Assembly: GCA_035283065.1 (NCBI GenBank)
Contig: DATEUP010000275.1
Location: 1 to 58,852, forward strand
Direction of reading: 5' to 3'
Origin: Thermoplasmatota archaeon
GTDB lineage: Archaea; Thermoplasmatota; DTKX01; DATEUP01
Length of the DNA: 58,852 nucleotides
The notes beneath the pieces are model-generated. The model saw only the letters and a list, made by a program, of their open reading frames with translations, was not told where the DNA came from and ran no database searches. The translations under genes and the position numbers were made by a program. This document shows, piece by piece, positions 1-58,852 of this stretch. Numbering within the stretch: position 1 is the stretch's first letter; the number at the start of each line of letters is the position of its first letter.

Positions 1-9
1 CCGCCGCAG

Positions 10-1905
10 GTGGCGTTCCTGCCGTGGACCTACGACCGCGCCCGCGGCGTGTGGCTTGCGCCCTCGAAGGACCTGTCGCTGATCATGCAGGCGTTCCCCG
101 GTGTGCGAATCCAGATGAACAAGTCCCTCGGGACCGAAGTAGCGCAAGCGAAGGAGAAGCGCGATGCTTCGGCGGCCGTGACGGCGCGCGGGGATCTTTT
201 GATCCCGGTCCCGGACGGCCTGGAACTCATGCCGTTCCAGGTCGCCGGCGTCGAGTGGATCGAGCGGTGCAGGGGGCGCGCGATGCTCGGGTGCGATATG
301 GGAACAGGCAAGACCATGCAGGCGCTCTCGTGGCTAAACCTTCACCCCGAGCATCGGCCGGCGGTGGTCGTATGCCCAAACAGCGTGAAGATAAACTGGC
401 AGCGGGAAGCGGAGAAGTGGTTGATCGACCCAAACGACCGCGTCGAGGTGGGTAAGGGCGGAAAGCCCAAGCCCGCGATCCTAAAGTCGGCCACCGTGCT
501 CGTGCTCAACTACGACATCCTGCACCGATGGGTAGAAGCGCTCGGGAAGGTCGCCGTCGCCATCCTCGACGAAGTTCACTACGTCAAGAGCCGCGACGCT
601 AGGCGGTCGGGTGCGGCCAAGACCCTATGCCGCAACGCCCGGCATGTCATCGCGCTTACCGGAACCCCGATCCTAAACCGTCCGGTTGAGGTCTGGCATC
701 AGGTGCATTGCATCGACCCGACCATCTTCCCCAACTTCGAGGAGTACGCCCGCGAGTACTGCGGCGGGAGCGGAAAGGGAAGGCGCGACCCGAAGGGACA
801 CGCCAATCTCGGGCAACTCGAGGAAGTGCTTCGGACCCGCGTGATGATTCGACGACGCAAGCAGGATGTACTCGACGATCTTCCCGAGAAGCGGCGCACC
901 ACGGTGTTGATGGAAATACCCATCACCGAGTACCAGGCGCACGAGCTGGAAGCGCGCGGCCGGGCCTCCCGGTTCAAGGAACTCAAGGAGGCGCTGCGCG
1001 GGATGCTAGAGGGCGTCGAGGATGAGGACGAACGCAAGCGGATACACGCCCAGAGCGTAGAGGGCCAAGAGGTCCCCAAGCTCCACGGCGCGCTCATGGC
1101 CGACATCGAGAATCTCAAGCAGGGCGCGGTCAACGCCAAGTACTCTCAGGTGATCGACTGGCTGAAGAACGCCGTCGAGCAGACGGACAAAATCATCGTG
1201 TTCGCCCACCACATCGCAATCCAGGACCGGCTCTTCAACGACCTTGAGGGCTACGGCGCGGCGCGGATCGCCGGGGGGATGAGCATCCAGAAGCGGCAGG
1301 CGAACATAGACAGGTTCCAGACGCAGGCCGACTGCCGGGTGATCGTCTGCTCGTTGGGCGCCGGCGCCTACGGGATCAACCTCCAGGCCGCCTCGCAGGT
1401 CGTGTTCGTCGAGTTGGGATGGAACCCGTCGCATCACGACCAGGCCGAGGACCGCGCGTACCGCAAGGGCCAGAAGAACGCCGTCAACTGCTGGTACATG
1501 GTCGCGCAGGGGACCATCGAGGAAGAGATCGCCCGGTTAATCGAGGCCAAGCGCGCTATCGTCTCGGCCGGCCAGGGAGACGTCGACCCCTACATCGAGC
1601 AGGACGGGATCATGGAGCGGGTGATAGACTACCTCGCCGGCGGGCCGACCGCGCATGTGGACCTGCCCGAGGCCGATCCCGACGACCCCGATTTTCACCC
1701 AAGTGAACAAGAAGCCGAGGATTGTGAACAGGACCCCGCCGAAGGTGAACAGGGCCCCGTTGAGGGAGAACGGCCCGGGCCTACGGAGCCCGCGGCGCCG
1801 CCCGATGAACCTGAACCGACCGACGAATCAACGCCGCCCGAGACAGCGCCTCCCGAAGACGAGCCGGAAACCGATCCAGAGGCTCAAGGCCCCGAAGGCC
1901 CCTGA
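10..1905 (+). CDS. SNF2/Rad54-family helicase/translocase; true 5' end probably at 58779 across the window junction
   Basis: 631-aa ORF opening at GTG. Motif I CDMGTGKT, motif II LDEVHYVK and LTGTPILNRP are present. C-lobe reads GINLQAASQVVFVELGWNPSHHDQAEDRAYRKGQ. The last ~80 aa form an acidic Pro/Glu-rich tail. Confidence 0.9.
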   Translation: MAFLPWTYDRARGVWLAPSKDLSLIMQAFPGVRIQMNKSLGTEVAQAKEKRDASAAVTARGDLLIPVPDGLELMPFQVAGVEWIERCRGRAMLGCDMGTGKTMQALSWLNLHPEHRPAVVVCPNSVKINWQREAEKWLIDPNDRVEVGKGGKPKPAILKSATVLVLNYDILHRWVEALGKVAVAILDEVHYVKSRDARRSGAAKTLCRNARHVIALTGTPILNRPVEVWHQVHCIDPTIFPNFEEYAREYCGGSGKGRRDPKGHANLGQLEEVLRTRVMIRRRKQDVLDDLPEKRRTTVLMEIPITEYQAHELEARGRASRFKELKEALRGMLEGVEDEDERKRIHAQSVEGQEVPKLHGALMADIENLKQGAVNAKYSQVIDWLKNAVEQTDKIIVFAHHIAIQDRLFNDLEGYGAARIAGGMSIQKRQANIDRFQTQADCRVIVCSLGAGAYGINLQAASQVVFVELGWNPSHHDQAEDRAYRKGQKNAVNCWYMVAQGTIEEEIARLIEAKRAIVSAGQGDVDPYIEQDGIMERVIDYLAGGPTAHVDLPEADPDDPDFHPSEQEAEDCEQDPAEGEQGPVEGERPGPTEPAAPPDEPEPTDESTPPETAPPEDEPETDPEAQGPEGP

Positions 1906-2719
1906 TTACCAGGTCGGCAACCTCGATCCCGTCGATTATGATCCTGCCCCGGATTGCGTTGAGGTTGGTCTCTCGGCGGGCTATGCCGAGGGGTTGAGTT
2001 CCGCGTTCGCGCGCCCGGGCCGCCTCATCGCGGATTGCCGTCAGTTCGACGGCGATGCCGAAGATCCGGCGCGAGGCCGTTTGTCTGGCCTCCTCGTCGA
2101 AGCGTTCGCCGGCTTGCTCGATCACCCGCGTTTGGGCGACGAACTCGTCTACCAGGCGGGCGGCCCGGTCGGCGCGCGCGATCAGACCGGCGACGTCGGC
2201 GGCGCGTCCGGCCAGGTGTTCGCGGGCGGCAAGCGAAACCTCGGGACGTTCGACGGCATCGGCGGCCTCTACGTCCACGCGTGCTTCCCCCCGCCGTCCG
2301 GCCGCTAACTGCGCCTCGACCTCTACCTCCAAGAGGGCGTTTTCGATGAGGGGGCGGAACTCTAGCACGCTACCCTCGATGCCGATTTGCGGGATTCCAG
2401 TGAGGCGCCCTAGGATCTGGAGCCTCAGAAGGTCTACCCGGAGCCGCGCTTGATCGAGTTCCGCCTCGGCTAGCCGCGCCGTCGCGCGCTCCACCTCGGC
2501 CATCTGGTTGAAGGACGTGATGCCAGACTTGATCCGCTCGGCGAACTCCGGGGCCGAGTTGGGGAATCGAAGATCGTTGAGCTTCTCGAGGCTTCCGGCC
2601 AGGAGGCGTGCGCGGAAGGCGCGCTCTTGGGACTCGGATACCTCTACCTGGAGGCGGATCGATTCCTTTAGGGCGCGCAGGTACGCTTCGATCAGGTCGT
2701 CCTCGAACGGGATGGGCAC
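1781..2719 (-). CDS. family-A paralog (helical, unknown function) ending ...VHRAAPRAP
   Basis: 312-aa ORF with GTG start. N-terminus VPIPFEDDLIEAYLRAL aligns with MPNGQEDLADQYRDTL of 13281-14138. The 3' 125 nt lie antisense to the helicase tail. Confidence 0.7.
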   Translation of the reverse strand: MPIPFEDDLIEAYLRALKESIRLQVEVSESQERAFRARLLAGSLEKLNDLRFPNSAPEFAERIKSGITSFNQMAEVERATARLAEAELDQARLRVDLLRLQILGRLTGIPQIGIEGSVLEFRPLIENALLEVEVEAQLAAGRRGEARVDVEAADAVERPEVSLAAREHLAGRAADVAGLIARADRAARLVDEFVAQTRVIEQAGERFDEEARQTASRRIFGIAVELTAIRDEAARARERGTQPLGIARRETNLNAIRGRIIIDGIEVADLVIRGLRGLEPLDRFPARLREALSRAALIRRSVQVHRAAPRAP

Positions 2720-2759
2720 GGGGGCATGGTAGTCGCCGGCGGGGACGCAAGCAAGAGAA

Positions 2760-2803
2760 GGCCCGGGCGACGTGATGGAGGGAGGCGAAGCTGCGCCCGG
2801 GCC
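2760..2803. repeat. 10-bp inverted repeat GGCCCGGGCG / CGCCCGGGCC with 24-nt spacer between two leftward genes
   Basis: Read directly from the sequence. Lies in the 110-nt gap upstream of the GTG at 2719. Confidence 0.5.
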
Positions 2804-2828
2804 CTGGGTTCCTATAGCCGTGGCGATT

Positions 2829-3101
2829 CTACCTGCGCCGGCGCGTCGATGCCATGGGCCACGAGGCGACGAGGCACCCGAGGTATCCGCCGGCGAGGAC
2901 GCGGCCGTCCGGGGCGACCAGGAGCACGGCGACGCGGCGGGCCCGGCGCATCACCCGGAAGAGCCGGTCGCGCGCCTCGTCGGACGAGGGGGTCTCGATG
3001 ATCAGGCGGTAGGACCGCCGGTCGTCCGCGCGGTCCCGTTGCCGGCCGGTGTGGCGGTAGACCCGCCAGCGGCCGCGGGCGAAGCCAACGTCGCCGATCA
3101 C
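2829..3101 (-). CDS. hypothetical protein (90 aa)
   Basis: GTG start overlaps the TGA of the upstream gene (GTGA). Protein-like C-terminal half: ...YRLIIETPSSDEARDRLFRVMRRARRVAVLLVAPDG. Confidence 0.5.
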   Translation of the reverse strand: MIGDVGFARGRWRVYRHTGRQRDRADDRRSYRLIIETPSSDEARDRLFRVMRRARRVAVLLVAPDGRVLAGGYLGCLVASWPMASTRRRR

Positions 3102-3406
3102 GCGCCCGCCTTCCGGGTCTCGATGAAGCCCAGGTCGAGAGCCACCTCTTGGGCGCGGTCGTCTTCGTGACGATGCTCCTTGACGTACTTGACCATGTCC
3201 CGGGTCGCCACGTGGTAGGACTTCTCCTTGCGGCCCCGCGGCCCGCGGCGGCACACCTCCACCGTGAAGACGCCCCCGCGATCCAAGGCGCATCGGCGGG
3301 CGTGCGCCAGCGCCGCCCGTTCGGCCTCGCGGGCCGTTCGGAAGGTCTTGAGGGAGCCGCCATAGTGGCAGAACCCCGTGCAGATCCAGTCCCACTTGCC
3401 GGTCAT
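3098..3406 (-). CDS. hypothetical protein (102 aa)
   Basis: ATG 3406 is preceded by GGGAGG. Begins MTGKWDWICTGFCHYGG. Confidence 0.65.
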   Translation of the reverse strand: MTGKWDWICTGFCHYGGSLKTFRTAREAERAALAHARRCALDRGGVFTVEVCRRGPRGRKEKSYHVATRDMVKYVKEHRHEDDRAQEVALDLGFIETRKAGA

Positions 3407-3419
3407 GGTGTCCTCCCTT

Positions 3420-3665
3420 CTAGCGATCCCTGAAGTCCTTCGCCGCCTCCAGCACATCGCTGAAGTAGTGGCCGTTGCCAGCGTCGTCGACGCTGTGGTT
3501 GTAGATCCACGTCACGTACTCGGGCCCGCTCCCAGTCTGGATGAAGTAGGCCATCACGATGAACATCCCGTGTCGGTTCCCCCATGGCTTGGCGGCGATC
3601 ACCGTGTGCCCGGAGAACTTGCAACCCATCAGGTCGTTGGCGCAGGTTTCGGTCGTCTGGTCCAT
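3420..3665 (-). CDS. hypothetical protein (81 aa)
   Basis: AAGGAG lies 7 nt upstream of ATG 3665. Composition is not low-complexity. Confidence 0.6.
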   Translation of the reverse strand: MDQTTETCANDLMGCKFSGHTVIAAKPWGNRHGMFIVMAYFIQTGSGPEYVTWIYNHSVDDAGNGHYFSDVLEAAKDFRDR

Positions 3666-3737
3666 TGGTAGCTCCTTCTCCCGGTAGTCCGGGCCGTTCG
3701 GGGCGGCCCCTTGCGGGGCGGCCCCTCCCGGTTCGGC

Positions 3738-4049
3738 CTACGCGACGATCTGGATCTTCTGCGTGACTTCGGCGCGCGCGGCGGTCTTGACCATCTCGAC
3801 GGCCTTCTTGCCGAGGCGGTCGGCGGCGCCCTCGCCGAACACCTGCTTGATCCGCGCGATGCTCGTGTCCGTGCGCTCCTGCGCCTCGAGGGTTGCAACG
3901 AACCGCTCGCCGGTCATGCGCCGGGTCTTGCGGTTCGTCAGCAAGCGCCGCACCGTGTCGGTGAGGATGCCGGCCTCCTTCTCGATGGAGGACTTCTGGG
4001 CGCGCAGTTCTCCGAGCCGGTCGACGAGATCGCTGATACGAACGCTCAT
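3738..4049 (-). CDS. hypothetical protein (103 aa), first gene of leftward block
   Basis: Internal ATG 4049 in the context GGAGGTACGCCATG. Begins MSVRISDLVDRLGELRAQK. Confidence 0.65.
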   Translation of the reverse strand: MSVRISDLVDRLGELRAQKSSIEKEAGILTDTVRRLLTNRKTRRMTGERFVATLEAQERTDTSIARIKQVFGEGAADRLGKKAVEMVKTAARAEVTQKIQIVA

Positions 4050-4263
4050 GGCGTACCTCCGAAAAGGGTGGGCGCCGGGGGTGGTGTTTGCGACGGCCTC
4101 GTAGCGGGAGGCGGTAGGCGCGGTCCCCCGGCGCCCGTTGTTCGTTTGTTCGTTCGTCGCAAACACCGTCCCTTCCCCTAGCAACCGCCGTGCCAGCGTG
4201 GCGCTGCGATCCGGCGGCGGAAAACGCGGAAGATTCTGCCGGGTGTCGAGCGCCGTCGACGCG

Positions 4264-4345
4264 GTGTAGACTTTCGTGGAATTTCGCGGATTGCGCCGCG
4301 CAATCGCGTCGACTTTTCTCTACGCGAGTCTTATGGATTCTACAC
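4264..4345. repeat. nested inverted repeats in the divergent control region
   Basis: GTGTAGA (4264-4270) pairs with TCTACAC (4339-4345). GATTGCG-CCG-CGCAATC sits at 4289-4305. GTCGAC occurs at 4255 and 4308. Confidence 0.6.
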
Positions 4346-4370
4346 AGCCATGGGCGAAAACCGCGATTCC

Positions 4371-4386
4371 GGTACGCATTCGTACC
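4371..4386. promoter_or_regulatory. operator-like palindrome GGTACGCATTCGTACC
   Basis: Perfect GGTACG-N4-CGTACC. Lies 83 nt upstream of the first rightward gene. Confidence 0.6.
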
Positions 4387-4468
4387 TTGCATTCTGGCAC
4401 GACGCTTGCTAAGGGTCAAGTCGGTGTTTGCGAACGAAACAACGACCCCCAACGAAGGGAGGACGGCT

Positions 4469-4663
4469 ATGGAACGGAAGAAACCGCGTCTCAAGCTCGT
4501 GGGCAAGGACGGCAACGCCTTCATGATCCTCGGCCTCGCGTTCCGCGCCCTGAAGGCTGCGGGATACACGCCCGAGGAGATCGCCAAGTTCAAGGCGCAA
4601 GCCACTGCTTCGGACTACGACCACCTGCTGCGCACGACGATGGAGTGGTTCGATGTCCGGTAA
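4469..4663 (+). CDS. hypothetical small protein (64 aa)
   Basis: GGGAGG SD upstream of ATG 4469. Sequence MERKKPRLKLVGKDGNAFMILGLAFRALKAAGYTPEEI. Confidence 0.7.
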   Translation: MERKKPRLKLVGKDGNAFMILGLAFRALKAAGYTPEEIAKFKAQATASDYDHLLRTTMEWFDVR

Positions 4664-4943
4664 CACCCACCCCAAGATCATCGACGCCGGGGCCCTCAAC
4701 GGCGCCCCGATATCCAAGACGACGACCCTCGATAGCCGGGCCAAGAACGGCCGGGAGTTCTTCGTGATCCACGCGACCGCCGGGTACGAGGCGGCCGGCG
4801 CGATGCTCCGCCGGACGGACGGCTACTTCGGCTGCGTCTTCTACCAGCAGGGCGCCCGCAACGGTCGGCTGACCAAGACCGAGGCCGAGGCGCGCGCGTT
4901 GTTCCAGATGTGGACCGCCCCCGAGGAGGTGGCCCGTGGTTAA
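4653..4943 (+). CDS. hypothetical protein (96 aa)
   Basis: ATG overlaps the upstream gene by 11 nt. Part of the same-strand chain. Confidence 0.55.
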   Translation: MSGNTHPKIIDAGALNGAPISKTTTLDSRAKNGREFFVIHATAGYEAAGAMLRRTDGYFGCVFYQQGARNGRLTKTEAEARALFQMWTAPEEVARG

Positions 4944-5175
4944 CACCTTCACGTTCCTCCAGTCCGCCGACCCCGAACTCCTGCGCGCGCAACGCCGCGG
5001 CCTGCGCGAACTGCGGGTGCTGATCAAGTGCTACCTGTACGACATGCTCTCGGAGGACGCCCGCCCTATCCGCGTCGTCAGCGTCCGCCGGGTATTCGGT
5101 TCCGGCCCGATTCGCTTCTCCGTCACGGTGCGCGGCCCCGCCAAGGCGACGCGCCAACTCAAGGAGGTGCTCTGA
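4936..5175 (+). CDS. hypothetical protein (79 aa)
   Basis: GTG start overlaps the upstream stop (GTGGTTAA). Confidence 0.5.
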   Translation: MVNTFTFLQSADPELLRAQRRGLRELRVLIKCYLYDMLSEDARPIRVVSVRRVFGSGPIRFSVTVRGPAKATRQLKEVL

Positions 5176-5459
5176 TGGCCAAAGTTCAGGTGTACGCCTT
5201 CGACAAGGACGGGAAGATGCTCCACTGCGCGCCTCGGGAGATCCCCGCGCGGTTCGGCCCCGGCACCATCCGTCGGTGGGAACGCGAGTGGCGCAAGTGG
5301 GCGCTGAACGAGGTGCCGGCCGACTGCCCGACCGGGATCGCCGTTCGGACCCGCCGCCACGGTTCCTGGTTGGTCGAGTGGCCGGCCAGTCCGGTCTACT
5401 ACGCGGCCAAGGGGCATCCGATGCGCCCGGCCGCGCAGGAGGTGACCGATGCGCGTTGA
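5175..5459 (+). CDS. hypothetical protein (94 aa)
   Basis: AAGGAGG SD. The ATG shares one nt with the upstream TGA. Confidence 0.65.
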   Translation: MAKVQVYAFDKDGKMLHCAPREIPARFGPGTIRRWEREWRKWALNEVPADCPTGIAVRTRRHGSWLVEWPASPVYYAAKGHPMRPAAQEVTDAR

Positions 5460-5712
5460 ACGCCGGTGGAACATCGACCCGGACCCCGACGTCGAGTACC
5501 GCGTCCACTCGGACGGCTACGGGTTCACGACCCGGACGCCCTTCGGCTACACGGCCTATCGGATCGTGGCCCTGCGCCGCGCCTGGTACACGGGCGGGGA
5601 ACTCTACATCGTCAAGGAGCGTCACCAGCGCCACGGCGCGACCCGCCGCTTCTTCACGCCGGTTGCCGTGTGGGAGGACGTGATGGCCGAGGTGTTTGGA
5701 GCGGAGGTGTAG
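5449..5712 (+). CDS. hypothetical protein (87 aa)
   Basis: ATG overlaps the upstream gene by 11 nt. Confidence 0.55.
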   Translation: MRVERRWNIDPDPDVEYRVHSDGYGFTTRTPFGYTAYRIVALRRAWYTGGELYIVKERHQRHGATRRFFTPVAVWEDVMAEVFGAEV

Positions 5713-5713
5713 C

Positions 5714-5926
5714 ATGGGGAACGCGATCAAGTGCAGCGGGTGCGGTTCGGTCGAGGTTCTCTGCCCTGAGTCCCCCTCGCCGGCGCCGCGCTGCCCGGAC
5801 TGCGGGAAGCCCAGGAAGGCACGGTCGCCCATCGGCGTCGGCGCATGCGGACACGTTCGCTGCGACTGCTCCGATGGGGCCTTCTACGGGCGCGAGGAGG
5901 TGTCGGACGCCGACCCCGGTTTGTAG
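5714..5926 (+). CDS. zinc-ribbon protein (70 aa)
   Basis: GGAGGTG SD. Two Cys pairs: CSGCG ... CPDCG. Confidence 0.6.
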   Translation: MGNAIKCSGCGSVEVLCPESPSPAPRCPDCGKPRKARSPIGVGACGHVRCDCSDGAFYGREEVSDADPGL

Positions 5927-5935
5927 GCCGAAGAC

Positions 5936-5964
5936 TTGACAAACGCTGCGTCAGAAGGTACGGT
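5936..5964 (+). promoter_or_regulatory. sigma70-like promoter TTGACA-N17-TACGGT
   Basis: Perfect -35 at 5936-5941. The -10 (5959-5964) is embedded in the operator-like site. Lies 31 nt upstream of ATG 5995. Confidence 0.45.
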
Positions 5965-5972
5965 ATCGTAAC
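5957..5972. promoter_or_regulatory. operator-like site GGTACGGTATCGTAAC (1 mismatch)
   Basis: Matches GGTACG-N4-CGTACC at 15 of 16 defined-plus-spacer positions. Overlaps the -10. Confidence 0.55.
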
Positions 5973-5994
5973 CTGTTGTTTTAGGAGGTACGCC

Positions 5995-7338
5995 ATGAGG
6001 CTCACGCATCTGAAGGTTTCCAACTTCCTCGGCCTCGAGGACTTCGAGCTCGAGGCCGGAAAGGTCGTCCTGGCTCGGGGGCCGAACGCCGCCGGCAAGA
6101 CCTCGATCATCAAGGCCATCAGCGCGGCCTTCGTGGGGGAGACCGACCCGAAGGTCATCCACCACGACGGCGAGACCGCCGAGGTGTTCGTCCAGCTCGA
6201 CAACGGGATGAGCATCCGCCGGGTGATCGGCGCGGGCGGCGCCACCCTGGACGTGCGGGACGCCGACGACGAGAAGGTCGCCAAGCCGCAGACGGTGATC
6301 AAGGCGCTGCTCGGCGCCCTCGCCTTCAACCCCGTCGAGTTCTACGCGCTCTCGGCGCGGGAACGCAAGCAGTACCTCCTGCGGGCGCTCGAGGTCAAGA
6401 TCAAGCGCCAGACGGTGGAGAAGTGGTGCGGGGAGGTTCCCGCCGGCGTCGACCTCGACCGCCACGGCCTCGAGGTCCTCAAGTCGCTCGAGGAGCACTA
6501 CTTCGCCCTCCGGCACGAGATCCACGCGAAGGCCCTGGACCGGGAGGGGGGAGCCAAGGAGATCGCGGCGGAACTGCCCGAGGGGTTCGCCCCCGACGTG
6601 GCCCGCTCCCTCAACGTCCACGACCTGATGGAGGTGGTCAACAGGCACGAGGCCGCCGAGGCGGCGCGCGCCGAGCGCACCGAGGCGGTTGCGGCCGCCC
6701 GCGAGGCCCTCGCGGCCCGCGAAGCCGAGGTGGAGCAACTGGCGATGCGGGTCGCCCGCGCCAAGGAACAGGTCAAGGCCGCGGTCGATGCCGTCGAGAA
6801 GACGAAGGGGGCGGTGGGCGAGGTTCGGGGCCCGGACGCATCGGCGGTCAAGGTCGCCCGCGAGACGCTGGCCGAGTACGACCGCACCAAGAAGGTCCTC
6901 GCCCGCCACGAGGAGATGACCCGTCTGATGGACGACGCGAAGACGGCCCGCGACGAGTGGGCGAAACTGGATGCGCTGGTCAAGTTCCTCCAGACGGAGG
7001 CGCCCAGGGAGATCCTCGAGAAGCTGCCGCCGGTGGCCAAGGGCCTCAAGATCGACGGCGAGAACCTCACCCTCAACGGGACCCCCCTCGACCATCTTTC
7101 CTCGGGCGAGCAATTGAGGTTCGCCGTGGAGATCGCCCGGGCCCTCGCCGGCGACCTCAAGCTCCTCTGCGTCGACGGGATCGAGCGGCTCGACCCGGAG
7201 GCCCGCGAGGCGTTCATGGCGCAGTGCAAGGGGGACGCCTACCAGTACGTCCTCACCGAGGTGGCCGGGGGGAAGATGAAGGTGACCTCGACGAACGGCG
7301 ACGTCAAGAAGGCCAAGCTGGCCGGGAGGAAGGCATGA
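5995..7338 (+). CDS. SMC/SbcC/RecF-like AAA ATPase with coiled-coil insert
   Basis: TAGGAGG SD. Walker A GPNAAGKTS, Ala/Glu/Arg-rich coiled-coil middle, signature LSSGEQLRF, Walker B LLCVDGIERLD. Confidence 0.8.
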   Translation: MRLTHLKVSNFLGLEDFELEAGKVVLARGPNAAGKTSIIKAISAAFVGETDPKVIHHDGETAEVFVQLDNGMSIRRVIGAGGATLDVRDADDEKVAKPQTVIKALLGALAFNPVEFYALSARERKQYLLRALEVKIKRQTVEKWCGEVPAGVDLDRHGLEVLKSLEEHYFALRHEIHAKALDREGGAKEIAAELPEGFAPDVARSLNVHDLMEVVNRHEAAEAARAERTEAVAAAREALAAREAEVEQLAMRVARAKEQVKAAVDAVEKTKGAVGEVRGPDASAVKVARETLAEYDRTKKVLARHEEMTRLMDDAKTARDEWAKLDALVKFLQTEAPREILEKLPPVAKGLKIDGENLTLNGTPLDHLSSGEQLRFAVEIARALAGDLKLLCVDGIERLDPEAREAFMAQCKGDAYQYVLTEVAGGKMKVTSTNGDVKKAKLAGRKA

Positions 7339-7619
7339 CCGAAGGTTGGATGGCTGAGATGCCAAGCGCGTCGCGGGTGTACCACTACATCGTGGACACC
7401 CGGAGCCTCTGCGGGAGGTGGGGCCTGTACATGGGGGAGTTGATGGGGTTCCGTTTGGGGAGGAGGGGGAAGGAGGACTGCGCCACATGCTACCGGAAGG
7501 CGCTTGAGCGCCAACCGCGATTCAAGGAACTCGTCGCCAAGTTGCGAAGGGACGGCGAGCCTTTACGCATCTCGCGGCAGAACGCCGCGAGGGTTATCGC
7601 AGAGGAGGCAATGCAATGA
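7335..7619 (+). CDS. hypothetical protein (94 aa)
   Basis: ATGA overlap with the upstream gene. Confidence 0.55.
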   Translation: MTEGWMAEMPSASRVYHYIVDTRSLCGRWGLYMGELMGFRLGRRGKEDCATCYRKALERQPRFKELVAKLRRDGEPLRISRQNAARVIAEEAMQ

Positions 7620-7918
7620 CGCCCGACGACTACAACCGCACCTACGAGATGGAAAAGTGGGGATCGCGGTCCGACTTGCGGCCCGCTGGCGACCCGGTTC
7701 CTCCGGCGCCGCGGCCGCTCGATGACCGGCCCGCCTCCCACGCCATGCTGGCGGCCGAACTTGCGGACGTGCGGCGCGACTGCAGGCGGCTTGTCGAGGT
7801 ACTCGGCGCGTGCGTCGAGCGCCTCGAACACTGCCAGCCTCCCGAAGGGGGACTGACCGAACAGGTGATCCGGTGCGCCAAGTCGGCGATCGCCGACGCC
7901 GAAAGGCGGTTGGGATGA
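7616..7918 (+). CDS. hypothetical protein (100 aa)
   Basis: ATGA overlap. Confidence 0.55.
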   Translation: MTPDDYNRTYEMEKWGSRSDLRPAGDPVPPAPRPLDDRPASHAMLAAELADVRRDCRRLVEVLGACVERLEHCQPPEGGLTEQVIRCAKSAIADAERRLG

Positions 7919-8055
7919 ACCCGGAGCGCGTCTACCGGCGCCTGCGGTTCCTCTGGAAGAACTGCAAGGAACTCTGCGGCCCGGGATGCGCGTGCGCGGA
8001 TCTGGTGATCGAAGCGGTCAAGGTTTTGGTCGAACAGGAAAGGAAGCGCCGATGA
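7915..8055 (+). CDS. hypothetical small protein (46 aa)
   Basis: ATGA overlap at both ends of the chain. Confidence 0.45.
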   Translation: MNPERVYRRLRFLWKNCKELCGPGCACADLVIEAVKVLVEQERKRR

Positions 8056-8234
8056 GCAACATCGTCACGAACGAGGACCTCGTCCGCGCCGACGAGCGAG
8101 TTTACGTCGCCGACGAAACTCTGAGGCTTGCGCGGCAGGCGGTGGAGAAGGCGACCGAGCATCTCAACGCCGCGGCCGAGGCGCGCAACGATATCCTCGC
8201 GGCCCTGCGGTACAACGGCGGGGTGCTCAGATGA
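8052..8234 (+). CDS. hypothetical protein (60 aa)
   Basis: ATGA overlap. Confidence 0.5.
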   Translation: MSNIVTNEDLVRADERVYVADETLRLARQAVEKATEHLNAAAEARNDILAALRYNGGVLR

Positions 8235-8494
8235 GGTACCGGACCTTCGAGTGGACGACCAAGGACGACGAGGAAGTCGGCCAGGCGATCAGCGCCGCAA
8301 CCCGCCTCGGCGTCCGCTGGTGGGGGCCGACCTCCAAGTGCTGCACGGCGGCCTACATCTTCACCCTGGCCCCGCCGGCCGACCGTGCTCCGGGGGCCGT
8401 CGTCGAGGCCCTTTGCCCCGCCTGCGACCTCCTGCGCTACACACGGATCGTGTGCCTCGAGATGATCGAGCGGGAAATGTGGGCGATGACGTGA
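8231..8494 (+). CDS. hypothetical protein (87 aa)
   Basis: ATGA overlap. Confidence 0.55.
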   Translation: MRYRTFEWTTKDDEEVGQAISAATRLGVRWWGPTSKCCTAAYIFTLAPPADRAPGAVVEALCPACDLLRYTRIVCLEMIEREMWAMT

Positions 8495-8652
8495 TGAATT
8501 GTTCCCATGGCGATGAGGTCTTCGCCGGTTGCATGGCGCGGAGGGCCGAAGACCCGTGCCCCCAGGACGCCGGCGGGATCCTCCTCAAGCAACAGGGGCC
8601 GGGCGCTTCGGCCGCCCGGCTTCCGCTATATTTTGAAGAGGCCAAGCCATGA
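8494..8652 (+). CDS. hypothetical small protein (52 aa)
   Basis: The ATG shares one nt with the upstream TGA. Confidence 0.4.
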   Translation: MNCSHGDEVFAGCMARRAEDPCPQDAGGILLKQQGPGASAARLPLYFEEAKP

Positions 8653-8885
8653 CGCCGGATGAACTTTGGCTTTGGCGTTGTGGTCCATGCCCGCACAAGG
8701 AAACGATCACGGGCTTGCGATCGGAATGTCTGCCATGTTTATCCGATCTGCTCCGCGCCGCCGAGATCGAGGCGCTGGAGTCAATTCGCTCGCGTCTTCC
8801 CGGCGGTTCCATTTGCGACCCGCAGGACATCGCGGACATGATTGATTCCGAGGTCGAGCGACTCAAGAAGGAGGCCGGGGCATGA
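8649..8885 (+). CDS. hypothetical Cys-pair protein (78 aa)
   Basis: ATGA overlap. Cys pairs CGPCP ... CLPC. Confidence 0.55.
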   Translation: MTPDELWLWRCGPCPHKETITGLRSECLPCLSDLLRAAEIEALESIRSRLPGGSICDPQDIADMIDSEVERLKKEAGA

Positions 8886-9304
8886 ACACCCACAAAGACG
8901 ACCGCGGTTGGAGCTGGTGGGACGTGTTCCCCCTCCGAGGCGGCCTGGTCAACCAGGTCAACCTCTCGTGGATGCACCCCGGGGCCATCAAAGGCATCCA
9001 TGCCCACCTGCGCCAGAGCGACTTCTGGTTCTGCGCCGCCGGGTGCATCCTCGTGGTCACCTGCGAGGCGCGGAAGGCAAGCGCGGAACCCGACGGAGAC
9101 GCGCTCAAGCGTCGGGTGCTCTACCCCGGCGACCCGGCGATCAAGATCCCGCCGGGCGTCTGGCACGGCTGCCGGGCCATCGGCGGGGAAAAGGCCCTGC
9201 TGGTCTACGGGGTCACCGAGCAGTACGATCCCTCCGACCCCGACGAGATTCGCCTGCCGTGGGACTCCTTCGGCGCGGACGTTTGGGAGATGCAACCCAA
9301 GTGA
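8882..9304 (+). CDS. RmlC-like cupin (dTDP-4-dehydrorhamnose 3,5-epimerase-like)
   Basis: The pattern DDRGW ... KGIHAHLRQSDFWFC ... IPPGVWHG ... YDPSDPDEIRLPWDS follows the RmlC layout. Confidence 0.6.
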   Translation: MNTHKDDRGWSWWDVFPLRGGLVNQVNLSWMHPGAIKGIHAHLRQSDFWFCAAGCILVVTCEARKASAEPDGDALKRRVLYPGDPAIKIPPGVWHGCRAIGGEKALLVYGVTEQYDPSDPDEIRLPWDSFGADVWEMQPK

Positions 9305-9666
9305 TCATCAGCTTCGCATGGACGACCGAGACGTTCCTCGCCGGCAAGAAGGACGTCACGCGCCGCCTGTGGGACGACGACTACGCCGCCCGGTTCCTCC
9401 CGGGCTCGCGCCACGACGCCTACGATAAGTCGCCGCGCTTCGGCGGGAAGAAGGTGGGCGAGGTGGAGATCGTGGACGTTCGCAAGGAGCCGCTCACGCG
9501 GATGGTCGAGGACTACGACTACGGCATCCAGGAGATAATGCGGGAAGGCGGCCTCTGGGTCAACCCGTTCGACTTCGTCGATGCGTTCGCCGCGGGCCAC
9601 AAGCGGCCGGCGCACGAGATCATGGTGTGGCGGGTGGAGTTCAAGAGGTTGGATAATGGGCGCTAA
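9301..9666 (+). CDS. ASCH/PUA-like domain protein
   Basis: GTGA overlap. Sequence [22 protein letters not shown] ... GEVEIVDV resembles ASCH domains. Confidence 0.45.
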
Positions 9667-9847
9667 GAGCAAGATCGAGTGGATCCGCGGCGCCGATGGC
9701 GCCGAAGGTTCCACGTGGAACCCGCTGCGTGGGAAGAAAGGCCGGTGGCACTGCACGAAGGTCAGCGCCGGCTGTGCGAACTGCTACGCGGAGCGCATCA
9801 ACCTCCGCTTCGGCGGACCCGCCTACATTGAGGAGGTGTGGCTCTGA
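9656..9847 (+). CDS. Gp37/Gp68 (DUF5131)-like N-terminal fragment, 63 aa
   Basis: KIEWIRG ... STWNPLRG ... [14 protein letters not shown] matches the N-terminal motif of a family that is normally ~250 aa. A stop follows after 63 aa. Confidence 0.5.
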
Positions 9848-10107
9848 TGGACGACCGTTGGAAGGCGGAACGAGAGCGCATCCTGGCGTCGGACCTCAAG
9901 GAGATTACCCGGTTCATCCACGAGTTGACCCAAGCCGATGCAGCACGCGCCTTTGTCGCCGTAGCGGCATGGATAGCGCAGGCGCACCTGTCCGCGGTGG
10001 TAGCCGGGCAACTCACGCACGAGGACGCCTTCAAGTCGATGGACGACATCACCACCCTCGTTCACCTGATCTACGGGAGTGGACGGCAGGAGTCCGATTT
10101 GGTATGA
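9847..10107 (+). CDS. hypothetical protein (86 aa)
   Basis: GAGGAGGTG SD. The ATG shares one nt with the upstream TGA. Confidence 0.55.
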   Translation: MDDRWKAERERILASDLKEITRFIHELTQADAARAFVAVAAWIAQAHLSAVVAGQLTHEDAFKSMDDITTLVHLIYGSGRQESDLV

Positions 10108-10487
10108 CCCCTGCCCTCAACGTGACCAGCGTGGAAGTCTGCACCGAGGGGGAAACGTGCGGGACCTGCCTCTCCTGCGCGGTGGCGCGCGCCCGCGACC
10201 AGCGCAACTTCTACTATCGCGCCCTCTTCGAGACGGCCGCGGCGGCCCGCCAGATTCTCGACGTCGTGGAACTTGAACCGCCGCCCCACGCCATGCACAC
10301 TATCGAGTGGGCCGAGGGGCTCGTCCAGGAGGACCTGCCCAGGCCCCCGAAGATGACGGACGTGTTGGACTTCATCGCCGCCGCCTACCGATGGCTAAAG
10401 AGCAACGGCTCGTGGGCGCAGCACGAACTGCTCCTCGTCCGCGCCGAGGCCCTCCTGCGTGCGGCCGGAAGGGAGATCCCGTCGTGA
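10104..10487 (+). CDS. hypothetical protein (127 aa)
   Basis: ATGA overlap. Confidence 0.55.
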   Translation: MTPALNVTSVEVCTEGETCGTCLSCAVARARDQRNFYYRALFETAAAARQILDVVELEPPPHAMHTIEWAEGLVQEDLPRPPKMTDVLDFIAAAYRWLKSNGSWAQHELLLVRAEALLRAAGREIPS

Positions 10488-10849
10488 ACGCCACCGAGCG
10501 AATCCCCCGCTACTACATCCCCCCGAAGGACACGCCGATGTATTGGGAGGACGAGACCTCCGGCGAACTCCGAACCGCCATGCACGCCTTCATCACGTGC
10601 GGTGCCGGCGGGGACAACTACCTGCCGCGCGACCAATTCGATCTGGTGAAGGAATACCTCGTGTACTTCATCCGCGCCCCTTTCTGGCGACGCGGCGCCA
10701 TGCTCGCCGGCGGGAACTTCGAGCGCCAACTGGACTACTGGATCAACGAGGCCGAGAACATCCAGAGCGTGCCTTGCGCCTTCAAGTTCACGGCGAAACT
10801 GGCGGAGGCGGGGATCGACCCCCTCGGCGGCCGGGGGGTCTACGAGTGA
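10484..10849 (+). CDS. hypothetical protein (121 aa)
   Basis: GTGA overlap. Confidence 0.55.
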   Translation: MNATERIPRYYIPPKDTPMYWEDETSGELRTAMHAFITCGAGGDNYLPRDQFDLVKEYLVYFIRAPFWRRGAMLAGGNFERQLDYWINEAENIQSVPCAFKFTAKLAEAGIDPLGGRGVYE

Positions 10850-11208
10850 GGCGCGTCCTCGTCGAAAGCCCGTCCGCCGGCGCGACCGAGCGCAACGTCA
10901 AGTACCTCAGAGGGTGCCTGCGCGACTGCCTCGATCGCGGGGAGGCACCGTTCGCATCGCACGCCCTATACATGCAGGATGGGGTACTCGACGACGAGGA
11001 CCCTGCGGAGCGCCGGATCGGGATCATGGCTGGCTTGGAATGGGGAAAGGTCGCCGAGGCGACCATCGTATACGTCGACTTCGGGGTCTCGCCGGGGATG
11101 GCGCACGGGATCCGCGAGGCCGTCGACGCCGGTCGGCCGGTCGAGCACCGGGTGATCGGACCCGAGCGCATCAAGGCCCTGTTCGGTTCGTACCACGTTG
11201 AGTTGTAG
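10846..11208 (+). CDS. hypothetical protein, possibly nucleoside 2-deoxyribosyltransferase-like (DUF4406-like)
   Basis: GTGA overlap. The pattern VLVESP ... GEAPFASHALY ... IVYVDFGVSPGM recalls that family from memory only. Confidence 0.35.
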   Translation: MRRVLVESPSAGATERNVKYLRGCLRDCLDRGEAPFASHALYMQDGVLDDEDPAERRIGIMAGLEWGKVAEATIVYVDFGVSPGMAHGIREAVDAGRPVEHRVIGPERIKALFGSYHVEL

Positions 11209-11217
11209 GAGGACGCC

Positions 11218-11616
11218 ATGCTGGTACTCGTGGGGATCGCGGTTGCGGCGTTCGTGCTCGGGGCGGCCTACGGCGCCGCCCGCGCCGAGAGGCGGTATTC
11301 AAACGCCTACGAGCGTGCGCGGGTCTCGTTGCGGGAAGTGGAGCAGGGCTACGAGCGGCTGGAGGCGGAACTCGGGGTCGAACTCCAAGATGGCGAGGTT
11401 CCGGGCGTCCTCTGCCCCGATTGCGGCGTGTGGGCCGTCGTGCGGCCCGACCCGGCCGCGCCCCTCGACGGCAGCCTCGAATGCTGCGAGTACCCCGTCA
11501 CGCGCGTCGGCGAGCGGCTGTCGGGCACGTGCATCTGGGAGCCGTGCCACCCGCCCGAGGCCGAGGACCGCTGGAACCCCTACGAGGAGCTTGGCCCCGA
11601 CCCATCGGCGGCCTGA
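11218..11616 (+). CDS. membrane-anchored Cys-rich protein (132 aa)
   Basis: TAGGAGG SD. N-terminal TM segment LVLVGIAVAAFVLGAAYG. Confidence 0.6.
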   Translation: MLVLVGIAVAAFVLGAAYGAARAERRYSNAYERARVSLREVEQGYERLEAELGVELQDGEVPGVLCPDCGVWAVVRPDPAAPLDGSLECCEYPVTRVGERLSGTCIWEPCHPPEAEDRWNPYEELGPDPSAA

Positions 11617-11822
11617 TCATCGGCCGCGGCGCGGAGAACATTCAGCTTCTCGGTGATGTCCCGCCGGCGGGACGTGATGTCGCGCTTTAGCAGGGTCACC
11701 GTATCCTCGGGCCTGACCATCGACCGAAGGTCTTCGGGCGTGGGCGTGTGCCCCAAAAGCGCCGGCGACCTTGCCACGCCGTTTCCGCCCCACCCCCAGA
11801 GCTTCTTGAACCAATCGAACAT
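11580..11822 (-). CDS. hypothetical protein (80 aa)
   Basis: GAGGAGG SD. The ATG shares a nt with the upstream TGA. The 3' end overlaps the convergent gene by 37 nt. Confidence 0.5.
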   Translation of the reverse strand: MFDWFKKLWGWGGNGVARSPALLGHTPTPEDLRSMVRPEDTVTLLKRDITSRRRDITEKLNVLRAAADDQAADGSGPSSS

Positions 11823-12127
11823 CACCGCCTCCTCGGGCCTACGGCCGCCAGAACGGTCGTGACCACCTCGTCGAACCGCCTCTGATCCTCTTGGTACTGA
11901 CTGAGAACCTCCACCATCTCCTTGTGGCATGCCGTCTTCATCTCGAGGGCGAGGAGAAACCACCTCTGGTTCTGGTCCTCCTTCTCCCTGACGAGGGCCA
12001 TTCTGCGGCGTTCGAGATACCAGACCACGCCGAGGAGAACGACGCAGAGGACGCCGAGCGGTCCCTGGTTCATCAGTACATCGACCACCTGGTCTGAGAC
12101 GCCGGCGGCCAGGAGCGTATTGATCAC
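11822..12127 (-). CDS. small membrane protein (101 aa)
   Basis: GTGA overlap. TM segment GPLGVLCVVLLGVVWYL. Confidence 0.55.
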   Translation of the reverse strand: MINTLLAAGVSDQVVDVLMNQGPLGVLCVVLLGVVWYLERRRMALVREKEDQNQRWFLLALEMKTACHKEMVEVLSQYQEDQRRFDEVVTTVLAAVGPRRR

Positions 12128-12321
12128 AGGCTCCCCGCCGAAGCAAGGTCGACGAGGCAGTCGACGCAGAGGTCCAGACCGATCACCTTCTGGCCAGGCA
12201 TCATGTGGACGAACTTCAGGCAGTCCTTACGCGCGCACGGCTTGCGCCAGCACACGACGAACTTTTCCTCGAAGAGGCATACCTCCACGGCCGGGGCGCT
12301 TGTCGGGTTCTGGCCAGACAT
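12124..12321 (-). CDS. hypothetical Cys-rich protein (65 aa)
   Basis: ORF in the leftward chain. Confidence 0.45.
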   Translation of the reverse strand: MSGQNPTSAPAVEVCLFEEKFVVCWRKPCARKDCLKFVHMMPGQKVIGLDLCVDCLVDLASAGSL

Positions 12322-12371
12322 CGACTTCGATCCTTTCCTCTGGATAGCCTACCAGTATCCGGGCACGCCAA

Positions 12372-13181
12372 TCAACGATTTGCCGATGCTGACCTCAACA
12401 GTTTTTTTCCCGCCTCCCAACAATCGAGACAAGATCGTCTGCTGCCGACCTTCCTTCCCGCGCCCTTGGCAGGCTCAAAGAGCCTCCCGCAGGCTAGGCA
12501 GGAACACTGTTCGGTCTCGTGTTCCCATCCAAACCCGACGTACAAGCATGGATTCTCGTGCACGATTTCCCAATCCAAGGATCTGATCGAGTACCAACGA
12601 TCATCTACCCCTGTGACCTTCGCCAATGCGTCGCAAACAGCGTCAACAAAGTTGACGGCGTCGGTGTTCATGGATGGCTTTTGAACGAAGAGGTCGATCC
12701 ATATTTTGCCGGTGGGGGGCCTAGTCCCATTTAAGGATGACGAAATGGCAACTTCCAACCCGTCGCGTGCCAGCCTGTGGTTGTCGCGCATGTAGATGCG
12801 GTTGTGGTTGTTCGCGGCCCGCCCGTACATCCTGTTTTTCGAGAGGACCGGAAGAAAGGGGAAAGATACGCAGTGGTACGCGATCAAGTTCGGTCCCGGC
12901 CGCCTAAAAAACTTCATGGGCGAGGTTGTGGTGGTGAGGTTTTTCTGACGACCATACCCCTTGGCGGCGTCGTAGGCGTTCCTTCTCCACTCAGCGTTCC
13001 TTCGATCCATCCCCGGATCCTTTTTTCTTCTTCGGCGGGTTGCGGCCCTCCACAGGCGATAGTTTACTTCCGGCCTGCACACAGCACAGTACATGTGGTA
13101 GGGGCTTCGTCGCGGAGCCCTTTTACCGCACTCCATGCAGATGATCGTCTTGGAAGGGTTCTTGGCGTTCCACCAGGCCAT
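12372..13181 (-). CDS. RusA-like Holliday-junction resolvase with N-terminal zinc ribbon
   Basis: ATG 13181. N-terminal CMECG ... CAVC. The pattern LSKNRMYGR ... IWIDLFVQKPSMNTDAVNFVDAVCDALAKVTGVDDRWY follows the RusA D-x-x-N ... DAL ... DD layout. Confidence 0.6.
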   Translation of the reverse strand: MAWWNAKNPSKTIICMECGKRAPRRSPYHMYCAVCRPEVNYRLWRAATRRRRKKDPGMDRRNAEWRRNAYDAAKGYGRQKNLTTTTSPMKFFRRPGPNLIAYHCVSFPFLPVLSKNRMYGRAANNHNRIYMRDNHRLARDGLEVAISSSLNGTRPPTGKIWIDLFVQKPSMNTDAVNFVDAVCDALAKVTGVDDRWYSIRSLDWEIVHENPCLYVGFGWEHETEQCSCLACGRLFEPAKGAGRKVGSRRSCLDCWEAGKKLLRSASANR

Positions 13182-13280
13182 CAGAGGAACAACACCTCGG
13201 GCTTGGGCATCCCGCGCATCGGAAGGACGAGCGTAGTTTTCCTTGCATGGCCCATGCCGATCCCGAACAATACGACCCGG

Positions 13281-14138
13281 ATGCCGAACGGTCAAGAAGA
13301 CCTCGCGGATCAGTACCGGGACACGCTCCGGCGAATCTACTGGCAGCGTCGCTTGCAAGAAGAGAACCTCCAGCGGATCAAACTCTTCAATCGCATGGCC
13401 GACACGCTCGTAGCCGCCGGCCTCACCGAGCGGGCGACCGAGTTCGTCGAGTCCGCATCATTTCAGAGCGCGGAAGCATCCCGCATGTCGCGGGAGTTGG
13501 GGGGGCTTGAGAGTACGCTTACGAGGATCGAAGAGGATGTGGTGAGGGAGGCCAGAACGGCGGGCCGCGCGGCCGGACTCACCGAAGCGGAGACCGAGGG
13601 CCGGATCGGAATTCTGAGAACTCACATCGGAACCGTGTCGGGTGCGGTCAGGACGGAGGCGGACTCCGCGGGCATGAACGCCACCTTGATGAACCTTGGA
13701 TTCAGAAACCAGGAAGGCTCGGCGATTCAAGAAGACACCCTATCGTCGTCGCTTCGAGCGCAGAGCGCGGATTATCTTTCGGCCAGGGCCCGAGACAGCA
13801 TCCGGGATGCGAGGACCATAGGAAGCGGGTTCTTCGCCGCTATTGTGGAGCGGCGGATCGAAGAAGACGGACAAATCAGTGCCAGCATCTCCGGAGAGTT
13901 CCGGGTGTTGACGAACCGGGTGGAGGAGAATGCAGCCCGGGCATCGAATGCCGCGCCGCTGAGGGCAGCGCTGTCTGGGCCGTTGATCAGAGCGGACGCG
14001 GCGTTCATGCGCGCGGAAGGGTTGGGTAAAGCGATGGACGTGGGGGCGTTCACTTCCGAAATCCGAAGCAGCCTCCGGCGATCGCGGACGGGCCGCGACC
14101 CGGTTGTACGCACGCAGCGAGGGGCCCCCCGGCCGTAG
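13281..14138 (+). CDS. family-A paralog 1 (285 aa) ending ...RTQRGAPRP
   Basis: Starts MPNGQED. An alternative ATG exists at 13254. Helical composition. Confidence 0.7.
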   Translation: MPNGQEDLADQYRDTLRRIYWQRRLQEENLQRIKLFNRMADTLVAAGLTERATEFVESASFQSAEASRMSRELGGLESTLTRIEEDVVREARTAGRAAGLTEAETEGRIGILRTHIGTVSGAVRTEADSAGMNATLMNLGFRNQEGSAIQEDTLSSSLRAQSADYLSARARDSIRDARTIGSGFFAAIVERRIEEDGQISASISGEFRVLTNRVEENAARASNAAPLRAALSGPLIRADAAFMRAEGLGKAMDVGAFTSEIRSSLRRSRTGRDPVVRTQRGAPRP

Positions 14139-14141
14139 GGT

Positions 14142-15002
14142 ATGCCAAACGGCGAACAGGACATCCCGCGCCAGATGGCCGAGACGCTCAAGGCCCTTCA
14201 CGAGATCAAGTCGTCGGCCCTCGAGGCTCAACTCAAGGCGGACATGGCCCGGCGGGTTGAGTTTCAGATGCGCGAGGCCGGACTTGCCGAGGCCGCCGCA
14301 CAGTGGCGCAACATTGAAGCCAACGCCGACCTGCGCCTAGGATTCCTCGGGCAGAACGTCCGCCAGCTCGAAGAGAACCTGACGCGGCTTGAGATCGAGT
14401 TGACCAACGCCACCATCGAAAGGGTGCGGGCCAGAGGCATTGTCCCGGGCGGTGTTGTCGAGGGCGAGCTGGAATCCCTCGTCCAGGAGATGGGCCGGGG
14501 GTTCCGAGAGGCGCGGCAGCAGGTCGAGACGCAGGTTCTGCGGGCGGGTTCGCGTGCCCTCGGCGAGCAAATCGGCATGTTGACGTCGGATTGGTTCGCC
14601 ATGTTCGACATGGCCGCATCAAGGAACCGATCATCGGATGTGGTGGACATCATCGCTGAACGCTACGATGAGATTGCGAGGATCGGACTGCGTGCGGAAC
14701 CCGAAGCGAGCAACCAGGTCGAACAGATCACCTTCGAGCTTGGACAGGCGCGTGCTGGCCGTGAGGCCGACGCCGTTGGGGCGCGGGACGCGCTTCAGAA
14801 TCAGGTGAGGAGCTTCGCTGAAGAGTCGCCGGTGCGATCGGAGTTGGCCGCACCGCTGTCTCGGTTCTTCACGCGGGCGAGGACCGGGCTTCCCGACATC
14901 CCGGGCCTAAGCCGTGAGATCCGGCTCAACATCCGCACCCTTCCCGGCCTTCGGCGAGTGTTTGGTACGGGGCGACTTCAGCGGGGGGCCGCGAGGCCGT
15001 AG
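14142..15002 (+). CDS. family-A paralog 2 (286 aa) ending ...RLQRGAARP
   Basis: Starts MPNGEQD. Lies 3 nt after the previous stop. Confidence 0.75.
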   Translation: MPNGEQDIPRQMAETLKALHEIKSSALEAQLKADMARRVEFQMREAGLAEAAAQWRNIEANADLRLGFLGQNVRQLEENLTRLEIELTNATIERVRARGIVPGGVVEGELESLVQEMGRGFREARQQVETQVLRAGSRALGEQIGMLTSDWFAMFDMAASRNRSSDVVDIIAERYDEIARIGLRAEPEASNQVEQITFELGQARAGREADAVGARDALQNQVRSFAEESPVRSELAAPLSRFFTRARTGLPDIPGLSREIRLNIRTLPGLRRVFGTGRLQRGAARP

Positions 15003-15004
15003 TC

Positions 15005-15844
15005 ATGCCGAACGGACAAAACGTTCCACAGGAGATTGCAGACGCAACCTCTCTTCTTTTCGAGGCGAGGGCTCGAGAAAGAAGCGCGTTACTGAGGAGG
15101 GATCAGGCTCGAGCCGTAGTGCGCGCGATGATGGCAGCCGGCCTGCGGGATCAAGTGCCCGTGTGGCAACGGATCGAGATGGAGGCGAGCGCAACTCTGG
15201 GTATAGCGATGTCCGACAGGGACAATCGCCTCGTGAATCTAACGCGGCTGGAAGGCGAGGCGATACGCGTCGCGAGGCTCAACGCTGAGACACGCGGCGC
15301 CAGTTCGTTGGACATCGATCACCTCTCCAGACTTATGCGCGAGAGCTTTCGGACTTCCCGACAGGTGGTTGAGACTGCCGGAGCGATTTCCGCGTCTCGG
15401 CAGATTACGCTCTCGGGAGCGCAAACTGAGTTCAATGCGGGCGGCATCCTCGCCGACGCGAGGAGCATTGAGGCGGCCAGGGACGTGGCTCAAGTGGCGG
15501 CCGGTGGGGCCGCCGAAACCGCTCGTGCCGGCATCGAGGCATCCGTCCAGGCACCGACACAAATCGAAACCCTGATGGAGATGGGGTTGCGAGTGAGAAC
15601 CGAGCTAATACGGACGGAGGTGCAGGATCGAACATTCGCCCAAACGTCAATCGCTGCAACAGCGCAAGAGGCGCCCGCCAGAGCCTCCATCGGAAACGTC
15701 TTGAGGACCTTCTTCTTCATGGTCACAGAGGGCAAGGCGGACGTTCCTGGCATCGGCAGGCAGATCACGCAGGCGTTGAGAACCCTTCCAGCGTTCCGCC
15801 TTCGCGCAACCAAGCCGCCGCGTGCGGCGCCGCGCGCGCCCTAG
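15005..15844 (+). CDS. family-A paralog 3 (279 aa) ending ...PPRAAPRAP
   Basis: Starts MPNGQNV. Lies 2 nt after the previous stop. Confidence 0.75.
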   Translation: MPNGQNVPQEIADATSLLFEARARERSALLRRDQARAVVRAMMAAGLRDQVPVWQRIEMEASATLGIAMSDRDNRLVNLTRLEGEAIRVARLNAETRGASSLDIDHLSRLMRESFRTSRQVVETAGAISASRQITLSGAQTEFNAGGILADARSIEAARDVAQVAAGGAAETARAGIEASVQAPTQIETLMEMGLRVRTELIRTEVQDRTFAQTSIAATAQEAPARASIGNVLRTFFFMVTEGKADVPGIGRQITQALRTLPAFRLRATKPPRAAPRAP

Positions 15845-16110
15845 TCCCCCAAGCCCCGGTCGCTTCGCCCGTGTCCGGGCAACCCTACGTCGGTTCGTGC
15901 GCGGCAGTAGTGCGGGAGGTAGCCGGTGACGGCGCGATCCAGTCCGTCCGCCGGCAGGACGAAACTCGGGTCGGGGTCGAAGGCGAGGCGCTCGCGGTCG
16001 CGGCAGTGCGCGTAGATCACCGTCCGCCCGCAGCGATGGCAGTCGGCGGTGAAGAGGGTTGCAGCCTCGCTGTGGTAGAGCTTCCCGTTGTGTCGATGGC
16101 GCTTACGCAT
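15841..16110 (-). CDS. hypothetical Cys-containing protein (89 aa)
   Basis: The ATG overlaps the upstream gene by 8 nt. Its stop overlaps the stop of 15005-15844 (CTAG). Confidence 0.5.
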   Translation of the reverse strand: MRKRHRHNGKLYHSEAATLFTADCHRCGRTVIYAHCRDRERLAFDPDPSFVLPADGLDRAVTGYLPHYCRARTDVGLPGHGRSDRGLGD

Positions 16111-16582
16111 AGTTGAAGAGCGGGAGATCGCGCTTCTTGTCTTCGGCCTCGCGTTGGACGGCAGGGTAGCCGTCCCAGAAGGTCTTGTCCAGTAGGACGC
16201 CACGCACGTCCCGGACGAAGACGCGGTCGGGCGACTCGTCGGCCACCTTCCCCTCGCGGCACCATATCTTCGCCGGGACGGAGGCCGTGCCGCGAAGGAA
16301 GGCGATCCCGAGGGGGGTGGCCCGGTAGAGGCCGCTTCGACGCACGGAGGTTTCAACAAGGCCGAACCATCGAAGGCGGGCGACGTGGACCTCGTCCGTG
16401 ACGAGGTGCGGCGTCCCCGCCCGCGCCCCGGCCGCGGCCGGATCGGCGAGGACCTTCACCCACACCGCGCCGACGAGGTTGTGCCGGGCGATGGCCTCCA
16501 GGACCCGGACCTTGGTCTTGTCCATCTGGTGGGGGTTGAGCTTTCGGATCCGCTGCCCGCAGGCTTCGCATCGGTCTCCCAT
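16103..16582 (-). CDS. hypothetical protein (159 aa), N-terminal CxxC
   Basis: Begins MGDRCEACGQRIRKLNPHQMDKTKVRVLEAIARH. Confidence 0.6.
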   Translation of the reverse strand: MGDRCEACGQRIRKLNPHQMDKTKVRVLEAIARHNLVGAVWVKVLADPAAAGARAGTPHLVTDEVHVARLRWFGLVETSVRRSGLYRATPLGIAFLRGTASVPAKIWCREGKVADESPDRVFVRDVRGVLLDKTFWDGYPAVQREAEDKKRDLPLFNYA

Positions 16583-16596
16583 GGCCTCCTCCTTGG

Positions 16597-17097
16597 TTAC
16601 GGGCTTTTGATGCCGAAGGCGTACAGGTCATCCTCGCGCAGTTCCAGGTGTCGCACGGTGAAGTTCTGTTCGGTGAGGAACATGTAGATCCCCTCGGGCC
16701 AGAAGTTCCAGAAGTGGGGCGGGGCGTGGTGCTTGCGCGCGCCGGCGGCTGTCGTGATGATGGCCTTCCCGCCCACCGGGAGAACCCGCGCGACCTCGGC
16801 TAGGGTTTCCCGCGGGTTCGCGTCGTGCTCGAGCATCTCGGGCATGAGGGTCCACTGGAACGAACCGCCCTCGAACGGCCATGCCTTGCCCGCTTCAACT
16901 ACCAGGTCCACGCCCGGGCCTTCGCGGATGTCGATGCCCAACCACTGAACGCCGGCGATGCCGTAGGCCGCGGGGAGATCCCGAAGGATCAGGCCCTGCG
17001 CGGTGGAATTGACGTCGAACGCCCCGACCTCCAATACCCGGTCACCTTGCTCGGGCCTGAACCACCGCTTGATGTACGCGAATGCCTCGGAGTGCAT
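16597..17097 (-). CDS. class I SAM-dependent methyltransferase
   Basis: Motifs RVLEVGAFDVN and LPVGGKAIITT. Confidence 0.65.
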   Translation of the reverse strand: MHSEAFAYIKRWFRPEQGDRVLEVGAFDVNSTAQGLILRDLPAAYGIAGVQWLGIDIREGPGVDLVVEAGKAWPFEGGSFQWTLMPEMLEHDANPRETLAEVARVLPVGGKAIITTAAGARKHHAPPHFWNFWPEGIYMFLTEQNFTVRHLELREDDLYAFGIKSP

Positions 17098-17267
17098 CAG
17101 TGTCCTCTCTTGTTGAGGGGGAGTGCCCCTCTCTTGCGCCGTCGATCCTCTGCGCGTAGACAGTCGCTTCCGTCCTTGCAACTCCAGACCTCGCCGATGT
17201 AGTTGGCCATGGTCTTCTTGGGGCGCAGGCGGCCGCAGCACTTGCACCAGACGAGGTTGTCGGCCAT
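17097..17267 (-). CDS. small zinc-ribbon protein (56 aa, not in the ORF track)
   Basis: Hand-translated as MADNLVWCKCCGRLRPKKTMANYIGEVWSCKDGSDCLRAEDRRRKRGALPLNKRGH. One-nt start-stop overlaps at both ends. Confidence 0.5.
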   Translation of the reverse strand: MADNLVWCKCCGRLRPKKTMANYIGEVWSCKDGSDCLRAEDRRRKRGALPLNKRGH

Positions 17268-18094
17268 CAGGTGAAGAGGCCGGGTTCAGGGTCGTAATTT
17301 GTCAAGAGGTACTCCTTGACGATGGGGTTGCCGTTCTCGTACTTCGTGCGCCGGTCGTTGGAGATTAAGAGGGAACGCTCCAGCACCTCGCGCCGCCACC
17401 CGTCGAACTTGTCGGCGTCCTCCTGCTTGCCCACCGAGACGAGGGCCTTGCCCTTGATCCGGCCGAGCCGTTCTACGAGGGCGTCGAGCTTCTCGGGCGG
17501 CCAGTCGTAGAGGCAGTCGTCGGCCGCCTCGCCGGCGGTTCCATAGGTGTACGGGGGGTCGAGGTAGAAGAAGGTCTGCGGGCCGTCGTAGCGATCGAGG
17601 ATGTCCGACCAGTCGAGGCACTCCATGGTCACGCGGGTTAGGCGGCCGGCCACGTTGAGGATGTTCCGACAGGCGTTCGAGTAGGCCGTCGCGCCGGTGA
17701 CGAGGGAGTAGCCGAAGTTGCCCGGCGACCAGGTAGGAACGCCCCCGAACGTCATCCTCTGCATGAAGAAAAACACGGCCGCCCGCTCGATGGGGTCCTC
17801 GGGCCGCCACCCATCCTTCGACCACTTCGTGGCCCACTCTCCGTAGAGCTTTCGGGCCTTGGGGGTCCAGTAGCATCGGCGCGCTAGTTCCTCGGCGTTG
17901 TCTCGGACCTGCATCATGAAATTCACCAGGTCGCCCCGGATGTCATTGTAGACCTCAACCTGCGAGGGGGCCTTCGTCATCAGAACCGCGGCGCCGCCGC
18001 CGAAGGGCTCGACGTAGCAGACGTGAGGGGGGATGCGGGCGATGATCTCGTCGGCCATCCCCGCCTTTCCCCCTGCCATCCGAAGGAGGTTCAT
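17267..18094 (-). CDS. DNA N6-adenine methyltransferase (Dam/D12 class)
   Basis: Motifs YVEPFGGGAAV and FFYLDPPY. ATGA overlap with the upstream gene. Confidence 0.85.
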   Translation of the reverse strand: MNLLRMAGGKAGMADEIIARIPPHVCYVEPFGGGAAVLMTKAPSQVEVYNDIRGDLVNFMMQVRDNAEELARRCYWTPKARKLYGEWATKWSKDGWRPEDPIERAAVFFFMQRMTFGGVPTWSPGNFGYSLVTGATAYSNACRNILNVAGRLTRVTMECLDWSDILDRYDGPQTFFYLDPPYTYGTAGEAADDCLYDWPPEKLDALVERLGRIKGKALVSVGKQEDADKFDGWRREVLERSLLISNDRRTKYENGNPIVKEYLLTNYDPEPGLFT

Positions 18095-18438
18095 CCGCCC
18101 TGCTTGGCCCCCGCGTCGCCGCCGAGGGCGCGGTTGATCGCCTCGTTGAACTTCTCGACCGCCACGTCGTTCGGCGGATGCTTGGGGGAGATCCCCACCT
18201 CGCGGGGGTTCTCGGGCAGGCCGCACTCTACCGCGATGGCCGCCAGCAGGGCCGAGACCATCCCCATCGCGGCCTTGCGCTCTCCGGCCTCGGGCGGCGC
18301 CGACTCGGCCATCGCCGAGACCAGCGCCGCCGCGTCGGCAAGCGCGCAGGCGTATGCCTCCCGCTTGGCCTTGAGGCCGGCGAACCTCACCGAGATCGCG
18401 GCGAGCGCGTTGACGTAGTCCTGGAGGGGGGTTCCCAT
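18091..18438 (-). CDS. hypothetical protein (115 aa)
   Basis: ORF in the leftward chain. Confidence 0.55.
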   Translation of the reverse strand: MGTPLQDYVNALAAISVRFAGLKAKREAYACALADAAALVSAMAESAPPEAGERKAAMGMVSALLAAIAVECGLPENPREVGISPKHPPNDVAVEKFNEAINRALGGDAGAKQGG

Positions 18439-18439
18439 G

Positions 18440-18811
18440 CTAGGCCGACGCCTCCATCAGTTCCGCCTTCGTCGCGTCGTGCTGGGCGTCCTTCTTCTTG
18501 GCATCCTTCTTCGGGTCGTACTTGGCGCACTTGAGGCCGTTCTCGAGCGTGATCTTGAACCGGCCGTCGACGATCAACTGCTTGATGCCGTAGGACGCCA
18601 TCGTCGCGATCACCTCTTCCTTGTCGATCTTGGCCGCTTTGGCGGCCTCGGCCGCGGCTTCCTTGGCTTCCAACCAGACCCTGGCCTTAGCGAGGGTCTC
18701 CTTCATCTCGGCGGTCAACGCCCCCGGAAGGTACGGCTGCGTGACGGGACTCCCCTTGACCTTCTTGCCGGGCTTCAGTTTGGACATCACGCCGCGTCGC
18801 TTCGCTCCCAT
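18440..18811 (-). CDS. hypothetical Lys-rich protein (123 aa)
   Basis: TAGGAGG SD upstream of ATG 18811. Confidence 0.6.
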   Translation of the reverse strand: MGAKRRGVMSKLKPGKKVKGSPVTQPYLPGALTAEMKETLAKARVWLEAKEAAAEAAKAAKIDKEEVIATMASYGIKQLIVDGRFKITLENGLKCAKYDPKKDAKKKDAQHDATKAELMEASA

Positions 18812-18819
18812 CGTTCCTC

Positions 18820-19845
18820 CTAGATCCAATATGTCCCCTTAGTTTTAGCGTGGGAGGCCGGTGGTACGCCAGTCCCGGCCTCCCCCCACGCCGCGGAGGG
18901 ACGCTTGCGGCGCGAAGTTTTCGTCTTCGGTTCCGTCGTCGTGCCGTTCGCGCCCGCCGGCGGAAGATCGAAGCCCGAGGGGCCTTCCCGGCGCCACTGG
19001 TGGCAGACGACCGACACCGGACACCAGTCCAGGCAGCGCAGCGGCTCGTTGCGGCGGTTCGTCCAGCGTTCGCGGTCGGAGCACTCGGGCAGTTGACCGT
19101 CGATCTTCTGGCGGGCCTGCATGTGGTTCTGCAGGCGCACCTTCAGGTACGCCGCGGCCCGGGCGTCCGACATCAAATCAAGGGGGAGAACCCCGAACGG
19201 CGGCGGGTACGGCTCGCCCCTGTCGCGCGCCTTGCGCGCGTGGGCCTTGTCCCAATCGCGGATCATGAAATGCAGGAACGCCTTCTGCGGGTCGCGCTTG
19301 ACCGGCTTGCCCGTTCCCTTGAACGTGCCGTGCCGCGCGAGGTGGGCGTAGAGCGATTCCTGCAAACTCTCGTCCTCGAGCGTGGCGATGCCGCGCTTCC
19401 ACCAGTGCCACCACTTGACCTTCCGGGTCTTGCGCGAGACGAGTACGTCGCAGCCTCGGCGGGGGTCAAAGTAGATTTTGTCGGGGGTTCCCCCGACGAT
19501 CTTGTCGCTCACCTTCATGACGATGGGGTGCTCCACGAGCAGGTCGCGCTGCACGCGCGCGAGCGCCCCCCGCTCCTCCATCTGCTGGTGGAACCATCGC
19601 CCCTGCGCGGCTTCGAGGATGTCCTCGAGTCGGATGGCGTAGTCGTGGCGCGAGCGGAGCGTCTGGACCTGCGGGGGTTCGAGGAGTTCCGTCACGGTGA
19701 TGTCGGCGTAGGCGCTGCGCCGCACGGTGGAGACCAGCCACGTGATCATCTCGGGGTCCATGTCGCCGAACCAATCGGGGTGCAGATGCGCCTCGTCGAG
19801 CGGTATCTTGCGGTTGTCGAGGGTGAGGAGGTGGGTAGCCGGCAT
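18820..19845 (-). CDS. PD-(D/E)XK-family exonuclease (Cas4/RecB-like) with C-terminal Cys cluster
   Basis: Core GGTPDKIYFDPRRGCDVLVSRKTRK. Cys cluster ECSD ... RCLDWCPVSVVC. Paired with the annealase upstream. Confidence 0.6.
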   Translation of the reverse strand: MPATHLLTLDNRKIPLDEAHLHPDWFGDMDPEMITWLVSTVRRSAYADITVTELLEPPQVQTLRSRHDYAIRLEDILEAAQGRWFHQQMEERGALARVQRDLLVEHPIVMKVSDKIVGGTPDKIYFDPRRGCDVLVSRKTRKVKWWHWWKRGIATLEDESLQESLYAHLARHGTFKGTGKPVKRDPQKAFLHFMIRDWDKAHARKARDRGEPYPPPFGVLPLDLMSDARAAAYLKVRLQNHMQARQKIDGQLPECSDRERWTNRRNEPLRCLDWCPVSVVCHQWRREGPSGFDLPPAGANGTTTEPKTKTSRRKRPSAAWGEAGTGVPPASHAKTKGTYWI

Positions 19846-20754
19846 TTACGGCCTCGCCGTGATCTTGGTTGTGTCGCCCTCGGTGACGAACATGCCCACG
19901 CCGTCGAGCACCGGCACGAACTGCTTGAGGACCACATCGCACTCCTCGCCCGTCAGATCGCGCGGGCTTGGAACGCCCCCGGACCATTGCTTGTTGGGCA
20001 AGAGCCACGTGATGGCGCCGAGGATTTGTTCGCGCGTTCCCATCCCCCGCTTGATGATGTTCTGGGCCATCTGGTAGACCTTTGTCTGGGCGGGGTTCAG
20101 GGTCTTGGCCTGCTCGTCCGCCGCCTGCTGCACCTTCTGCTCGTAGCGGCGGGCCTCCTGCTTGATCTTCGAGTGCTTGCCGCTGTAGACGTCCTCGGCC
20201 ACGCCGAACGAGTTGGCGCACTTCTTGAAGGCGTCCGTGGCGGCGCCCTTGAAACCGACGTCGGGGTCGGTGATGCCGCCCCCGTCCTTCCTCGCCTGGA
20301 CCCGGCCGGTGCCGTACTGCTCGCGGTGAATCCAGCCGGCGGGAGTGAGCACCTCCAGGCGGCCCTTGACGATGACGTAGTGCTCTTGGCGGATGAGATC
20401 CCACGGACAGGCGAGCTCGAACCCGAACCGCCATCCCACCTTCCCGAACGTCTCGTCGAGGACGCGGCGAACGTAGTCGTCGGTGACGTATGCGATCCCC
20501 GCTTTCTTGCCGACCTCGGGCCCGAGCACCTTGATGTCGGAGGCCGGGGTGGGAGCATCGAGGGCGGCGCGGATCATCTCGTGGTGCTGCTTGACCGTGG
20601 CCATCAGCACGACGTTGCGGCGAATCTCGGCGTCGGGGATCGCCATGACACCGGAGACCCCTCCGGGGGCTCCGTTGGGGGTGACCGGCGCGAGGGCGCG
20701 GGTCACGGGGCGGGACTTGGCCTTGCGGCGGGACTTGGCCTTGCGGCGTACCAT
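19846..20754 (-). CDS. Rad52/Sak-type single-strand annealing protein
   Basis: Motifs IAYVTDDYVRRVLDETFGKVGWRF and GFKGAATDAFKKCANSFGVAEDVY. AGGAGGTG SD. Confidence 0.8.
   Translation of the reverse strand: MVRRKAKSRRKAKSRPVTRALAPVTPNGAPGGVSGVMAIPDAEIRRNVVLMATVKQHHEMIRAALDAPTPASDIKVLGPEVGKKAGIAYVTDDYVRRVLDETFGKVGWRFGFELACPWDLIRQEHYVIVKGRLEVLTPAGWIHREQYGTGRVQARKDGGGITDPDVGFKGAATDAFKKCANSFGVAEDVYSGKHSKIKQEARRYEQKVQQAADEQAKTLNPAQTKVYQMAQNIIKRGMGTREQILGAITWLLPNKQWSGGVPSPRDLTGEECDVVLKQFVPVLDGVGMFVTEGDTTKITARP
20711..20746. repeat. perfect 18-bp tandem duplication (encodes RRKAKS RRKAKS)
   Basis: cgggacttggccttgcgg occurs twice in tandem inside the annealase N-terminus. Confidence 0.9.
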
Positions 20755-20773
20755 GCGTCACCTCCTGCGCCGC

Positions 20774-20802
20774 AGCCTACGGTATCGAAGCCGGAAGGTC
20801 AA
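20774..20802 (-). promoter_or_regulatory. sigma70-like promoter TTGACC-N17-TAGGCT for the recombination/methylase block
   Basis: Read on the minus strand, 19 nt upstream of ATG 20754. A partial operator (CCTACGGTATCGAAGC, 20776-20791) overlaps the -10 and spacer. Confidence 0.45.
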
Positions 20803-20809
20803 GAGAAAA

Positions 20810-20825
20810 GGTACGATTCCGTACC
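20810..20825. promoter_or_regulatory. operator-like palindrome GGTACGATTCCGTACC
   Basis: Perfect GGTACG-N4-CGTACC just upstream of the -35. Confidence 0.6.
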
Positions 20826-20965
20826 GATTATTTGGCGGCCTTCGAGCGCTCCTTGTTGCGGAGCTTGTGCTCTGCGGCCTTGTGGTAGGGGCAGCAGAAG
20901 CGGATCTTGGTGGGGAATCGTTGGCGGCACTTCCTGTACTCGCACCGGAGGGTTTGCGGCATGTA

Positions 20966-20981
20966 GGTACGATACCGTTAC
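20966..20981. promoter_or_regulatory. operator-like site GGTACGATACCGTTAC (1 mismatch)
   Basis: Lies in a low-GC gap just upstream of the giant rightward gene. Confidence 0.55.
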
Positions 20982-21042
20982 CCGGCCCCATGTCAACCTT
21001 TCCTTGCACGGGGGCCTCAAAATCGTATACCTTGAACGTCCA

Positions 21043-24000
21043 GTGGTCGACCGCCGCTTCTTCACGGTGCGCCAGTTCGTCCTCGGCGTGATCGAGGATC
21101 CGTTCCCGACGCTCAAGGACAAGGTCCAAACGCCGTGCCTGGAAGTGTCGGTGGTCATCGCCAGGGACGGACGCGAGTTCCTCCGGCTCGAAGCCTGCAA
21201 CCATCCACCGAACACGACCTTTGCCCTCTTCGCCACAGAGAACCCGACGCCGCCGTTCGGGGCGACGGCCCCTGTCGCGCAGTACACGACCGGGTCAGGG
21301 GGCGCCGCGAGCGCCATCCTGCCGGTCCCGCCATTCCTCGCGCTCCCCGCGCCGCCTCCACCGCCCCCGCCGCAACCCCCGCCGCCGCAACCTCCGCAAC
21401 CGCCGCCCCCGCCCGGGCCTCCGGGTCCCCCGGGACAGTCCGGGGCGTCTATGAACCAAATGGTCGTCTGGTTCGCCAACCCCGCCGGCGCGGCGTTCCT
21501 GTTCCCGCTCGCCACCAACGGGCAGGTGGTCACGAAGTCGCCGACGACCCCGTTCGGCGGCATCGCCTTCTTGTCGACCGCGCCCACCGGCGTGGGGACA
21601 GCGCCGCTACAGAGCGGGGACGAGCCCGTGCCCGACGAGGCCCCCGCCCCCGCCGGCCCGGACAAGACGGAAGTGCGGGACGCCATCAATCGCCTGATCA
21701 ACCTCGGGCGGGCCTGGGGCTTCGCCGAGGCGCGGTTCGACGAGGCAACCGCCGGCGTGGCAGAGGCGCGCGGCCTGGTGGCGCGCCAACGTCTCATCAC
21801 CTCCTTGACCGGCCTTTCGTCGGCGGATACCGAGATCCTCGCCGAGGCGCTGCGGATCATCCTCGAACAATCCCGACGAAGCGCTCTGCTTCAGGGGTTG
21901 GGCACGCAGGTCGTCGAGGACGATGACTTCTGGGAGGGCTTCAGAACGGCCCCGCCCGCGCCGGGCATTTTCCGCGTCCCCGCCCTCGAGTTCCTGCTCA
22001 TCACCCCCGACATGGAACGGCAGGCGGTGAACCGCCAGCGCCTTGGCGAGCACCTGGCCGCGGGCGTCGACAAGATCGCCAACGCGGTCTTCCTGGCCAT
22101 TATCGGGGGCCGGATTCAAGAGCTGGTCGGCGGGGTGGTCGTGCTGGTCGAAGCCCCCGCCCAACTGCCTGCCGAGGAAGCCCCCGCCGACCCGGCGAAC
22201 CTGGCATTCTTGATGATCCTCGTGCAGCAGAGCGCCGAGAACGGACGCCGCGACGCCGTCTCGCGTACAAAGGCGGAACTTGATCAGGTCTGGCTCGACC
22301 AGTTCCTAGTCGGCCAGCGGTTCCGCAACGCGCTGGCGTCCCTCGGCGTTTCCGCCGAGATGACCGAGGCGCTGGTCGAGCAGTTCACCGGCGTCTTCGT
22401 CGCCGGCGGGGCGGTCGCAGCCGCCGTCCCGGTGGAGGGCGTGCCTACGGACGAGCAGATCCGGGCGCAGACGATCGCCACCGGACGGTTGCGCGATCGG
22501 ATCGTTGAGACCCGTGAGTCCCTCGAGAAGGCCATCGCCGGTGCCGCCCCGCCCGCAGTGCCGCCGATCCCCGCGTTCCCCGCCGAACTCCAGGTCCCGG
22601 TGTTTGTGACCGGTGTCGACTTTGCGGGCTTCGCCGCGCGGGTTCGGTCCCTCATCTTCCGGATCGTACAACTGGCCTTACGCGCGGCGACGGGCGATGT
22701 CGATCTGGAGGCGGTCCGTCGAGCAACCGGGCAATTGGAGAGCGAGATCGGGGAGTGGGGGGAAATTGTCCTCGACCAGGCACGCCTGCGGGGCGTACCG
22801 GATGAGGATCGGGTCGTCATCGAGACCGCGCTTAACCGGATGACCCAAGGTTCGCGGCGGCTATTGCAGGCCATCACCTCGTTGCTCGAGGAAGCCGTCA
22901 AGAAGGAACCCAACAAGGAGTTGATCGGGGCGCAGTTGGCGATCATCGGCAAACTGGTCGGGATCAACCCCGAGACCAAAGAGATCTCGGGAATCAACGG
23001 CACCATCGAGGCGGGCGTGGCCGAAGTCGCAAAGCGCTTCAACGCGACCAAGGAGGAGGAGGCCCCCTCCACAGGCATCCCTCTCGACGCAGATCCTGAG
23101 ACCCTCAAGGAGAAACGTGCCGCGGAGGAAACCATCAAGAAGGAGGAAGCCGAAACCGGACAGCCGAAACGGTTCGCGGATCTGTGGGTTGAGGTTGCCC
23201 CGGATCTGGCGGCCTGGATCACGCTGATCAGGGATCTCGCGTTAGGCGTGATTCGGAAGTCCGGCGATAAGAAGGAGTTGCTCGCGAACCTCGATAGCGC
23301 CATCCGCCTCGCGGAGCGTCTGGTCGCATCCATCAAGGAGGAGAACTTTGCCTCCGACATCAGACTCGCCCTAACGGTGGATCAGCGCGAGCAGATCCTC
23401 ATTTACCTCAGTGGCATCATCGGCGAGCTTCGCTCCATCCGCAGCACCGCGCAGAAGGGAGGCAAGGAATCGGACATCAGAGAGCATGTGGAATTTGCCG
23501 AGAATCTGATCATTAGGATCACCAATCTGTACGCCCCCTTTGCCGACAGGCTCGGTCTCCGGGGGGCATTCCAGAACATCATTAACCGTATACTGAGAGA
23601 CCGCGAACCGTCCCCGAACGTCCTGCCCCCCATCGTCTTCGAGGTCTCTTTGACGACCCCGGGCACCGACGAGATCGCCATCAATATCGAACGGCTCCGC
23701 TCCGAGGACTCCGACGTGCGGGACCTGGGTTTCAACAACCTGATCGACATGACCCTGACGGCCCCCGACGCCGTGCGCGACGACCTGATCGAAAAGCTAG
23801 GGGCGGCAGCGGATTCTCCCGACCCCGAGCAGGCGGCAAGGGCAACGCGCATCCTCGACATGACCGTCGAGCGCCGGCTGGGCCGGATCGAGGAGTCCGC
23901 AGGCAAGGCGAGCGAGTTGATCCCGAAGCTCGAACAGGAGCCGATGGAGGCCGTCCCCCCGCCCACTCTGGACGAACTCCGAACGCGCAACGCCGCTATC

Positions 24001-25272
24001 AGCAGAGACCTGGACCGGCTCAGAGTATCCCGCAACGAGGAGCACGCGGCGCTTCAGGCGCTGTTGAAGGTCCAACTCAAGCAGGCCGCCCAGATGCTCC
24101 CGGGCGATCAGGCGGCGTTCCTCGTCGAGCGCCTCTTCGAGTTGTTCAACACGGTAGATTTCGCCTTCTTCGTTCTGGTGGGGGACATGGCCACTGCCAA
24201 CGAGGGAAGGGAGAGGATCCTCGCCCTCGACCGCTTCCTGCGGGCCGCCATCAACGGCGAACAGCCCGACTTCCTCGAATTCTTCGGTCAGACCCTCTTC
24301 AACGAACTGCAGGCATGGCACAGGCGCAAGCTCACGCCGGCCGAGACGGACGTGGACGCCAGGCGACCGACGCCCGAAGAAGAAAAGCGCCTGCGCCTTG
24401 AAGCCATCGCATCGGCCGCGCGGGCCGTCGAAGGCGCCGCCACGGTCAAAGACTTCGCCGAACCCGCGAGGGTGGTCCTCGTAGAGATCAATGCCCTGCT
24501 CTCGTCGGGGATCCCCCTATCCCTGCTTGAGTTCGACCACCTGATGCAGTTCCGGCGGGTGGTCGCGTTCAAGGCCGTCAGGTTTGGGATCGACCCGCCG
24601 GCGGGGTCGGTCGAGCCCACGCCAGAGACGGCCGCGTCCGTCAAGGAACGCGAGCAGGAAGGCATCAACGTACAAATCAACGCCGGACTGGCCTTGATCA
24701 ACGCGAGCATGGTCGCCAACACGATCCTCGCCGACTCGGGCAAGATCGCGTCGGTGGTGGTCACAGGCCTCACGGGCGCGCTCGCCGAGTTGGGTTTCGG
24801 GGGCTTCTTCGGCGGCGCCCTCCGCGCCGTCAGGCAAGCCCTCGCCGGCAGCACGCGGGTCGGACTCGATACGCGGGTCTGGATATTCGCCGTTGACGAG
24901 AGCGGCGTCGCCGTCAGCGCCCGATCCGAATCCGCCTTACAAGGTCAGGGGGAAATCTACGCGGGGGTGATGGGGGCCCAGGTCTGCGCCCCGGCCTTCA
25001 TCGCCACGGTCGCCCAACTGTCGGCCATGCTCCAGCGAACCGTCTCGGCCATCAAGGCGGCCGCCCGAGCCGAGGCGGATGCGCTGGTAGCGGCCGGCCT
25101 CGAGGAAACCGAACGCGCTATGGCCCTTTTCGGGGCGCTGCCCGTCTTCCGCTCGTTCGAGCAAGCCTTCGGCATGGCTATCGAGCGGGCTTCGGTGATC
25201 GGGGCATCCATCATCCAGCGCGGTATCTCGCCTGCGGACAGGCCGCCCGCCCGCCGCGCCGCCCGCTCCTAA
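21043..25272 (+). CDS. giant tail-motif protein (~1409 aa) ending ...PPARRAARS
   Basis: 3' part of the 2140-aa ORF. Third-position G+C rises sharply near GTG 21043 and no in-frame ATG occurs before 21451, so the start is uncertain (21004-21088). Layout: beta-like N-domain, PPPPPPPQPPPPQPPQPPPPPGPPGPPG linker, long helical body. Confidence 0.65.
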   Translation: MVDRRFFTVRQFVLGVIEDPFPTLKDKVQTPCLEVSVVIARDGREFLRLEACNHPPNTTFALFATENPTPPFGATAPVAQYTTGSGGAASAILPVPPFLALPAPPPPPPPQPPPPQPPQPPPPPGPPGPPGQSGASMNQMVVWFANPAGAAFLFPLATNGQVVTKSPTTPFGGIAFLSTAPTGVGTAPLQSGDEPVPDEAPAPAGPDKTEVRDAINRLINLGRAWGFAEARFDEATAGVAEARGLVARQRLITSLTGLSSADTEILAEALRIILEQSRRSALLQGLGTQVVEDDDFWEGFRTAPPAPGIFRVPALEFLLITPDMERQAVNRQRLGEHLAAGVDKIANAVFLAIIGGRIQELVGGVVVLVEAPAQLPAEEAPADPANLAFLMILVQQSAENGRRDAVSRTKAELDQVWLDQFLVGQRFRNALASLGVSAEMTEALVEQFTGVFVAGGAVAAAVPVEGVPTDEQIRAQTIATGRLRDRIVETRESLEKAIAGAAPPAVPPIPAFPAELQVPVFVTGVDFAGFAARVRSLIFRIVQLALRAATGDVDLEAVRRATGQLESEIGEWGEIVLDQARLRGVPDEDRVVIETALNRMTQGSRRLLQAITSLLEEAVKKEPNKELIGAQLAIIGKLVGINPETKEISGINGTIEAGVAEVAKRFNATKEEEAPSTGIPLDADPETLKEKRAAEETIKKEEAETGQPKRFADLWVEVAPDLAAWITLIRDLALGVIRKSGDKKELLANLDSAIRLAERLVASIKEENFASDIRLALTVDQREQILIYLSGIIGELRSIRSTAQKGGKESDIREHVEFAENLIIRITNLYAPFADRLGLRGAFQNIINRILRDREPSPNVLPPIVFEVSLTTPGTDEIAINIERLRSEDSDVRDLGFNNLIDMTLTAPDAVRDDLIEKLGAAADSPDPEQAARATRILDMTVERRLGRIEESAGKASELIPKLEQEPMEAVPPPTLDELRTRNAAISRDLDRLRVSRNEEHAALQALLKVQLKQAAQMLPGDQAAFLVERLFELFNTVDFAFFVLVGDMATANEGRERILALDRFLRAAINGEQPDFLEFFGQTLFNELQAWHRRKLTPAETDVDARRPTPEEEKRLRLEAIASAARAVEGAATVKDFAEPARVVLVEINALLSSGIPLSLLEFDHLMQFRRVVAFKAVRFGIDPPAGSVEPTPETAASVKEREQEGINVQINAGLALINASMVANTILADSGKIASVVVTGLTGALAELGFGGFFGGALRAVRQALAGSTRVGLDTRVWIFAVDESGVAVSARSESALQGQGEIYAGVMGAQVCAPAFIATVAQLSAMLQRTVSAIKAAARAEADALVAAGLEETERAMALFGALPVFRSFEQAFGMAIERASVIGASIIQRGISPADRPPARRAARS

Positions 25273-25742
25273 CGCGGCTTGCGGGCGACGATGAGAAAAC
25301 TGTAGAACTGGTCGGCCCCGCTCTCGGTCTGGTTGTGGACGACCACGCCGCCGAGGGCCTTGATGACCGACGTGACGTCCCCCGGCTCGAACTCGTGGAA
25401 GTGCTCGGGGTTCGGAACCTTGTAGAGATCCTTGTGGGGGAGGTAGAGGATGAGGTAGCCGCCGGGGGCGATGACCCGCCACCAGAGGGGAAGGATCTGG
25501 CCGGGCGGTGGGACCAGATGCTCGAGGCAGTGGGAGCTGAAGACGTAGTCGAACTCCCCATCCTCAAACGGGAGCGACCCGGTCAAGTCCAGGGCCATGT
25601 CCACGGACGGGATGATCCTCGCGTCAACTCCGATGGCGTCCGGGCAGATTTTCTCCCCGCCGCATCCGAGGTCGAGGCCCTTGCCCATGCAGAGGCCGCG
25701 CACGCGCTCCCGAACCTTCGCCGTTTCGCTGTAGAACGCCAT
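25269..25742 (-). CDS. class I SAM-dependent methyltransferase
   Basis: Motifs GLDLGCGG, VFSSHCLEHL and PGGYLILY. Confidence 0.8.
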   Translation of the reverse strand: MAFYSETAKVRERVRGLCMGKGLDLGCGGEKICPDAIGVDARIIPSVDMALDLTGSLPFEDGEFDYVFSSHCLEHLVPPPGQILPLWWRVIAPGGYLILYLPHKDLYKVPNPEHFHEFEPGDVTSVIKALGGVVVHNQTESGADQFYSFLIVARKPR

Positions 25743-26147
25743 CTACCCCCTCAACTCCATAAGGTGCGCCGGATGGATCTGGGCCTCCGGGATCCGGCTA
25801 CGGACGATCTCCTCGGCCTCCGCGAAGGAACGGCCGGTAAACTCGACGAGCCACGCGAGGACCACGGCCGGCGACCTCGACCGTCCGACCATGCAGTGAA
25901 CCAGAACCCGGTGTCCGCGACGCACAAGCATCTCAAGGACGGTGGCGGCCGCCTCAACCGTCCCCGTTGGGTTTCCCGGACCGTCCCGCATGGGTACTCG
26001 AGCGTGCTCGAACCCCTTCTCGAAGATTTCGTAGTTGGCGTCGCCGGCGACGTTGAGGACCCCCGTGATCCCTTCGGCCTTGAGCCCCTCAAAGTTTACC
26101 GCATCGGCATACGCGCCCTGGTACACCGCAGGCGTTACCCTTCTCAC
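25743..26147 (-). CDS. dual-specificity (Cys-based) protein phosphatase
   Basis: Active-site loop VHCMVGRSRS (HCxxGxxRS). Confidence 0.8.
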   Translation of the reverse strand: MRRVTPAVYQGAYADAVNFEGLKAEGITGVLNVAGDANYEIFEKGFEHARVPMRDGPGNPTGTVEAAATVLEMLVRRGHRVLVHCMVGRSRSPAVVLAWLVEFTGRSFAEAEEIVRSRIPEAQIHPAHLMELRG

Positions 26148-26917
26148 AGGTATCGGGCGACCGCGTTGAAGACGACCTCGGCCGGGATGTTCATGCAGGC
26201 GTTCTTTCTTCCCGGCTCAAGGGAGCACTCGGTGAAGTGGCGGGGTGCCGGGCCGCGATGGTGGCATCCGAGGCACTCGAGGTCGGTTCGACGGATGGCC
26301 GACACCTTCGCCTGCGGGGCAACGCGGAACCGGGACTCCGTCGAACCGAAGAGGACCACCGCCGGCGTGCCCACCGCCTGGGCCACGTGAGCCAACAGGC
26401 TGTCGGGGCCCACGAAGGCCCGGGCGTTCTTGATGAGCGCCGCGACGACCCCGAGGGACTGGCGGGCCACCCGGATGAGTTCGGGCACCGTCCTGGGGTG
26501 GTGGCCGAGGCCGACCACCTGAAGGCCGCGAGTCCTCAACATCCGCACGAGCCTTCCGGTCTCGGGGTCGCCCCATGTCCTGCTCGGCCACGTGACCGAA
26601 AGATCGAGCGCCACGTAGGAGTGGGGCCGAACGATGCGCGCCGCGGTTTGGGCGTCAAGAGTACGCACCTCGAAGTCGGCGCGGAAGTCCACGACGCGCA
26701 CGCCGGCGGCGCGGGCGTAGGCCGAGACGATGTGCTCGTTGGGCGAACGCTCGTAGACGTCGTCGAGGTTGATGACCCTCTGGCCGTTCGTGTTCGGGGG
26801 CCAACCGCGGACCTCGGCCACGTACCGCGACTGGATGACGTCGGGGGTTTCGGTCCAGAGGACCACCCTCTTGCCCTGCGCCGAAAGGGCCCGGGCGATG
26901 AGGGTCGTCAACAGCAC
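26144..26917 (-). CDS. glycosyltransferase family 9 (heptosyltransferase-like); N-terminus may extend upstream
   Basis: Motif GPDSLLAHVAQAVGTPAVVLFGST. In-frame upstream codons read IHIVRRAARGD before VLLTT but contain no ATG, GTG or TTG. Confidence 0.7.
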   Translation of the reverse strand: MLLTTLIARALSAQGKRVVLWTETPDVIQSRYVAEVRGWPPNTNGQRVINLDDVYERSPNEHIVSAYARAAGVRVVDFRADFEVRTLDAQTAARIVRPHSYVALDLSVTWPSRTWGDPETGRLVRMLRTRGLQVVGLGHHPRTVPELIRVARQSLGVVAALIKNARAFVGPDSLLAHVAQAVGTPAVVLFGSTESRFRVAPQAKVSAIRRTDLECLGCHHRGPAPRHFTECSLEPGRKNACMNIPAEVVFNAVARYL

Positions 26918-26940
26918 GTCGCCGCGCGCCGCCCTTCGGA

Positions 26941-27681
26941 CTATGTGAATCGTCTCGTTGATAGGTAGTGCCCGTGGCGGGCCAAAAGGAGGTGATGGTT
27001 GTGGTTCCAGTGGTCCTTGAGGTTCGGCGGGGCCGGAGTCTTCTCCGACTCGTCTCGGCGGAACTGCACGGCCTCAACCGCCGCGACGCGGTAGCCCCGG
27101 GACCGGAGCCGAAGCGAGAGATCGGCGTCCTCGGCGTAGGCCAACCGGAACGCCGGGTCGAACAGGCTCCCCATGTGCTGGACCAACGAACGCCGGATCA
27201 TGAACAGGGCCCCATCGGCGTACTCGGGGAGCGTCAGAAGGGGTCGAAGGCTCAGGGGTACTTCGGCCATCGTGCAGCCGACGCCGGCGGGCGTGAGGGC
27301 GTTGAAGATGTGGACCGGGCACGTCTGGGCCACCCGCTGGTCGCGGAACGGGGCCATCAGCGCCTCCTGCCAGCCGCGGCCGAAGGTGATGTCGTTCGTC
27401 GTGGCAACGATGAAGTCGCCCTTCCCTCGCCTGGCCATCTCGTTGTGCGCGGCGCCGTAGCCGATGTTGTCCGGCGAGAGGAAGAGGGTGAACCGCATCG
27501 CCCGGGCCTGGACCTGGAGCCACCCCCGAAGCTCGGGTTGGGAGGCGTTGTCCCATACGAGGAGTTCGGTCGGCATGCTCGCGGTGCGCGAGATCGACTC
27601 GATGGCGCGCATGGTCTGCCGGGGGCGGTCACGCGTCACCATCTGAACGGTGATGATGGGTTTCCTCGACAGGAATCTCAC
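26941..27681 (-). CDS. glycosyltransferase family 2
   Basis: Motifs ITVQMVTRDR ... LLVWDNAS ... NIGYGAAHN ... ATTNDITF ... AYAEDADLSLRLRSRGYRV. Confidence 0.8.
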   Translation of the reverse strand: MRFLSRKPIITVQMVTRDRPRQTMRAIESISRTASMPTELLVWDNASQPELRGWLQVQARAMRFTLFLSPDNIGYGAAHNEMARRGKGDFIVATTNDITFGRGWQEALMAPFRDQRVAQTCPVHIFNALTPAGVGCTMAEVPLSLRPLLTLPEYADGALFMIRRSLVQHMGSLFDPAFRLAYAEDADLSLRLRSRGYRVAAVEAVQFRRDESEKTPAPPNLKDHWNHNHHLLLARHGHYLSTRRFT

Positions 27682-27687
27682 GGCCCC

Positions 27688-27694
27688 TATAATA
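27688..27694. promoter_or_regulatory. overlapping opposite-strand -10 hexamers (TATAAT plus strand, TATTAT minus strand)
   Basis: Read directly in the 44-nt divergent gap. The minus-strand hexamer lies 7 nt from GTG 27681. Confidence 0.4.
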
Positions 27695-27725
27695 CCCGCG
27701 AAGCCTCGCCGTGCAAGCAGACGCT

Positions 27726-28511
27726 ATGGTTTGGACGTGGGGGGTCCACCCTCAGTACCGCCCGATGATGGAGGCCCACGCGCGCGCTTGGGCGGACGCC
27801 CTCGGCGCACATTACGGCGGGGAGGCAAGAAGGAACTCCCCCTTCCACCTGGCGAACCGCCACTTGATCGTGGGCGCCCTCGTCAACGAGGCCGTGATCC
27901 CGGCGCGGAACGTCACGGTGTGGTTTCCCGAGCAGCCGGCGCGCTCGCTCCCCACCGCGATGGGCATGGCGGCGCGGGGCGCCCGTGTCCTCACCTGCTA
28001 CCGAAACTATCCGGGCCAGCACGCCTTGATCTCCTTCTTCCCGGCCTACTACCACCCCACGTTCGAGGCACCGAGCAACGGAGCGCCCAAGACGCCGCTC
28101 TACTTCTGCGGCTGGCCCACCGAACGCCGGGAAGCACTGGTGGCGGATCTGGCGCAGGCCCCGTGGTTCCGGTGGGATCGAGAGGCCGTTCCCTATCCTC
28201 GCTACCTTCTGCAGGTCGCCCAGAGCAGGTGCGGGCTCGTGATGGGGTCGTGGGAGGAGCGGTTGTTCTACCCCGTTCGCATCGTGTGCGAACTTCTCGC
28301 CAACGGCGTCACGCCCCTCGTCGAACGCCGCTACATGGAGGGGGCCTACGAGGACCTCCTGCCCTACCTGGTTCCGTTCGACTCGGTGTCGGACCTTGAG
28401 GGCCTGGCGCACGACCCAGGAATCCATCGCATCGGGCGGGCCGGGCAGGCGCACGTCCGCAAAAACTACGATCTCCGGCACCTCGTCGAAACCTTGCATC
28501 CCCTCGCGTAA
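27726..28511 (+). CDS. putative glycosyltransferase (CgeB/GT1-like C-terminal domain)
   Basis: An alternative GTG exists at 27711. The C-terminal half resembles that of 46539-47531. Confidence 0.4.
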   Translation: MVWTWGVHPQYRPMMEAHARAWADALGAHYGGEARRNSPFHLANRHLIVGALVNEAVIPARNVTVWFPEQPARSLPTAMGMAARGARVLTCYRNYPGQHALISFFPAYYHPTFEAPSNGAPKTPLYFCGWPTERREALVADLAQAPWFRWDREAVPYPRYLLQVAQSRCGLVMGSWEERLFYPVRIVCELLANGVTPLVERRYMEGAYEDLLPYLVPFDSVSDLEGLAHDPGIHRIGRAGQAHVRKNYDLRHLVETLHPLA

Positions 28512-28529
28512 ATCGCTACGCTTGCCCCC

Positions 28530-29723
28530 GTGGCTCGCCTATGCGTCGACGTCCCAGACTTCCCGCCCGGCCCGGACATTCCCACAGAGCTTATCAAACG
28601 CATAGAAACGGAGGTCGCCCGAGAGGTGAACCTGCTCCAGCCGGGAGCCGGAACTGGTAAGTTCCAAACGAAGGTCGACGTCCAGGCCGACGGCACGATC
28701 ACCCTCGGCAACCTCCCGCCTGGTGCATTGGATGCATCGTTCGTGAGGTTCGCGCTGCTTGGCGCGAGGAAGGTGCATCGGGGACCGTTTACAATCGTCA
28801 TCTTGCGTAAAGCGGAAGAAGATCGCAGCGTAAGCGTCGTCCCAGAGGCGCCGAAGGGCATCCTCACAGCGGCATTCGTCCTGATCACCAGAATCGTCAA
28901 CCTCGGGCGCGGGGGCCTCAAAGCAGCGGCCGATGCGCTGGCCCTCGAGTTGACCCTGTTGGCGCGCGCCAACGGGGCCACGCCAGATGAAGAACTTCGG
29001 CTGGCCAACTCCCTCGCGATCGCGGCAAACCCAGCGGACGAAACCGAACGAACCGCAGCGACGATCGAGGCCGAGACCATCATCGACAACGTCGCTCGAA
29101 GGGCCGAAGCTCGGCAGGAGGCTGAAGATAAGCTCCGAGCAGAGGAGGGGGTTCGGGCACCAACCAATGGCGCGCCCACCGACGAACTCAGGGTCGAATT
29201 GTTTGAGCTCCAGGATCAGATCGAAGCCCTCGAGAAGGCGCAGACGGAACCCACTTTCTCCTCGAGCTTAGAGTTCATCCGGGGCCTCGATGCGCTAAGA
29301 AAGCGCGCCGCCGCACTTCGGGCAGAGCTTGAGGCAAGGCGCCCCGACATCAAATTCATCGATCTCCCGCCGGTCGAATTGGTGCCGGTCGCCGAGGTTC
29401 AGGCAGAGGCCGACCGCTTGCGCCGCGATATCGAGGCGGCCGAGTCGGCGCAGAACGATCCGAACTTCAGCGGGTCCCTCGAGTTCTACCGGGGGCTCCA
29501 GAAGATGCGGGATCGGCTGAGTTTCATCACCACTTCTGCCGTGATTACGCCCACCCCATCCCGTGCTGTGATGAACAGCTTCTTGGCCAGAGCATTTCTC
29601 AACGTCCTCAACCTGACACCTGACGTTCTTGTGGAGAAGGCGGCCCACGCCGCCCTCCGCGTGGCAGAGGGCTTGGGCCTGCCTCCGGGCGGCCTTCCCC
29701 CGGCTCGCCGAGCCGCCCGCTAA
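28530..29723 (+). CDS. tail-motif protein (397 aa) ending ...PPARRAAR
   Basis: GTG start. Contains an internal duplicated motif AQxxPxFSxSLEFxRGL. Confidence 0.7.
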   Translation: MARLCVDVPDFPPGPDIPTELIKRIETEVAREVNLLQPGAGTGKFQTKVDVQADGTITLGNLPPGALDASFVRFALLGARKVHRGPFTIVILRKAEEDRSVSVVPEAPKGILTAAFVLITRIVNLGRGGLKAAADALALELTLLARANGATPDEELRLANSLAIAANPADETERTAATIEAETIIDNVARRAEARQEAEDKLRAEEGVRAPTNGAPTDELRVELFELQDQIEALEKAQTEPTFSSSLEFIRGLDALRKRAAALRAELEARRPDIKFIDLPPVELVPVAEVQAEADRLRRDIEAAESAQNDPNFSGSLEFYRGLQKMRDRLSFITTSAVITPTPSRAVMNSFLARAFLNVLNLTPDVLVEKAAHAALRVAEGLGLPPGGLPPARRAAR

Positions 29724-29761
29724 GCGTTGAACGAGACGCCGTCTCGTGTATACTCGGGGCC

Positions 29762-32700
29762 GTGGCCCAACCGCTTCCGCCGCTTTCGGCCATCATTCCG
29801 GCCGAGGCGCAGACGCCCGCCCTTGACGTTGCATTCGCCGCCGGTAACGTCTCCCTCGGCCGGTTGATCCGGGAGGACGGCGAGCGGGTCGACGAGGCCA
29901 TCACCACCTCGACGGAACTCTTGCAGGCCGCCCGCCTCGGCATCGAGGCCCTCTTCAACACCGGCCGGCAGGTCACGGTCGACCACATGGCCGGGTTGTG
30001 GTGGGGTCTTCGCCTGTTTGCTCGACTCCTTCAGACAGACCGCAAGGTGCCCGCTTCTGTGCTCGAAACGGCCAACTCGGAGGGTGCCGCAGGCGGCCTC
30101 TTCCTGCGCCGGCTGACAGCGGGACCTGCCGAATTCGCGGGCGCCCCCGTGCGCCTCTTCGAGCGGGTCGCTGCGGCGGATCAAGCCGGCGCTCTCGCCT
30201 TCGTCGACCACCTTGGGACCGTTCTAGCCGGGGAGCCTACCGTCTCGGACGGGGCGGTAGAGATCGCGGCGCTTCCCCCGCAGGACCCGGATGCCCTTGC
30301 CCAACTGATCAAGTCCGACGAGAGGTTCAATTACTTCCAGATCCGCGACGGGGTTGGACGCGCGGCCGACACCAGAGACATCACGGTCGAGCTGGTACGC
30401 AACCTCGACGGAACCTTCGCGCCGTCCTCGAGCGTTCCGCAGTTCATCTTTGTGCGGCTGGGGTTCGCGCGGAACCCCGACTCCCTGGAGGTGATGCGCG
30501 ATCTGCTCTTCGCCTCCCTGGACTCGAAGGCGCGGGAGGTCACCGGCAAGCTCAAGGAGGTGGTGGACCGTATCCGCGCGGCCAAGGACACGCGAGAAGA
30601 CGCGGCCCTCACCAACCTCAAGCGCGACCCCAAGGCCCGCCAGCGGCTGATCATTGCGATCCGCCGCGCCCGGGACGCCCAGGCGATCCCGGCTCTCACC
30701 GCAGCGCTCGAAGACAAGGACCCGCAGGTGAGGGCCGCGGCGGCCGACGCCCTCAAGCGCCTCGACGCCAAGGAAGCCATCCCCGCACTTGAGAAATCGC
30801 TCACGGACAAGGACATGGCCGTTCGCGAGCAGGCGGCGCTCGCGCTGGCCTTCCTCGGCGCCGGCGCCGCGGCCCTGATCAAGGCGTTCAAGGGGTCGAA
30901 GGGGCGGGGAAAGGCAGCGATCATAGAGGCGCAGGGGGTGCTTTTCTTCCAGGCCACCGACGATGAGAAGAAGTCCATCCTCGCCAACATCGAATCGGCC
31001 ACCAAGGACAAGGAACCCGAGGTGCGAATCGGCGCGCTCTTGGCGGCCCGGGCCACCGAGGACCCGACGCTGACCATCGACCTGGCCCGTCGCGCCCTGG
31101 CCGACAAGGACGAGGCGGTGCAAGCGGCGGCCATCGATGTGCTTCGGGATTTGGCGGTTCGCCTGCCGGAGAACACCAAGGAGGTGTCCTCCATCCTCAA
31201 GGGGGCTATCAGTGATCTTGCGAAAAACCCGGTGCTGCAGGAACGGGCGCAAGACGCCGTGGAAGGGTTCAACGACGATCCGGGAGAACGGGTAGGAACC
31301 TCCGTCAACGGCGTCCGAAACGTCGGGGCCTTCGTTCTCGCCTTCGACGTGTCGGGTAGCACCCTATCGGACCCGGACGACGTCGAGCGCGGGAAGACCA
31401 AGGCCGAGGCCGGGTTCAAGCAGATGAAGGACCTGATCAACTCCCTCAAGCCCAACCAGCGATTCAACATCATCCTCGCCTCGACCGTGGCCTTCGACGA
31501 GGGCATCGCCATCTTCAAGTCGCGTAGGCTTTCCGCCCGCGACATCGCCCTGCTTGAGGCAGAGGGACGCCTGGTGCCCGGAACGCTCGTTGCCGGCGAC
31601 CTGGTCCCCGAGTCGGTTCTCGCCACCGACCAGAACAAGGCCGCCGCCATCGCGTTCCTCGACCGTTCGCTGGCCTTTCTCACAAGCGACGCCAACCGCT
31701 CCTCGCGCGGCTTCTTCAAGGGGCGATACAACCTCTTCGATTCGATCATCCGCGCCTTCGCCGACCGCACGATCAACAAGCTCTGGTTGGGCGGGGACTT
31801 CAGGCCCACGGCGGGATCTTTGACGGACTCCAACACGATCCTCGACGCCATCGAGGGTTTCGTCAAGTACACCCGCGTGCGGATCGACACGGTTGTCTTC
31901 GGCAGCAGCGGGGTCGACCGCAACCTGGCGACGGACCTGGCCACTTCTTCGCGCGGTCGGGTGGTGGAGCGGTCGGCGCAGAAGATGTTTCCCGACGTCC
32001 TGCCCGGCCCGGTCTTCTTCGCCGACCCCGTCGACATGGAGCAGGACATCCTTCAGCAGGGCTTCAGGGTCTACGAGGACACCGGTAGGCTCCGGGCCAG
32101 TTCCGCGATGGCCGAGCGGATGGAGCGGTCGGCCGACTCGATTGCGGCGACCGCCTCGGTCACAGAGGGCGTTCGCTTCAAGAGCAACCTTCAACTACAA
32201 GCCGCTCAGCTCCGGGCAACGGCCGCAGAACTGCGGGTGGTTGCGGATCGTGAACTCGTGAGGGCGTCCGATTCGTCGGTTCGCCTGTCTGATATCGGGG
32301 AAGACGTGCTTCGCCGGTTGAGGGATCGAGGCGCATCGGAGGAGGCGGTCAAGTCGGTAGAGGAAGCCCTCACAAGTTATCGCCTCATCCTAAGACGCGA
32401 GGGCGAACTCGTCGGCAATGCGCGCCAGATAGAAGCGTTCTCCTTCGCTCGATTTGACTTTACGCTTTTCCCCCAGATGTCCGGGCGCATCGAAGGGTCT
32501 CGCAGGCGGGTCGAGGAATCCTCTTCGCGCATTGCGTTGATCATCACGGCGGCCGAGCAGTCGATCCAGACGGAAAACTCCGGCCTGCTCCAAAGCCAAC
32601 TTGCCGCCATACGGATGGCATCCTCCGAGAGCAGTCAAAGGGCGATGGTGATGTCCCAGGATGAGGGCACGGCATTTGCGCGGTTCGCCGTACGCCTCGA

Positions 32701-32857
32701 TGAGAAGATCGCTTCGACGAGATCGTTGTGGGACATCCTCGCTCGCCCCGCCCGCCCCGGCATCGAAGAGGTGACCGAGCAGGTAGGCCGCGCCCTTCGT
32801 CAGGTGAGGCCGAGAGACGGCTTCCCGTTGAGAAGAGCCGCCCCACGTGCCCCATGA
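29762..32857 (+). CDS. tail-motif protein (1031 aa) with HEAT repeats and a vWA-like domain, ending ...LRRAAPRAP
   Basis: HEAT_PBS-like repeats: AIPALTAALEDKDPQVRAAAADALKRL and AIPALEKSLTDKDMAVREQAALAL. MIDAS-like FVLAFDVSGS. Confidence 0.75.
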   Translation: MAQPLPPLSAIIPAEAQTPALDVAFAAGNVSLGRLIREDGERVDEAITTSTELLQAARLGIEALFNTGRQVTVDHMAGLWWGLRLFARLLQTDRKVPASVLETANSEGAAGGLFLRRLTAGPAEFAGAPVRLFERVAAADQAGALAFVDHLGTVLAGEPTVSDGAVEIAALPPQDPDALAQLIKSDERFNYFQIRDGVGRAADTRDITVELVRNLDGTFAPSSSVPQFIFVRLGFARNPDSLEVMRDLLFASLDSKAREVTGKLKEVVDRIRAAKDTREDAALTNLKRDPKARQRLIIAIRRARDAQAIPALTAALEDKDPQVRAAAADALKRLDAKEAIPALEKSLTDKDMAVREQAALALAFLGAGAAALIKAFKGSKGRGKAAIIEAQGVLFFQATDDEKKSILANIESATKDKEPEVRIGALLAARATEDPTLTIDLARRALADKDEAVQAAAIDVLRDLAVRLPENTKEVSSILKGAISDLAKNPVLQERAQDAVEGFNDDPGERVGTSVNGVRNVGAFVLAFDVSGSTLSDPDDVERGKTKAEAGFKQMKDLINSLKPNQRFNIILASTVAFDEGIAIFKSRRLSARDIALLEAEGRLVPGTLVAGDLVPESVLATDQNKAAAIAFLDRSLAFLTSDANRSSRGFFKGRYNLFDSIIRAFADRTINKLWLGGDFRPTAGSLTDSNTILDAIEGFVKYTRVRIDTVVFGSSGVDRNLATDLATSSRGRVVERSAQKMFPDVLPGPVFFADPVDMEQDILQQGFRVYEDTGRLRASSAMAERMERSADSIAATASVTEGVRFKSNLQLQAAQLRATAAELRVVADRELVRASDSSVRLSDIGEDVLRRLRDRGASEEAVKSVEEALTSYRLILRREGELVGNARQIEAFSFARFDFTLFPQMSGRIEGSRRRVEESSSRIALIITAAEQSIQTENSGLLQSQLAAIRMASSESSQRAMVMSQDEGTAFARFAVRLDEKIASTRSLWDILARPARPGIEEVTEQVGRALRQVRPRDGFPLRRAAPRAP

Positions 32858-32896
32858 AATGCTTGAATCCGGTCCTGTTTTGGGTAAGGTGAGGTC

Positions 32897-33226
32897 ATGA
32901 ACTTCATCGGTGTACGCAACGAGGTCATCTTCTACTGCATGGTGTGGGAGAGCCGCGCCGAGCCGACGACCGGCTCGTTCGTGGAAATCCTGCGGGAGCA
33001 GTTCGCCCGCATCGCGCAGGAAGCGAAGATGGCGGTCGCCGAGGTCATCCAGTTCTGCCCGCCGAAGCTGCGCGACATCCTCCTCGGGCCTCCCGTGCCC
33101 CCGGTGACCCCGCCGGTCTCCCCGGTCTTCGCCGAGATCATCGTGATCGGCGAGCCCGAGGAACCGCCGATGTTCCCCGAGCGGGCACCGAACCCGGCCG
33201 GCCCGGGCCCCGTGACCCCGACCTAG
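32897..33226 (+). CDS. small protein (109 aa) ending ...RAPNPAGPGPVTPT
   Basis: AAGGTGAGG SD. Pro-rich C-terminal half. Confidence 0.6.
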   Translation: MNFIGVRNEVIFYCMVWESRAEPTTGSFVEILREQFARIAQEAKMAVAEVIQFCPPKLRDILLGPPVPPVTPPVSPVFAEIIVIGEPEEPPMFPERAPNPAGPGPVTPT

Positions 33227-33373
33227 TTCGGGGCCACGCGCGCGCGCACGGGTAGGGGCAGAGCGGAGGTCCTTTTCCCTCTCCATGGGAGGGGGGCCCC
33301 CCCCTACCCCCCCTGTCCGGGCATCTGATTTACGTCGGCCCTTCTATAAAGAGTCGGGTGCAACTTCACCGAT

Positions 33374-33411
33374 GATGCAGGTAGCATTCTCCTTGCATCG
33401 GATGCAGGTAG
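33374..33411. promoter_or_regulatory. GATGCA(GGTAG) repeat array upstream of the RHH gene
   Basis: GATGCAGGTAG at 33374 and 33401 (direct repeat). TGCATC at 33394 (inverted). Confidence 0.5.
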
Positions 33412-33429
33412 ACGTACACTGGCATCATC

Positions 33430-33648
33430 GTGGCACGCAGCCAGGACGACTACTTCGACCAGAAAATTCCCCTCAACGTGCGCGTCGACCGCAAGATCCA
33501 CGGCCAGATCAGGCAGGTCGCCACGCGCGAGGGGCGTTCCACGTCGGACGTGGTTCGGGAGGCCCTCGCCCGCTTCTTGATGAACTGGAACCACGCCGCC
33601 AGGGGCGCGGAGGTCGCCCCCACCGTCACCCCAAGGCAAGCCGGCTGA
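33430..33648 (+). CDS. ribbon-helix-helix (CopG/Arc-like) transcriptional regulator
   Basis: The pattern IPLNVRVDRKIHGQIRQVATREGRSTSDVVREALARFL follows the RHH layout. Confidence 0.7.
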   Translation: MARSQDDYFDQKIPLNVRVDRKIHGQIRQVATREGRSTSDVVREALARFLMNWNHAARGAEVAPTVTPRQAG

Positions 33649-33986
33649 TGCTTCCCTGCCCGAAGTGCTCGAGCGACGAACGGGTAGAGGTTGTCGGCCA
33701 AGGGCCGCAGCAGGTGGAGATCCGGGCGATGGACGAGAGGGGGAACCCCACCGAGGTCTTCCGCCACCCGAGGATGATGTACGAGTGCGTCGGCTGCAAC
33801 GTCACCCTCATCGAGAACAGAATCGCCGGGACGCTCGAGCCGGTCTCGGACGAGAAGGGCAAGCCCGTGCCGACCCGCGCCGACGAGGAGGCGCGGCAGG
33901 CCAAGATCATCGCAGACGACCGCAAGCGCATCTACGACCCGCGGGCCAGCGGACGAATGCGCATGACCCCGCGCCGCAGCGTCTAG
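33648..33986 (+). CDS. zinc-ribbon protein (112 aa)
   Basis: The ATG shares one nt with the upstream TGA. Cys pairs CPKC ... CVGC. Confidence 0.6.
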   Translation: MLPCPKCSSDERVEVVGQGPQQVEIRAMDERGNPTEVFRHPRMMYECVGCNVTLIENRIAGTLEPVSDEKGKPVPTRADEEARQAKIIADDRKRIYDPRASGRMRMTPRRSV

Positions 33987-34009
33987 CGCGCGGCTACCCC
34001 AAAAAGGAA

Positions 34010-34031
34010 GCCCCCGGCTTGCGCCGGGGGC
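34010..34031 (-). terminator. rho-independent terminator (9-bp GC stem, TTGC loop; U-tract on minus strand)
   Basis: GCCCCCGGC-TTGC-GCCGGGGGC is preceded by AAAAA on the plus strand. Lies between convergent genes. Confidence 0.7.
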
Positions 34032-34056
34032 CGGCTGTCTCCCAGGTTGGCGTCCG

Positions 34057-34806
34057 TTACGGCGCCGTGTGCTTCAGCGTGACGACCTTGTTCAGGTCGG
34101 GCAGCACGGCGATGTTGACGAACGTGGCCGGCGGCGGCAGCGCGACGGCCGCATCGACCATCTTGGTGATCAGATCGTCGAGTTTGGCGTTCGCGTCCGT
34201 GACGCTGAACCCCTTGTCGACGGCGACCCCAAGCTGGACCAGCAACTGGACGATGTTCGACCGCAACACACTTCGCATCAGAAGCGAGGTGATGTTGGTC
34301 GGGAGGAGGCCATCGATCTGGTAAGAACCGCGGGTGTACTTCACTCCGCGGCGGTCGCCTGTCATGGCCGACGCCGCGTAGGGTCCCGGTCCTCGTTCTC
34401 CCAGAGCGGAGGTGCTGGTCATCTCGAGCGTGAACGCCACGCGCGAGAGCCAGTTGTTCGCCTTCTCGTCGACCTTCCGCTTGAACTCGTCTCCGTCGTT
34501 GGCGAAGACGTTGTCGTGGGCCTGCTTGGCGCCGACTTCCGAAGCCTCCATGTTGAATTCCATGAAGCGCTTGATGAAGTCCGCGCTACGGCCGCGCCGC
34601 GACACGAAAGCGGGGTTGACGAAAGGCCCGAAAGCGATGGCCGCTTCCTTTGCCAGAGCCGTCCAGTTCGCCGTCGCCAAATCCCACCGCTGCTTCATGA
34701 TGCTCGCCGCGTTCTTCAGGTTCTCCGTGAACCGCGTGAAGATTTGCGTCGGCACCACGTTCACCGGCGTGACCGGGAGGGTCGCCTCGAGGATGACCGT
34801 GGGCAT
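34057..34806 (-). CDS. monocistronic 249-aa protein, candidate abundant structural protein
   Basis: Only gene in the window with its own promoter-like region, a GGGAG SD and a canonical terminator. No recognisable family. Confidence 0.7.
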   Translation of the reverse strand: MPTVILEATLPVTPVNVVPTQIFTRFTENLKNAASIMKQRWDLATANWTALAKEAAIAFGPFVNPAFVSRRGRSADFIKRFMEFNMEASEVGAKQAHDNVFANDGDEFKRKVDEKANNWLSRVAFTLEMTSTSALGERGPGPYAASAMTGDRRGVKYTRGSYQIDGLLPTNITSLLMRSVLRSNIVQLLVQLGVAVDKGFSVTDANAKLDDLITKMVDAAVALPPPATFVNIAVLPDLNKVVTLKHTAP

Positions 34807-34839
34807 CCGAGGACTCCCTAAATGGTGACGCTAAACAAA

Positions 34840-34856
34840 GGCTGGACCGTCCAGCC
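34840..34856. promoter_or_regulatory. 17-bp perfect palindrome GGCTGGACCGTCCAGCC
   Basis: Read directly. Lies between ATG 34806 (minus) and ATG 34881 (plus). Confidence 0.5.
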
Positions 34857-34865
34857 TCCGAGGGC

Positions 34866-34872
34866 TATAGTA
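34866..34872. promoter_or_regulatory. overlapping opposite-strand -10 hexamers (TATAGT plus strand, TACTAT minus strand)
   Basis: Plus strand: TGGACC-N17-TATAGT. Minus strand: TTGCAT-N17-TACTAT. Confidence 0.4.
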
Positions 34873-34880
34873 CGCAGGGT

Positions 34881-35165
34881 ATGGACCGCATGCAAGGGTT
34901 TTGGTGTTTTCGCGGCGCAACCGCTTGGCGGCTAAGGCGTTGCTGGTACGCCATCGTACCTCTGGCGTTTTTCGCACTGATGGCCGCCTGCTCCGGTCTC
35001 CAGCTTGAACGAGCCGGCGATGCGGCGGGCACGGCCGCCGAGGTGGCAGGAACCGCCGGGGCCGTTACAGGAAACCCCCTCTTCCTGGGCGCCGCAATCG
35101 CTTTGGGGGCGATCAGCGCGGGCCTGACGGGGGTTGGTCGCCTCATGCGCTCGAGGGGGAAGTAG
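34881..35165 (+). CDS. putative lipoprotein (94 aa)
   Basis: Basic n-region RLRR, hydrophobic core, lipobox-like ALMAAC, C-terminal hydrophobic segment. Confidence 0.5.
   Translation: MDRMQGFWCFRGATAWRLRRCWYAIVPLAFFALMAACSGLQLERAGDAAGTAAEVAGTAGAVTGNPLFLGAAIALGAISAGLTGVGRLMRSRGK
34945..34960. promoter_or_regulatory. operator-like palindrome GGTACGCCATCGTACC
   Basis: Perfect GGTACG-N4-CGTACC. Lies inside the 5' part of the lipoprotein ORF. Confidence 0.55.
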
Positions 35166-35512
35166 TGGACGTCCCGCAGGAAGTCCTCGCCGACCACTCC
35201 CTCGGGGTCCACACCAGCGCCGCGTTCGTGGTCATCTTCCTGGTGATGGGGATAAAGAAGATGATCCCCGAGTCGTGGAACCGCGCGCTGCCCCTGTTCG
35301 TGGTGATGATCTCGTTCGCCTACGCCTTCCTGTTCCACTACTTCAACAAGACGCAGGAGTTGGTGAACCCGATGCTCCTGGGATCGCAGATCGCCGCCGC
35401 CGCCATCTCCATCTTCTCCGGTGCCAAGACCGTCTTTGCGATGAGGTCGGATCAGAAACCCGCGGCCGCGGAACCGCCGGCTCCCCCGCCGCTTCCGCCC
35501 CCGCCTGCTTAG
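35165..35512 (+). CDS. three-TM small membrane protein (holin-like)
   Basis: The GTG shares a nt with the upstream TAG. Hydrophobic segments AAFVVIFLVMGI, LPLFVVMISFAYAFLF and GSQIAAAAISIF. Confidence 0.5.
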   Translation: MDVPQEVLADHSLGVHTSAAFVVIFLVMGIKKMIPESWNRALPLFVVMISFAYAFLFHYFNKTQELVNPMLLGSQIAAAAISIFSGAKTVFAMRSDQKPAAAEPPAPPPLPPPPA

Positions 35513-35522
35513 GAGGCACGCC

Positions 35523-35675
35523 ATGGCAAGCGCCGAGGAAGTCTTCGCCCGCCAGAACGAGATCAATCGCGACAGCCGCACGTTCACGTCGGTGCGCCCG
35601 GACGGCCCGGACCAGCGGCGCTCGGAGCGCCGGCCCAACCCAGCGGCGCCCGGCCCGGTGACGCCGACGTCCTAG
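35523..35675 (+). CDS. small protein (50 aa, below track cutoff) ending ...RRPNPAAPGPVTPTS
   Basis: AGGAGG SD 6 nt upstream. Hand-translated as MASAEEVFARQNEINRDSRTFTSVRPDGPDQRRSERRPNPAAPGPVTPTS. Confidence 0.55.
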   Translation: MASAEEVFARQNEINRDSRTFTSVRPDGPDQRRSERRPNPAAPGPVTPTS

Positions 35676-35699
35676 CTGGCGACGCGAGAGGATACGCTT

Positions 35700-36509
35700 T
35701 TGGGCATCGGAGACAGAACCGAGTTGATCTTCCTTCGCCTTGCGTTCGCGCAGGACGGAACCGGCATCGACCCGCGCCAGCTCCCGCCCAAGCAAGCCTT
35801 CGGCGAGAAACCGAAGGGGAGGGACCGACCGTTCAAGGTGTACGAGGATACGTTCACCGCGCAGGCGAAGAAACTCGCCGATGAACTGTCCATGGAGAAG
35901 GACCAGAAAGCGCGCACGCGCAACAACGGGTTTCGTATGCGCTCGCTGGTTCGCAAGATCGACGACGCCACGGCAGAGGTCAACTCCCTCGCCGCCTCGG
36001 GGCCGGTGCCCCCGGCCAAGGTGGCCCAGATGTGGATGGCCCTCAACCTCTTCGCCCGCACCATCGGCAATCCGAAGACGGGAGGGGGCGGGGCGATCGA
36101 CGTCAACGCCTCGGACTTTGCGTCCGCGACCAGTTCCTATGACGCGGCGGTGCGCGCCCTCAACGCCGGCTTCAAGTCCCTCGGCACGGACCAGAAGACG
36201 CGCGTGGAGACGTTTAGTCTTGCGTTGGTCCGCGAGTTCGAGACAATAGCCACGGAGGTCTTGGACAGAGAAGTCGTGCGAACCATCGAAGAACAGATCG
36301 AGGTGCTGACCGACGAGGTCAAGGCCCGCCCGCGTCCCGTTCGCGCGCCGCGCGAGGAACGGCGGACGGGTCCGGTTGTGCCCCCGCCGTCTCCCCTGCC
36401 CGACGAACCAGTGCCCCTACCCGAGACGCCGCCTCCTCCCGAAGAGGAGCCGCCGCCCATCCCGCCGCCCCCCATCCCCCAACTGGAGCCCGCGCCGGCG
36501 GCACGCTGA
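35700..36509 (+). CDS. hypothetical protein (269 aa), Pro-rich C-terminus ending ...EPAPAAR
   Basis: TTG start per the track. Weak match to the tail motif. Confidence 0.55.
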   Translation: MGIGDRTELIFLRLAFAQDGTGIDPRQLPPKQAFGEKPKGRDRPFKVYEDTFTAQAKKLADELSMEKDQKARTRNNGFRMRSLVRKIDDATAEVNSLAASGPVPPAKVAQMWMALNLFARTIGNPKTGGGGAIDVNASDFASATSSYDAAVRALNAGFKSLGTDQKTRVETFSLALVREFETIATEVLDREVVRTIEEQIEVLTDEVKARPRPVRAPREERRTGPVVPPPSPLPDEPVPLPETPPPPEEEPPPIPPPPIPQLEPAPAAR

Positions 36510-37222
36510 TGGCCAACCGCGTCAACCCCTTCACCGGCGAGGCCGTCGCCCTCGACGTCGAAGACCTGGTCCGCATCGGGCCGCAGGACAGTTCCAGGAG
36601 CAACCGCCAACCCACGCAGCAGGACTACGACTTCCGCGACCAGCTCCGGGCGCGCGTGCGTCGGTGGGACGAAATGCGGGCCGAACTGCGCGGCATTGTC
36701 GACACCTACCGCTTCCTCATCGACAAACTCCCCGTCCAACGCGACAGCCTGCTCCAGCTTTTCAACGAGCAGTTCGCCGCGGCCGTGAAGGCCGGCACCT
36801 CCGACCCCAACGTCGGCCTCGTCGAACGCCCGGACGCCACGTTCGGTCTCGAGACGCCGTCCATCAAGGCGGCGATGGCCGCCGAGGTCGGGCGCGTCCG
36901 CAAGGAGAAGGGGATCAACATCACCGAGTCGAGCGTGTTCATGCGCGGCGACTTCCGGCGCCTCTCCGAGGTCCAGAGGCTCGTGATCGAAGACGCCGGC
37001 TTCATGATCGGGGCGTACAGGGACGCGGTGCTTCTCGAAGACCGTACCCGCGGCGCCGAACGCCTCGACGAGGCCGACCGAATCGGCCGGCGCATCGTAG
37101 ACGACATCGACAGCGTGACGGGTGGTCTGTGGTCGAAGACCATCAAGGAACTGCCCGGGCCCGAGGCCGAGAAGGGGGTCAAGCCCGTCGAGAAAGAGCA
37201 GAGGGCGGCGCCGAGGCCATGA
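36509..37222 (+). CDS. tail-motif protein (237 aa) ending ...EQRAAPRP
   Basis: The ATG shares a nt with the upstream TGA. Confidence 0.7.
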   Translation: MANRVNPFTGEAVALDVEDLVRIGPQDSSRSNRQPTQQDYDFRDQLRARVRRWDEMRAELRGIVDTYRFLIDKLPVQRDSLLQLFNEQFAAAVKAGTSDPNVGLVERPDATFGLETPSIKAAMAAEVGRVRKEKGINITESSVFMRGDFRRLSEVQRLVIEDAGFMIGAYRDAVLLEDRTRGAERLDEADRIGRRIVDDIDSVTGGLWSKTIKELPGPEAEKGVKPVEKEQRAAPRP

Positions 37223-40200
37223 CGAACTTCGCACGAGGAGAACTGCCCCCGGGGCCGGCCCTCCCCCCCGAGTTCCGCGCCGGGCCGTCGACGACCCTAG
37301 GGACGCTGTCTCGGGAATTCCCCACCCTCGACGGCGAGGACATCGCCAGACTCCTCACCGTAGGCTTCCCAGAGGACGCGATCTCGCGCGGAGTCCACGA
37401 GGCCATTCGCAAGCGCCTCATCGACCAGACGACCGGCCTTATCGTCGGGATGCCCGGGGGCGGGCCGCCGCTCATCTCCACCCCCATCGAAGTGGACTTC
37501 TCCCGGTTCCTGGGCCAGCTTCGGGCCTCCGACGCCTACTACCGCCGCCCGGACGTGGTCGCCCGGATGCAGGGCGTGCTCGGGGTCAACCTCGGCGGCC
37601 AGGGCAACCGCGAGAAGCGCATCGGGGAGGCGCTGAACAGCCTGCTCTTGATCCTCCCGGACCTCCAGGAAGCGGTGAACGACGTCTGGGAGTTGACGTC
37701 CATCACGGGCGAACCCGCCAACCTCGACGACCAGCCGATCAATGTAGACGACGAAACGTGGGACAACGCCGTCCGCCACTTCGACCCCGACGAGGGCTTC
37801 TATTCGCGGCTCTTCGACATCATCGAGCCGCTGGTCGAAGAGGTCGCGCAGCACCCGCTGGCGACGTGGATGAGGTGGGGGATCGAGAATATCTTCTCGG
37901 CCATCGTGCGCCTCGCGGCGGTGTACGGCTCCGAGGTGACCCTCGAGCAGCGTTTCCCCGGCTTTACCGAGGCCAACCTCGACCCGCTGGTCGGCGATCT
38001 CTACGAGTACATCCGGTCGGAGGCGCAGCAGATCAAGGATCTGCCGGCCGCCAACGCCGAGCACCCGACCATGTTCATGACGATGGCGGCGTGGCCCTTC
38101 CCGCCGTGGTCGGCGTTTTCCTTCGTGGAGAACCAGGACATCCTTTCGGCCAAGAGCCTCCCCGAGATTCACCGGCGGATCATGATGGGCTCGGGCCTCG
38201 TGGATTCCCTCTTCGCCCTCATCGACGGCGGCAACGTCCCGGTGCGTCCGGGCCCGGGCGGACGCCCGAGGTTCCGCCCCCGGGAACTCTCGCCCGAACG
38301 GCAGGCCCGGATGCTACGGATGGTCGAGCAGATCATGCGCGCCATCGTCGACCCGCGCATGCCCCTGCGCGAGCTCCACAAGACTGTGCCTTTGGCCGTG
38401 TCGAGCAGTAACGCCCGCTTCTTGAACATCCTCGCCGAGGCAGGCAAGGACGGCCCGAGGGCGACCGAGCGGTTCTTCGAGCAGCTTTCCTTTTCGGCCG
38501 AGACGCGAGCGGCGAGCATCGCCAACATCCGCACGTCGGTGATCCGGTTCATCGAGTCGAGCTTCGCCTTCCCCAAGGGCAACGTCCTCCGACAGGTCAT
38601 CGTCGCCACGATCAAGCGCCTCAACGCCCAACTCGGCTCGCGCCTGAAGCTGACGCAGTCGATCCCCACCATCCCAGAGTTCCCGCCAGCGCAGGAGACG
38701 GTCGAATCGACCCTCGACGTGATCGCCTCCATGCGCGAGGGAGCCGGCGTTTCCGACCCGCTCGGGTCCGTGCCGCAGGGGATCAACAACGCCACCACGC
38801 GCGCCCTGTTCGCGCGGATCCAGCGCCTCGAACAGGCCATCGAGGCCGAGGCGACCAAGGGGCCGGGGGAACCCCTCAGCATCCCTCGGGTCGACCTCGT
38901 AACGGATGAAATCCTCCGCGCAGTGTTCCCGGCGGGGTCCAAGACATCCCTCATCAGCGACCGGGACCTGATCCAGGTGGTCGACCGCCTCTCGAAAGTC
39001 CGAATCCCCCTCGAGACGTACAGCAGCGCCTGGCGCAACTCCATCGTGAACCTCAATCTCCGCAGATTCGCCCTCGGCGGCAGGCAGCCCGCCGCCACCA
39101 TCAAGCGGTTCGAGAAGGAAGCCGTCGCCGACCGGGTCAACAAGGGCGCCAACAAGGTCGCCGAACGCGAGGCGACGGAGGTCGCGGAGACGAGCACGCC
39201 GGCGGCGGCCGCCGAGTCGACCCAGATCCGCGAGGAACTCCAGGGCACGCCCCCCAAGTCCGAGGCCAGGTCGCGGCTGGAGAACGCCCTCAAAATCCTC
39301 CGGCGCAACTCCCGCGGCCGGTCGCCCACGGCGTTCTCGGGCGCGGACATGATCTTCGTCTCGGCCGCCATCGCGTCCTTCGCGGTCGACAACCTGACCG
39401 AGGAGGAGTTCAACGCCATGCTCGCGGCGGATCTTCCCCAGGCGCTGGAGCCGGGCGAAGAGGTTATCACGCCCATCACCGTGTCGCCGGAGCTTACGCC
39501 GGCGAATCGAATCGGCCCTATCATCGAAAGGCTTCGGGCGAAGGGCGGCTTCGAGAAGGAGTCGTCAATCAAGGCGAGGCTGATCCTCGGCAACATCCAA
39601 AGCGCCATCATCGATCCGGCTACGGGATCTCGCGCGCCCCGCCAAAACCTAGAGCGCTTCCGGGCCGCGATCCAAGCGACCTTTGAATTGGCGAATCCCC
39701 GCGCCAGTCTGGTCGAGGGCAAACTGTCCGAGCGAGATTTTGCGACAACACTCCGCGCCGCCCTCGGCTTCGCCGGGCGGGCTCGGATCGGAAGCGACGC
39801 AGTCCGCCGCATCCTCGAGGCCGAGACCCGGCGCGTCCTCGAAGAGCCGGTCGAGACCCCGCAGGTCAACGAGCCGCGCGCGGACGTCGTCAAGCAGGAG
39901 TCGGCCCGCGTCGAAGAGCAGATGGCCGAGGGCGGCGGGAGTCCGCGCGATGAGGGGCGCTTCCGAACCGAGCAGCGGTCGCGGTCGAAGAACCCCGAAA
40001 CCTACCTCGGCTCGAAGATGCTCGGCGAGTCGTCGCCCTACATCGCCAAACTGTCAGAAACCCTCGGCGCCGTGTTCCGCCGGTCCTCGAGCGAGCGCGA
40101 GCAGACGGAGGTGAGACTTGCGAAGGCGAGCGCGATCAAGGCGTCCCTCGAGGCGGAAATCATCAACCGGCAAATCGACGTGGATGCCGCCCGGCAAGCC

Positions 40201-41259
40201 AAAGATGCCGCCCGACAAGCCGGCGATGCCGTCCGCGAAGACGTTCAGGCACGCAGGGAGCGGGCGAACCAGCGCGCACTCGACAAGGCGCGCGATCTTC
40301 TGACCATCTCCAACCGGGACATCCGGGAGGCAGAGCAGAGGCTCGTCTTCGTGCAAGCCTTCGAGAAGCTGCCGCTCGTGGCCCGACTTGCCGTGCGAGC
40401 CGGCAACCTCGTCACCCTCAAGGCCATCCGGCTTTTCTTCACCGCTCAGATCCGCGCCTTCCGCGAGGCCACCTCGACGCAGGAGCGCGCCTTTCCCGCG
40501 TTCGCCATGCAGCAGGGCACCGAGTACTTCTTCGGGTGGGGCATCGGCTTCATGATCGCGTTCTTCAACTTCCCCGCCGTCGTGTTCAAGGGCTTGATCC
40601 TCGGCACGAGCATCGGAAAGCGCAGGGAGATCGAGGACCTGATCAAGGCCGGCGACATCGAGGCCGCGCAGAAGGAACTGGCGGAAATGAAGGATCGCGC
40701 CGCTTCGTTCCGCGCGTTCAACGAGAGCGCGCTAGGGACCGTCGTTCGTATCCCGAGCCTTTCCTTGTTCGGCCTGCTGATCGACGCGGGAATCGAGGAC
40801 ATCGAGAGCTTCGTCCAAAACGCCGAAGGGACGCTGATCCCGAACCAGTTGGCCTTCAAGGCCCGCCGCCTCGCCGATCAGGTGAGGCAGGTCGACTTCC
40901 GGTTGCGGGACCTCGAGCTCGACAAGCCGGTCGAAATCCGGTCCATCCTCCGCGATCTTCGCGCCGCCTCCGATGGCGTCAAGGAGGACGGGCGCGTCAT
41001 CATCGCGCCGGTTCTGCGGGTGACCCCGGAGGATCGCCGCGCCATCGACGATGGGACCATCACGGTTCGTCGCGCCATCGAACTTCTCGGAGAAGAGGAC
41101 CTGATCCGGTCCCTTCAGGTGCCGGTGCCCGAGGAAGCACCTCGGCCGCCCGAAGAGATCCCGGTGCCGCCAACGCCCGAGGAGCAAAGCCGTCTGGAGC
41201 GGCAGGCTATTGAGGAGCCGGAGTTGTTCTTCCTAAGAAGAAGGGCGGCGAGGGGATGA
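37219..41259 (+). CDS. giant tail-motif protein (1346 aa) ending ...LRRRAARG
   Basis: ATGA overlap. Begins MTNFARGELPPGPALPPEF. No recognisable domain. Confidence 0.75.
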   Translation: MTNFARGELPPGPALPPEFRAGPSTTLGTLSREFPTLDGEDIARLLTVGFPEDAISRGVHEAIRKRLIDQTTGLIVGMPGGGPPLISTPIEVDFSRFLGQLRASDAYYRRPDVVARMQGVLGVNLGGQGNREKRIGEALNSLLLILPDLQEAVNDVWELTSITGEPANLDDQPINVDDETWDNAVRHFDPDEGFYSRLFDIIEPLVEEVAQHPLATWMRWGIENIFSAIVRLAAVYGSEVTLEQRFPGFTEANLDPLVGDLYEYIRSEAQQIKDLPAANAEHPTMFMTMAAWPFPPWSAFSFVENQDILSAKSLPEIHRRIMMGSGLVDSLFALIDGGNVPVRPGPGGRPRFRPRELSPERQARMLRMVEQIMRAIVDPRMPLRELHKTVPLAVSSSNARFLNILAEAGKDGPRATERFFEQLSFSAETRAASIANIRTSVIRFIESSFAFPKGNVLRQVIVATIKRLNAQLGSRLKLTQSIPTIPEFPPAQETVESTLDVIASMREGAGVSDPLGSVPQGINNATTRALFARIQRLEQAIEAEATKGPGEPLSIPRVDLVTDEILRAVFPAGSKTSLISDRDLIQVVDRLSKVRIPLETYSSAWRNSIVNLNLRRFALGGRQPAATIKRFEKEAVADRVNKGANKVAEREATEVAETSTPAAAAESTQIREELQGTPPKSEARSRLENALKILRRNSRGRSPTAFSGADMIFVSAAIASFAVDNLTEEEFNAMLAADLPQALEPGEEVITPITVSPELTPANRIGPIIERLRAKGGFEKESSIKARLILGNIQSAIIDPATGSRAPRQNLERFRAAIQATFELANPRASLVEGKLSERDFATTLRAALGFAGRARIGSDAVRRILEAETRRVLEEPVETPQVNEPRADVVKQESARVEEQMAEGGGSPRDEGRFRTEQRSRSKNPETYLGSKMLGESSPYIAKLSETLGAVFRRSSSEREQTEVRLAKASAIKASLEAEIINRQIDVDAARQAKDAARQAGDAVREDVQARRERANQRALDKARDLLTISNRDIREAEQRLVFVQAFEKLPLVARLAVRAGNLVTLKAIRLFFTAQIRAFREATSTQERAFPAFAMQQGTEYFFGWGIGFMIAFFNFPAVVFKGLILGTSIGKRREIEDLIKAGDIEAAQKELAEMKDRAASFRAFNESALGTVVRIPSLSLFGLLIDAGIEDIESFVQNAEGTLIPNQLAFKARRLADQVRQVDFRLRDLELDKPVEIRSILRDLRAASDGVKEDGRVIIAPVLRVTPEDRRAIDDGTITVRRAIELLGEEDLIRSLQVPVPEEAPRPPEEIPVPPTPEEQSRLERQAIEEPELFFLRRRAARG

Positions 41260-44200
41260 GCGCAGGACGCCACCTGCCGTTCTTCTTCGTGCCGGGTCCG
41301 GGCGGCGACGGGGCCGCCACCGCCGGCCTGTTCGTCAAGATCGACGAGGGGCGCTTCGCCGAGATCACCCCCGAGGACCTTGAGGCCGCCTTCGGCGAGG
41401 GGTTCGACGACCTCGAAGCCATCGAGATCCGGGACGCCGTCGTGGCGCTCTCGCTTCAGAACGCTTTCAAACTTCCGCCGACGCCGGGGATCACCGCGCG
41501 TCCCCTCGACGCGACCACGTTCGCCGACATCAAGCTGATCATCGAACGCCGGCAGTTCGCCCGCGACCGCGGAGACGAGGCCCTCAACTCCTCATGGTCT
41601 TTCGAGTTGGCCCGCGTGCTTCAGGCAACATTCCTTGCGCGCGTCGGGCCGGCCGGCGGCCTCGCCCGGGGCATCGGCATCACGGGTGCAGCGTTCCCTC
41701 TCGCGCGTCCCGACGTTGAGGACGTCACGCTCGATGACATCCGCGCCCTCAACGACGTGGAAAAGGCCCGGTTCGACGAGCATCTCAAGGGCATGGACGC
41801 CTATATGGCCCGCGTCAACGAGGCGCTGGCGGCGTCGATGAAGGTGAAGATCACCGAGCAGGCGCCCGTGTTCGAGCAGATCATGAAGGCCATCGACGAA
41901 CTGGCGGGGCCGGCCACCGAGGAACTGATCGAGGTAGCGCCCACCATCGCCCTGGTTCGGTTCCTCTCGGGAGGCGTCGACCCGGACCCGGACGGCCCCA
42001 GGCCCGAGAACATCGAAGACTACATCTGGGATCAGTACCGGGCGCTCTTCGCCTCGGATGGTCTCTTCACCCGGCTGGCACTCGTCAAGGACAGGATCGT
42101 GACCCTGCTGCCGCGGCACACGGGCCGCACGAAAATCTTCAACCTGCTTCAGGGGGACCTTCCGGTAGAGACCGAGCGCGAGGTCGGAGACGCCGAGGTC
42201 CAAAACGAGCCGGCGACCGAGGGCGGCGCTGGCCTCCTGCCCCTCATCGAGTACGCCGAGGTGCTCGGCGAACTTCTTCCTCAGATGCAGACGGTCGAGG
42301 ATCGCCTGGCCGTCATCGACGCCCTAAACGCCATCCGGGGGGAGATCGCCGCGACGGTCAAGAAGATCCGGGCCGTGCCCGGCGAGCTGTCGGCGAACCC
42401 GCCGAAACTGGCGACGTGGTCGCGGTTCATCCGGCGTTTCTCGGACTTCGCGCCCGAGGTCCAGCATCAGGCGTTCCTCATCATGGCCACGCGCGGCAGG
42501 CTCGAGGAGCAGGAAAACACCGAGACGGCGCTGCTTATCGAGGAGGGGTTCATCGTATTCCTGTCCGTTATCGCGGCCATCGCGGTCCTGCGGGGGGTTA
42601 AGACGGCGGGCACCAAGCCCCTCGGCCCGCGCGCGAGACTCAACCCGACCGTCAACCCCGTGGGCCAGCCGATTCTTTCGCGCCAGATGATCACGCGTGC
42701 GCAGCAGTTTACGTCGGCCGTCGAACGAACCGCCCGCGGCGCCTCCAAGATCAATCCCCCGGTCAACGACATGGAGACGAAGTTGTCGGTGTTTACCGAG
42801 CTTCGCAACGTCGCGCTTCGCGGAAACACGCGCCAGCTTTTCGAGGCGGCCGTCCAGGCGAGGGCGCAAAACCTCATCGACACCGGCGGGATCACCGCCC
42901 GGGGCGGGAAAGTGGTCAGGGCTTCGGGGATCGGCAAGATCACCCTCGATTGGGCCGCGAGGCTCATGCAAGCAGGAACAGCGAAGCGGGCGGTTGAAAC
43001 GATTCTTCTGGACCTCCGAAGCACCATCGTCACCGCCAACTCGATCGCCGAGTTCTCCGCGCTCCAGGGCAAGCCCCTGCCCCCGCGCAACCTCGCGGAG
43101 GCAGACGCGTTCACGCGCCAGATCCGAAGAACGATCCGGCAGGCGACGGGCGACCCGGATACGGCCCGCTTCAATCTGCAGAGCGTGGTTGAGTCGGCGG
43201 TACGGGAGGCGATCCTTCTGCCTGAGCAGCCGATCATCTCGAAGCAGGCACTGGCCAGGATCCTGTCGGCGGTTCGGGCGTCGGCGCGTCTGGCCGGCCT
43301 CACCGAGAGTCAGATCAACGGCCTCTTCGGCGAGGCGTTCCGCAACCTCGGGGTGATCAGGGTCTTCGAGCGGCCCCTCCCGGAAGTCCCGGAGATCGGG
43401 CCGATCGAAGTCGATATACCGATCAAGCCCTTGTTCTTCACCGCCCACGCCGTCCCGCCGCCGCTTTCGGACGCGATTCCGATGTCGCCCAACGTGCTCC
43501 CCGACCCGGTCTTCGTCCTCGACCTTTCGGCCGGGGTTTCCGGCGCCGCGGCCGCCGGCGGCAACCCCCTCCCGTCAAAAGACACCCCCGAGGGGGCCGC
43601 GCTGGCGCGGGGCGTGGAGGCGGTTTCGGCTACCAGGCCCACAGGGGCCGACACGGCCGCGATCACCTTCCGGCAGGTACTTGGCGCCCCGGTTTCGGCC
43701 GCTCTTCGCGGCCTGCTTTCCCCCGCAAGCCTGTTGGCGGCCCTCGAGGAAGCCATGGCCTACGGGGCCTTCCACCTGGCCCCGGCCGCGGTTCGGGGGG
43801 TGGTCGTCGAGCTCGTCGAAGCATTCAACTTGGGACCGTTCCTTGGAACGCCGCCGGTCCCCCCCGAGGTCGTCCTGCCCGTGGAAGACCTGGCCGACCG
43901 CTTCGTCGCCTCCCCGGACGGCCGGCACGAGGAGGTCGGACTCGCATGGGCGCAGGTCGTAGCGCGGGTCTTCCGCTTGTTCGAGACCCCCAACGACCCG
44001 GTGAACTTCCGGGCCCTCATCGGCGCGGCCAACCAGGGCGACCTTCTGGTCGCGGTCGGCGCCGGCGGGAACCTCCTCGGCAAGTCCCTCAAGGTCTTCA
44101 AGGGGATCGTCGGGATGGCCTCGCGGATGATGATCCGCCGCTACCTCAAGGGCGCCCCCCTCGGCAACCCCGACCCCGTCGCATGGCACTTCGTCTTGCA

Positions 44201-44726
44201 GGAACTCTTCTGGACGCCGGCCATGACCCTCCCCGGCATGGAAGGCGTGGTGGCCGAACTCGCGGACGCCGCGACGCTTGCGCGCGCCGCATGGCTGCGC
44301 GCTGTCGAGGCGAACGAGCGGTCCGATCCTCTCGGGGCCGCATCGCACGTCCGGGGCGCGGCCGGCCTGATCGACGAATATCAGCGCCTGTTTGATCAGG
44401 CCCGGCCCGCGCTGGAGTTCGGCGGGTGGGCGGACGCGGTCGAGGAGGACCTTCGCATGCTTCGGGACGCCAACGCGGCCGCGGCGGAACTGGCGGCCGC
44501 CGTCGCCTCGCGGCAGGATCAAGAACGCCGGAGGCTCCTCGAGTTCAACGGCCCGGCCCGCATGGAGCGCATGGCCGAGGAAGCGGAGCGAACGGGGGCA
44601 GAGGCCGAGGCGGAAGGCGCCCTGCCGCCGCCGTCGAAGGAATTCGCCTTCCCGGTGGGGCCGCCGCGGGGGCCGCTGGCCCAACGAGCACCCCGGCAAC
44701 CGCCGCGCGCCGCCACTCGCGGTTAG
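41256..44726 (+). CDS. giant tail-motif protein (1156 aa) ending ...PPRAATRG
   Basis: ATGA overlap. Begins MSAGRHLPFFFVPGPGGDG. No recognisable domain. Confidence 0.75.
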   Translation: MSAGRHLPFFFVPGPGGDGAATAGLFVKIDEGRFAEITPEDLEAAFGEGFDDLEAIEIRDAVVALSLQNAFKLPPTPGITARPLDATTFADIKLIIERRQFARDRGDEALNSSWSFELARVLQATFLARVGPAGGLARGIGITGAAFPLARPDVEDVTLDDIRALNDVEKARFDEHLKGMDAYMARVNEALAASMKVKITEQAPVFEQIMKAIDELAGPATEELIEVAPTIALVRFLSGGVDPDPDGPRPENIEDYIWDQYRALFASDGLFTRLALVKDRIVTLLPRHTGRTKIFNLLQGDLPVETEREVGDAEVQNEPATEGGAGLLPLIEYAEVLGELLPQMQTVEDRLAVIDALNAIRGEIAATVKKIRAVPGELSANPPKLATWSRFIRRFSDFAPEVQHQAFLIMATRGRLEEQENTETALLIEEGFIVFLSVIAAIAVLRGVKTAGTKPLGPRARLNPTVNPVGQPILSRQMITRAQQFTSAVERTARGASKINPPVNDMETKLSVFTELRNVALRGNTRQLFEAAVQARAQNLIDTGGITARGGKVVRASGIGKITLDWAARLMQAGTAKRAVETILLDLRSTIVTANSIAEFSALQGKPLPPRNLAEADAFTRQIRRTIRQATGDPDTARFNLQSVVESAVREAILLPEQPIISKQALARILSAVRASARLAGLTESQINGLFGEAFRNLGVIRVFERPLPEVPEIGPIEVDIPIKPLFFTAHAVPPPLSDAIPMSPNVLPDPVFVLDLSAGVSGAAAAGGNPLPSKDTPEGAALARGVEAVSATRPTGADTAAITFRQVLGAPVSAALRGLLSPASLLAALEEAMAYGAFHLAPAAVRGVVVELVEAFNLGPFLGTPPVPPEVVLPVEDLADRFVASPDGRHEEVGLAWAQVVARVFRLFETPNDPVNFRALIGAANQGDLLVAVGAGGNLLGKSLKVFKGIVGMASRMMIRRYLKGAPLGNPDPVAWHFVLQELFWTPAMTLPGMEGVVAELADAATLARAAWLRAVEANERSDPLGAASHVRGAAGLIDEYQRLFDQARPALEFGGWADAVEEDLRMLRDANAAAAELAAAVASRQDQERRRLLEFNGPARMERMAEEAERTGAEAEAEGALPPPSKEFAFPVGPPRGPLAQRAPRQPPRAATRG

Positions 44727-45148
44727 CCGGCGCGCAGCGCCCGGTAGACCCTGACCGTTTCCTCGACGCAGTCGCGTCCGTAAGCGAGCACGTCGCGTCC
44801 CCAAAAGCGAAGCGTCACCCACCCGGCGGCGCGCAGGATCGCGTCGCGCTCGTCGTCGTTGCGGGCCTGCGCCTCCGTTCTGCCGTGCCAGGCTTCGCCG
44901 TCGATCTCGACGGCAAGGCGAACCGCGGGGAAACCGAAGTCCGGGTGCAGGGGTTTGACGTCGGGGCACTGCTTGACGTAGAGGCCGGCGAGTTCGGACT
45001 GCTTGAGGGCGACCTCGTAGGCGATCTCGATGTTGGTGTCGCAGGTCCGCTGAAACCGCCCCGCCTGACCGGACTTCTTGAGGCTACGAACGAGCCTGCT
45101 GTTGCGTCCGAAGATCCGCCGGATAGCATCCAGGAGGGCGGGGCTCAC
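44723..45148 (-). CDS. DUF559/Vsr-like endonuclease-fold protein
   Basis: The pattern FPAVRLAVEIDGEAWHG ... DDERDAILRAAGWVTLRFW follows the DUF559 layout. Confidence 0.55.
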   Translation of the reverse strand: MSPALLDAIRRIFGRNSRLVRSLKKSGQAGRFQRTCDTNIEIAYEVALKQSELAGLYVKQCPDVKPLHPDFGFPAVRLAVEIDGEAWHGRTEAQARNDDERDAILRAAGWVTLRFWGRDVLAYGRDCVEETVRVYRALRAG

Positions 45149-45157
45149 GTGGTCCGA

Positions 45158-45532
45158 CTATTTGAAGTCGAAGGACACGCTGACGAAGCGGATGGACCCC
45201 ACCCCCGCGCCCGTGGTGTCGCTCTCGATGGTCACCTTCTTGGCATTGGCAACCGCAAGCACATCCGCGACGAAGAAGGCCCCGGTGAATGCAGAGGGGA
45301 TGGTGTGCGTGAGGGCCGTGTCGATCCCGTCCAACCTGAACGTCAGAACGGTCGGTCCGTCGAGGGTGTTCAGACCCACGGTCCCCCGCACGTTCTGGAT
45401 CAAGCCCGGCCTGGTGGAAAGGTACTCCACGATTGACTCGGATGTGGCGGGGAGGGCACCCGGAGAGAGGCCGACGTTCAGATACCTCACCTGCCCTGAT
45501 GCCTGAGACCCCTCAAAACCCTGGATGATCAT
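45158..45532 (-). CDS. beta-rich protein with NTLDG module (124 aa)
   Basis: GGAGGAGG SD before MIIQGF. Module IQNVRGTVGLNTLDGPTVLTFRLDG ... IPSAFTG. Confidence 0.6.
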   Translation of the reverse strand: MIIQGFEGSQASGQVRYLNVGLSPGALPATSESIVEYLSTRPGLIQNVRGTVGLNTLDGPTVLTFRLDGIDTALTHTIPSAFTGAFFVADVLAVANAKKVTIESDTTGAGVGSIRFVSVSFDFK

Positions 45533-45686
45533 CTCAGCCTCCTCCGCTCCCGCCCCTTGCGGGTTTGGACGACGTGCGATTTTCGCCACCATTACAGGTA
45601 TCCCCTTAGCATCTCAACATAGTGATGATACCACAGGTGGCGTTCAATGGAAAGCGTCCGATGGCGGGCCGCTATCAGCGCCGGAC

Positions 45687-46535
45687 TCATCCGATCTCGT
45701 AGCTGACCACGAGCCGAATCGCTCCGGTGGTTCCGCCGGTGGCAGCCTCCACGCTTACGTCCTGGCCGTCCCCGACGCTGGCCGTAGCCGCAATGTCCAC
45801 GTCCGTAGTGTCCCCGGCGGGGATCACGGCCGTGATTGCCGTGGCAACCCCCGCGACCCGAATGGTGACCGTGGTTGATCCGTCGAGTGTGTTGCTCGGG
45901 ATGCTGATCCGGATCCGGCTGATTGTGGAGTTCCGGGTGGCGCGGTAGGATGCCAGGTTCTCGGTGACCGCCGTGGAGGGCACATTGCCGGAAAACAGGT
46001 ACGCCGTGGTCGCGGCCGGCAGTCCTGCGGTGGGCCCGTTGCCGTGGATCATCATCGTTCCGCCCGGCGTCGCAGGCGAGAACACGTAGGCGACCAGCAT
46101 CGGTAGGCCGGCAGGCGGGTTCTCGACCCGGACGGGCCCTGCGCCCCCTCCGAGCTGGACCTGAACGATGTAAGTTCGGTCTTCCGCGCCGAGCTTGTCG
46201 ATGCGTTGGAAGTTGACGTGGGAGATCGAAGCGAACCCGCCCTCGGTGACGTCCTGGCGGATGATCCCGCCGAGGGGGAGGTTAGGGTTGCCCGATGGCA
46301 CCTGATGGACCATCTGGAGCGTCGCCGTGCTTCCGGCCGCCCCCGCCGAGAGCTGGCCGTCGAAGAAGAGCCAGATGAACGAACCCGCCGGCACGCCCGT
46401 GATGTCGAGTTGGACGACGTCGACGAACACCGCGAACTCGGCCGTGACGGGTGCGTTCTGGAGCGACGCCTGAAACTGCTTGAAGAACGTGACGCTTCCG
46501 GCGCCGGGGACCGGGGGTTGGGGGAGGTTCGTCAC
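45687..46535 (-). CDS. beta-rich protein (282 aa), C-terminal NTLDG module
   Basis: Module ISRIRISIPSNTLDGSTTVTIRVAG ... IPAGDTT. Confidence 0.65.
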   Translation of the reverse strand: MTNLPQPPVPGAGSVTFFKQFQASLQNAPVTAEFAVFVDVVQLDITGVPAGSFIWLFFDGQLSAGAAGSTATLQMVHQVPSGNPNLPLGGIIRQDVTEGGFASISHVNFQRIDKLGAEDRTYIVQVQLGGGAGPVRVENPPAGLPMLVAYVFSPATPGGTMMIHGNGPTAGLPAATTAYLFSGNVPSTAVTENLASYRATRNSTISRIRISIPSNTLDGSTTVTIRVAGVATAITAVIPAGDTTDVDIAATASVGDGQDVSVEAATGGTTGAIRLVVSYEIG

Positions 46536-46538
46536 GGC

Positions 46539-47531
46539 CTACAAGAACTCCTTGAGCATGTCGCCATAGTGGTGGTCCCAGAGGTGACGTTCAAGGAAAA
46601 CCGTTCGCTGCCGGCGGGCGTACTTCTTCCACTGGTCGAAGGTCAACAGACCCTTCACGACCGCCACGGCGTTCTCGATGGAGCGGAAGACCGGGATGGC
46701 GTCGCCGAACTCGACCTCGAGGCCCCGAATCTCCCACGTGGCGTAGGAGCGTGCGGACGCGATCCCCTGAAAGAGGCGCTCCGGGTAGTACCCCTTGATG
46801 TCGTAGTGGTTTACCCCGAGGACCACCTTCCCCGACTTGTAGAAGCGGACGAGGTCCTCGTTGCCGAGGATGCCCTTGTGGTTGGATAGACCCGCCTGCT
46901 CCCAACCGGCGCCGCAGTAGGCGAAGTTGAAGGCCCGGGAGATTGCCTGCAGGAGCTTGAGGCGGATGCCCGAATACGGGTGCGCCCCCTTCGGACTGAT
47001 GTAGTTGTTCCCGGCGAAGACCACGTCGTACTCGGGCGCGGCCTTTTCGACGTCCTCGTCGGAGCGGAAGAGGAAAGGGTCCTCGCTACCGTAGAGGGTT
47101 CTAACCTTGTCCCGCACGCCCTGATGAATAAAGTACGTGGAGTAGTCCGGGTCGGCGTGGTTCATGTACATCCGGTGGATCAGGGGAAACTGCCGGCGCA
47201 CATCGCCGGGGTAGAACGTGCGGATCTCTTCGTTCCAGCAGAGTATAGGCACGTGTTCGCGGGCGATGATGTCGAGCACCTCCGGGTGGAAGAGGCCGTC
47301 CGGTAGCCAGAGGCCGTTGTGCTCGACGAGAGCGTGCGTGGGCTTCCACCGGCGGATGCCGGTTCGGATCACCTTCGCGTGGTCTACCGTACTGGAGACG
47401 TGCGTCCAGACCTGTTCGTCGCCTACGATCCGCTTGAGGGCGTCCGCCTTGTGCTGGTAGCGTCGGTTGCATCGGGGGACGTACAGGAGCCGCACGACGG
47501 GAAGTTTAGTTTGAAACCCTTGATCGGCCAA
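46539..47531 (-). CDS. CgeB-like glycosyltransferase
   Basis: The pattern DVVFAGNNY ... GILGNEDLVRFYKSGKVVLGVNH ... ERLFQGIASARSY follows the CgeB/DUF3880 layout. TTG start per the track. Confidence 0.6.
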   Translation of the reverse strand: MADQGFQTKLPVVRLLYVPRCNRRYQHKADALKRIVGDEQVWTHVSSTVDHAKVIRTGIRRWKPTHALVEHNGLWLPDGLFHPEVLDIIAREHVPILCWNEEIRTFYPGDVRRQFPLIHRMYMNHADPDYSTYFIHQGVRDKVRTLYGSEDPFLFRSDEDVEKAAPEYDVVFAGNNYISPKGAHPYSGIRLKLLQAISRAFNFAYCGAGWEQAGLSNHKGILGNEDLVRFYKSGKVVLGVNHYDIKGYYPERLFQGIASARSYATWEIRGLEVEFGDAIPVFRSIENAVAVVKGLLTFDQWKKYARRQRTVFLERHLWDHHYGDMLKEFL

Positions 47532-47557
47532 CGTAAAATCCGAATCGCCATCACAAC

Positions 47558-48073
47558 ATGACCAGCGCCGAAGAGGTGTTCAGGGGCTTGGCCTTGCAAG
47601 GGCGGATTCCCGTCCCCCGCCTTCAGAGGCGACCGGCTCCGGTCCTTGTTTCTCCCGTGGAGGATGAAGCCATGATCTCCGATTTTTCCAATTCGTCCGG
47701 GTTCGTGGTGCCCGGACCTGCGGGAACGCAGGTCACAAAGTCCGCGACGTTTTCGCTGGCCACCGCCGTCCGGCTGTTCGAGGTGCTCGCCGGCTTCAAG
47801 ACCGGCATGGGTGCGATCGTCAAAGTTGTGGACGTGCTGATCGACGGGTCGAGCATGGGCTTTGGAAGCGAACCCACGTCCGCCTCCGATGTGGCGATTG
47901 GCGCGTTCGAGAACTTGGCGCAACGCCAGGCGACCACGCTATCGGCGGGATCTCATACGATGGCGGTGGTGTACGAGAACGCCGATAGGGACAACCTCGA
48001 TCAGACGGTCCTAGCCGGTGAGGCTCTGGCTCGGCTCATTACCGCAGCCGGCGTCAGCTCGTCGCTGGCGTGA
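47558..48073 (+). CDS. beta-rich hypothetical protein (171 aa; alternative SD-led ATG at 47672)
   Basis: N-terminus MTSAEEVF mirrors MASAEEVF of 35523-35675. Confidence 0.55.
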   Translation: MTSAEEVFRGLALQGRIPVPRLQRRPAPVLVSPVEDEAMISDFSNSSGFVVPGPAGTQVTKSATFSLATAVRLFEVLAGFKTGMGAIVKVVDVLIDGSSMGFGSEPTSASDVAIGAFENLAQRQATTLSAGSHTMAVVYENADRDNLDQTVLAGEALARLITAAGVSSSLA

Positions 48074-48543
48074 ACGCTGTTTCGGGCGAGTGGGAGCTGC
48101 GAACGGGCAGGGTGGTGTCGCTTTGGCATGGACGCACCGCATGGATGCACGACCAGCAGGCCGAGCGCGAGTTCGCCGCTCAATGGTTCGATCGGATGAT
48201 GGGTCATGTCCTGATGGCCGGCCTGGGCATCGGCCTCCACGCCAAATACGTCGCGGCCAATCCCCGCGTCCGCTTGATTACGGTGCTTGAGGCGTGCCCT
48301 GACGTGGTATCGCTGTATGCTCAGTCGCCCTACCGCATCGAGGGCATGGAGATCCGGGTCGGGGACTACTTCCGCTGGGATCCCCCCCAGATGTACGACT
48401 CCCTGTGGGTGGACATCCACCCGCGCCCGCCCTCAAGCGAGGAACTCCGGCATGTGCTCGTGCGGGCTTCATCCTTCACAACCGGGCCGGTGGTGATCTG
48501 GCCCGTTGGCGGGCAGCGGAGTCAAGGAGAATCTGTCTCTTGA
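48070..48543 (+). CDS. spermidine-synthase-like / class I methyltransferase fold protein
   Basis: GTGA overlap. Pattern VLMAGLGIGL ... ITVLEACPDVV ... YDSLWVDI. Confidence 0.45.
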   Translation: MNAVSGEWELRTGRVVSLWHGRTAWMHDQQAEREFAAQWFDRMMGHVLMAGLGIGLHAKYVAANPRVRLITVLEACPDVVSLYAQSPYRIEGMEIRVGDYFRWDPPQMYDSLWVDIHPRPPSSEELRHVLVRASSFTTGPVVIWPVGGQRSQGESVS

Positions 48544-48618
48544 TCAGGTTGGGGTCCCCACGCTATACTACCCCCCATAACACCGCCCCGGTACATCTAC
48601 AACGCCCGCGTCCTCGAG

Positions 48619-48891
48619 GTGGTCGACGGCCAGACCGTTCAACTCAGGGTCGACCTTGGCTTCAGAAAGACGCTCGAGGCCGTTTTCAAACTCGACCGAA
48701 TGAAGGTCGTGACAGACACAGAACCCAAGGCGTCCGCGGCGCGGGCGCAACTCGAGGCGTGGATCAAGGGCCGTCAGGTCATCGTACAAAGCGCCAATCT
48801 CCCAGGCTACCCGGTCGAGATGTGGTTGCCCGGCGATCCTGTCAGCGTCAACGAGAAGATGATCGCGGCCCGGCAGGCCGTTCGCGCATGA
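48619..48891 (+). CDS. hypothetical protein, SNase/OB-like N-terminus
   Basis: VVDGQTVQLRVDLGF. The in-frame upstream codons (YIYNARVLE) contain no canonical start. Confidence 0.35.
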   Translation: MVDGQTVQLRVDLGFRKTLEAVFKLDRMKVVTDTEPKASAARAQLEAWIKGRQVIVQSANLPGYPVEMWLPGDPVSVNEKMIAARQAVRA

Positions 48892-48907
48892 CCAGCAGCG
48901 AAATCGT

Positions 48908-49153
48908 TTGATCCCCACAGGGTTGACGGGCACTATCCGGTATATGCGCCTCTGGATAGATGGAGGTGTTGCGTTCTTCTTCTCTGCGGAGAAGTCCAGT
49001 ACGATGCCGGGGGATCGCTTTTCCGTGAACCTCGCGGCGGCCCCTCAAGGAATCTCGTTCGTGGGTGCGGATTTTACGGTAGACGATACCAACGTCGGCT
49101 TCAATTTAGTGGGCACGACCTACCACTGGCTCGCTTTCTCGACGAGTCCGTAG
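48908..49153 (+). CDS. hypothetical protein (81 aa; likelier SD-led start at ATG 49004)
   Basis: TTG start per the track. The 5' 90 nt are low-GC. Confidence 0.35.
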   Translation: MIPTGLTGTIRYMRLWIDGGVAFFFSAEKSSTMPGDRFSVNLAAAPQGISFVGADFTVDDTNVGFNLVGTTYHWLAFSTSP

Positions 49154-49178
49154 GGCTGGCTCCCTCAACTCCGAGGGG

Positions 49179-49505
49179 ATGTACTTAGCCGCAGCAGCGG
49201 ATTCGTTGTCTGAAAACCGTGTACCTATCCCGAGTGCCGGCAATCTTCAGAGCTTCCGCGTTGTCGCATCGGAGAATACCTTGGATGTTGTGACGGTCGT
49301 GGATCTACGGATCAATGGAGTAGCTATCGTGGGAAGCGCCATCGCGATCCCTGTGGGTACGACGGGCTTTTCTTTCCTCGCCGGGCCTTTCTCGGTCAGC
49401 GGTGTGGATCAAGGACTCACCATCCGATTCGAGAAGGTGGCCGGGACAGGCACCCACAAAGCCGCTGCGACTGCGGAGGACGCCCCTAGCCGGGCACGTC
49501 TGTAA
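49179..49505 (+). CDS. beta-rich protein with NTLD module (108 aa)
   Basis: Module LQSFRVVASENTLDVVTVVDLRINGVAIVGSAIAIPVGTTG. Confidence 0.6.
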   Translation: MYLAAAADSLSENRVPIPSAGNLQSFRVVASENTLDVVTVVDLRINGVAIVGSAIAIPVGTTGFSFLAGPFSVSGVDQGLTIRFEKVAGTGTHKAAATAEDAPSRARL

Positions 49506-49740
49506 GCTCGCGTGGGACCATACTCAGGACCTCTCGCGGAATCGCCAGCGTGGTTACGCCGATGCGTCGGAGAAACTGCTCAAGCGTCTCGCCTCGCTGA
49601 AGCCCTATTCCGACGAACCCAGATTCCGGGTTGCTGGTCAGGCCCATGTGCATGACGTTGCTGACCAGACTGGAAACAGCGGCCTCGCTGCCTTCGACGG
49701 CGGCGATCGCGGCTCTCATGTGACCTTCTGCGTGGGGCAT
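49486..49740 (-). CDS. hypothetical protein (84 aa)
   Basis: Strong AAGGAGG SD. The 3' end overlaps the convergent gene by 20 nt. Confidence 0.6.
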   Translation of the reverse strand: MPHAEGHMRAAIAAVEGSEAAVSSLVSNVMHMGLTSNPESGFVGIGLQRGETLEQFLRRIGVTTLAIPREVLSMVPRELTDVPG

Positions 49741-49742
49741 GA

Positions 49743-49895
49743 CTACCTCCTTGCCTGAACCCTTCTGATCTTGACCCGTCCGCCGGAACCGACCGCCTCG
49801 GATGCGATCCGGTCGACGAGGCGGTTGACGTCCGCCATCGGGCCTTCGGCGGCGACGACCGTCGCCCGTGCCTGGCCGTTGCCCATCACCATCAT
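49743..49895 (-). CDS. possible small protein (50 aa)
   Basis: Hand-translated as MMVMGNGQARATVVAAEGPMADVNRLVDRIASEAVGSGGRVKIRRVQARR. Its stop lies 2 nt before the next ATG. Confidence 0.3.
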   Translation of the reverse strand: MMVMGNGQARATVVAAEGPMADVNRLVDRIASEAVGSGGRVKIRRVQARR

Positions 49896-50145
49896 GGTGG
49901 TCGCCACGGCGCGGCGCCTTCGTTCGTCTGCCACGGCCGGAGTATACGGGGGCGGGCGGGGCCGTTCAAGGATCAGGCGAGTCCGTTGCACGCGGCGCCG
50001 CTTTCGCCTATACTCGCCGTCTGGTGTGCCGGATGCCGAAACGGTTTTCGCCCGATTCGTCCGGGACCACAAGCAAAGCCTGGTGGTGCCGCTTCGGCGG
50101 CGACCTCCTCCGGTTTCGGCGTTCGTACCTCCGGGGGACCTAGAG

Positions 50146-50499
50146 GTGCAGCACGCGTTCAACCTCAACGGGCCGCTGGTCGTAGGCGACGACATCGACG
50201 GCCGCCACAACTGGGGATTCACCGGCACGGAGAACTTCGTGGTGTTCCGCCGCGAGAACGCGGGCGCCGGGGGAACCACCACGCTTGAACTTCGTCGGGG
50301 CGGTGTCGCCATCGCCTCGGCCACGTTCACGCCGGCGGAAGGGGCCAACGTCCAGAAGACGGTGGCGCTTGCCGGCGCGTTCATCGCGACGACGCAGTAC
50401 AGCTTCCACGTTACCACGGTCGAGACGGCAAGCGGGATCGGGGTCAACCAGCTCCCCGCAGACGCCTCGGCCGCACTCGACGTGACGAGGACTGCCTGA
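50146..50499 (+). CDS. beta-rich protein (117 aa)
   Basis: GTG start inside the 242-aa track ORF. Sequence TTTLELRRGGVAIASATFTPAEG resembles the module family. Confidence 0.5.
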   Translation: MQHAFNLNGPLVVGDDIDGRHNWGFTGTENFVVFRRENAGAGGTTTLELRRGGVAIASATFTPAEGANVQKTVALAGAFIATTQYSFHVTTVETASGIGVNQLPADASAALDVTRTA

Positions 50500-51035
50500 T
50501 GGCGACGACCCTCCCGCGCGGCGACTTCCTTCGCGCGATCGCCACCAAGGAGTTCGACATCAGTGGTGGCGGATCGTTCGTCGAGGTGGCCTACACCGCC
50601 TTCGGCAACACGTACCGGGGCCTCCGCGCCCTCAACGGCCTCGACCGATCCGCGCGCCACTCGGCCGGGAGGTTCCCGGCGAACATCGACACCACCTCGG
50701 CACCACGAGTCGCCTTCCAGTGGCTTGCGCCCAGCACCGCTATAGCCGGCAACGTCCGTCTCCAGTTCGACGCCGCCGCGCGCGCCGACGCCGCGGCGTT
50801 CTCGTCGGCCGCGGTCTACGATTTCACGGCCACCGCGGACATGCCCATCGTCGCCACGGCCGCCGGGGAGATTGCGCCGGAGGACGTGATCTTCACGCTC
50901 CCGCTGGCGCTGGCGGTCGCCAACTCGGTCCTGTTGATCCGCATCTCGCGGTTGGGTGCGGACGCCGCCGACACCTACGGGGCGCCCGTGATCCTCACAA
51001 ACGCCGCAACCCTGTTTCGGAGGTTGGTGCTGTGA
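50499..51035 (+). CDS. hypothetical structural-like protein (178 aa)
   Basis: The ATG shares a nt with the upstream TGA. Confidence 0.6.
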   Translation: MATTLPRGDFLRAIATKEFDISGGGSFVEVAYTAFGNTYRGLRALNGLDRSARHSAGRFPANIDTTSAPRVAFQWLAPSTAIAGNVRLQFDAAARADAAAFSSAAVYDFTATADMPIVATAAGEIAPEDVIFTLPLALAVANSVLLIRISRLGADAADTYGAPVILTNAATLFRRLVL

Positions 51036-51346
51036 CGCAGGTAGCAGGCACCCTGGCGGTAGAGGCCGTCGTCTCCGATCCGAACTCGGCCATCACGGCG
51101 GAAGTCCTTCAGATCCCCGTCAGCGTGGATCCGCAGAACCCCATGCTCAACCGGGTGGAGGCCGCGTTCACGGATCAAACCTCGGTGGTCGTCGTCCACA
51201 ACTTCGGGCGTATTCCGCACGTCACTGTCTTAGACGGTGCCGGCGAGGTAATCATTGCGGACTCAATTCGCCACGACTCGCTCAAGAACCACTTCACCGT
51301 CACGTTCACCCTGACGCAGAGCGGGACAATCATCTCAAGCCTGTAG
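51032..51346 (+). CDS. hypothetical protein (104 aa)
   Basis: GTGA overlap. Confidence 0.55.
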   Translation: MTQVAGTLAVEAVVSDPNSAITAEVLQIPVSVDPQNPMLNRVEAAFTDQTSVVVVHNFGRIPHVTVLDGAGEVIIADSIRHDSLKNHFTVTFTLTQSGTIISSL

Positions 51347-51355
51347 GAGATTCCC

Positions 51356-51586
51356 ATGAAGGTCAACGGTACGCTCGATGCAGAAGTAGTCCGGGCGAAT
51401 CAGAAGATGGACGCGGTGGCCCTCTTGATCGTCCAGCCGACGGGCATCGTGGCCAAGGGCAAACAGAAGAATCAGAACGAGACGGAGTTCGAGGTCTTCG
51501 AGGGAATCATTATGAAGTCGCCAAGCGGCGCGATGTGGCGGTTCGGTGTCAGCGATACCGGCCAGCCCGTGTTCACCCCAGTTTAA
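51356..51586 (+). CDS. hypothetical protein (76 aa)
   Basis: TAGGAGA SD. Confidence 0.6.
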   Translation: MKVNGTLDAEVVRANQKMDAVALLIVQPTGIVAKGKQKNQNETEFEVFEGIIMKSPSGAMWRFGVSDTGQPVFTPV

Positions 51587-51598
51587 CAGGAGAACGAC

Positions 51599-51790
51599 AT
51601 GACTGATCTGCCAAGCACCACCGTCAGAGAAGTGAACTTCCAGAAGCGCGGGGAGATCCCCTCCGGCGCGCGCCTGGTGATCGTGCTCAATCCTACCACC
51701 CTCACGGGTGGTCAGGTGATCTTGGATCGCACCGTACCGGCGGGCCTGACGTTCGACGGACTCGTGCAGGTCGCCGGCACGCTCAAGTAG
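51599..51790 (+). CDS. hypothetical protein (63 aa)
   Basis: CAGGAGA SD. Confidence 0.6.
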   Translation: MTDLPSTTVREVNFQKRGEIPSGARLVIVLNPTTLTGGQVILDRTVPAGLTFDGLVQVAGTLK

Positions 51791-51860
51791 TCGTGAGATT
51801 CTCAAACGACGCCGGCGGCGAGACCATCGCCGTCAGCGCGAACCTCATCGTCGTGGAGTT

Positions 51861-52091
51861 CTAGCCGGTCTTCCAGCGAGCCGAACTCGGCCTGTGCGCC
51901 CCGTGGCGCGGCGCGGCAGGATCGAGGCTGACGTACTGCCGATTCCCGCACCAGCAGCAGACGAGAACGCCGTCCGTCCTCTCGGGGACTGATTCTCCGC
52001 GGTTGATCGTGCCGGGGTGCAGGCAGTGCTCGTGGAACGTGCGGCACGCCCCGAGCGCGTTGAGGGGAACCGGCCGGATGACGTCGTCCAT
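51861..52091 (-). CDS. hypothetical Cys-rich protein (76 aa)
   Basis: Internal ATG 52091. No clear SD. Confidence 0.35.
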   Translation of the reverse strand: MDDVIRPVPLNALGACRTFHEHCLHPGTINRGESVPERTDGVLVCCWCGNRQYVSLDPAAPRHGAHRPSSARWKTG

Positions 52092-52155
52092 TGAAGAAGG
52101 CCCGGGGCGGGAAAGCAAGCCGAGAATCCAGGCCCCGGGCCTTGGGGGTTGGGCA

Positions 52156-52431
52156 CTATCTTCGCTTGGGCTTCTTCATGCTCGAGGGCCTGTTCTTCCC
52201 GCCCGACTTCTTCTTCGGCCTCGGCGCCGCGGGGGTGGGGGAGAGTTCGACGACAGGTGACGGCTCGACCACGGGGGCCGCCGGCGCGGGCGGCGGTGGA
52301 GGGGGCGGCACCGGAGGGGCCTCGTACTTCGGCGAGCGGTTGGAGTAGCTCGCGCACTTGGGGCACTTGCCGGCGGGCGTCTGCGTGGCCTCGAAGTCGA
52401 TCGCGCAGAGCGGGCAGTGGTATCGGGGCAT
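52156..52431 (-). CDS. zinc-ribbon protein with poly-Pro linker and basic tail (91 aa)
   Basis: AGGAGG SD. Cys pairs CPLC ... CPKC. Confidence 0.65.
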   Translation of the reverse strand: MPRYHCPLCAIDFEATQTPAGKCPKCASYSNRSPKYEAPPVPPPPPPPAPAAPVVEPSPVVELSPTPAAPRPKKKSGGKNRPSSMKKPKRR

Positions 52432-52536
52432 CCGTAGTCCTCCTGGTTGTTAGGGACCCGGCACCGGCCGGCCGGGCGAGGTGCCGGGCCCCACGTCCAA
52501 TTGGCGAAGGCGAAACACACGCGAACCCTACCAAAA

Positions 52537-52548
52537 CGTACCCGTACC
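52537..52548. promoter_or_regulatory. tandem half-sites CGTACC CGTACC
   Basis: Direct repeat of the operator half-site within a 326-nt divergent gap. Confidence 0.4.
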
Positions 52549-52757
52549 CGTCAAGCGTTTCGGAACTTTCTTCGCGGGAACTTGCCCGGATGCTTGACGC
52601 CGAGGCGTCCCGTTGTAGACTGGCGATTAGGTAGACTGATGAATACGCAGACCCCCGAGCGAGACGCCGGCGAACCGGCTCCGGTCCCGCCTTGCGTGGC
52701 ATCGGTCTACCTCCGGTCGTCGGCGTTCTCGCTAGGGGGTCGTTTGGGAGATCGCCG

Positions 52758-53018
52758 ATGACAACCCGCAATGCACCCCCGGGCGGTGCAATCGCCTCGT
52801 TGGCCGCGAATCACAACACCACTGAGCGCACCGAGGCAAGAGACCGGCTCCACGCCCAACTTGATGCCCTTGGGGGTCGGACTCCAACCGATACCGAACT
52901 GCGGAGTCTCCTTCAGACCGCAGACGATGCCTTTCACCCCAAGTCCGCCGCGTGGCGGCTGATGTCCGCCCTGGTCCGCGCTCTCGGTGAAGCGAAGAGA
53001 CGGATCTCAAATGGCTAA
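52758..53018 (+). CDS. hypothetical protein (86 aa)
   Basis: GGGAG SD before ATG 52758. Confidence 0.55.
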   Translation: MTTRNAPPGGAIASLAANHNTTERTEARDRLHAQLDALGGRTPTDTELRSLLQTADDAFHPKSAAWRLMSALVRALGEAKRRISNG

Positions 53019-53841
53019 GGGCGTCCACAAGATCCCCTCGTTCCCCTTCTACCCGGGCGACTGGCGCAAGGATCCCGAACTCAACGCCTGCTCCAAGGCC
53101 GCCAAGGGGGTCTGGATTGACCTGATGTGCTTCCTCTGGGAGGCCCCCCAGAGGGGTAAGTTGACGGGCACCTGGGCCGACTTCGCCAACCTTCTGGGCC
53201 TCCCAGAGCCCACCGCCCGTGCGCTCATCCAGGAGCTCGTCGACCATCGAGTTCCCACGCTCGTCACGCATCGTCACAACAAAGTCACGTTGATGTCACG
53301 CCGCTTTATCCGAATGGAGAAAGAGCGCATAAACGCGGCCAATAGGCAGAACGAGGCCAGAAAACGCAAGCGCGATCAAGGTGGTGTCACGCCAGAATCA
53401 CGCCCCAGTCACGGTAACGTCACGCCGATGTTCACCCCCTCTTCATCTTCATCTTCATCTTCATCTTCATCTTCCCTTACGGGTGAGGAGGGGGAGGCGG
53501 CCCACGCCGCCGCCCCCGCGCCCGCCGATCCGGTCTCGTTGATGGACGCAGCGGCCGAGATCAAGGCCGCTCTTCGGACGTCGACGGCGCCCCGGTGGAT
53601 CGTCGAGGACATCGAAGCGGCGATGGCCCGGACGCCCGGCCTTATGCTCGGAACCCTGGTCAACCGGATCAGGTCGAAGGCGTCGGAGTTCGCTGGCCAG
53701 CCGGCGCGGACGTGCATCGAAACGCTCTGGCCCTGCCAGCCCGCGCCCCGAGCGAAGCCGTCGCAGATCGACATGATCGCCGAGATCAACCGCAAGCCCC
53801 TGCCTCCTAGGAAGAAGGCGGATCCCAATGGAAGAGCATGA
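53011..53841 (+). CDS. DUF1376-domain protein (replication-associated?)
   Basis: FPFYPGDWRKDPELNACSKAAKGVWIDLMCFLW matches the DUF1376 N-terminal motif. Contains a 12-Ser run. Confidence 0.65.
   Translation: MAKGVHKIPSFPFYPGDWRKDPELNACSKAAKGVWIDLMCFLWEAPQRGKLTGTWADFANLLGLPEPTARALIQELVDHRVPTLVTHRHNKVTLMSRRFIRMEKERINAANRQNEARKRKRDQGGVTPESRPSHGNVTPMFTPSSSSSSSSSSSSLTGEEGEAAHAAAPAPADPVSLMDAAAEIKAALRTSTAPRWIVEDIEAAMARTPGLMLGTLVNRIRSKASEFAGQPARTCIETLWPCQPAPRAKPSQIDMIAEINRKPLPPRKKADPNGRA
53441..53474. repeat. hexanucleotide tandem repeat (CTTCAT) x5.7 encoding poly-Ser
   Basis: Read directly. Uses AT-ending Ser codons in a high-GC gene. Confidence 0.9.
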
Positions 53842-54304
53842 GTTCCTTGGGGCGTCTTCCATGTTGGCCCGGAACTTCGGGCCGACGTGGTGGGAGAACT
53901 TCATGACGATGCTCTGGGAGGACTACGGTCACCTGGACGTCGACACGTGGCGCAAAGTAGTCGAGTTCGTCCGCAAGCACGAGACCTCGCACTGGCCTTT
54001 GATCTCGCGATTCGAGGAGGCGGTCGCCTCGGTGAAGGGCGGTATCATCACTCAAATCGGGAAGCAAGACGTCGACCTCCAGCGTCGCCGCGACGCCGAG
54101 GCCCTCGAAGAGGATAAGAGATACCAAGAGGCGATGGGGCGCTTCGAGAAACTCGCCGACGAGAAGCGTGCCCCCTATCTTGCGGCGGCCACCGATCAGC
54201 TCAACAGGCTGCCCCCGTTCAAGGGGCGCACGGCCGACCAAGACGACGCGTACCGCCGCCGGTGGGCGTGCCTCGAGTGGCTTCGGGAGACGGGTGGCAG
54301 GTGA
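53828..54304 (+). CDS. hypothetical protein (158 aa)
   Basis: The ATG overlaps the upstream gene by 14 nt. Confidence 0.6.
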   Translation: MEEHEFLGASSMLARNFGPTWWENFMTMLWEDYGHLDVDTWRKVVEFVRKHETSHWPLISRFEEAVASVKGGIITQIGKQDVDLQRRRDAEALEEDKRYQEAMGRFEKLADEKRAPYLAAATDQLNRLPPFKGRTADQDDAYRRRWACLEWLRETGGR

Positions 54305-54750
54305 GCAGGCTTACGATAGTGCCGTGCGACCTGGATGAAGCGAACGCCTTCGTCGAACGGGTGCATCGTTACCACGGGCCTGTGGTCGGGCACAAGTTCT
54401 CCCTGGCGGTGACGGACGAGGCTGACGTGATTCGATGCGTAGCGATCGTCGGCCGCCCGGTCGCCCGGCACCTCGACGACGGATGGACGCTCGAGGTCAC
54501 CCGCGTCGCAACGGATGGGTGCCCGAACGCATGCTCTGCGCTCTACGGCGCTGCGCGTCGCGCGACCTTCGCCCTCGGGTTCCGTCGACTGGTCACGTAC
54601 ACCCTCCCGGCCGAAAGCGGGGCGTCCTTGCGGGGCGCTGGCTGGCGGGTCATAGGGGAGGCAGGCGGCGGAAGCTGGTCGCGGAAGGATCGGCCGCGGG
54701 TCGACAAACACCCGACGCAGGCGAAACTCCGGTGGGAGATTAGTTCGTGA
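54301..54750 (+). CDS. conserved methylase-associated protein (XF1762-like, recalled from memory)
   Basis: GTGA overlap. Pattern FVERVHRYHGPVVGHKF ... IVGRPVARHLDDGWTLEVTRVATDG ... SLRGAGW. Confidence 0.4.
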   Translation: MSRLTIVPCDLDEANAFVERVHRYHGPVVGHKFSLAVTDEADVIRCVAIVGRPVARHLDDGWTLEVTRVATDGCPNACSALYGAARRATFALGFRRLVTYTLPAESGASLRGAGWRVIGEAGGGSWSRKDRPRVDKHPTQAKLRWEISS

Positions 54751-55961
54751 GCATCCCCGAGGTTCTCGCCGGCTCCCGCTCCTGGCACGTCGAAACCGGG
54801 GACGCCCTCGCCGTGCTCCGGTCGATGCTCGACGCCTCGGTCCAGTGCTGCGTGACATCGCCGCCTTATTTTGGACTCCGCAATTATCAGGCTGATGGGC
54901 AGATCGGCCTTGAGCGCACGTTGCAGGAGTACGTCGCTAGGCTCGTAGAGGTCTTCGCCGAGGTGCGACGCGTCCTCCGCGAGGACGGGACGCTCTGGCT
55001 GAACATCGGCGACTGCTACAACGCCTACCCCGACAACCGAGGGACCGAGAGCGAGTACGCCGGCAAACGCAAGGAGATGGAGGCGCGATTCCCTGAAGGT
55101 TACGGCTTGATGGCCCCGTCCCTCAAGCCCAAAGACCTCTGCGGCATCCCGTGGAGGGTCGCCTTCGCGCTACAGGCCGATGGCTGGTGGCTGCGATCCG
55201 ACATCATTTGGGAAAAAAGTAACCCAATGCCAGAGAGCGTCCGGGACCGGCCAACAAAGGCGCACGAGTACATCTTCCTGCTGACGAAAAGGGATCGCTA
55301 CTTCTGGGACTCCGACGCGGTTCGAGAGCCACATCACTCCCAGAGCATCGCGCGCCGGAACCGCGCAAGAAGCGGGGGCAAGTACCGGGGGACGAACGGA
55401 GCGCAGCCGAAAGGCAACCCCCACTCCATCACGCTGGCGTTGGATCACTGCCTGCACCCGGCCGGCCGCAACATGCTGACCGTCTGGCGCATGGCGACGC
55501 AACCCTTCCCCGGCGACCACTTCGCGGTCTTCCCCTTCGAGCTGGCCGAGCGATGCATCAAGGCGGGAACTTCGGAGATGGGATGCTGCTCGCGGTGCGG
55601 CGCCCCGCGCATGCGGCGGGTCGAGCGGGAGCCTATGGTCATTCGCCGATCCGGGCGCACGCACGAGAAGGGGCGAACGCGATCGAGCGGCACCGTCGTT
55701 GAACCCCCGCGGGCGACGACGGTCGGGTGGTCTGCATCCTGCGACTGCGGCGCGGCCGGCGTGGGGTGCGTCGTGCTCGACCCGTTCTGCGGCGCCGGAA
55801 CCGCCGGCGTCGTCGCAACCCACCTCGTCCGCAGGTTCGTTGGGATAGAACTCAACCCCGAGTACGCCGAGATGGGCCGCGATCGGATCCGGCGTGGCTA
55901 CTACGCGCCGCATCCGACCGATACGGAAACGCCGCTGTTTGACGGAGCAGGAGCATGTTGA
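54747..55961 (+). CDS. beta-class DNA methyltransferase (N4-cytosine or N6-adenine)
   Basis: VTSPPY (motif IV) lies near the N-terminus. VLDPFCGAGTAGV (motif I) lies near the C-terminus. Confidence 0.8.
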   Translation: MSIPEVLAGSRSWHVETGDALAVLRSMLDASVQCCVTSPPYFGLRNYQADGQIGLERTLQEYVARLVEVFAEVRRVLREDGTLWLNIGDCYNAYPDNRGTESEYAGKRKEMEARFPEGYGLMAPSLKPKDLCGIPWRVAFALQADGWWLRSDIIWEKSNPMPESVRDRPTKAHEYIFLLTKRDRYFWDSDAVREPHHSQSIARRNRARSGGKYRGTNGAQPKGNPHSITLALDHCLHPAGRNMLTVWRMATQPFPGDHFAVFPFELAERCIKAGTSEMGCCSRCGAPRMRRVEREPMVIRRSGRTHEKGRTRSSGTVVEPPRATTVGWSASCDCGAAGVGCVVLDPFCGAGTAGVVATHLVRRFVGIELNPEYAEMGRDRIRRGYYAPHPTDTETPLFDGAGAC

Positions 55962-56422
55962 CGTTCTACATCATCGCAGGGATCGCCATCGTGTTGACGG
56001 CATGTCTCGCCGAGGATATTGGTAAAGTTTTGTTCGACGGGTTGCACAGGTGGTGGCGCATCCGTCGTGCCTGTAAGACTATTAACCGCATCGTCTCGGA
56101 GGAAGAAAAGAACCTCCCCCCTCTCCCCGAGAAGATGCACGCGCCGAGCCTGTGGTACAACGGGCCGGACGTAACGCCCGAATTCCCCGAGATCGTAGTC
56201 GCGTGCGCTCCCGACGATCTGTTCACGAACAGTCGCGGCGTGACGCACTTCAAGGGCTGCTACTGCGTGTATACGCCTGACTACCCGGAAGCATGCTCTT
56301 GCCCCGCTCCCTACGGCAAGCACTCTCTGCCGTGCCCATACCAGCCACCGCCCGAACCGCCCTGCCCGCACGATCACGTGGACCCGGATTGGGCCGATAA
56401 AGAATTCGACAGGATGGCATGA
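55955..56422 (+). CDS. membrane-anchored Cys/Pro-rich protein (155 aa)
   Basis: N-terminal TM FYIIAGIAIVLTACL. GGAGCAGGAG SD. Confidence 0.55.
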   Translation: MLTFYIIAGIAIVLTACLAEDIGKVLFDGLHRWWRIRRACKTINRIVSEEEKNLPPLPEKMHAPSLWYNGPDVTPEFPEIVVACAPDDLFTNSRGVTHFKGCYCVYTPDYPEACSCPAPYGKHSLPCPYQPPPEPPCPHDHVDPDWADKEFDRMA

Positions 56423-57738
56423 AGGAGACCGCCGATGACGTGGTTGTACCTCCCCTCCGAGTGCTTGCCCTCTGCGCCGGCGGGGGCGGAATCGAACTCG
56501 GTCTCCAGCTCGTCCTCGGGCGCGAGGGAGTACGCACCGTGGGGTACTGTGAACGGGAAGCCTACGCAGCGGCCGTCATCGTGGCGCGGATGGAAGACGC
56601 GGCCCTGGATCACGCGCCTGTCTGGGACGACGTTGGAACCTTCGACGGCCGACGCTGGCGTGGAGCGGTGGATCTCGTCGCTGCAGGCTTCCCCTGCCCT
56701 CCGGTTTCGGTCGCCGGCAAGCGCAAGGGCGACAACGACGAGCGCTGGCTCTGGCCGGACGTCTTCCGGGTCTGGCAGGAGACGGGCGCGCCGTGGCTCT
56801 TCGTCGAAAACGTCGCCGGGCTCCGCTCATCCGACATTGGGGATCGCAGTAGCGTTCCTGTGCTCGGAGGGATACCTGACGAGTGGGCAGGGGCTTCTGA
56901 GCGGGCGCTACAACTCATACTGCGAGACCTTGCCGCGGGCGGGTACTCTGCGGAATGGATCTCTCTATCGGCGGAACAACTGGGTGCCCCGCATCAGCGG
57001 GATCGGGTGTTCCTCTTGGCCCACGCCGATGAGCGGGGCGGCCACAAGGACGGCGCAGGGGGGCATCCAGCTATCGCAGGCGGCACGGGGGTGGCCGACG
57101 CAGGACGCGGGGACCAGTCAAAACGGCCACGGCCGGCGGGGCGGACGCCCGGACAACGGGAGCCAGAGCGGGGAGCGGCTGGAGGCAACGGCCAAGATGT
57201 GGCCGACCCCGCCGGCGGGCGACGTCGCCGGCGGGCGGACCACCAAGGGCAAAGCCCGGCAGGGGGAAACGGGGCTGAGGAAGGTGGCGCAGAAGTGGCC
57301 GACCCCCAAGCAGAAGACCGGCGGCCCGGAGGGGCGGGCGTCGCGGGCCCGAAGGGGAGCCGGCGGGGAAGACCTCGACGCCAGCGCCCGGATGTGGGGG
57401 ACGCCGCGCGCGGCCGAGTGGAAGGGGGCGGGGCCGGTCGGAAGCTCCTCGCACCAGCACTGGCTGGATCACAAGTACCTGACGGCGCAGGCGACGCTCT
57501 TCCGCTGTGGCCCCCCGGACGAGACGAGTACGACGCCTGGCGAGACGTCCTCGCCGTCCGACCCGACCTCGCGCCGGCAGTTGAATCCACGCATGGCAGA
57601 GTGGCTGATGGCATGGCCAATTGGATGGAGCGACTCCAACTTATCGGGAACGGTGTTGTGCCGGTCTGTGCAGCAGTGGCGTTCCTCGTCATTGCCCATC
57701 GTTCTGGCCTGTCTGGAATCTTTAAGGAGCAGCCGTGA
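56419..57738 (+). CDS. DNA (cytosine-5)-methyltransferase
   Basis: Motif I LALCAGGGG, IV GFPCPPVS, VI FVENVAG, VIII QRDRVFLLA, X IGNGVVP. The ~170-aa Gly/Arg/Ala-rich middle looks non-native. Confidence 0.75.
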   Translation: MKETADDVVVPPLRVLALCAGGGGIELGLQLVLGREGVRTVGYCEREAYAAAVIVARMEDAALDHAPVWDDVGTFDGRRWRGAVDLVAAGFPCPPVSVAGKRKGDNDERWLWPDVFRVWQETGAPWLFVENVAGLRSSDIGDRSSVPVLGGIPDEWAGASERALQLILRDLAAGGYSAEWISLSAEQLGAPHQRDRVFLLAHADERGGHKDGAGGHPAIAGGTGVADAGRGDQSKRPRPAGRTPGQREPERGAAGGNGQDVADPAGGRRRRRADHQGQSPAGGNGAEEGGAEVADPQAEDRRPGGAGVAGPKGSRRGRPRRQRPDVGDAARGRVEGGGAGRKLLAPALAGSQVPDGAGDALPLWPPGRDEYDAWRDVLAVRPDLAPAVESTHGRVADGMANWMERLQLIGNGVVPVCAAVAFLVIAHRSGLSGIFKEQP

Positions 57739-57748
57739 AAGCGTGTAA
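56435..57748 (+). CDS. co-extensive +1-frame ORF (WPTP-repeat sequence): overprinted gene or frameshifted methylase segment
   Basis: AAGGAG lies 7 nt upstream of ATG 56435. Five W-P/G-T-P/Q repeats and LNPRMAEWLMAWPIGWSD. High third-position G+C. Confidence 0.4.
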   Translation: MTWLYLPSECLPSAPAGAESNSVSSSSSGAREYAPWGTVNGKPTQRPSSWRGWKTRPWITRLSGTTLEPSTADAGVERWISSLQASPALRFRSPASARATTTSAGSGRTSSGSGRRRARRGSSSKTSPGSAHPTLGIAVAFLCSEGYLTSGQGLLSGRYNSYCETLPRAGTLRNGSLYRRNNWVPRISGIGCSSWPTPMSGAATRTAQGGIQLSQAARGWPTQDAGTSQNGHGRRGGRPDNGSQSGERLEATAKMWPTPPAGDVAGGRTTKGKARQGETGLRKVAQKWPTPKQKTGGPEGRASRARRGAGGEDLDASARMWGTPRAAEWKGAGPVGSSSHQHWLDHKYLTAQATLFRCGPPDETSTTPGETSSPSDPTSRRQLNPRMAEWLMAWPIGWSDSNLSGTVLCRSVQQWRSSSLPIVLACLESLRSSRESV

Positions 57749-58208
57749 TAACTGCGGGGAAGAATTACTCAAACGCCCACAAGAGTGGCCAGCACGCTTT
57801 GCTGCCCGAGAATTTTGCAACCGCTCGTGCGCTACGAGGGCAAGGGGTGTAAATCCCGTCACCACCAGGTATCGGCACATCAAGGTTGGAGGGCGGGCGT
57901 ACCAAGAGCACAGATGGGTGATGCAGAACGCCATCGGGCGTCCGCTGCGGAGCGATGAGTTTGTACATCACAAGAACGGGAACAAGCTGGACAACCGACC
58001 GGAGAATCTTGAAGTGCTCGACCCGGTGACGCACGGCCGGGAGCATCACCTGATTCTTCCTTTGAGGAAGCCCTGTGTTGTATGTGGCCGGGAGTTCACC
58101 CCTCACAAGACGAAGCGACGGCGGGCGAAGGTGTGCGGTCCAGAATGTAGGGAGGCTCTAAGGAGGCGCCCCCGTACCTCCAAGAAGGAACGCGATGTCG
58201 TTGCTTGA
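57735..58208 (+). CDS. HNH endonuclease
   Basis: AAGGAG SD and GTGA overlap. Motif HHKNGNKLDNRPENLEVLDPVTHGREH flanked by Cys pairs. Confidence 0.85.
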   Translation: MKACNNCGEELLKRPQEWPARFAAREFCNRSCATRARGVNPVTTRYRHIKVGGRAYQEHRWVMQNAIGRPLRSDEFVHHKNGNKLDNRPENLEVLDPVTHGREHHLILPLRKPCVVCGREFTPHKTKRRRAKVCGPECREALRRRPRTSKKERDVVA

Positions 58209-58343
58209 CCTGGCCCGCCCCGGATGTGACGCTGTGGGCCGTGCAGCAAGTCAAGGGGTTGGCGAAGTCGCCGCGATAACGCAGGTATGCTCGCTGGCGT
58301 TCCTTCATTTGCTCAGCCGCGCCGGAGGTGGTAGAGATGGTGC

Positions 58344-58526
58344 GTGAAACTGGTGCGGGCGTTGGGGTTCGGCGTGGGTCTTTGCCTTCTGGCGGCGGGG
58401 ATGATCATGAGCGTTGAACGAGGGCTTGAAGACGGTTCGGCCGCGGCGATGCTCGCCGGCGGATGCCTGCTGGTAGCTTGGTACGTTGAAACGTGGAGGC
58501 GCGATGACGCAAACCCCAAACCCTGA
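58344..58526 (+). CDS. two-TM small membrane protein (60 aa)
   Basis: GTG start with GGAGGTGG upstream. Confidence 0.45.
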   Translation: MKLVRALGFGVGLCLLAAGMIMSVERGLEDGSAAAMLAGGCLLVAWYVETWRRDDANPKP

Positions 58527-58782
58527 AGAAGTGGCCCGCCGGATCGGGGAGGCGTCGGCCTTGATCATCACCACCCTCAACGACCACGGCTACGAGGGCG
58601 CAGAGATCGTGGCGGCGTGCTCGAACGTCGTGTCGGTCTTCTTCGCCGGCGCCGTCAAGGAGGGCCTTGCCTACGAACGCGGCGAGGACTTCATGCTTGA
58701 ACTGATGGCCGGGATGCAGGAGCAGTTCGAGCGGCAGTTCCCCGCGCTCAACCGGCAGTCGCGCGATGGGGGTGGGTCGTGA
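58504..58782 (+). CDS. hypothetical protein (92 aa)
   Basis: GGAGG SD before ATG 58504. Confidence 0.55.
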   Translation: MTQTPNPEEVARRIGEASALIITTLNDHGYEGAEIVAACSNVVSVFFAGAVKEGLAYERGEDFMLELMAGMQEQFERQFPALNRQSRDGGGS

Positions 58783-58852
58783 CGGTCGAGATCTGCCGCG
58801 AATCCGATGAGAAGCTGGCCCTCCGGTTCGTCACGGGCGACCGGCGGCCGCC
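58779..58852 (+). CDS. partial ORF, probable N-terminus of the SNF2 helicase
   Basis: GTGA overlap. VTVEICRESDEKLALRFVTGDRRP runs off the window. It is in frame with ORF 10-1905 if the terminal CCGCC copies are merged. Confidence 0.5.
   Translation, partial: MTVEICRESDEKLALRFVTGDRRP

Follow-up and report, generated by a model that had tools for sequence, protein, structure and literature searches.

A complete circular groundwater element combining a bacterial-phage early region with a cysteine-free late module that may encode an unconventional virion

The window analysed here, a stretch of 58,852 nucleotides, represents a whole circular replicon of 58.85 kb, that of an uncultivated element from groundwater. 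Its end overlaps its start by 5 nt, and joining the two restores a 657-aa helicase (g01). In other assemblies (L011-L013) the junction is crossed uninterrupted, with the 657-aa helicase following immediately after g79. At least six groundwater metagenomes yielded the element again, as contigs of 58.6-58.99 kb with differing break points. According to our analysis, the genome is circular or circularly permuted. A diverged sister genome (L019) of 58,790 bp shares 51-85% protein identity with it, with some genes replaced, and the near-equal lengths of these two genomes (n = 2) hint at a capacity constraint. Genes were re-called with a self-trained codon model, in concordance with public Prodigal calls on independent assemblies. 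Strand orientation changes 14 times round the circle, fewer than the roughly 20 flips counted in the initial annotation. The element was not found in IMG/VR, GenBank phages or PLSDB. Its early gene set, which occupies about 40% of the genome, and a low-coding stretch are arranged as follows:

1..1905, + strand: g01, SNF2-family helicase, 657 aa; the first 23 codons lie at 58779-58852, so that the gene crosses the circular junction
2829..5712: divergent early region of small ORFs, g02-g10; g06 matches phrog_1933
5995..7338, + strand: g11, SMC/RecF-like AAA ATPase (Pfam AAA_23; phrog_1499, E 1.6e-58, end to end)
7335..12321: small early and DNA-modification genes (Pfam, PHROGs)
16103..20962, - strand: recombination/methylation operon with g32 (SAM-MTase), g33 (Dam, D12), g36 (exonuclease), g37 (Rad52-like annealase) and g38
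51865..52986: low-coding stretch of about 1.1 kb, in which codon-position GC gives no convincing sign of coding, directly upstream of the replication genes
52987..58782, + strand: replication/DNA-modification operon with g73, g74, g75, g76, g77, x05, x07 and g79

By homology, this early region is of bacterial-phage type, as had been proposed from the sequence alone. It comprises a SNF2 helicase, an SMC-like ATPase, an exonuclease with a Rad52-like annealase, a DUF1376 protein and an HNH endonuclease, together with four DNA methylases and a Mom-like modifier. The helicase matches Pfam SNF2-rel_dom (E 7e-28), Helicase_C and the DNA helicase family phrog_62 (E 1.9e-107). The g11 family is associated with phage recombination and has tblastn matches in Pseudomonas, Yersinia and Salinibacter phages. 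Within 7335..12321, g17 is cupin/dTDP-sugar-isomerase-like, g19 is a DUF5131 fragment and g23 is DUF7768/nucleoside 2-deoxyribosyltransferase-like. The recombination/methylation operon matches Pfam MethyltransfD12 and Rad52_Rad22 as well as phrog_56, phrog_2139 and phrog_7838. In the replication operon, g73 corresponds to phrog_1882 and is DUF1376/YdaU-like by motif only, while g75 is Mom-like (phrog_1384, E 2e-31), g76 is an N4/N6 methylase (Pfam N6_N4_Mtase, E 1e-43), x05 is a C5 methylase (Pfam DNA_methylase, E 1e-22) and x07 is an HNH protein (Pfam HNH_3); phrog_67 and phrog_363 were also matched there. The low-coding stretch upstream may serve as an origin or a regulatory region, and a 40-nt inverted repeat (4157-4196 / 4394-4433) lies in the divergent intergenic spacer of the g02-g10 region.

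Operon starts are directly preceded by bacterial -35/-10 promoters (TTGACA/TTGAAC-N16-17-TATACT), with start codons about 7 nt past the -10 box. Many of these promoters are leaderless, including the sigma70-type promoter that drives the recombination/methylation operon, and bacterial ribosome-binding sites are present. No TATA/BRE elements were found at -26 of operon starts. The host is a bacterium of high GC content, possibly actinobacterial, not the archaeon named in NCBI. An ordinary bacterial-phage early set replicates, recombines and modifies the element's DNA under host sigma70-type promoters.

In order to identify virion, packaging, plasmid and integration genes, all of the approximately 80 proteins were scanned against Pfam and PHROGs (E<=0.01), ten late proteins against NCBIfam, and ten mid-sized proteins lacking assignments against PHROGs at E<=1. 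PADLOC was run on the family of the 249-aa protein g50, PDB sequence searches were performed on the giant, beta-rich and g50 proteins, and two of about 26 late proteins (g50 and g59) were modelled structurally. The Pfam and PHROGs scans returned no terminase, portal, capsid, scaffold, protease, tail tube, sheath or tape-measure protein, no lysin, and no integrase, ParA/B, Rep or conjugation family. None of these, and no HK97 or double-jelly-roll capsid, was revealed by the HMM libraries, by PADLOC, by the PDB sequence searches or by the two models, and the ten mid-sized proteins gave nothing even at E<=1. The genome yielded neither a lysis enzyme nor any type of packaging motor, and the late proteins showed no tblastn similarity to 50,697 phage records. 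Family matches were confined to DNA metabolism and modification, four glycosyltransferase-like proteins, methyltransferases, a phosphatase, HEAT repeats, RHH and DUF559. In a six-frame scan, the sole canonical Walker A belonged to g11, the SNF2 helicase being the other NTPase; a Walker-A-like string in g56 was dismissed, as it is absent from the 51%-identical orthologue. The real ORFs of at least 400 aa are exactly those listed initially (the helicase, the SMC-like ATPase, two methylases and the giants), and any further long ORFs lie off-frame and are antisense artefacts rich in Arg and Pro. The initial description of a phage-like element without recognisable packaging, capsid, tail or integration genes, and with a single Walker-A protein, was therefore borne out, and it is strengthened by circular closure, because the absence applies to a complete genome and not to a fragment.

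The unexplained half of the initial annotation measures 45.6% of the genome. The features of this late module, with the associated sugar genes, are as follows:

1781..2719, - strand: x01, 312 aa, first of the C-terminal motif proteins, helical, Cys-free, ends ...HRAAPRAP; no family match
13254..15844, + strand: g29, g30 and x03, tandem paralogues (BLASTP) of 279-294 aa, helical, Cys-free, starting MPNG(Q/E)
21043..25272, + strand: g39, giant of 1409 aa; N-terminus beta-rich, a polyproline tract, extended helical body containing hydrophobic segments; ends ...ARRAARS
25269..28511: sugar/modification cluster with g40 (methyltransferase), g41 (dual-specificity phosphatase), g42 (GT9), g43 (GT2) and g44 (GT1-like), by Pfam
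28626..32857, + strand: g45 (365 aa, ends ...ARRAAR) and g46 (1031 aa, ends ...RRAAPRAP), both Cys-free
34057..34806, - strand: g50, 249 aa, monocistronic, with its own promoter, SD and strong intrinsic terminator (34009-34032)
35165..44726, + strand: late operon g51-g56, all Cys-free, no family matches
45158..46535, - strand: g58 (124 aa) and g59 (282 aa), paralogues (BLASTP, family alignment) that carry a C1q/TNF-like jelly-roll head domain
46539..47495, - strand: g60, GT1-like glycosyltransferase (Pfam Glyco_trans_1_2, E 1.5e-10), inside the beta-protein cluster
47672..51790: small beta-rich Cys-free proteins g61, g63, x13, g64, g65 and g66-g70, without signal peptides
48145-48543 (strand not given): g62, methyltransferase-like and containing cysteine, inside the preceding interval

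The 26 late proteins form one compositional class. They are essentially cysteine-free, with 0 Cys in >7,000 residues compared to 1.9% in the enzymes, and the same holds for the module of the sister genome. No N-terminal signal peptides or N-terminal TM segments were found in them, and their dN/dS values range from 0.17 to 0.44. A terminal R-[AG]-A-[AP]-R peptide is carried by ten of these proteins, which cover 34% of the genome. Across the proteome, R[AG]A[APT]R occurs eight times, and seven of these occurrences are <=3 residues from a C-terminus, compared with 0.02 expected in shuffles; what had been called a tail motif is a C-terminal peptide. It is kept in the sister genome, and its codons vary from copy to copy, which argues for conservation at the level of the peptide, not of the DNA.

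Among the carriers of this peptide, the tandem paralogues end in RGAPRP (g29), RGAARP (g30) and RAAPRAP (x03) and showed no family match even at E<=1. The giant g39 found nothing in Pfam, PHROGs, NCBIfam or the PDB sequence search. In g46, which has a leaderless promoter, residues 280-370 form HEAT repeats (HEAT_2, E 7e-18) with alphaRep/HEAT sequence matches in the PDB, and a DVSGS motif is possibly vWA-like. The late operon encodes g51 (2-3 TM), g52, g53 with a Pro-rich tail, g54 (ends ...RAAPRP), g55 (1346 aa, TM segments, ends ...RRRAARG) and g56 (1156 aa, a TM segment, ends ...PRAATRG). Among 5.8 billion clusters, g55 is restricted to the window and the sister genome, where the sugar/modification cluster g40-g44 is conserved at 64-77% identity.

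For the C-terminal domain of g59, the AF2 model (pLDDT ~90) matched C1q, ExsFA/BxpB and phage tail-fibre tips in Foldseek, at weak E-values (5e-3); its N-domain model is poor. This anchor-like N-terminal domain is retained in L022, where the C-terminal head is exchanged. In homologues, the g66 domain is preceded by collagen repeats. The last 60 aa of g68 match phrog_21918; in homologues, the same domain matches the C-termini of PHROGs annotated as virion structural protein and head decoration. These virion-protein links are transitive, via remote homologues. Where the beta domain has chromosomal homologues, these carry signal peptides and are ordinary secreted proteins.

The most conserved late protein is g50 (dN/dS 0.20). 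Its AF2 model (pLDDT 90.6) shows a helical bundle with a small sheet, a predicted fold unmatched in PDB (best Foldseek E 1.3) and BFVD (best E 0.29); this protein, singled out initially as a candidate, has none of the known capsid folds. Exhaustive HMMER searches recovered a g50 family. In L024 and L026 its members adjoin authentic tail-fibre genes; relatives also form tandem paralogues, and one is fused to fibre repeats. Some of the distant members have an apparently chromosomal and non-viral setting, with a trypsin-like protease or an AAA+ protein as neighbour.

We posit, at about even probability, that the replicon is a previously undescribed bacterial virus-like element with an unconventional putative virion. 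The cysteine-free, signal-less protein class, the fibre-head and virion-type domains, the g50 kin flanking tail-fibre genes and the terminal peptide favour the novel particle or delivery apparatus suggested initially, although neither a shell protein nor a packaging mechanism was identified.

The main rival reading, possible but rather unlikely, takes the replicon for a plasmid of phage origin, or for another kind of non-viral extrachromosomal element, that has kept a phage replication, recombination and anti-restriction module and has no virion genes. The Cys-free proteins would then be exported cargo (adhesins, giant helical effectors), and the basic C-terminal peptide a signal for a host-encoded T1SS-, T4SS- or T7SS-style system. 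This would agree with the circular assembly, with the failure of every method used to find capsid or packaging genes, with the absence from IMG/VR and with the chromosomal occurrence of certain g50 relatives and of secreted beta-domain homologues; moreover, Cys-free acidic giants with a conserved extreme C-terminus resemble C-terminal-signal secretion substrates. However, no Rep, ParA/B/M, relaxase, coupling protein, secretion component or second P-loop was found, PLSDB holds no relative, and the beta proteins would have no export route, since they possess neither signal peptide nor C-terminal motif. The ties of g50 and g68 relatives to phage fibre and virion proteins, the large outlay on DNA modification typical of viruses and the near-identical length of two diverged genomes likewise speak against it.

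Another reading, a tailed phage (Caudoviricetes) in which divergence has carried the terminase, portal, capsid and tail genes past HMM detection, or in which they are embedded in the giants as domains, is improbable. The element resembles Caudoviricetes in its early genes and fibre-type domains, the hydrophobic segments of the giants may recall tape-measure or ejection proteins, and structure models cover only two of about 26 late proteins. Large terminases, however, are detected more readily than most phage proteins, and none appeared at E<=0.01 in Pfam or PHROGs. The empty searches at E<=1 and against the phage records, the lack of an unassigned P-loop in any frame (the g56 string not being conserved), the size of the largest non-giant ORF without assignment (<=365 aa) and the 14 orientation flips without long co-directional late operons argue in the same direction.

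A large satellite or defective element that makes fibres and accessory proteins itself, and borrows capsid and terminase from an unlinked helper phage for packaging, would explain fibre-type genes without capsid or packaging genes, the HNH endonuclease close to the junction region and the phage-sized, conserved genome length. We regard it as highly improbable, as integrase, recognisable cos/pac, small terminase and capsid-remodelling gene are all absent, the replication and modification set is fully autonomous and no helper candidate was identified; known satellites are also several-fold smaller than 58.8 kb. An archaeal (Thermoplasmatota) virus or plasmid would fit the label "Candidatus Thermoplasmatota archaeon" MAG on every NCBI copy and the often unrecognisable structural genes of archaeal viruses, but is scarcely credible given that this label derives from one bin, that promoters are canonically bacterial without TATA/BRE at -26, that a GT9 heptosyltransferase accompanies the bacterial-phage-type early genes and that the closest helicase relatives are found in bacterial MAGs.

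If the element is indeed an undescribed bacterial virus, nearly half of a genome without recognisable virion genes may encode a particle of an unfamiliar kind. The remaining ~46% would be a morphogenetic and host-interaction module, whose 26 essentially Cys-free, signal-less proteins would be synthesized in the cytoplasm and built to act outside the cell. The late proteins may assemble into a particle whose shell and genome loading have no detectable kinship to HK97/portal/terminase or double-jelly-roll/FtsK systems. Small fibre-head domains, C1q/TNF-like or of other types (g58, g59, g66, g68 and relatives), would be displayed on its surface and possibly be glycosylated by transferases that the element itself encodes, with the g50 family as a putative fibre-associated structural protein. 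The genome would be enclosed through co-assembly or condensation and not by an ATP-driven terminase. The basic R-[AG]-A-[AP]-R peptide may draw ten helical proteins, four of them giants with membrane-like segments, to a common docking site or to the DNA. A terminal peptide common to ten proteins is reminiscent of sorted or recruited proteins, and such recruitment would resemble the targeting of cargo and internal proteins in other assemblies.

The window represents an entire genome, circular or circularly permuted, and no fragment, since its ends join within one gene and independent contigs cross the junction. Joining the last 74 nt to the first 1,905 nt (5-nt overlap) restored a 657-aa SNF2 helicase (g01), and three metagenome contigs (L011-L013) run across this junction uninterrupted. 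A self-trained codon model was used for gene calling, because high GC yields many spurious ORFs; on the 58,852 bp (66% GC) it predicted about 80 genes at a coding density of 91%. These calls matched the Prodigal calls on public assemblies, and tRNA and Rfam scans of the window gave no matches. Strand orientation changes 14 times around the circle, and not about 20 times as initially counted. By exact-protein look-up the same element was found in many groundwater metagenomes (ENA 'ANAN16-1' scaffolds, runs of PRJNA268031/PRJNA292723, JGI 3300025167/25174/25322 and Logan assemblies), on contigs of 58,596-58,988 bp with differing break points, and it is a free circle in assemblies from many samples. 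Contig ends from at least five independent assemblies, partial contigs of 14-28 kb among them, fall within a few bases of one another at 58848-58852 / 1-5, about 70 nt past the stop of g79 and in the first 70 nt of the helicase gene; other assemblies cross this point. Such a recurrent end is due to a branch point in the assembly graph or to a physical terminus.

A sister genome in SRR22388270 (contig 12408, 58,790 bp) is syntenic with the element, its proteins being 51-85% identical and some genes replaced. The dN/dS values of 12 orthologue pairs range from 0.17 to 0.44, and the unknown genes are therefore real and under constraint. The near-equal length of the two diverged genomes weakly hints at a capacity limit, two genomes being all that is compared. 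Literature searches gave no description of the element. Megablast of the element and tblastn of late proteins against GenBank phages and PLSDB gave no matches except for the ATPase g11, and IMG/VR scans with the monocistronic protein g50, the orthologue pair of the giant g55 and a g50 sub-alignment yielded no relatives.

The whole proteome was compared with Pfam and PHROGs, with several proteins per query joined by GS linkers; matches to 'Serglycin' are artefacts of these linkers, which may also have shifted E-values slightly. The early region proved to be of phage type, as the initial annotation had proposed. The recognised genes are as follows.

g01: SNF2 helicase (phrog_62, E 2e-107)
g11: SMC/RecF-like ATPase (phrog_1499, E 2e-58), with homologues in Pseudomonas, Yersinia and Salinibacter phages
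g36, g37: recombination, a RecE-like exonuclease and a Rad52-like annealase
g33, g76, x05, g75: DNA modification, respectively Dam, N4/N6 methylase, C5 methylase and Mom-like protein
x07, g57, g48: HNH, DUF559 and RHH proteins; the early set also holds a DUF1376-type replication protein
g23, g17, g19: DUF7768/deoxyribosyltransferase-like protein, cupin and DUF5131 fragment
g32, g40, g41: two SAM-methyltransferases and a phosphatase
g42, g43, g44, g60: glycosyltransferases of types GT9, GT2 and, for the last two, GT1-like
g46: HEAT repeats

Several further features were observed among or beside these genes.

9656-9847, g19: 63-aa ORF holding just the first ~40 residues of the DUF5131 (phage Gp37/Gp68-type) profile, probably a gene remnant
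56419-57748, C5 methylase gene: long Gly/Arg-rich insert with a second frame open across the same stretch; the product has 439 aa, 437 aa (other frame) or 298 aa depending on the assembly, which suggests strain-level frameshifts or variation
12372-13358, minus strand, x02: Cys-rich protein of 328 aa with several CxxC pairs, overlapping the start of g29 by ~100 nt; by eye a RusA-like resolvase was considered, which no HMM supported
4157-4196 / 4394-4433: 40-nt inverted repeat, 80% complementary and 197 nt apart, in the divergent g05|g06 intergenic region of the early operons, which may be an operator or origin-like element
51865-52986: ~1.1 kb with no convincing coding signal just upstream of the replication genes, a candidate replication origin; in public Prodigal calls the minus strand of this stretch carries an Arg/Pro-rich ORF of 285 aa

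The element had been described as free of recognisable packaging, capsid, tail, integration, ParA/B and conjugation genes, and this was borne out across the whole proteome: Pfam and PHROGs gave no match to terminase, portal, capsid, scaffold/protease, tail or lysin families, nor to integrase, Rep, Par or conjugation families. HMM comparison of every called ORF, together with Foldseek on the models of g50 and the beta-rich protein g59, likewise revealed no standard virion or packaging gene. Nothing was added by NCBIfam for ten late proteins, by PHROGs at E<=1 for ten mid-sized unknowns, by PADLOC and Pfam for the g50 family, or by PDB sequence searches. No ORF matched a large terminase (ATPase-nuclease) in Pfam or PHROGs at E<=0.01, and the largest unknown ORF apart from the giants has 365 aa. 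The reported lack of a second Walker-A protein also held, as a six-frame scan found only g11 and one string in g56, which is not conserved in the orthologue and was rejected as a true P-loop. Long alternative-frame ORFs were considered as hidden terminase hosts, but they overlap conserved genes, and from this, their codon-position GC and their Arg/Pro-rich translations they were taken to be non-coding.

For a portal there was no family match in Pfam, PHROGs (also at E<=1) or NCBIfam, the giants being covered at sequence level. No HMM matched an HK97 major capsid, and the model of the best candidate, g50, is not HK97-like (two late proteins were modelled). No HMM matched a DJR major capsid either; the C-terminal domain of g59 is a single C1q/TNF-like jelly roll and its N-terminal domain was modelled at pLDDT<50. 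Tail tube, tape measure and baseplate had no family match, fibre-head-type domains being all that was found, and an FtsK/HerA-type packaging ATPase had neither a family match nor a spare P-loop. Among plasmid functions, initiator and partition proteins (ParA/B, ParM, TubZ) gave no Pfam or PHROG match and no similarity in PLSDB, and conjugation or mobilisation proteins (relaxase, T4CP, VirB4) gave no match and no P-loop. Integrases and recombinases had no family match in Pfam or PHROGs, and no secretion machinery for C-terminal signals is encoded on the element.

The unexplained part of the genome amounts to 46%. Its late set is characterized by a basic peptide, R-[AG]-A-[AP]-R-[AP]-[PGS] or RRAAR(G/S), at the C-terminus of ten proteins that make up 34% of the genome.

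x01: motif protein
g29, g30, x03: tandem paralogues
g39, g46, g55, g56: giants of 1,409, 1,031, 1,346 and 1,156 aa
g45, g54: motif proteins

Proteome-wide, seven of the eight matches to R[AG]A[APT]R lie at most 3 residues from a C-terminus (shuffles give 0.02), and the sister genome retains the motif. Its explanation as a repeat at the DNA level, as a terminator or as an artefact of ribosome-binding sites was rejected: the codons differ and the motif is present where no gene follows, and selection therefore acts on the peptide. The motif proteins are rich in A/E/R/L/Q (helical), with internal hydrophobic segments in some. No relative of g55 other than its orthologue was found among 5.8 billion clusters. 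Within assembly ERZ28564264 (L001 3786-7588), g55 (37219-41259) is split into ORFs of 523 and 731 aa, which points to a variant with a frameshift or to faulty assembly. In g46, past the HEAT repeats at residues ~545-560 (31400-31450), 'FDVSGS' resembles the vWA MIDAS motif (DxSxS), with no vWA match in Pfam. CCGCCG-type repeats encode polyproline tracts at 21358-21413 (g39, PPPPPPPQPPPPQPPQPPPPPGPPGPPG) and 35474-35505 (g51), and g51 and g53 have Pro-rich C-terminal tails. Another C-terminal peptide, ...(A/R)PNPA(G/A)PGPVTPT(S), is common to g47 (32897-33226) and g52 (35523-35675) and also present in the sister genome.

Cysteine avoidance marks proteins that work outside the cell. With the exception of g39 (3 in 1,409 residues), no cysteine occurs in more than 7,000 residues of the late set, here taken as the motif proteins, g50-g56, g58, g59, g61, g63, x13 and g64-g70, as against 1.9% in the recognisable enzymes. 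The sister genome shows the same contrast. Signal peptides were found in none of the late-set proteins.

Exhaustive HMMER searches recovered remote families for each candidate structural protein. The C-terminal domain of g58/g59 is a widespread module of ~100 aa, and chromosomal domains of this type are preceded by signal peptides and sometimes by collagen-like repeats. The AlphaFold model of this domain in g59 (residues 195-282, pLDDT about 90) resembles C1q globular heads, exosporium ExsFA/BxpB and phage fibre tips (Foldseek E ~5e-3, weak; probability ~1). In one g59 relative the N-terminus MTNLPQPPVPG is kept and the head is swapped, a pattern as in receptor-binding proteins. Homologues carry the g66 domain after long collagen repeats. 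In g68 the last 60 aa match phrog_21918, and where homologues have this domain it matches the C-terminal ends of PHROGs annotated as 'virion structural protein' and 'head decoration'. The links of the beta-rich proteins and g50 to virions are transitive and pass by way of remote homologues.

The most conserved late protein is g50 (249 aa), which has its own promoter, leader, Shine-Dalgarno sequence and strong terminator and belongs to a family of about 25 members with 21-38% identity. Its model (pLDDT 90.6, from the family alignment) is a helical bundle in which the chain termini form a small sheet, and no analogue was found in PDB (Foldseek best E 1.3) or BFVD. Neither HK97 nor jelly-roll, it was rejected as a capsid of known fold. 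A role as gasdermin or defence protein, an idea that came from protease neighbours, was also rejected, as there was no fold match and no meaningful PADLOC family among 22 members. Relatives of g50 in two phage-like contigs directly adjoin authentic tail-fibre genes (phrog_892, E 2e-36; Mtd_N fibre), and one contig holds three tandem paralogues, one of them fused to fibre repeats. A metagenome scan with the g50 sub-alignment recovered only three short contigs. In two other, apparently chromosomal contigs the relatives lie beside a trypsin-like protease or an AAA+ protein; the family occurs in both tail-fibre and chromosomal/protease contexts. These distant loci (L020 2527-5073 and L021 619-3155) are on low-GC bacterial contigs, with a membrane-anchored trypsin-like protease, or a TPR protein and a sigma54-type AAA+ protein, as neighbours. 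In a protein of 601 aa (P0180) the g50-family domain is fused to a trypsin-like peptidase. The g50-type domain and the protease appear to form an undescribed protease-associated cassette.

Regarding the host, 49 of 82 genes have a canonical GGAGG Shine-Dalgarno sequence, and bacterial -35/-10 promoters (TTGACA/TTGAAC/TTGCAC, N16-17, TATACT/TATTAT) stand in front of the first genes of operons. The GTG or ATG start often lies ~7 nt 3' of the -10 box, which points to leaderless transcripts.

20962-21043, 27681-27700, 29727-29762, 33390-33430 and ~49908-49945: leaderless units of g38, g39, g43, g46, g48 and g65

The promoters of g38 and g39 stand back to back and overlap. The sole copy at NCBI (proteins HKZ60555-HKZ60598) was assigned to a 'Candidatus Thermoplasmatota archaeon' MAG; judging by the layout of the promoters, the early genes of bacterial-phage type and the GT9 heptosyltransferase, this contig was probably mis-binned. 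In species-representative genomes, five of the six top matches of the helicase are Solirubrobacterales (Actinomycetota) MAGs at 29-33% identity, and beyond the helicase nothing was found in common with the MAGs that matched. This gives only a hint of a Solirubrobacterales-type host, which would agree with the high GC and leaderless starts.

The best fit, to which we give about an even chance, is a virus-like element with a conventional early half, the late half encoding an extracellular assembly with an unconventional shell and genome loading. The late proteins, free of cysteine and made without export signals, would form this assembly, which would bear fibre-head domains and might be glycosylated by transferases that the element itself encodes; its shell and genome loading would be unlike both known bacterial dsDNA systems. 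Most plausibly, the C-terminal peptide recruits the ten proteins to a common site, hub protein or DNA. We posit only tentatively that the element and its sister are founders of a new bacterial dsDNA virus lineage, with virion proteins unrelated to HK97 and jelly-roll capsids and a particle filled without a terminase or FtsK-type motor. In such a lineage, a third of the genome would encode helical proteins, including the four giants, recruited to the particle or DNA via a C-terminal RxxPRxP-type peptide, and the g50 fold would be a fibre-associated structural protein.

A phage-derived plasmid, whose Cys-free proteins are secreted by a host system reading the C-terminal peptide, is an unlikely source of these features. 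The element resembles phage-plasmids and phage-derived plasmids in being circular, in its phage-type replication and recombination genes and in having no integrase, but it differs in having no partition system, plasmid Rep or recognisable virion module and no PLSDB relative; moreover, no mobilisation gene is present and the beta-rich proteins are untagged. An ultra-divergent tailed phage would account for the early region, where helicase, phrog_1499 ATPase, exonuclease/annealase, DUF1376, methylases, Mom-like protein, HNH and many small ORFs are all as in temperate and virulent tailed phages. The element, though complete, nevertheless has no recognisable gene for a terminase, a portal, an HK97 capsid, a protease/scaffold, a tail or a lysin, no spare P-loop and no ORF of suitable size, and we consider this origin improbable. 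Dependence on a helper is more doubtful still. An archaeal element is scarcely credible, the bin label being its sole support and the promoter architecture being of bacterial sigma70 type with leaderless starts.

Nearly all known bacterial dsDNA viruses have one of two capsid lineages and an ATP-driven packaging motor, and virus-detection tools rely on capsid and packaging hallmark genes. Here, a complete, recurrent 59-kb phage-like genome is under purifying selection with neither known capsid lineage nor packaging motor detected. Current pipelines overlook it, as it is absent from IMG/VR and filed in an archaeal bin at NCBI. If the element forms particles, both the architecture of its virion and its peptide-based system of recruitment would be new for bacteria, and whole virus groups would escape hallmark-gene surveys. 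If it is a plasmid, it would encode a new class of Cys-free, C-terminally tagged proteins and raise the question of which host machinery reads the tag. Either way, the g50 fold, the C-terminal peptide and the Cys-free module are testable objects, and g50, the g58/g59 head, g66 and g67 are families that lack annotation in Pfam, PHROG and PADLOC.

Among known systems, phage tail-fibre and receptor-binding modules (including Mtd-type) are similar in the C1q-like head of g58/g59, the swapped C-terminus of g59, the g66 and g68 domains that end collagen-like or virion structural proteins, and the g50 relatives that adjoin fibre genes. Unlike in those modules, the heads of the element mostly stand alone (60-180 aa) without stalks, and there is no tail or baseplate for attachment. 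Pleolipoviruses, plasmaviruses, spindle/bicaudaviruses (ATV) and pR1SE are non-tailed and without packaging ATPase, or are vesicle-forming plasmids; they have archaeal or wall-less bacterial hosts and are usually much smaller. The element presumably resembles them in having no packaging NTPase, and in its membrane-segment, large coiled-coil/helical, HEAT and possibly vWA proteins and its glycosyltransferases. In contrast to theirs, its host uses bacterial sigma70 promoters, and we know of no detectable homologue in common. The C-terminal peptide fits no targeting-peptide consensus known to us. Although the element encodes neither an encapsulin/HK97 shell nor secretion machinery, it may be likened to encapsulin cargo-loading, microcompartment encapsulation and C-terminal secretion peptides, in all of which one short terminal peptide is carried by many unrelated proteins.

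Follow-up and report, generated by a model that had tools for sequence, protein, structure and literature searches.

A common R-A-A-x-R C-terminus on dissimilar proteins of a 58,852-nucleotide DNA element and its possible role as a docking motif

Tail-bearing proteins

The window, i.e., the whole stretch of DNA that was analysed (58,852 nucleotides), contains eleven open reading frames for which a sequence-only reading had reported one common C-terminal tail. Upon translation, all eleven were free of internal stops and their endings were exactly as quoted there. Ten of them have R-[A/G]-A-x(0-1)-R with 0–2 further residues behind it as their C-terminus, corresponding to the regular expression R-[AG]-A-[APT]?-R-x(0-2)-COOH. 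The variants were RAAPRAP (three times), RAAPRP, RGAPRP, RGAARP, RAARS, RAAR, RAARG and RAATRG. The bearers comprise about 6,700–7,000 amino acids, or 34–36% of the window, in agreement with the earlier estimate of about 7,000 and a third. Start codons are ambiguous in three cases (21004/21043, 13203/13281 and 15005/15119), with the tails unaffected.

On the reverse strand, positions 1781–2719 encode a helical protein of 312 amino acids and unknown function (tail RAAPRAP at 1784–1804, stop codon at 1781–1783). Its gene overlaps the 3' end of a helicase gene by 125 nt and has a coding pattern of GC content (GC1/2/3 of 0.76/0.45/0.79). The protein was called by gene callers at all six assembly loci shown, and exactly the same protein was found on 23 contigs that were read. 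It showed no family match and is unrelated to the paralogues designated family A, which are encoded on the forward strand at 13281–14138 (paralogue 1, 285 amino acids, tail RGAPRP at 14118–14135), 14142–15002 (paralogue 2, 286 amino acids, RGAARP at 14982–14999) and 15005–15844 (paralogue 3, 279 amino acids, RAAPRAP at 15821–15841). All three begin with MPNG. An AlphaFold2 model of paralogue 2 consisted of five long helices in a bundle (pLDDT 81.5, pTM 0.74), with the tail region, residues 269–286, below a pLDDT of 50 and thus disordered. According to this model the family A tail would be flexible and exposed, which is what one expects of a linear motif.

The other bearers are likewise encoded on the forward strand. 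A protein of 1409 amino acids with a poly-Pro tract and hydrophobic stretches (21043–25272, start perhaps at 21004) ends in (R)RAARS at 25255–25269, and a protein of 397 amino acids (28530–29723) ends in (R)RAAR at 29709–29720, where Arg is the final residue. They are followed by a HEAT-repeat protein of 1031 amino acids (29762–32857; HEAT_2, E = 7.8e-19; RAAPRAP at 32834–32854), a protein of 237 amino acids (36509–37222; RAAPRP at 37202–37219), one of 1346 amino acids with hydrophobic segments near residues 1104–1133 (37219–41259; (RR)RAARG at 41242–41256) and one of 1156 amino acids (41256–44726; RAATRG at 44706–44723). The eleventh, a Pro-rich protein of 269 amino acids (35700–36509, forward strand), ends in EPAPAAR at 36492–36506; without the first Arg, it is a doubtful member, rightly listed before as a weak match.

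No homology between bearers could be detected outside family A, as had been claimed, and the N-termini have nothing in common except MPNG within that family. Over the 40 residues that precede the core no pattern common to the bearers was found.

Occurrence of the tail compared with chance

Among the 77 called proteins (17,310 amino acids) the core occurred ten times at the C-terminus and four times internally. From the internal frequency, 0.05 terminal matches would be expected, compared with the ten observed (Poisson P ~5e-20). Shuffling of whole proteins or of the last 30 residues gave means of 0.06 and 0.11 matches, respectively, with a maximum of two. In a six-frame scan, 106 open frames reached 200 codons or more; the regular expression was found at the end of ten of these, every one a claimed gene, and at the end of 2 of 1450 shorter frames. 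A motif-free test, which counted protein pairs with any common 4-mer in the last nine residues, yielded 19 pairs versus 2.0 ± 1.4 in the null distribution (null maximum 10). As an external control, 120 GC-matched IMG/VR loci (mean GC 64.5%) were used; although these had been preselected for encoding RAAPRAP followed by TRR (stop or TGG), the tail ended only 5 of 1592 long open frames, with at most one per locus.

For the sequence-only reading, a similar frequency of the pattern at the ends of control ORFs would have refuted the tag; the pattern was not seen in the control ORFs, be it in the six-frame scan, the shuffles or the IMG/VR loci. Arg, Ala, Pro and Gly are indeed the commonest residues (9.2, 12.5, 6.1 and 7.7%, respectively) at a genome GC content of 66%, but a compositional accident of such sequences is contradicted by every control, and also by the conservation described below, and its probability appears negligible. 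Chance is excluded as the source of the C-terminal pattern.

Conservation in a relative and among paralogues

The sole relative found was contained in Logan SRR22388270, with about 71% amino acid identity. Because all collections searched held two lineages only, the case for conservation consists of this one comparison, from which the tail of a 1413-aa orthologue and the 312-aa orthologue are left out, and of the paralogues. In the orthologues the tail was kept through synonymous codon changes: 13 core codons were identical, 12 differed synonymously and three non-synonymously, two of the latter being a register artefact. It was also kept where the remaining protein had fallen to 20–36% identity.

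For the HEAT-repeat protein (54% identity overall), the last ten residues, PLRRAAPRAP, were unchanged (last eight 100% identical), with synonymous changes in three of the five core codons. The counterpart of the 397-aa protein has 256 amino acids, can be aligned only over about 70 C-terminal residues and ends in LARSAARS; the identity of this pair is 20% overall versus 62% over the last eight residues. The orthologue of the 1156-aa protein is 52% identical and ends in RAAQRS after a divergent Pro-rich linker, and that of the 1346-aa protein (P0002) ends in RRRAARA. In the 237-aa protein RAAPRP was retained, whereas the nine preceding residues differ between both genomes. The tail of the 1409-aa protein showed no variation in any strain variant read. 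The APAAR end of the doubtful 269-aa protein was kept too, but there the surrounding region is conserved in general.

Five distinct sequences of family A, 20–36% identical, all possess the MPNG N-terminus and all retain R-[AG]-A-[AP]-[RK]-x0-1-P at the C-terminus; the orthologue of paralogue 1 in the relative (P0007) ends in RGAPRVP and a strain variant of paralogue 3 (P0005) in RAAPREP. Homologues elsewhere, whose endings had been named as decisive for the idea of a tag, thus keep the tail. Within the window, stop-proximal codons vary from tail to tail and the DNA 3' of the stops is unrelated; together with the synonymous turnover, this bears out the earlier proposal of selection on the peptide instead of a DNA repeat. 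The tail is conserved as a peptide, and purifying selection acts on it at the level of the protein.

A translational element, i.e., slow termination at Arg-x-Pro-stop, coupling, or a constraint from the ribosome-binding site of the following gene, in which case the peptide would be a by-product, seems very unlikely to us. It would be in keeping with the Pro-stop ends, which were found in six of the ten tails, the number given before, versus 5 of the 67 other proteins, with the rare AGA/AGG codons in several tails, and with the short distance of five tails (ends 14138, 15002, 36509, 37222 and 41259) to the next start codon, which they overlap or approach to 4 nt or less; only three had been reported previously. 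However, four tail genes (ends 1781, 15844, 25272 and 44726) are located at the end of a transcription unit or next to a convergent neighbour, and two more are followed by a gap of about 40 nt. Pro is absent from four tails, the Shine-Dalgarno sequence of the element (GGAGG at -13 to -6) is not provided by the tails, a conserved SecM-like upstream arrest sequence is absent, and synonymous turnover with retention of the amino acids speaks against a signal at the RNA level. Slow Pro-stop termination may be a side effect in the six tails of the P type.

Gene content of the element

Profile scans covered about 40 ORFs or proteins, i.e., every called protein of at least 200 amino acids and many of 100–200. 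Except for the HEAT repeats in one, no bearer obtained an assignment from Pfam, PHROG, NCBIfam or PADLOC, and all proteins of at least 200 amino acids which were assigned to replication, recombination, methylases or glycosyltransferases are without the tail. The ten bearers are all of unknown function, and the tail is confined to products of the element that are non-enzymatic and carry no annotation. Among the sequences scanned, no capsid, portal, terminase, tail, encapsulin or secretion genes could be recognised.

An Arg-rich C-terminal export signal had been suggested by analogy to VirB/D4 systems; read by secretion or injection machinery of the host, it would deliver the large proteins to the envelope or the outside. 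The substrates of VirB/D4 systems have unstructured, positively charged C-termini on otherwise unrelated proteins, and so do the bearers: the net charge of the last 12 residues is +2.7 versus +0.4 in other proteins, and the tail is disordered in the AlphaFold2 model. Hydrophobic segments in several bearers and glycosyltransferase genes flanking the tail-bearing block would also be compatible. Yet signals for type IV secretion are loose, charge-based and spread over 20–50 residues, in contrast to the much shorter and sharper R-A-A-x-R, whose spacing from the end is fixed. Neither a coupling protein nor a VirB4-type ATPase nor any further component for secretion was detected in the element; VirB4, VirD4 and relaxase-like proteins were not found in any of the about 40 ORFs or proteins scanned. 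Of the VirB/D4 proposal only the positive charge fits, and an export signal is considered unlikely.

Proteases and unfoldases are well known to recognise exposed C-termini, e.g., ClpXP (ssrA) or Tsp, and a C-degron or maturation site could time, limit or trim the bearers during assembly. The fixed position at the free C-terminus, and one class of proteins with a common motif in several transcription units, would suit this explanation. Known bacterial C-degrons, however, have non-polar ends (LAA), unlike the R-x-P, R-S or R-G found here; a protease gene was not recognised in the element, and there is no obvious reason for destabilising all these proteins of structural size. This explanation appears rather improbable.

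Four glycosyltransferase-like genes (26144–28511 and 46539–47495) are situated on either side of the main tail-bearing block, and several small methyltransferase-like genes are present. The tail could then be a substrate motif for modification of Arg or of the C-terminus by these glycosyltransferases or small SAM-methyltransferases, for which we see only a slight probability. In mycobacteriophages, virion proteins can be glycosylated at their C-terminal ends, which may serve as a precedent, and a second common tail, PNPAGPGPVTPT(S), resembles a Pro/Thr site of the O-glycosylation type. But nothing connects these enzymes to proteins instead of DNA or polysaccharides, the Arg-glycosylating enzymes EarP and NleB were not detected in the element, and a modification would still require a purpose, e.g., docking.

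A possible docking motif

The occurrence of the tail beyond chance and its conservation at the protein level in the relative make a tag for docking or targeting, read by machinery as yet undescribed, the most likely explanation. We propose that the tail serves as a short linear docking motif at the C-terminus and recruits its bearers to one common partner or particle; our confidence in this proposal falls somewhat short of even. The motif would consist of two basic residues, 3–4 positions apart, with small Ala, Gly or Pro residues between them, 0–2 residues from the free carboxyl end, and would be displayed at the outer end of a flexible linker, often rich in Pro/Gly. The bearers are encoded by a phage-like element of about 59 kb, which would be circular and belong to a high-GC bacterium. 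About ten unrelated proteins would bind one common receptor by their tails, probably in an acidic pocket, and would in this way be brought into the same assembly. Their destination would most likely be a particle or morphogenetic complex of the element itself, as with a cargo-loading or capsid-targeting peptide. Encapsulin targeting peptides and the capsid-targeting sequences of T4 IPIII and P1 DarB are precedents in which unrelated proteins reach one shell by means of a short terminal peptide. Since none of the particle and secretion genes listed above could be recognised, the particle itself is something we infer; the same holds for a common partner, its identity and a virion-like destination.

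The sequence-only reading had offered three interpretations, a cargo-loading or particle-incorporation tag, an export signal and a termination-pausing element; the first would be the best-fitting of them. Overall, the sequence-only reading is supported in part. The bearers of 1000–1400 amino acids with hydrophobic segments are atypical for passive cargo, which counts against docking.

It is conceivable, albeit doubtful, that R-A-A-x-R-COOH addresses proteins to a hitherto unknown pathway of assembly or protein delivery, in a new lineage of viruses of bacteria or of virus-like elements without recognisable capsid, portal, terminase and tail genes. One receptor would then gather about ten large "dark" proteins, and PNPAGPGPVTPT would be a second tag on two small proteins. 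Candidates for the receptor are the highly conserved product of 34057–34806 (reverse strand, 249 amino acids) or a host factor. If true, a new class of C-terminal targeting signals and a new kind of particle would be at hand.

Comparison with known systems

Sorting domains of the sortase, exosortase, archaeosortase or T9SS types have a signature motif with a hydrophobic transmembrane helix and a basic cluster behind it, or a CTD of about 80 amino acids. They can be dismissed, since the last 40 residues of the bearers contain no hydrophobic segment, in accordance with the sequence-only reading, and no NCBIfam sorting-domain match was obtained. The R-A-x-P end recalls the RAGP of SecM, where a tunnel-interacting sequence of about 17 residues (FxxxxWIxxxxGIRAGP) leads up to the arrest Pro, and six tails end in Pro-stop. 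An arrest peptide of the SecM/TnaC type is not supported, and the earlier notion of termination pausing does not account for the tails, since a common upstream sequence is missing and the terminal Pro is not invariant; conservation rests on R-A-A-(x)-R and not on the last residue, and orthologues of the non-Pro tails are also without terminal Pro.

Encapsulin targeting peptides are C-terminal, with a terminal or penultimate Lys or Arg touching a negative patch on the shell, and possess a GSL/LGI-type consensus, e.g., DGSLGIGSLKG or PLTVGSLRRGG (PMC7925596). Like the tails described here, these peptides of about ten residues follow a flexible linker and form the very end of unrelated cargo proteins. 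In contrast to their hydrophobic GSL/LGI core, the tails have no Leu, Ile or Val anchor, and the bearers are far more numerous and much larger than encapsulin cargo. Membership in this group is not supported, as no encapsulin match (HK97-fold, Linocin_M18) in Pfam, PHROG or NCBIfam was obtained in the about 40 ORFs or proteins scanned.

In T4 IPIII and P1 DarB, a short peptide at one terminus suffices to send a phage-encoded protein into the particle, even one of 250 kDa as in the case of DarB (PMC9024508). These capsid-targeting sequences are N-terminal and bear no sequence likeness to the C-terminal tail, and T4 and P1 have recognisable head genes, whereas none can be recognised in this element.

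Scaffolding proteins and prohead proteases of phages dock by ends that are helix-turn-helix structures or longer segments, and one or two proteins per phage carry them, compared with a motif of 5–7 residues on ten proteins, and no recognisable coat protein, in the element. In P22 gp8, HK97 gp4 and 80alpha gp46 / SaPI1 CpmB, basic C-terminal ends dock on the inner capsid surface, and in 80alpha/SaPI1 the coat-docking end is common to dissimilar proteins. The proteins of family A are likewise helical bundles, of scaffold-like size.

Occurrence of the C-terminal tail

All eleven open reading frames which had been proposed from sequence alone to share a C-terminal tail end as quoted there. Ten of them fit the core R-[AG]-A-[APT]?-R followed by 0–2 residues, and one, 35700-36509 (…APAAR), is a weak match; the claim of eleven members thus stands for ten. 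The core occurred ten times at a C-terminus and only four times internally in the 77 called proteins (17,310 aa). From the internal frequency, 0.05 terminal cores were expected in these 77 proteins (P about 5e-20), and composition-preserving shuffling, applied either to whole proteins or to their last 30 residues, gave an expectation of 0.06–0.11 and a maximum of 2. The motif closed 10 of the 106 six-frame open frames of at least 200 codons, every one a claimed gene, and 2 of 1450 shorter open frames of the same DNA. A motif-free test yielded 19 protein pairs with a common 4-mer in the last nine residues (null 2.0 ± 1.4). Among long open frames of GC-matched viral DNA (120 IMG/VR loci, 64.5% GC), 5 of 1592 matched, at most one per locus; these loci came from a scan with the back-translated tail pattern, which in IMG/VR gave nothing but single chance matches, and they served as control, not for discovery. 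The enrichment check suggested in the sequence-only reading was therewith carried out: shuffled, off-frame and GC-matched controls were all without the pattern. That the common ends arose by chance is extremely improbable, and the shared tail is a confirmed observation.

Conservation in a related genome

A relative with about 71% amino acid identity was found as a 58,790-bp Logan contig (SRR22388270_12408), whose proteins are 51–85% identical to those of the window. The HEAT protein (1031 aa, 29762-32857) ends in LRRAAPRAP in both genomes, and a 235-aa protein of the relative ends in RAAPRP, as in the window. Further tails of the relative are RRRAARA on a 1334-aa protein (window RRRAARG), RAAQRS on a 1207-aa protein (window RAATRG) and RSAARS on a 256-aa protein, the latter with (R)RAAR in the 397-aa counterpart (28530-29723), with which it is alignable over only about 70 residues. 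The two members of family A in the relative end in RGAPRVP and RAAPKRP, and those of the window in RGAPRP, RGAARP and RAAPRAP. Within the 41 kb of the contig that were read, no non-orthologous gene of the relative carried the tail.

Between window and relative, 13 core codons were identical, 12 synonymous and 3 non-synonymous, of which last two are an artefact of register in the RAAR/RSAAR pair. The last 8 residues of diverged pairs were far better conserved than the 30 before them or the protein as a whole, with identities of 0.75, 0.37 and 0.36, respectively, for a family A pair (famA1), and of 1.00, 0.53 and 0.54 for the HEAT pair. Codons of the shared residues also vary among the copies in the window, as had been stated before, and the sequences 3' of the stop codons have nothing in common among the bearers. 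A DNA repeat or terminator was rejected because of this lack of post-stop conservation and the synonymous codon turnover. The decisive evidence for selection on the peptide is the retention of the tail by the relative's orthologues, which was the outcome of the proposed homologue comparison; together with the unrelated post-stop DNA and the varied codons, it bears out the earlier claim. Selection at the peptide level can be regarded as confirmed from the sequence comparison, conservation resting on the two lineages present in public data.

A translational element appears very improbable. Six tails do end in Pro-stop, but four are without Pro, R-A-A-R is conserved through synonymous change, and the Shine-Dalgarno sequence of this genome, GGAGG, is not provided by the tails. 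The suggested arrest of the SecM type did not hold, since the upstream arrest sequence is absent and Pro is not invariant. Also, a by-product of ribosome-binding sites was rejected, because of the GGAGG sequence and because several tails have no downstream gene. The bearers are distributed over five transcription units, and four of them close a unit or meet a convergent gene (ends at 1781, 15844, 25272 and 44726), so that the ribosome-binding site of a downstream gene cannot explain their tails.

Properties of the tail-bearing proteins

All-against-all BLASTP showed no homology among the bearers other than that within family A, in agreement with the sequence-only reading; the 312-aa protein (1781-2719, minus strand) was rejected as a family A homologue (hhalign probability 0.1%). 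Searches of Pfam, PHROGs, NCBIfam and PADLOC, in which most other proteins were also included, left the bearers unassigned, save for HEAT repeats in 29762-32857, and PDB sequence searches with the 1409-aa (21043-25272) and 1156-aa (41256-44726) proteins found nothing. Since the enzymatic or replication-annotated proteins of at least 200 aa are all without the tail, nearly all of the large "dark" proteins are set apart by it. Upstream of the core there is usually a Pro/Gly-rich or basic stretch; GFPLRRAAPRAP is an example of a tail peptide of 12–15 residues.

The paralogues of family A are 20–36% identical, yet their MPNG start is invariant and the C-tail is common to them. Three copies are present in tandem in the window (13281-14138, 14142-15002 and 15005-15844) and two in the relative (proteins P0007 and P0008; 10001-11736 on coordinate handle L002), each of the latter about 23–24% identical to paralogue 2 of the window, with MPNG at the start and the tail at the end. 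An AlphaFold2 model from five sequences (pLDDT 81.5, pTM 0.74) predicted a bundle of five long helices, with pLDDT < 50 in the tail region (residues 269–286). Foldseek comparison of this model with PDB and BFVD gave nothing below E = 0.1; the top neighbours (tripartite alpha-pore-forming toxins, F-BAR domains and tape measure proteins) were dismissed as generic long helical bundles.

Other features of single bearers were seen. The gene for the 312-aa protein and the convergent SNF2 helicase gene share 125 nt at their 3' ends (1781-1905), the tail included, and both frames are intact in every assembly seen. At about residues 540–560 of the HEAT protein, a D-x-S-G-S-T stretch (…AFDVSGSTL…) recalls by eye von Willebrand A/MIDAS sequences; no Pfam match to VWA was obtained at E ≤ 0.01.

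A second, different C-terminal tail, …(R/A)PNPA(G/A)PGPVTPT(S), is present on two small, otherwise dissimilar proteins (32897-33226 and 35523-35675, both plus strand) and is kept in the relative (5682-6011 and 8311-8466, coordinate handle L001). Its Pro/Thr-rich composition and the glycosyltransferase genes nearby suggest O-glycosylation or a second docking site.

Nature of the element and its host

The window has a GC content of 66%, and the element measures 58.6–59.0 kb in independent assemblies. An open frame crosses from the end of the window into its start (58811 to 1905). Other assemblies have a helicase of 657 aa, and before it the HNH and C5-methylase genes, which in the window lie at the far end. 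From this frame and gene order, it is probable that the genome of the element, about 59 kb, is complete and either circular or circularly permuted. Recognizable phage-type genes code for the SNF2 helicase and an SbcC-like ATPase (phrog_1499); DNA methylases (Dam, N4/N6 and C5), an exonuclease, a Rad52-like annealing protein, a RusA-like protein, a DnaD-like protein, a Vsr/DUF559 endonuclease and several glycosyltransferases are also encoded. Four glycosyltransferase-like genes (GT9-like, GT2 and two Glyco_trans_1_2) at 26144-28511 and 46539-47495 bracket the main tail-bearing block; that the tail is there to be modified by the co-encoded glycosyl- or methyltransferases is improbable. The relative has matches to PS_pyruv_trans and Maf_flag10_N besides. 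Terminase, portal, capsid, tail, encapsulin or secretion-system proteins were not detectable in the element, and the window contained no tRNAs or Rfam families. An export signal read by machinery of the host would be an unlikely explanation of the tail, against which stands the lack of secretion genes in the element.

GGAGG sequences are located 6–8 nt upstream of many starts, promoters resemble TTGACA-N16-17-TATAAT (sigma-70-type -35/-10), and three GTG starts lie exactly 7 nt past a -10 hexamer, which indicates leaderless mRNAs. In the NCBI record the contig belongs to the MAG "Candidatus Thermoplasmatota archaeon". Despite this label, an archaeal host was rejected in favour of a bacterium because of these three signals, and the archaeal placement is probably a binning artefact.

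A 16-bp palindrome, GGTACGnnnnCGTACC, is present in promoter or intergenic regions as three perfect copies and two near-perfect ones (4371-4386, 5957-5972, 20810-20825, 20966-20981 and 34945-34960). At up to 2 mismatches there were 8 matches versus 2.35 expected, the other three being outside such regions. One copy is just downstream of a promoter-like site (34843-34871) at the head of the tail-bearing operon of 34.9–44.7 kb, and another adjoins the start of the 1409-aa gene. The palindrome is probably a repressor operator.

In 5.8 billion proteins, word-based searches found nothing beyond near-identical strains and the one 71% relative. From 1.84 billion representative proteins, a HMMER profile of family A retrieved only the relative's two members. 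IMG/VR, JGI metagenomes and GTDB genomes gave nothing when scanned with four different protein alignments, and GenBank phages gave no DNA or protein matches. The element represents an otherwise undescribed virus-like lineage.

Proposed role of the tail

Two basic residues with small residues between them, a fixed distance of 0–2 residues to the free carboxylate, the flexible linker, the large number of unrelated bearers and strict purifying selection would suggest a short linear docking motif, which could be read by one common receptor. Recognition as a C-degron or as a protease site appears quite unlikely. The direct observations go no further than the motif's existence, position, selection and distribution, and we infer receptor and destination. 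With docking as the preferred reading, the bearers would most likely be delivered to the element's own particle or morphogenetic complex, a proposal held with slightly less than even confidence; it is based on the bearers being non-enzymatic, large and unannotated, in a phage-like genome without recognizable morphogenetic genes.

A candidate for the tail receptor, or for a major structural protein, is the 249-aa product of 34057-34806 (minus strand). With 85% identity, it is better conserved between both genomes than any other protein, is without the tail, has a pI of 9.3 and is encoded by the sole minus-strand gene within the plus-strand dark block, with a strong terminator-like hairpin (10-pair stem, 34032-34009) on its 3' side. 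No family or structural assignment was obtained; a single-sequence AlphaFold2 model, with a pLDDT of 37, was of no use.

Large proteins without detectable relatives or domains make up about a third of the element's coding capacity, and the conserved C-terminal tag gives the sole access to their function. Should it be a targeting peptide, it would tell which dark proteins form one assembly, could serve as direct experimental bait toward receptor and particle, and could perhaps provide a compact loading tag of 5–7 residues for engineering. Several long open reading frames ending in the motif on one contig should be a sequence-independent mark of further members of the lineage.

Comparison with known systems

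The tails are without a hydrophobic helix or CTD and thus differ, as noted in the sequence-only reading, from sortase, exosortase and T9SS signals; the label of a type IV secretion signal is not applicable, since no T4SS was detected in the element. The best precedents by analogy would be the C-terminal targeting peptides of encapsulin cargo, where an acidic patch of the shell is contacted by a terminal K/R (PMC7925596), and, second, the capsid-targeting sequences carried by T4 IPIII and P1 DarB (PMC9024508). An encapsulin peptide as such was rejected, because the element has no shell gene and the tails have no GSL/LGI core. The tail would act like a terminal targeting peptide, yet fits no described family; it would be a kind of terminal targeting or docking peptide, an already known class, in an undescribed virus-like lineage.

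Follow-up and report, generated by a model that had tools for sequence, protein, structure and literature searches.

The 59-kb genome of a phage-like element from groundwater (the window, that is, the whole stretch of 58,852 nucleotides analysed here) carries a 16-bp palindrome, GGTACG-N4-CGTACC, at five places (sites A to E, Table 1). The five form a real operator-like set, a fairly ordinary type of feature, and they are probably the DNA operators of a single dimeric, or otherwise twofold-symmetric, regulator acting on a subset of host-sigma70-type promoters.

Perfect copies begin at 4371, 20810 and 34945, exactly where an earlier note on this DNA had placed them; the expectation is zero, and no copy occurred in 100 dinucleotide-preserving shuffles. 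Allowing one mismatch gives four copies against 0.18 expected, a number attained by none of the 100 shuffles. The search with up to two mismatches and a shuffled expectation, which the earlier note had proposed, yields eight copies against 2.35 expected, a number attained by one shuffle in 100. When all perfect palindrome families of the form 6-N(0-10)-6 were compared, GGTACG-N4-CGTACC was the sole family with three copies that is not pure G+C; as a family-wise control, three copies of any half-site with at least two A/T were found in 0 of 60 shuffles. Under a symmetric weight matrix the five sites reach 21.5–27.9 bits, the runner-up 14.1 bits (18730) and the remainder less than 8. The runner-up lies in coding sequence. 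The motif was found neither in 92 unrelated phage and genome loci nor in other phage contigs of the same aquifer sample (L043, for example).

Table 1. Palindromic sites in the window, with the predicted promoters and the small reading frame beside them.
Feature	Sequence	Position	Strand	Remarks
Site A	GGTACGCATTCGTACC	4371..4386		perfect; about -2 to +14 of leftward promoter
Predicted leftward promoter	TTGACC-N17-CAGAAT	4391..4419	minus	TG extension (TTGACC-N17-TGcCAGAAT)
Predicted promoter	TTGACA-N17-TACGGT	5936..5964	plus	-10 inside site B
Site B	GGTACGGTATCGTAAC	5957..5972		1 mismatch; -14 to +2 of promoter
Predicted Rad52-operon promoter	TTGACC-N17-TAGGCT	20774..20802	minus	
Site C	GGTACGATTCCGTACC	20810..20825		perfect; -58 to -43 of Rad52 promoter
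Tiny leaderless ORF, 44 aa	MPQTLRCEYRKCRQRFPTKIRFCCPYHKAAEHKLRNKERSKAAK	20828..20962	minus	gene call by JGI in L007
Site D	GGTACGATACCGTTAC	20966..20981		2 mismatches; -19 to -4 of tiny-ORF promoter
Predicted tiny-ORF promoter	TTGACA-N16-TATCGT	20969..20996	minus	10/12 matches
Putative giant-gene promoter	TTGCAC-N16-TATACC	21004..21031	plus	read from sequence; below scan threshold
Predicted rightward promoter	TGGACC-N17-TATAGT	34843..34871	plus	upstream of site E
Site E	GGTACGCCATCGTACC	34945..34960		perfect; about +68 to +83 of rightward promoter
Possible weak sixth site	GGTACGGGTACGTTTT; core TACGGGTACGTT	52533..52548	minus	3 mismatches, core 1 mismatch; status uncertain

The weaker matches fared less well. 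Site D, previously counted as a one-mismatch copy, departs from the consensus at two positions. The "partial" site at 20776-20791 has four mismatches and is not kept in a relative of the element (L017, below), and that at 34869-34884 is not credible. Half-sites are indeed present at 52537-52548, but as a tandem and not an inverted pair; they lie with the possible sixth site in the spacer of a leftward promoter predicted at 52554-52525 (TTGACG-N18-TAGGGT), which precedes a Zn-ribbon gene starting at 52432.

Across the five sites the half-sites are constant, with centres 10 bp apart, and the 4-bp spacers all differ: twofold symmetry, conserved half-sites and a variable centre, as in the operator set of a dimeric regulator. 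All five lie in non-coding gaps, on which the codon-model gene map and public gene calls agree; intergenic DNA makes up 11.8% of the genome. The description of the sites as lying in low-GC gaps between transcription blocks stands as regards non-coding gaps; low GC is marginal for the gap at 34.9 kb, since GC in the gaps with sites is 0.51–0.65 against about 0.66 for the genome. We infer promoter activity throughout from sigma70 consensus predictions, 13 of 21 of which fall in the same intergenic 11.8%; each of the five sites is within about 85 bp of such a prediction.

Sites A, B and D fall within -19 to +14 of predicted promoters, in three different registers, from which it follows that the repeat is not itself a promoter element; C and E lie outside the core, upstream and downstream respectively. 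Site A occupies a 419-bp divergent gap between a minus-strand gene (ATG 4049) and a plus-strand gene (ATG 4469), and the predicted leftward start (about 4384) is inside the palindrome. Site B is in the 68-bp gap between a Zn-ribbon ORF (5714-5926) and an SMC-like ATPase gene (5995-7338); the overlap of the -10 with the site, already described in the earlier note, is borne out, and the one deviating base of the site (A at 5971) is the predicted start. The promoter reported at 20802-20774 likewise holds, but its spacer and -10 are overlapped only by the non-conserved partial site, and the perfect copy at 20810 lies upstream of its -35. Two promoters had been missed, both on the minus strand: that at site A and that at site D.

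Sites C and D flank the tiny ORF on both sides. Site C begins 2 nt past the ORF's stop codon, and its far end is separated by 7 bp from the Rad52-promoter -35, which lies downstream; only 7 nt lie between the end of the -10 overlapped by site D and the A of the ATG (20962), and the mRNA would therefore be leaderless. Previously attributed to the giant-gene promoter, site D thus overlaps the promoter of a 44-aa leaderless ORF that had gone unseen; measured from the giant-gene start, its centre falls at about -64.5, and the giant-gene -35 stands back-to-back with that of the tiny ORF. The two sites also form a direct repeat, 13/16, around a small gene. Site E overlaps no predicted promoter; it lies in the leader, or in an unannotated ORF of 94 codons that looks weakly coding and precedes the 35165-44726 operon. 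It had been assigned to the unit of a 249-aa gene, but its place is past the rightward promoter heading the 35–45 kb operon and not on a promoter of that gene.

The sole diverged relative found, L017 (Logan SRR22388270_12408), is retrievable over a part that covers two of the five sites, C and D. Amino-acid identity is 69% for Rad52 and 49% for the giant protein. The cores of C (TACGATTCCGTA) and D (TACGATACCGTTA) are identical (12/12 and 13/13), against 47/95 (49%) of the other non-coding columns and 59% of the tiny coding sequence; at the two comparable sites, conservation is well beyond background. Outer half-site bases differ systematically, GG in the window and A/T in L017. On this comparison the functional core is TACG-N4-CGTA, and the outer GG/CC is lineage-specific. 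The Rad52 promoter keeps both hexamers and its distance from site C, but not the spacer, which holds 20776-20791. The tiny-ORF orthologue (47 aa) conserves all six Cys/His and the basic tail, its promoter has equal geometry (TTGAAT-N16-TATCGT, 6 nt, ATG), and the giant-gene promoter has a counterpart (TTGAAC-N17-TATAGT). The centres of C and D are 156 bp apart in the window and 166 bp apart in L017, a difference of about one helical turn. The 4-bp spacers of both sites are likewise conserved, which would not be expected if the half-sites alone were recognized; the overlapping -10 accounts for this at D, and for C no such explanation applies.

Palindromes in transcribed leaders could also act as RNA. 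Short GGUACG/CGUACC hairpins in early transcripts might be weak intrinsic terminators or attenuators (B after the 4469-5926 operon, C after the tiny ORF, E in the 35–45 kb leader), or be recognized by an RNA-binding or antitermination factor in the manner of lambda nut boxB, for which it may be relevant that the tiny protein is rich in Arg/Lys. We think this, the main alternative, unlikely, although several observations fit it. The distance from the preceding stop codon is 31 nt for B and 2 nt for C, and E follows a predicted start by about 68 nt; since T-rich tracts follow all three on the transcribed strand, they could be weak terminators. Site C looks like a terminator on both strands (6-bp stem, 4-nt loop, followed on the minus strand by TTTTCTCTT), satisfies terminator-prediction rules and keeps its T-rich tract in L017. 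Site B precedes UGUUGUUUU, and site E on the plus strand forms an extended hairpin (-13.1 kcal/mol) followed by TTTTT, U5 in the transcript; A and D have no such tails. The hairpin at site A (-9.8 kcal/mol) is better than 200/200 shuffles. Yet the transcripts of the A and B promoters could not form the hairpin, because the start would lie inside the palindrome, and the folds of B (-7.1 kcal/mol), C (-8.7 kcal/mol) and E (-13.1 kcal/mol) do not significantly surpass those of shuffles (z = -0.8 to -1.4). Nor is an identical stem with variable loops normal for independent terminators: the stem of the element's clear terminator (34009-34032) is long and GC-rich. The sites share no boxA-like flank. 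Conservation points the same way. Site D keeps its 13-nt core intact even though it forms a hairpin in neither genome; in L017 three changes without compensation reduce the stem of site C from 6 bp to 4 bp (pairs 1, 2 / 15, 16 broken), and its fold has no advantage over shuffles (z = -0.09), with the inner 12 nt identical. The loss of outer stem bases with retention of the cores therefore favours a DNA operator over an RNA hairpin.

If the sites are operators, the promoters controlled would be those with near-consensus TTGACM -35 boxes. At three of them – the leftward early promoter (4384), that of the ATPase operon (5971) and that of the tiny ORF (20962) – the operator would lie within the RNA polymerase footprint, and the direction of regulation that we infer is repression by occlusion when the regulator is bound. 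Sites C, upstream of the Rad52-operon -35, and D might cooperate by looping, and may influence the Rad52 and giant-gene promoters as well; in the leader, site E would serve as a roadblock or as a downstream operator. Of the proposal that one dimeric regulator coordinates the set, the dimer-like anatomy, the placement in promoter-bearing non-coding gaps, the overlap with promoter cores and the conservation in L017 are upheld; the assignments to the giant-gene and 249-aa-gene units are not.

By position alone, the best candidate for the regulator is the 44-aa protein, which is Cys/His-rich (C-x4-C-x10-CC-x2-H-x4-H) with a basic tail. Autoregulation would follow, because the -10 of its gene lies inside site D. 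Comparisons of sequence, family and structure gave this protein no match indicative of DNA binding; among the element's proteins no HTH repressor or regulator family was detected, and the only recognizable DNA-binding regulator encoded is one RHH protein, whose own, distinct upstream repeat is as the earlier note described it.

The regulator may instead be a host factor. The palindromes would then be boxes of a host global regulator (SOS, LexA-like or another stress response), set by the element at its early and recombination promoters and coupling its development to host physiology. That no HTH-type regulator was detected in the element is in keeping with this, as are the putative targets, which include a Rad52/exonuclease recombination module and an SMC/RecN-like ATPase, and the sharing of the core by two diverged relatives perhaps of the same host clade. 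We nevertheless rate it a little below the RNA explanation. A literature search for the pattern returned no match; to our knowledge the motif corresponds to no described box of LexA or another global regulator, and we know of no LexA motif that reads GTAC-N6-GTAC or TACG-N4-CGTA. The exchange of outer bases between the window and L017 looks like co-evolution with an element-encoded protein, and other phage contigs of the aquifer lack the motif.

Least probable is that the repeats serve another DNA transaction, as a parS-like dispersed centromere, as sites for a recombinase or resolvase, or as signals for replication or packaging, or that they are a non-functional chance repeat. The plasmid-prophage N15 has dispersed centromere repeats, which the scatter of 16-bp palindromes over 30 kb recalls, and the direct repetition of C and D around a small gene could be read similarly. 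Against this, the element yielded no match to a ParA, ParB, integrase, resolvase or terminase family (for ParB/ParA, in Pfam and PHROG scans covering every called ORF), such sites would not be expected to be so tightly coupled to promoter cores (-19 to +14), and chance is excluded by the copy statistics and the conservation in L017.

An operator set of this kind has partial parallels in known systems. Like intrinsic terminators and lambda nut boxB, the sites may form short hairpins in early leaders or past ORFs, three with T-rich tracts after them, and the leader placement of site E resembles lambda PR'-tR'; unlike them, they have a constant stem sequence with variable loops, one site without a hairpin, no boxA-like element and a stem that is not maintained in L017.

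P2 Ogr and P4 Delta are small zinc-binding phage transcription factors, and proteins of the phi29 p4 type are switch regulators; Ogr sites are centred near -55. A very small Cys-rich candidate that would act at a dyad upstream of a -35 (site C, centred near -50) recalls these factors, and so does the possibility that a single dimer-binding region represses one promoter and affects its divergent neighbour. The tiny protein, however, is without sequence or structural similarity to any of these and its Cys/His spacing differs, and most of the sites overlap core promoters, as is repressor-like.

Streptomyces phage phiC31 has conserved inverted repeats bound by its repressor, including at the repressor's own gene. 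The likeness lies in conserved palindromic operators in intergenic regions across a high-GC phage genome. The phiC31 repeats, however, are 17 bp long, more numerous than those here, and bound by a known HTH repressor family, of which the element has no gene.

The stoperators of Cluster A mycobacteriophages are likewise sites of one regulator scattered in short intergenic gaps of a high-GC phage genome, some of them downstream of promoters where they could block elongation, as site E might. Stoperators, which are bound by L5 gp71-type repressors, are asymmetric, 13–14 bp long, monomer-bound and orientation-dependent, with some 20–30 per genome (PMC9283540, PMC6550527). The sites described here are symmetric and number five or at most six, and so do not qualify as stoperators.

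Lambdoid OR and OL are tandem triplets, whereas here single sites occupy five regions over 30 kb; the closest pair (C and D) is 156 bp apart, there is no tandem cooperative array of the OR1-3 kind, and the element has no HTH repressor or Cro homologue, no integrase and no sign of lysogeny. In other respects the sites resemble the operators of repressor and Cro: they are short and twofold-symmetric, with conserved half-sites spaced by about one helical turn, there is overlap with the -10 and +1 of early promoters in divergent control regions, and one site lies on the promoter of a small, adjacent and possibly autoregulated gene.

Copies of the palindrome GGTACG-N4-CGTACC were counted in the window and compared to 100 dinucleotide-preserving shuffles. 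The perfect sequence, GGTACGNNNNCGTACC, occurs three times (sites A, C and E, beginning at 4371, 20810 and 34945) against an expectation of zero; not one of the 100 shuffles contained a copy. Allowing one mismatch there are four matches (site B, at 5957, is added) against 0.18 expected, a number reached in none of the 100 shuffles; allowing two there are eight against 2.35, a number reached in one. Among the two-mismatch matches only 20966 (site D) is non-coding. It had been described in the earlier note as a one-mismatch copy; in fact CGTTAC departs from CGTACC at two positions.

To control for the post-hoc choice of this motif, all perfect palindrome families of the form 6-N(0-10)-6 were enumerated. 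GGTACG-N4 is the sole family not built purely of G+C to have three copies, and among families with at least two A/T per half-site three copies were reached in none of 60 shuffles. A symmetric weight matrix derived from sites A-E themselves scores these sites at 21.5-27.9 bits, the runner-up (18730, which is coding and shows no conservation in the relative described below) at 14.1 bits, and the remainder at less than 8. The five-site set is discrete and real. GGTACG half-sites at 5987, 4052 and 20747 were rejected as operator halves, as they stand in ribosome-binding-site/start-codon contexts (GGAGGTACGCCATG). Two partial sites proposed earlier, 20776-20791 and 34869-34884, were also discarded: both are poor matches and the former is unconserved in the relative.

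All five sites are non-coding, both in a gene map based on codon usage (several starts of which were corrected from reading of the sequence) and in public gene calls. Site E is enclosed by an ORF of 94 codons that carries no annotation; the coding score of this ORF is weak (4.1) and its GC3 is 0.73, compared to 0.85-0.9 for real genes. A sigma70-type scan predicted 21 promoters, 13 of them in the intergenic 11.8% of the genome, which shows that the predictions carry information. The palindrome is found at differing registers relative to these promoters (see table), which speaks for an independent element overlaid on promoters rather than a component of their consensus. The promoter at site D is the best match in the window (10/12), the palindrome of site B is broken at one base only, the predicted start-site A, and site C begins 2 nt past the stop codon of a 44-codon ORF (the tiny ORF) bracketed by sites C and D.

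Near-consensus TTGACM -35 boxes are common to the site-associated promoters. Another set of promoters lacks the sites and consists of TTGAAC-16/17-TATACT, which is leaderless and found at 29727 and 49969, together with TTGATC-18-TATACT (48540). The recurrence of the palindrome-free TTGAAC-N16/17-TATACT suggests a putative second promoter class. A predicted leaderless arrangement, in which about 7 nt separate the end of the -10 from the start codon, is seen at 29727-29762 (plus), 49969-49934 (minus), 20996-20962 (minus) and 21004-21043 (plus).

Positions of the palindromic sites, the predicted promoters associated with them, and selected genes
Feature	Position	Strand	Associated predicted promoter	Remarks
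Site A	4371-4386		leftward, TTGACC-17-(TG)CAGAAT, 4419-4391	about -2 to +14 of predicted start
Site B	5957-5972		TTGACA-17-TACGGT, 5936-5964	-14 to +2 of predicted start
Site C	20810-20825		leftward, Rad52 operon, TTGACC-17-TAGGCT, 20802-20774	-58 to -43; 7 bp upstream of -35
Site D	20966-20981		leftward, TTGACA-16-TATCGT, 20996-20969	-19 to -4 of predicted start
Site E	34945-34960		TGGACC-17-TATAGT, 34843-34871	about +68 to +83 of predicted start
Gene left of site A	ATG 4049	minus		start corrected from sequence
Gene right of site A	ATG 4469	plus		start corrected from sequence
Zn-ribbon ORF	5714-5926			gene map; precedes site B
Tiny ORF	20962-20828	minus		44 codons, between sites C and D; JGI call on one contig (L007)
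Giant gene	GTG 21043			start agrees with public call, 1409 aa
RHH protein gene	33430-33648			single copy; family scans
ORFs with shared C-terminal tail	13203-14138, 14142-15002, 15119-15844, 19846-20754(-), 21043-25272, 29762-32857, 36509-37222, 37219-41259, 41256-44726

Other features of the control regions are as follows. On either side of the divergent control region of site A stand the arms of an imperfect, roughly 65-nt inverted repeat (4130-4196 / 4394-4460; 40 nt with about 80% complementarity), the right one of which holds the predicted leftward promoter. The 16 nt of the translation-initiation region, GGAGGTACGCCATGAG, are the same for the SMC-like ATPase gene (region at 5983-5998, plus) and a 103-aa early-left gene (region at 4052-4037, minus); the 10-mer GGTACGCCAT also makes up the left part of site E. 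Between the 249-aa gene and a rightward promoter, a perfect 7-bp hairpin (GGCTGGA-CCG-TCCAGCC, 34840-34856) has an A-tract on one side and a T-tract on the other; -10 elements of both strands overlap there (TATAGT, TACTAT), and the whole may act as promoter and terminator in both directions. A further divergent predicted promoter region (52430-52640) comprises TTGACG-18-TAGGGT leftward, with a tandem GGTACGGGTACG in its spacer, and TTGACG-16-TAGACT rightward. The leftward gene, at ATG 52432 (MPRYHCPLC...CPKC), resembles an FmdB-like zinc ribbon by eye; the similar Zn-ribbon ORF before site B gave a weak TIGR02605 match (E = 0.0085).

The window corresponds to an entire scaffold of 58.6-58.8 kb (G+C about 66%), assembled repeatedly from Rifle aquifer metagenomes. 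All 16 of the public copies fetched are more than 99.9% identical and so hold no comparative power. Used as a homology query, the Rad52-like protein led to a Logan contig of 58,790 nt that encodes a protein 69% identical to it; the retrievable 21 kb of this contig (L017) is syntenic with the window and encodes a giant protein 49% identical to that of the window. Near-identity and protein searches of GenBank phages gave no match to the element; IMG/VR scans (Rad52, ATPase, giant-protein alignment and two DNA patterns) revealed no relatives; among the matches listed for a JGI metagenome scan with the Rad52 alignment there were only distant, non-syntenic Rad52 phages; and the giant-protein alignment found nothing in the GTDB genome collection. 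The DNA pattern of site D had 12 matches in that collection, fewer than expected by chance, none of them related (tblastn).

Alignment of the Rad52-to-giant intergenic regions of the window and L017, which covers sites C and D of the five, was scored for identity block by block. The -35 and -10 hexamers of the Rad52 promoter are each identical at 6/6 positions, and the spacer, which holds the discarded 20776-20791, at 9/17. The cores of site C (TACGATTCCGTA, 12/12) and site D (TACGATACCGTTA, 13/13) are fully identical; the remaining non-coding columns agree at 47 of 95 (49%) and the tiny coding sequence at 59%. The outermost bases of the palindromes differ (GATACG...CGTAAA and CATACG...CGTTAA in L017), so that the shared functional core is TACG-N4-CGTA, with GG/CC specific to the window's lineage. 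The distance between the centers of C and D is 156 bp in the window and 166 bp in L017, a difference of one helical turn; in these two genomes the spacing would allow binding on the same face and looping.

Our preferred model, which we judge somewhat the more probable account of the palindromes, is that they are DNA operators of one regulator, as the earlier note proposed. The main rival, that they function as RNA hairpins, draws on the fact that site C passes a terminator scan on both strands, site E forms an extended stem of -13.1 kcal/mol with U5 after it, a U-rich tract follows site B, and site A folds better than all shuffles. The folds of B, C and E, however, are not significant (z = -0.8 to -1.4), and the predicted transcripts at A and B start within the palindrome. 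Site D, although perfectly conserved, cannot form a hairpin in the window or in L017. The L017 copy of site C has lost its two outer pairs through uncompensated substitutions while its inner 12 nt are identical, and its fold is not above shuffles (z = -0.09). A constant stem with variable loops is, moreover, the signature of a dimer-bound DNA site and not of terminators. On this evidence we consider hairpins an improbable explanation and favor operators, although site C may well serve both as the end of the tiny transcript and as a binding site. The idea that a phage-encoded RNA polymerase uses the hairpins as promoters was dropped, as no protein of the element contains a DxDGD motif or matches a polymerase family.

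If the sites are operators, the bound protein may come from the element or from its host. It is possible that a host regulator binds them; the palindrome pattern was not found in the literature searched, and is absent from 92 unrelated loci, one of them a phage contig of the same sample. No HTH protein was found in the element. Its RHH protein has, as previously noted, a separate repeat array: two copies of the direct repeat ATGCAGGTAG (33370-33415), distinct from the GGTACG palindrome, lie just upstream of its gene and are probably its own operator. The 103-aa protein beside site A appeared RHH-like by eye and was rejected as a RHH protein, its AlphaFold model consisting of long helices.

The tiny ORF is gene-like (GC3 0.87). 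Its product, MPQTLRCEYRKCRQRFPTKIRFCCPYHKAAEHKLRNKERSKAAK, has the pattern C-x4-C-x10-CC-x2-H-x4-H followed by a basic helix, and above threshold matched only itself in Pfam, NCBIfam, PDB sequences, Foldseek and 1.84 billion representative proteins. The L017 orthologue (47 aa, 45% identity) keeps all six Cys/His and the basic tail, and the promoter geometry (-35, N16, TATCGT, 6 nt, ATG) is retained. The predicted -10 ends 7 nt before the A of the ATG, which implies a leaderless mRNA. Because the gene is bracketed by two sites and has its -10 inside one, the protein is the best positional candidate for the regulator, a role that we infer. That it represents a new minimal, zinc-finger-like class of phage transcription factor is a more speculative suggestion, and we regard it as doubtful: a dimer would bind TACG-N4-CGTA, repress its own leaderless gene through the operator inside the -10, loop to the second operator one gene-length away, and thereby switch the early, recombination and virion operons.

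The element is phage-like and very poorly annotated, with almost no genes of assignable function. Family scans recognized, apart from the RHH protein, a SNF2 helicase, a SMC/RecN-like ATPase, a Rad52-like annealase followed by an exonuclease, several DNA methyltransferases, a Mom-like protein, DUF5131, phrog_1933 and phrog_19112 proteins, glycosyltransferases and a HEAT-repeat protein. The same scans detected no capsid, portal, terminase, integrase, ParAB or HTH regulator families, and the structural genes are all unrecognizable. The C-terminal tail R-[RG]-A-A-[PR]-R-x (e.g., ...PPARRAARS, ...LRRAAPRAP, ...LRRRAARG, ...QRGAARP, ...QRAAPRP) is common to nine or more proteins, among them every one of the largest ORFans; it is kept in the L017 giant-protein orthologue and may be a signal for targeting, packaging or cleavage. 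Three of the bearers are tandem paralogues (13203-15844; 311, 286 and 241 aa), in which gene-length calls vary among near-identical public contigs (275/286, 294/311 aa). An N-terminal motif, x-S/D-A-E-E/T-V-F-A/R-R, is common to the proteins at 35523-35675, 47558-48073 and 50026-50499, and a C-terminal PNPAxPGPVTPT to those at 32897-33226 and 35523-35675; this is a hint that putative virion proteins carry modular signals.

If validated, the operator set would be the first handle on the transcription program of this ~59-kb aquifer-metagenome element. The promoters of the early-left genes, the SMC-like ATPase operon, the Rad52/exonuclease/methylase operon and the 35-45 kb operon would be co-regulated, with a switch region at 20.75-21.05 kb, and the 44-aa protein is nominated as a testable candidate. 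Dispersed palindromic operators at phage promoters are of a kind already well known, and the finding is accordingly a useful annotation and no surprise; the genome is otherwise very novel. The sites differ from parS systems, there being no ParB in the element, from lambda-type operators in that they do not form a tandem array, and from Cluster A stoperators in being symmetric and few. In function they nonetheless resemble dispersed phage-repressor operator sets, for which lambda-type operators, the conserved inverted repeats of phiC31 and the Cluster A stoperators, themselves a dispersed set of this type (PMC9283540, PMC6550527), provide the comparison.
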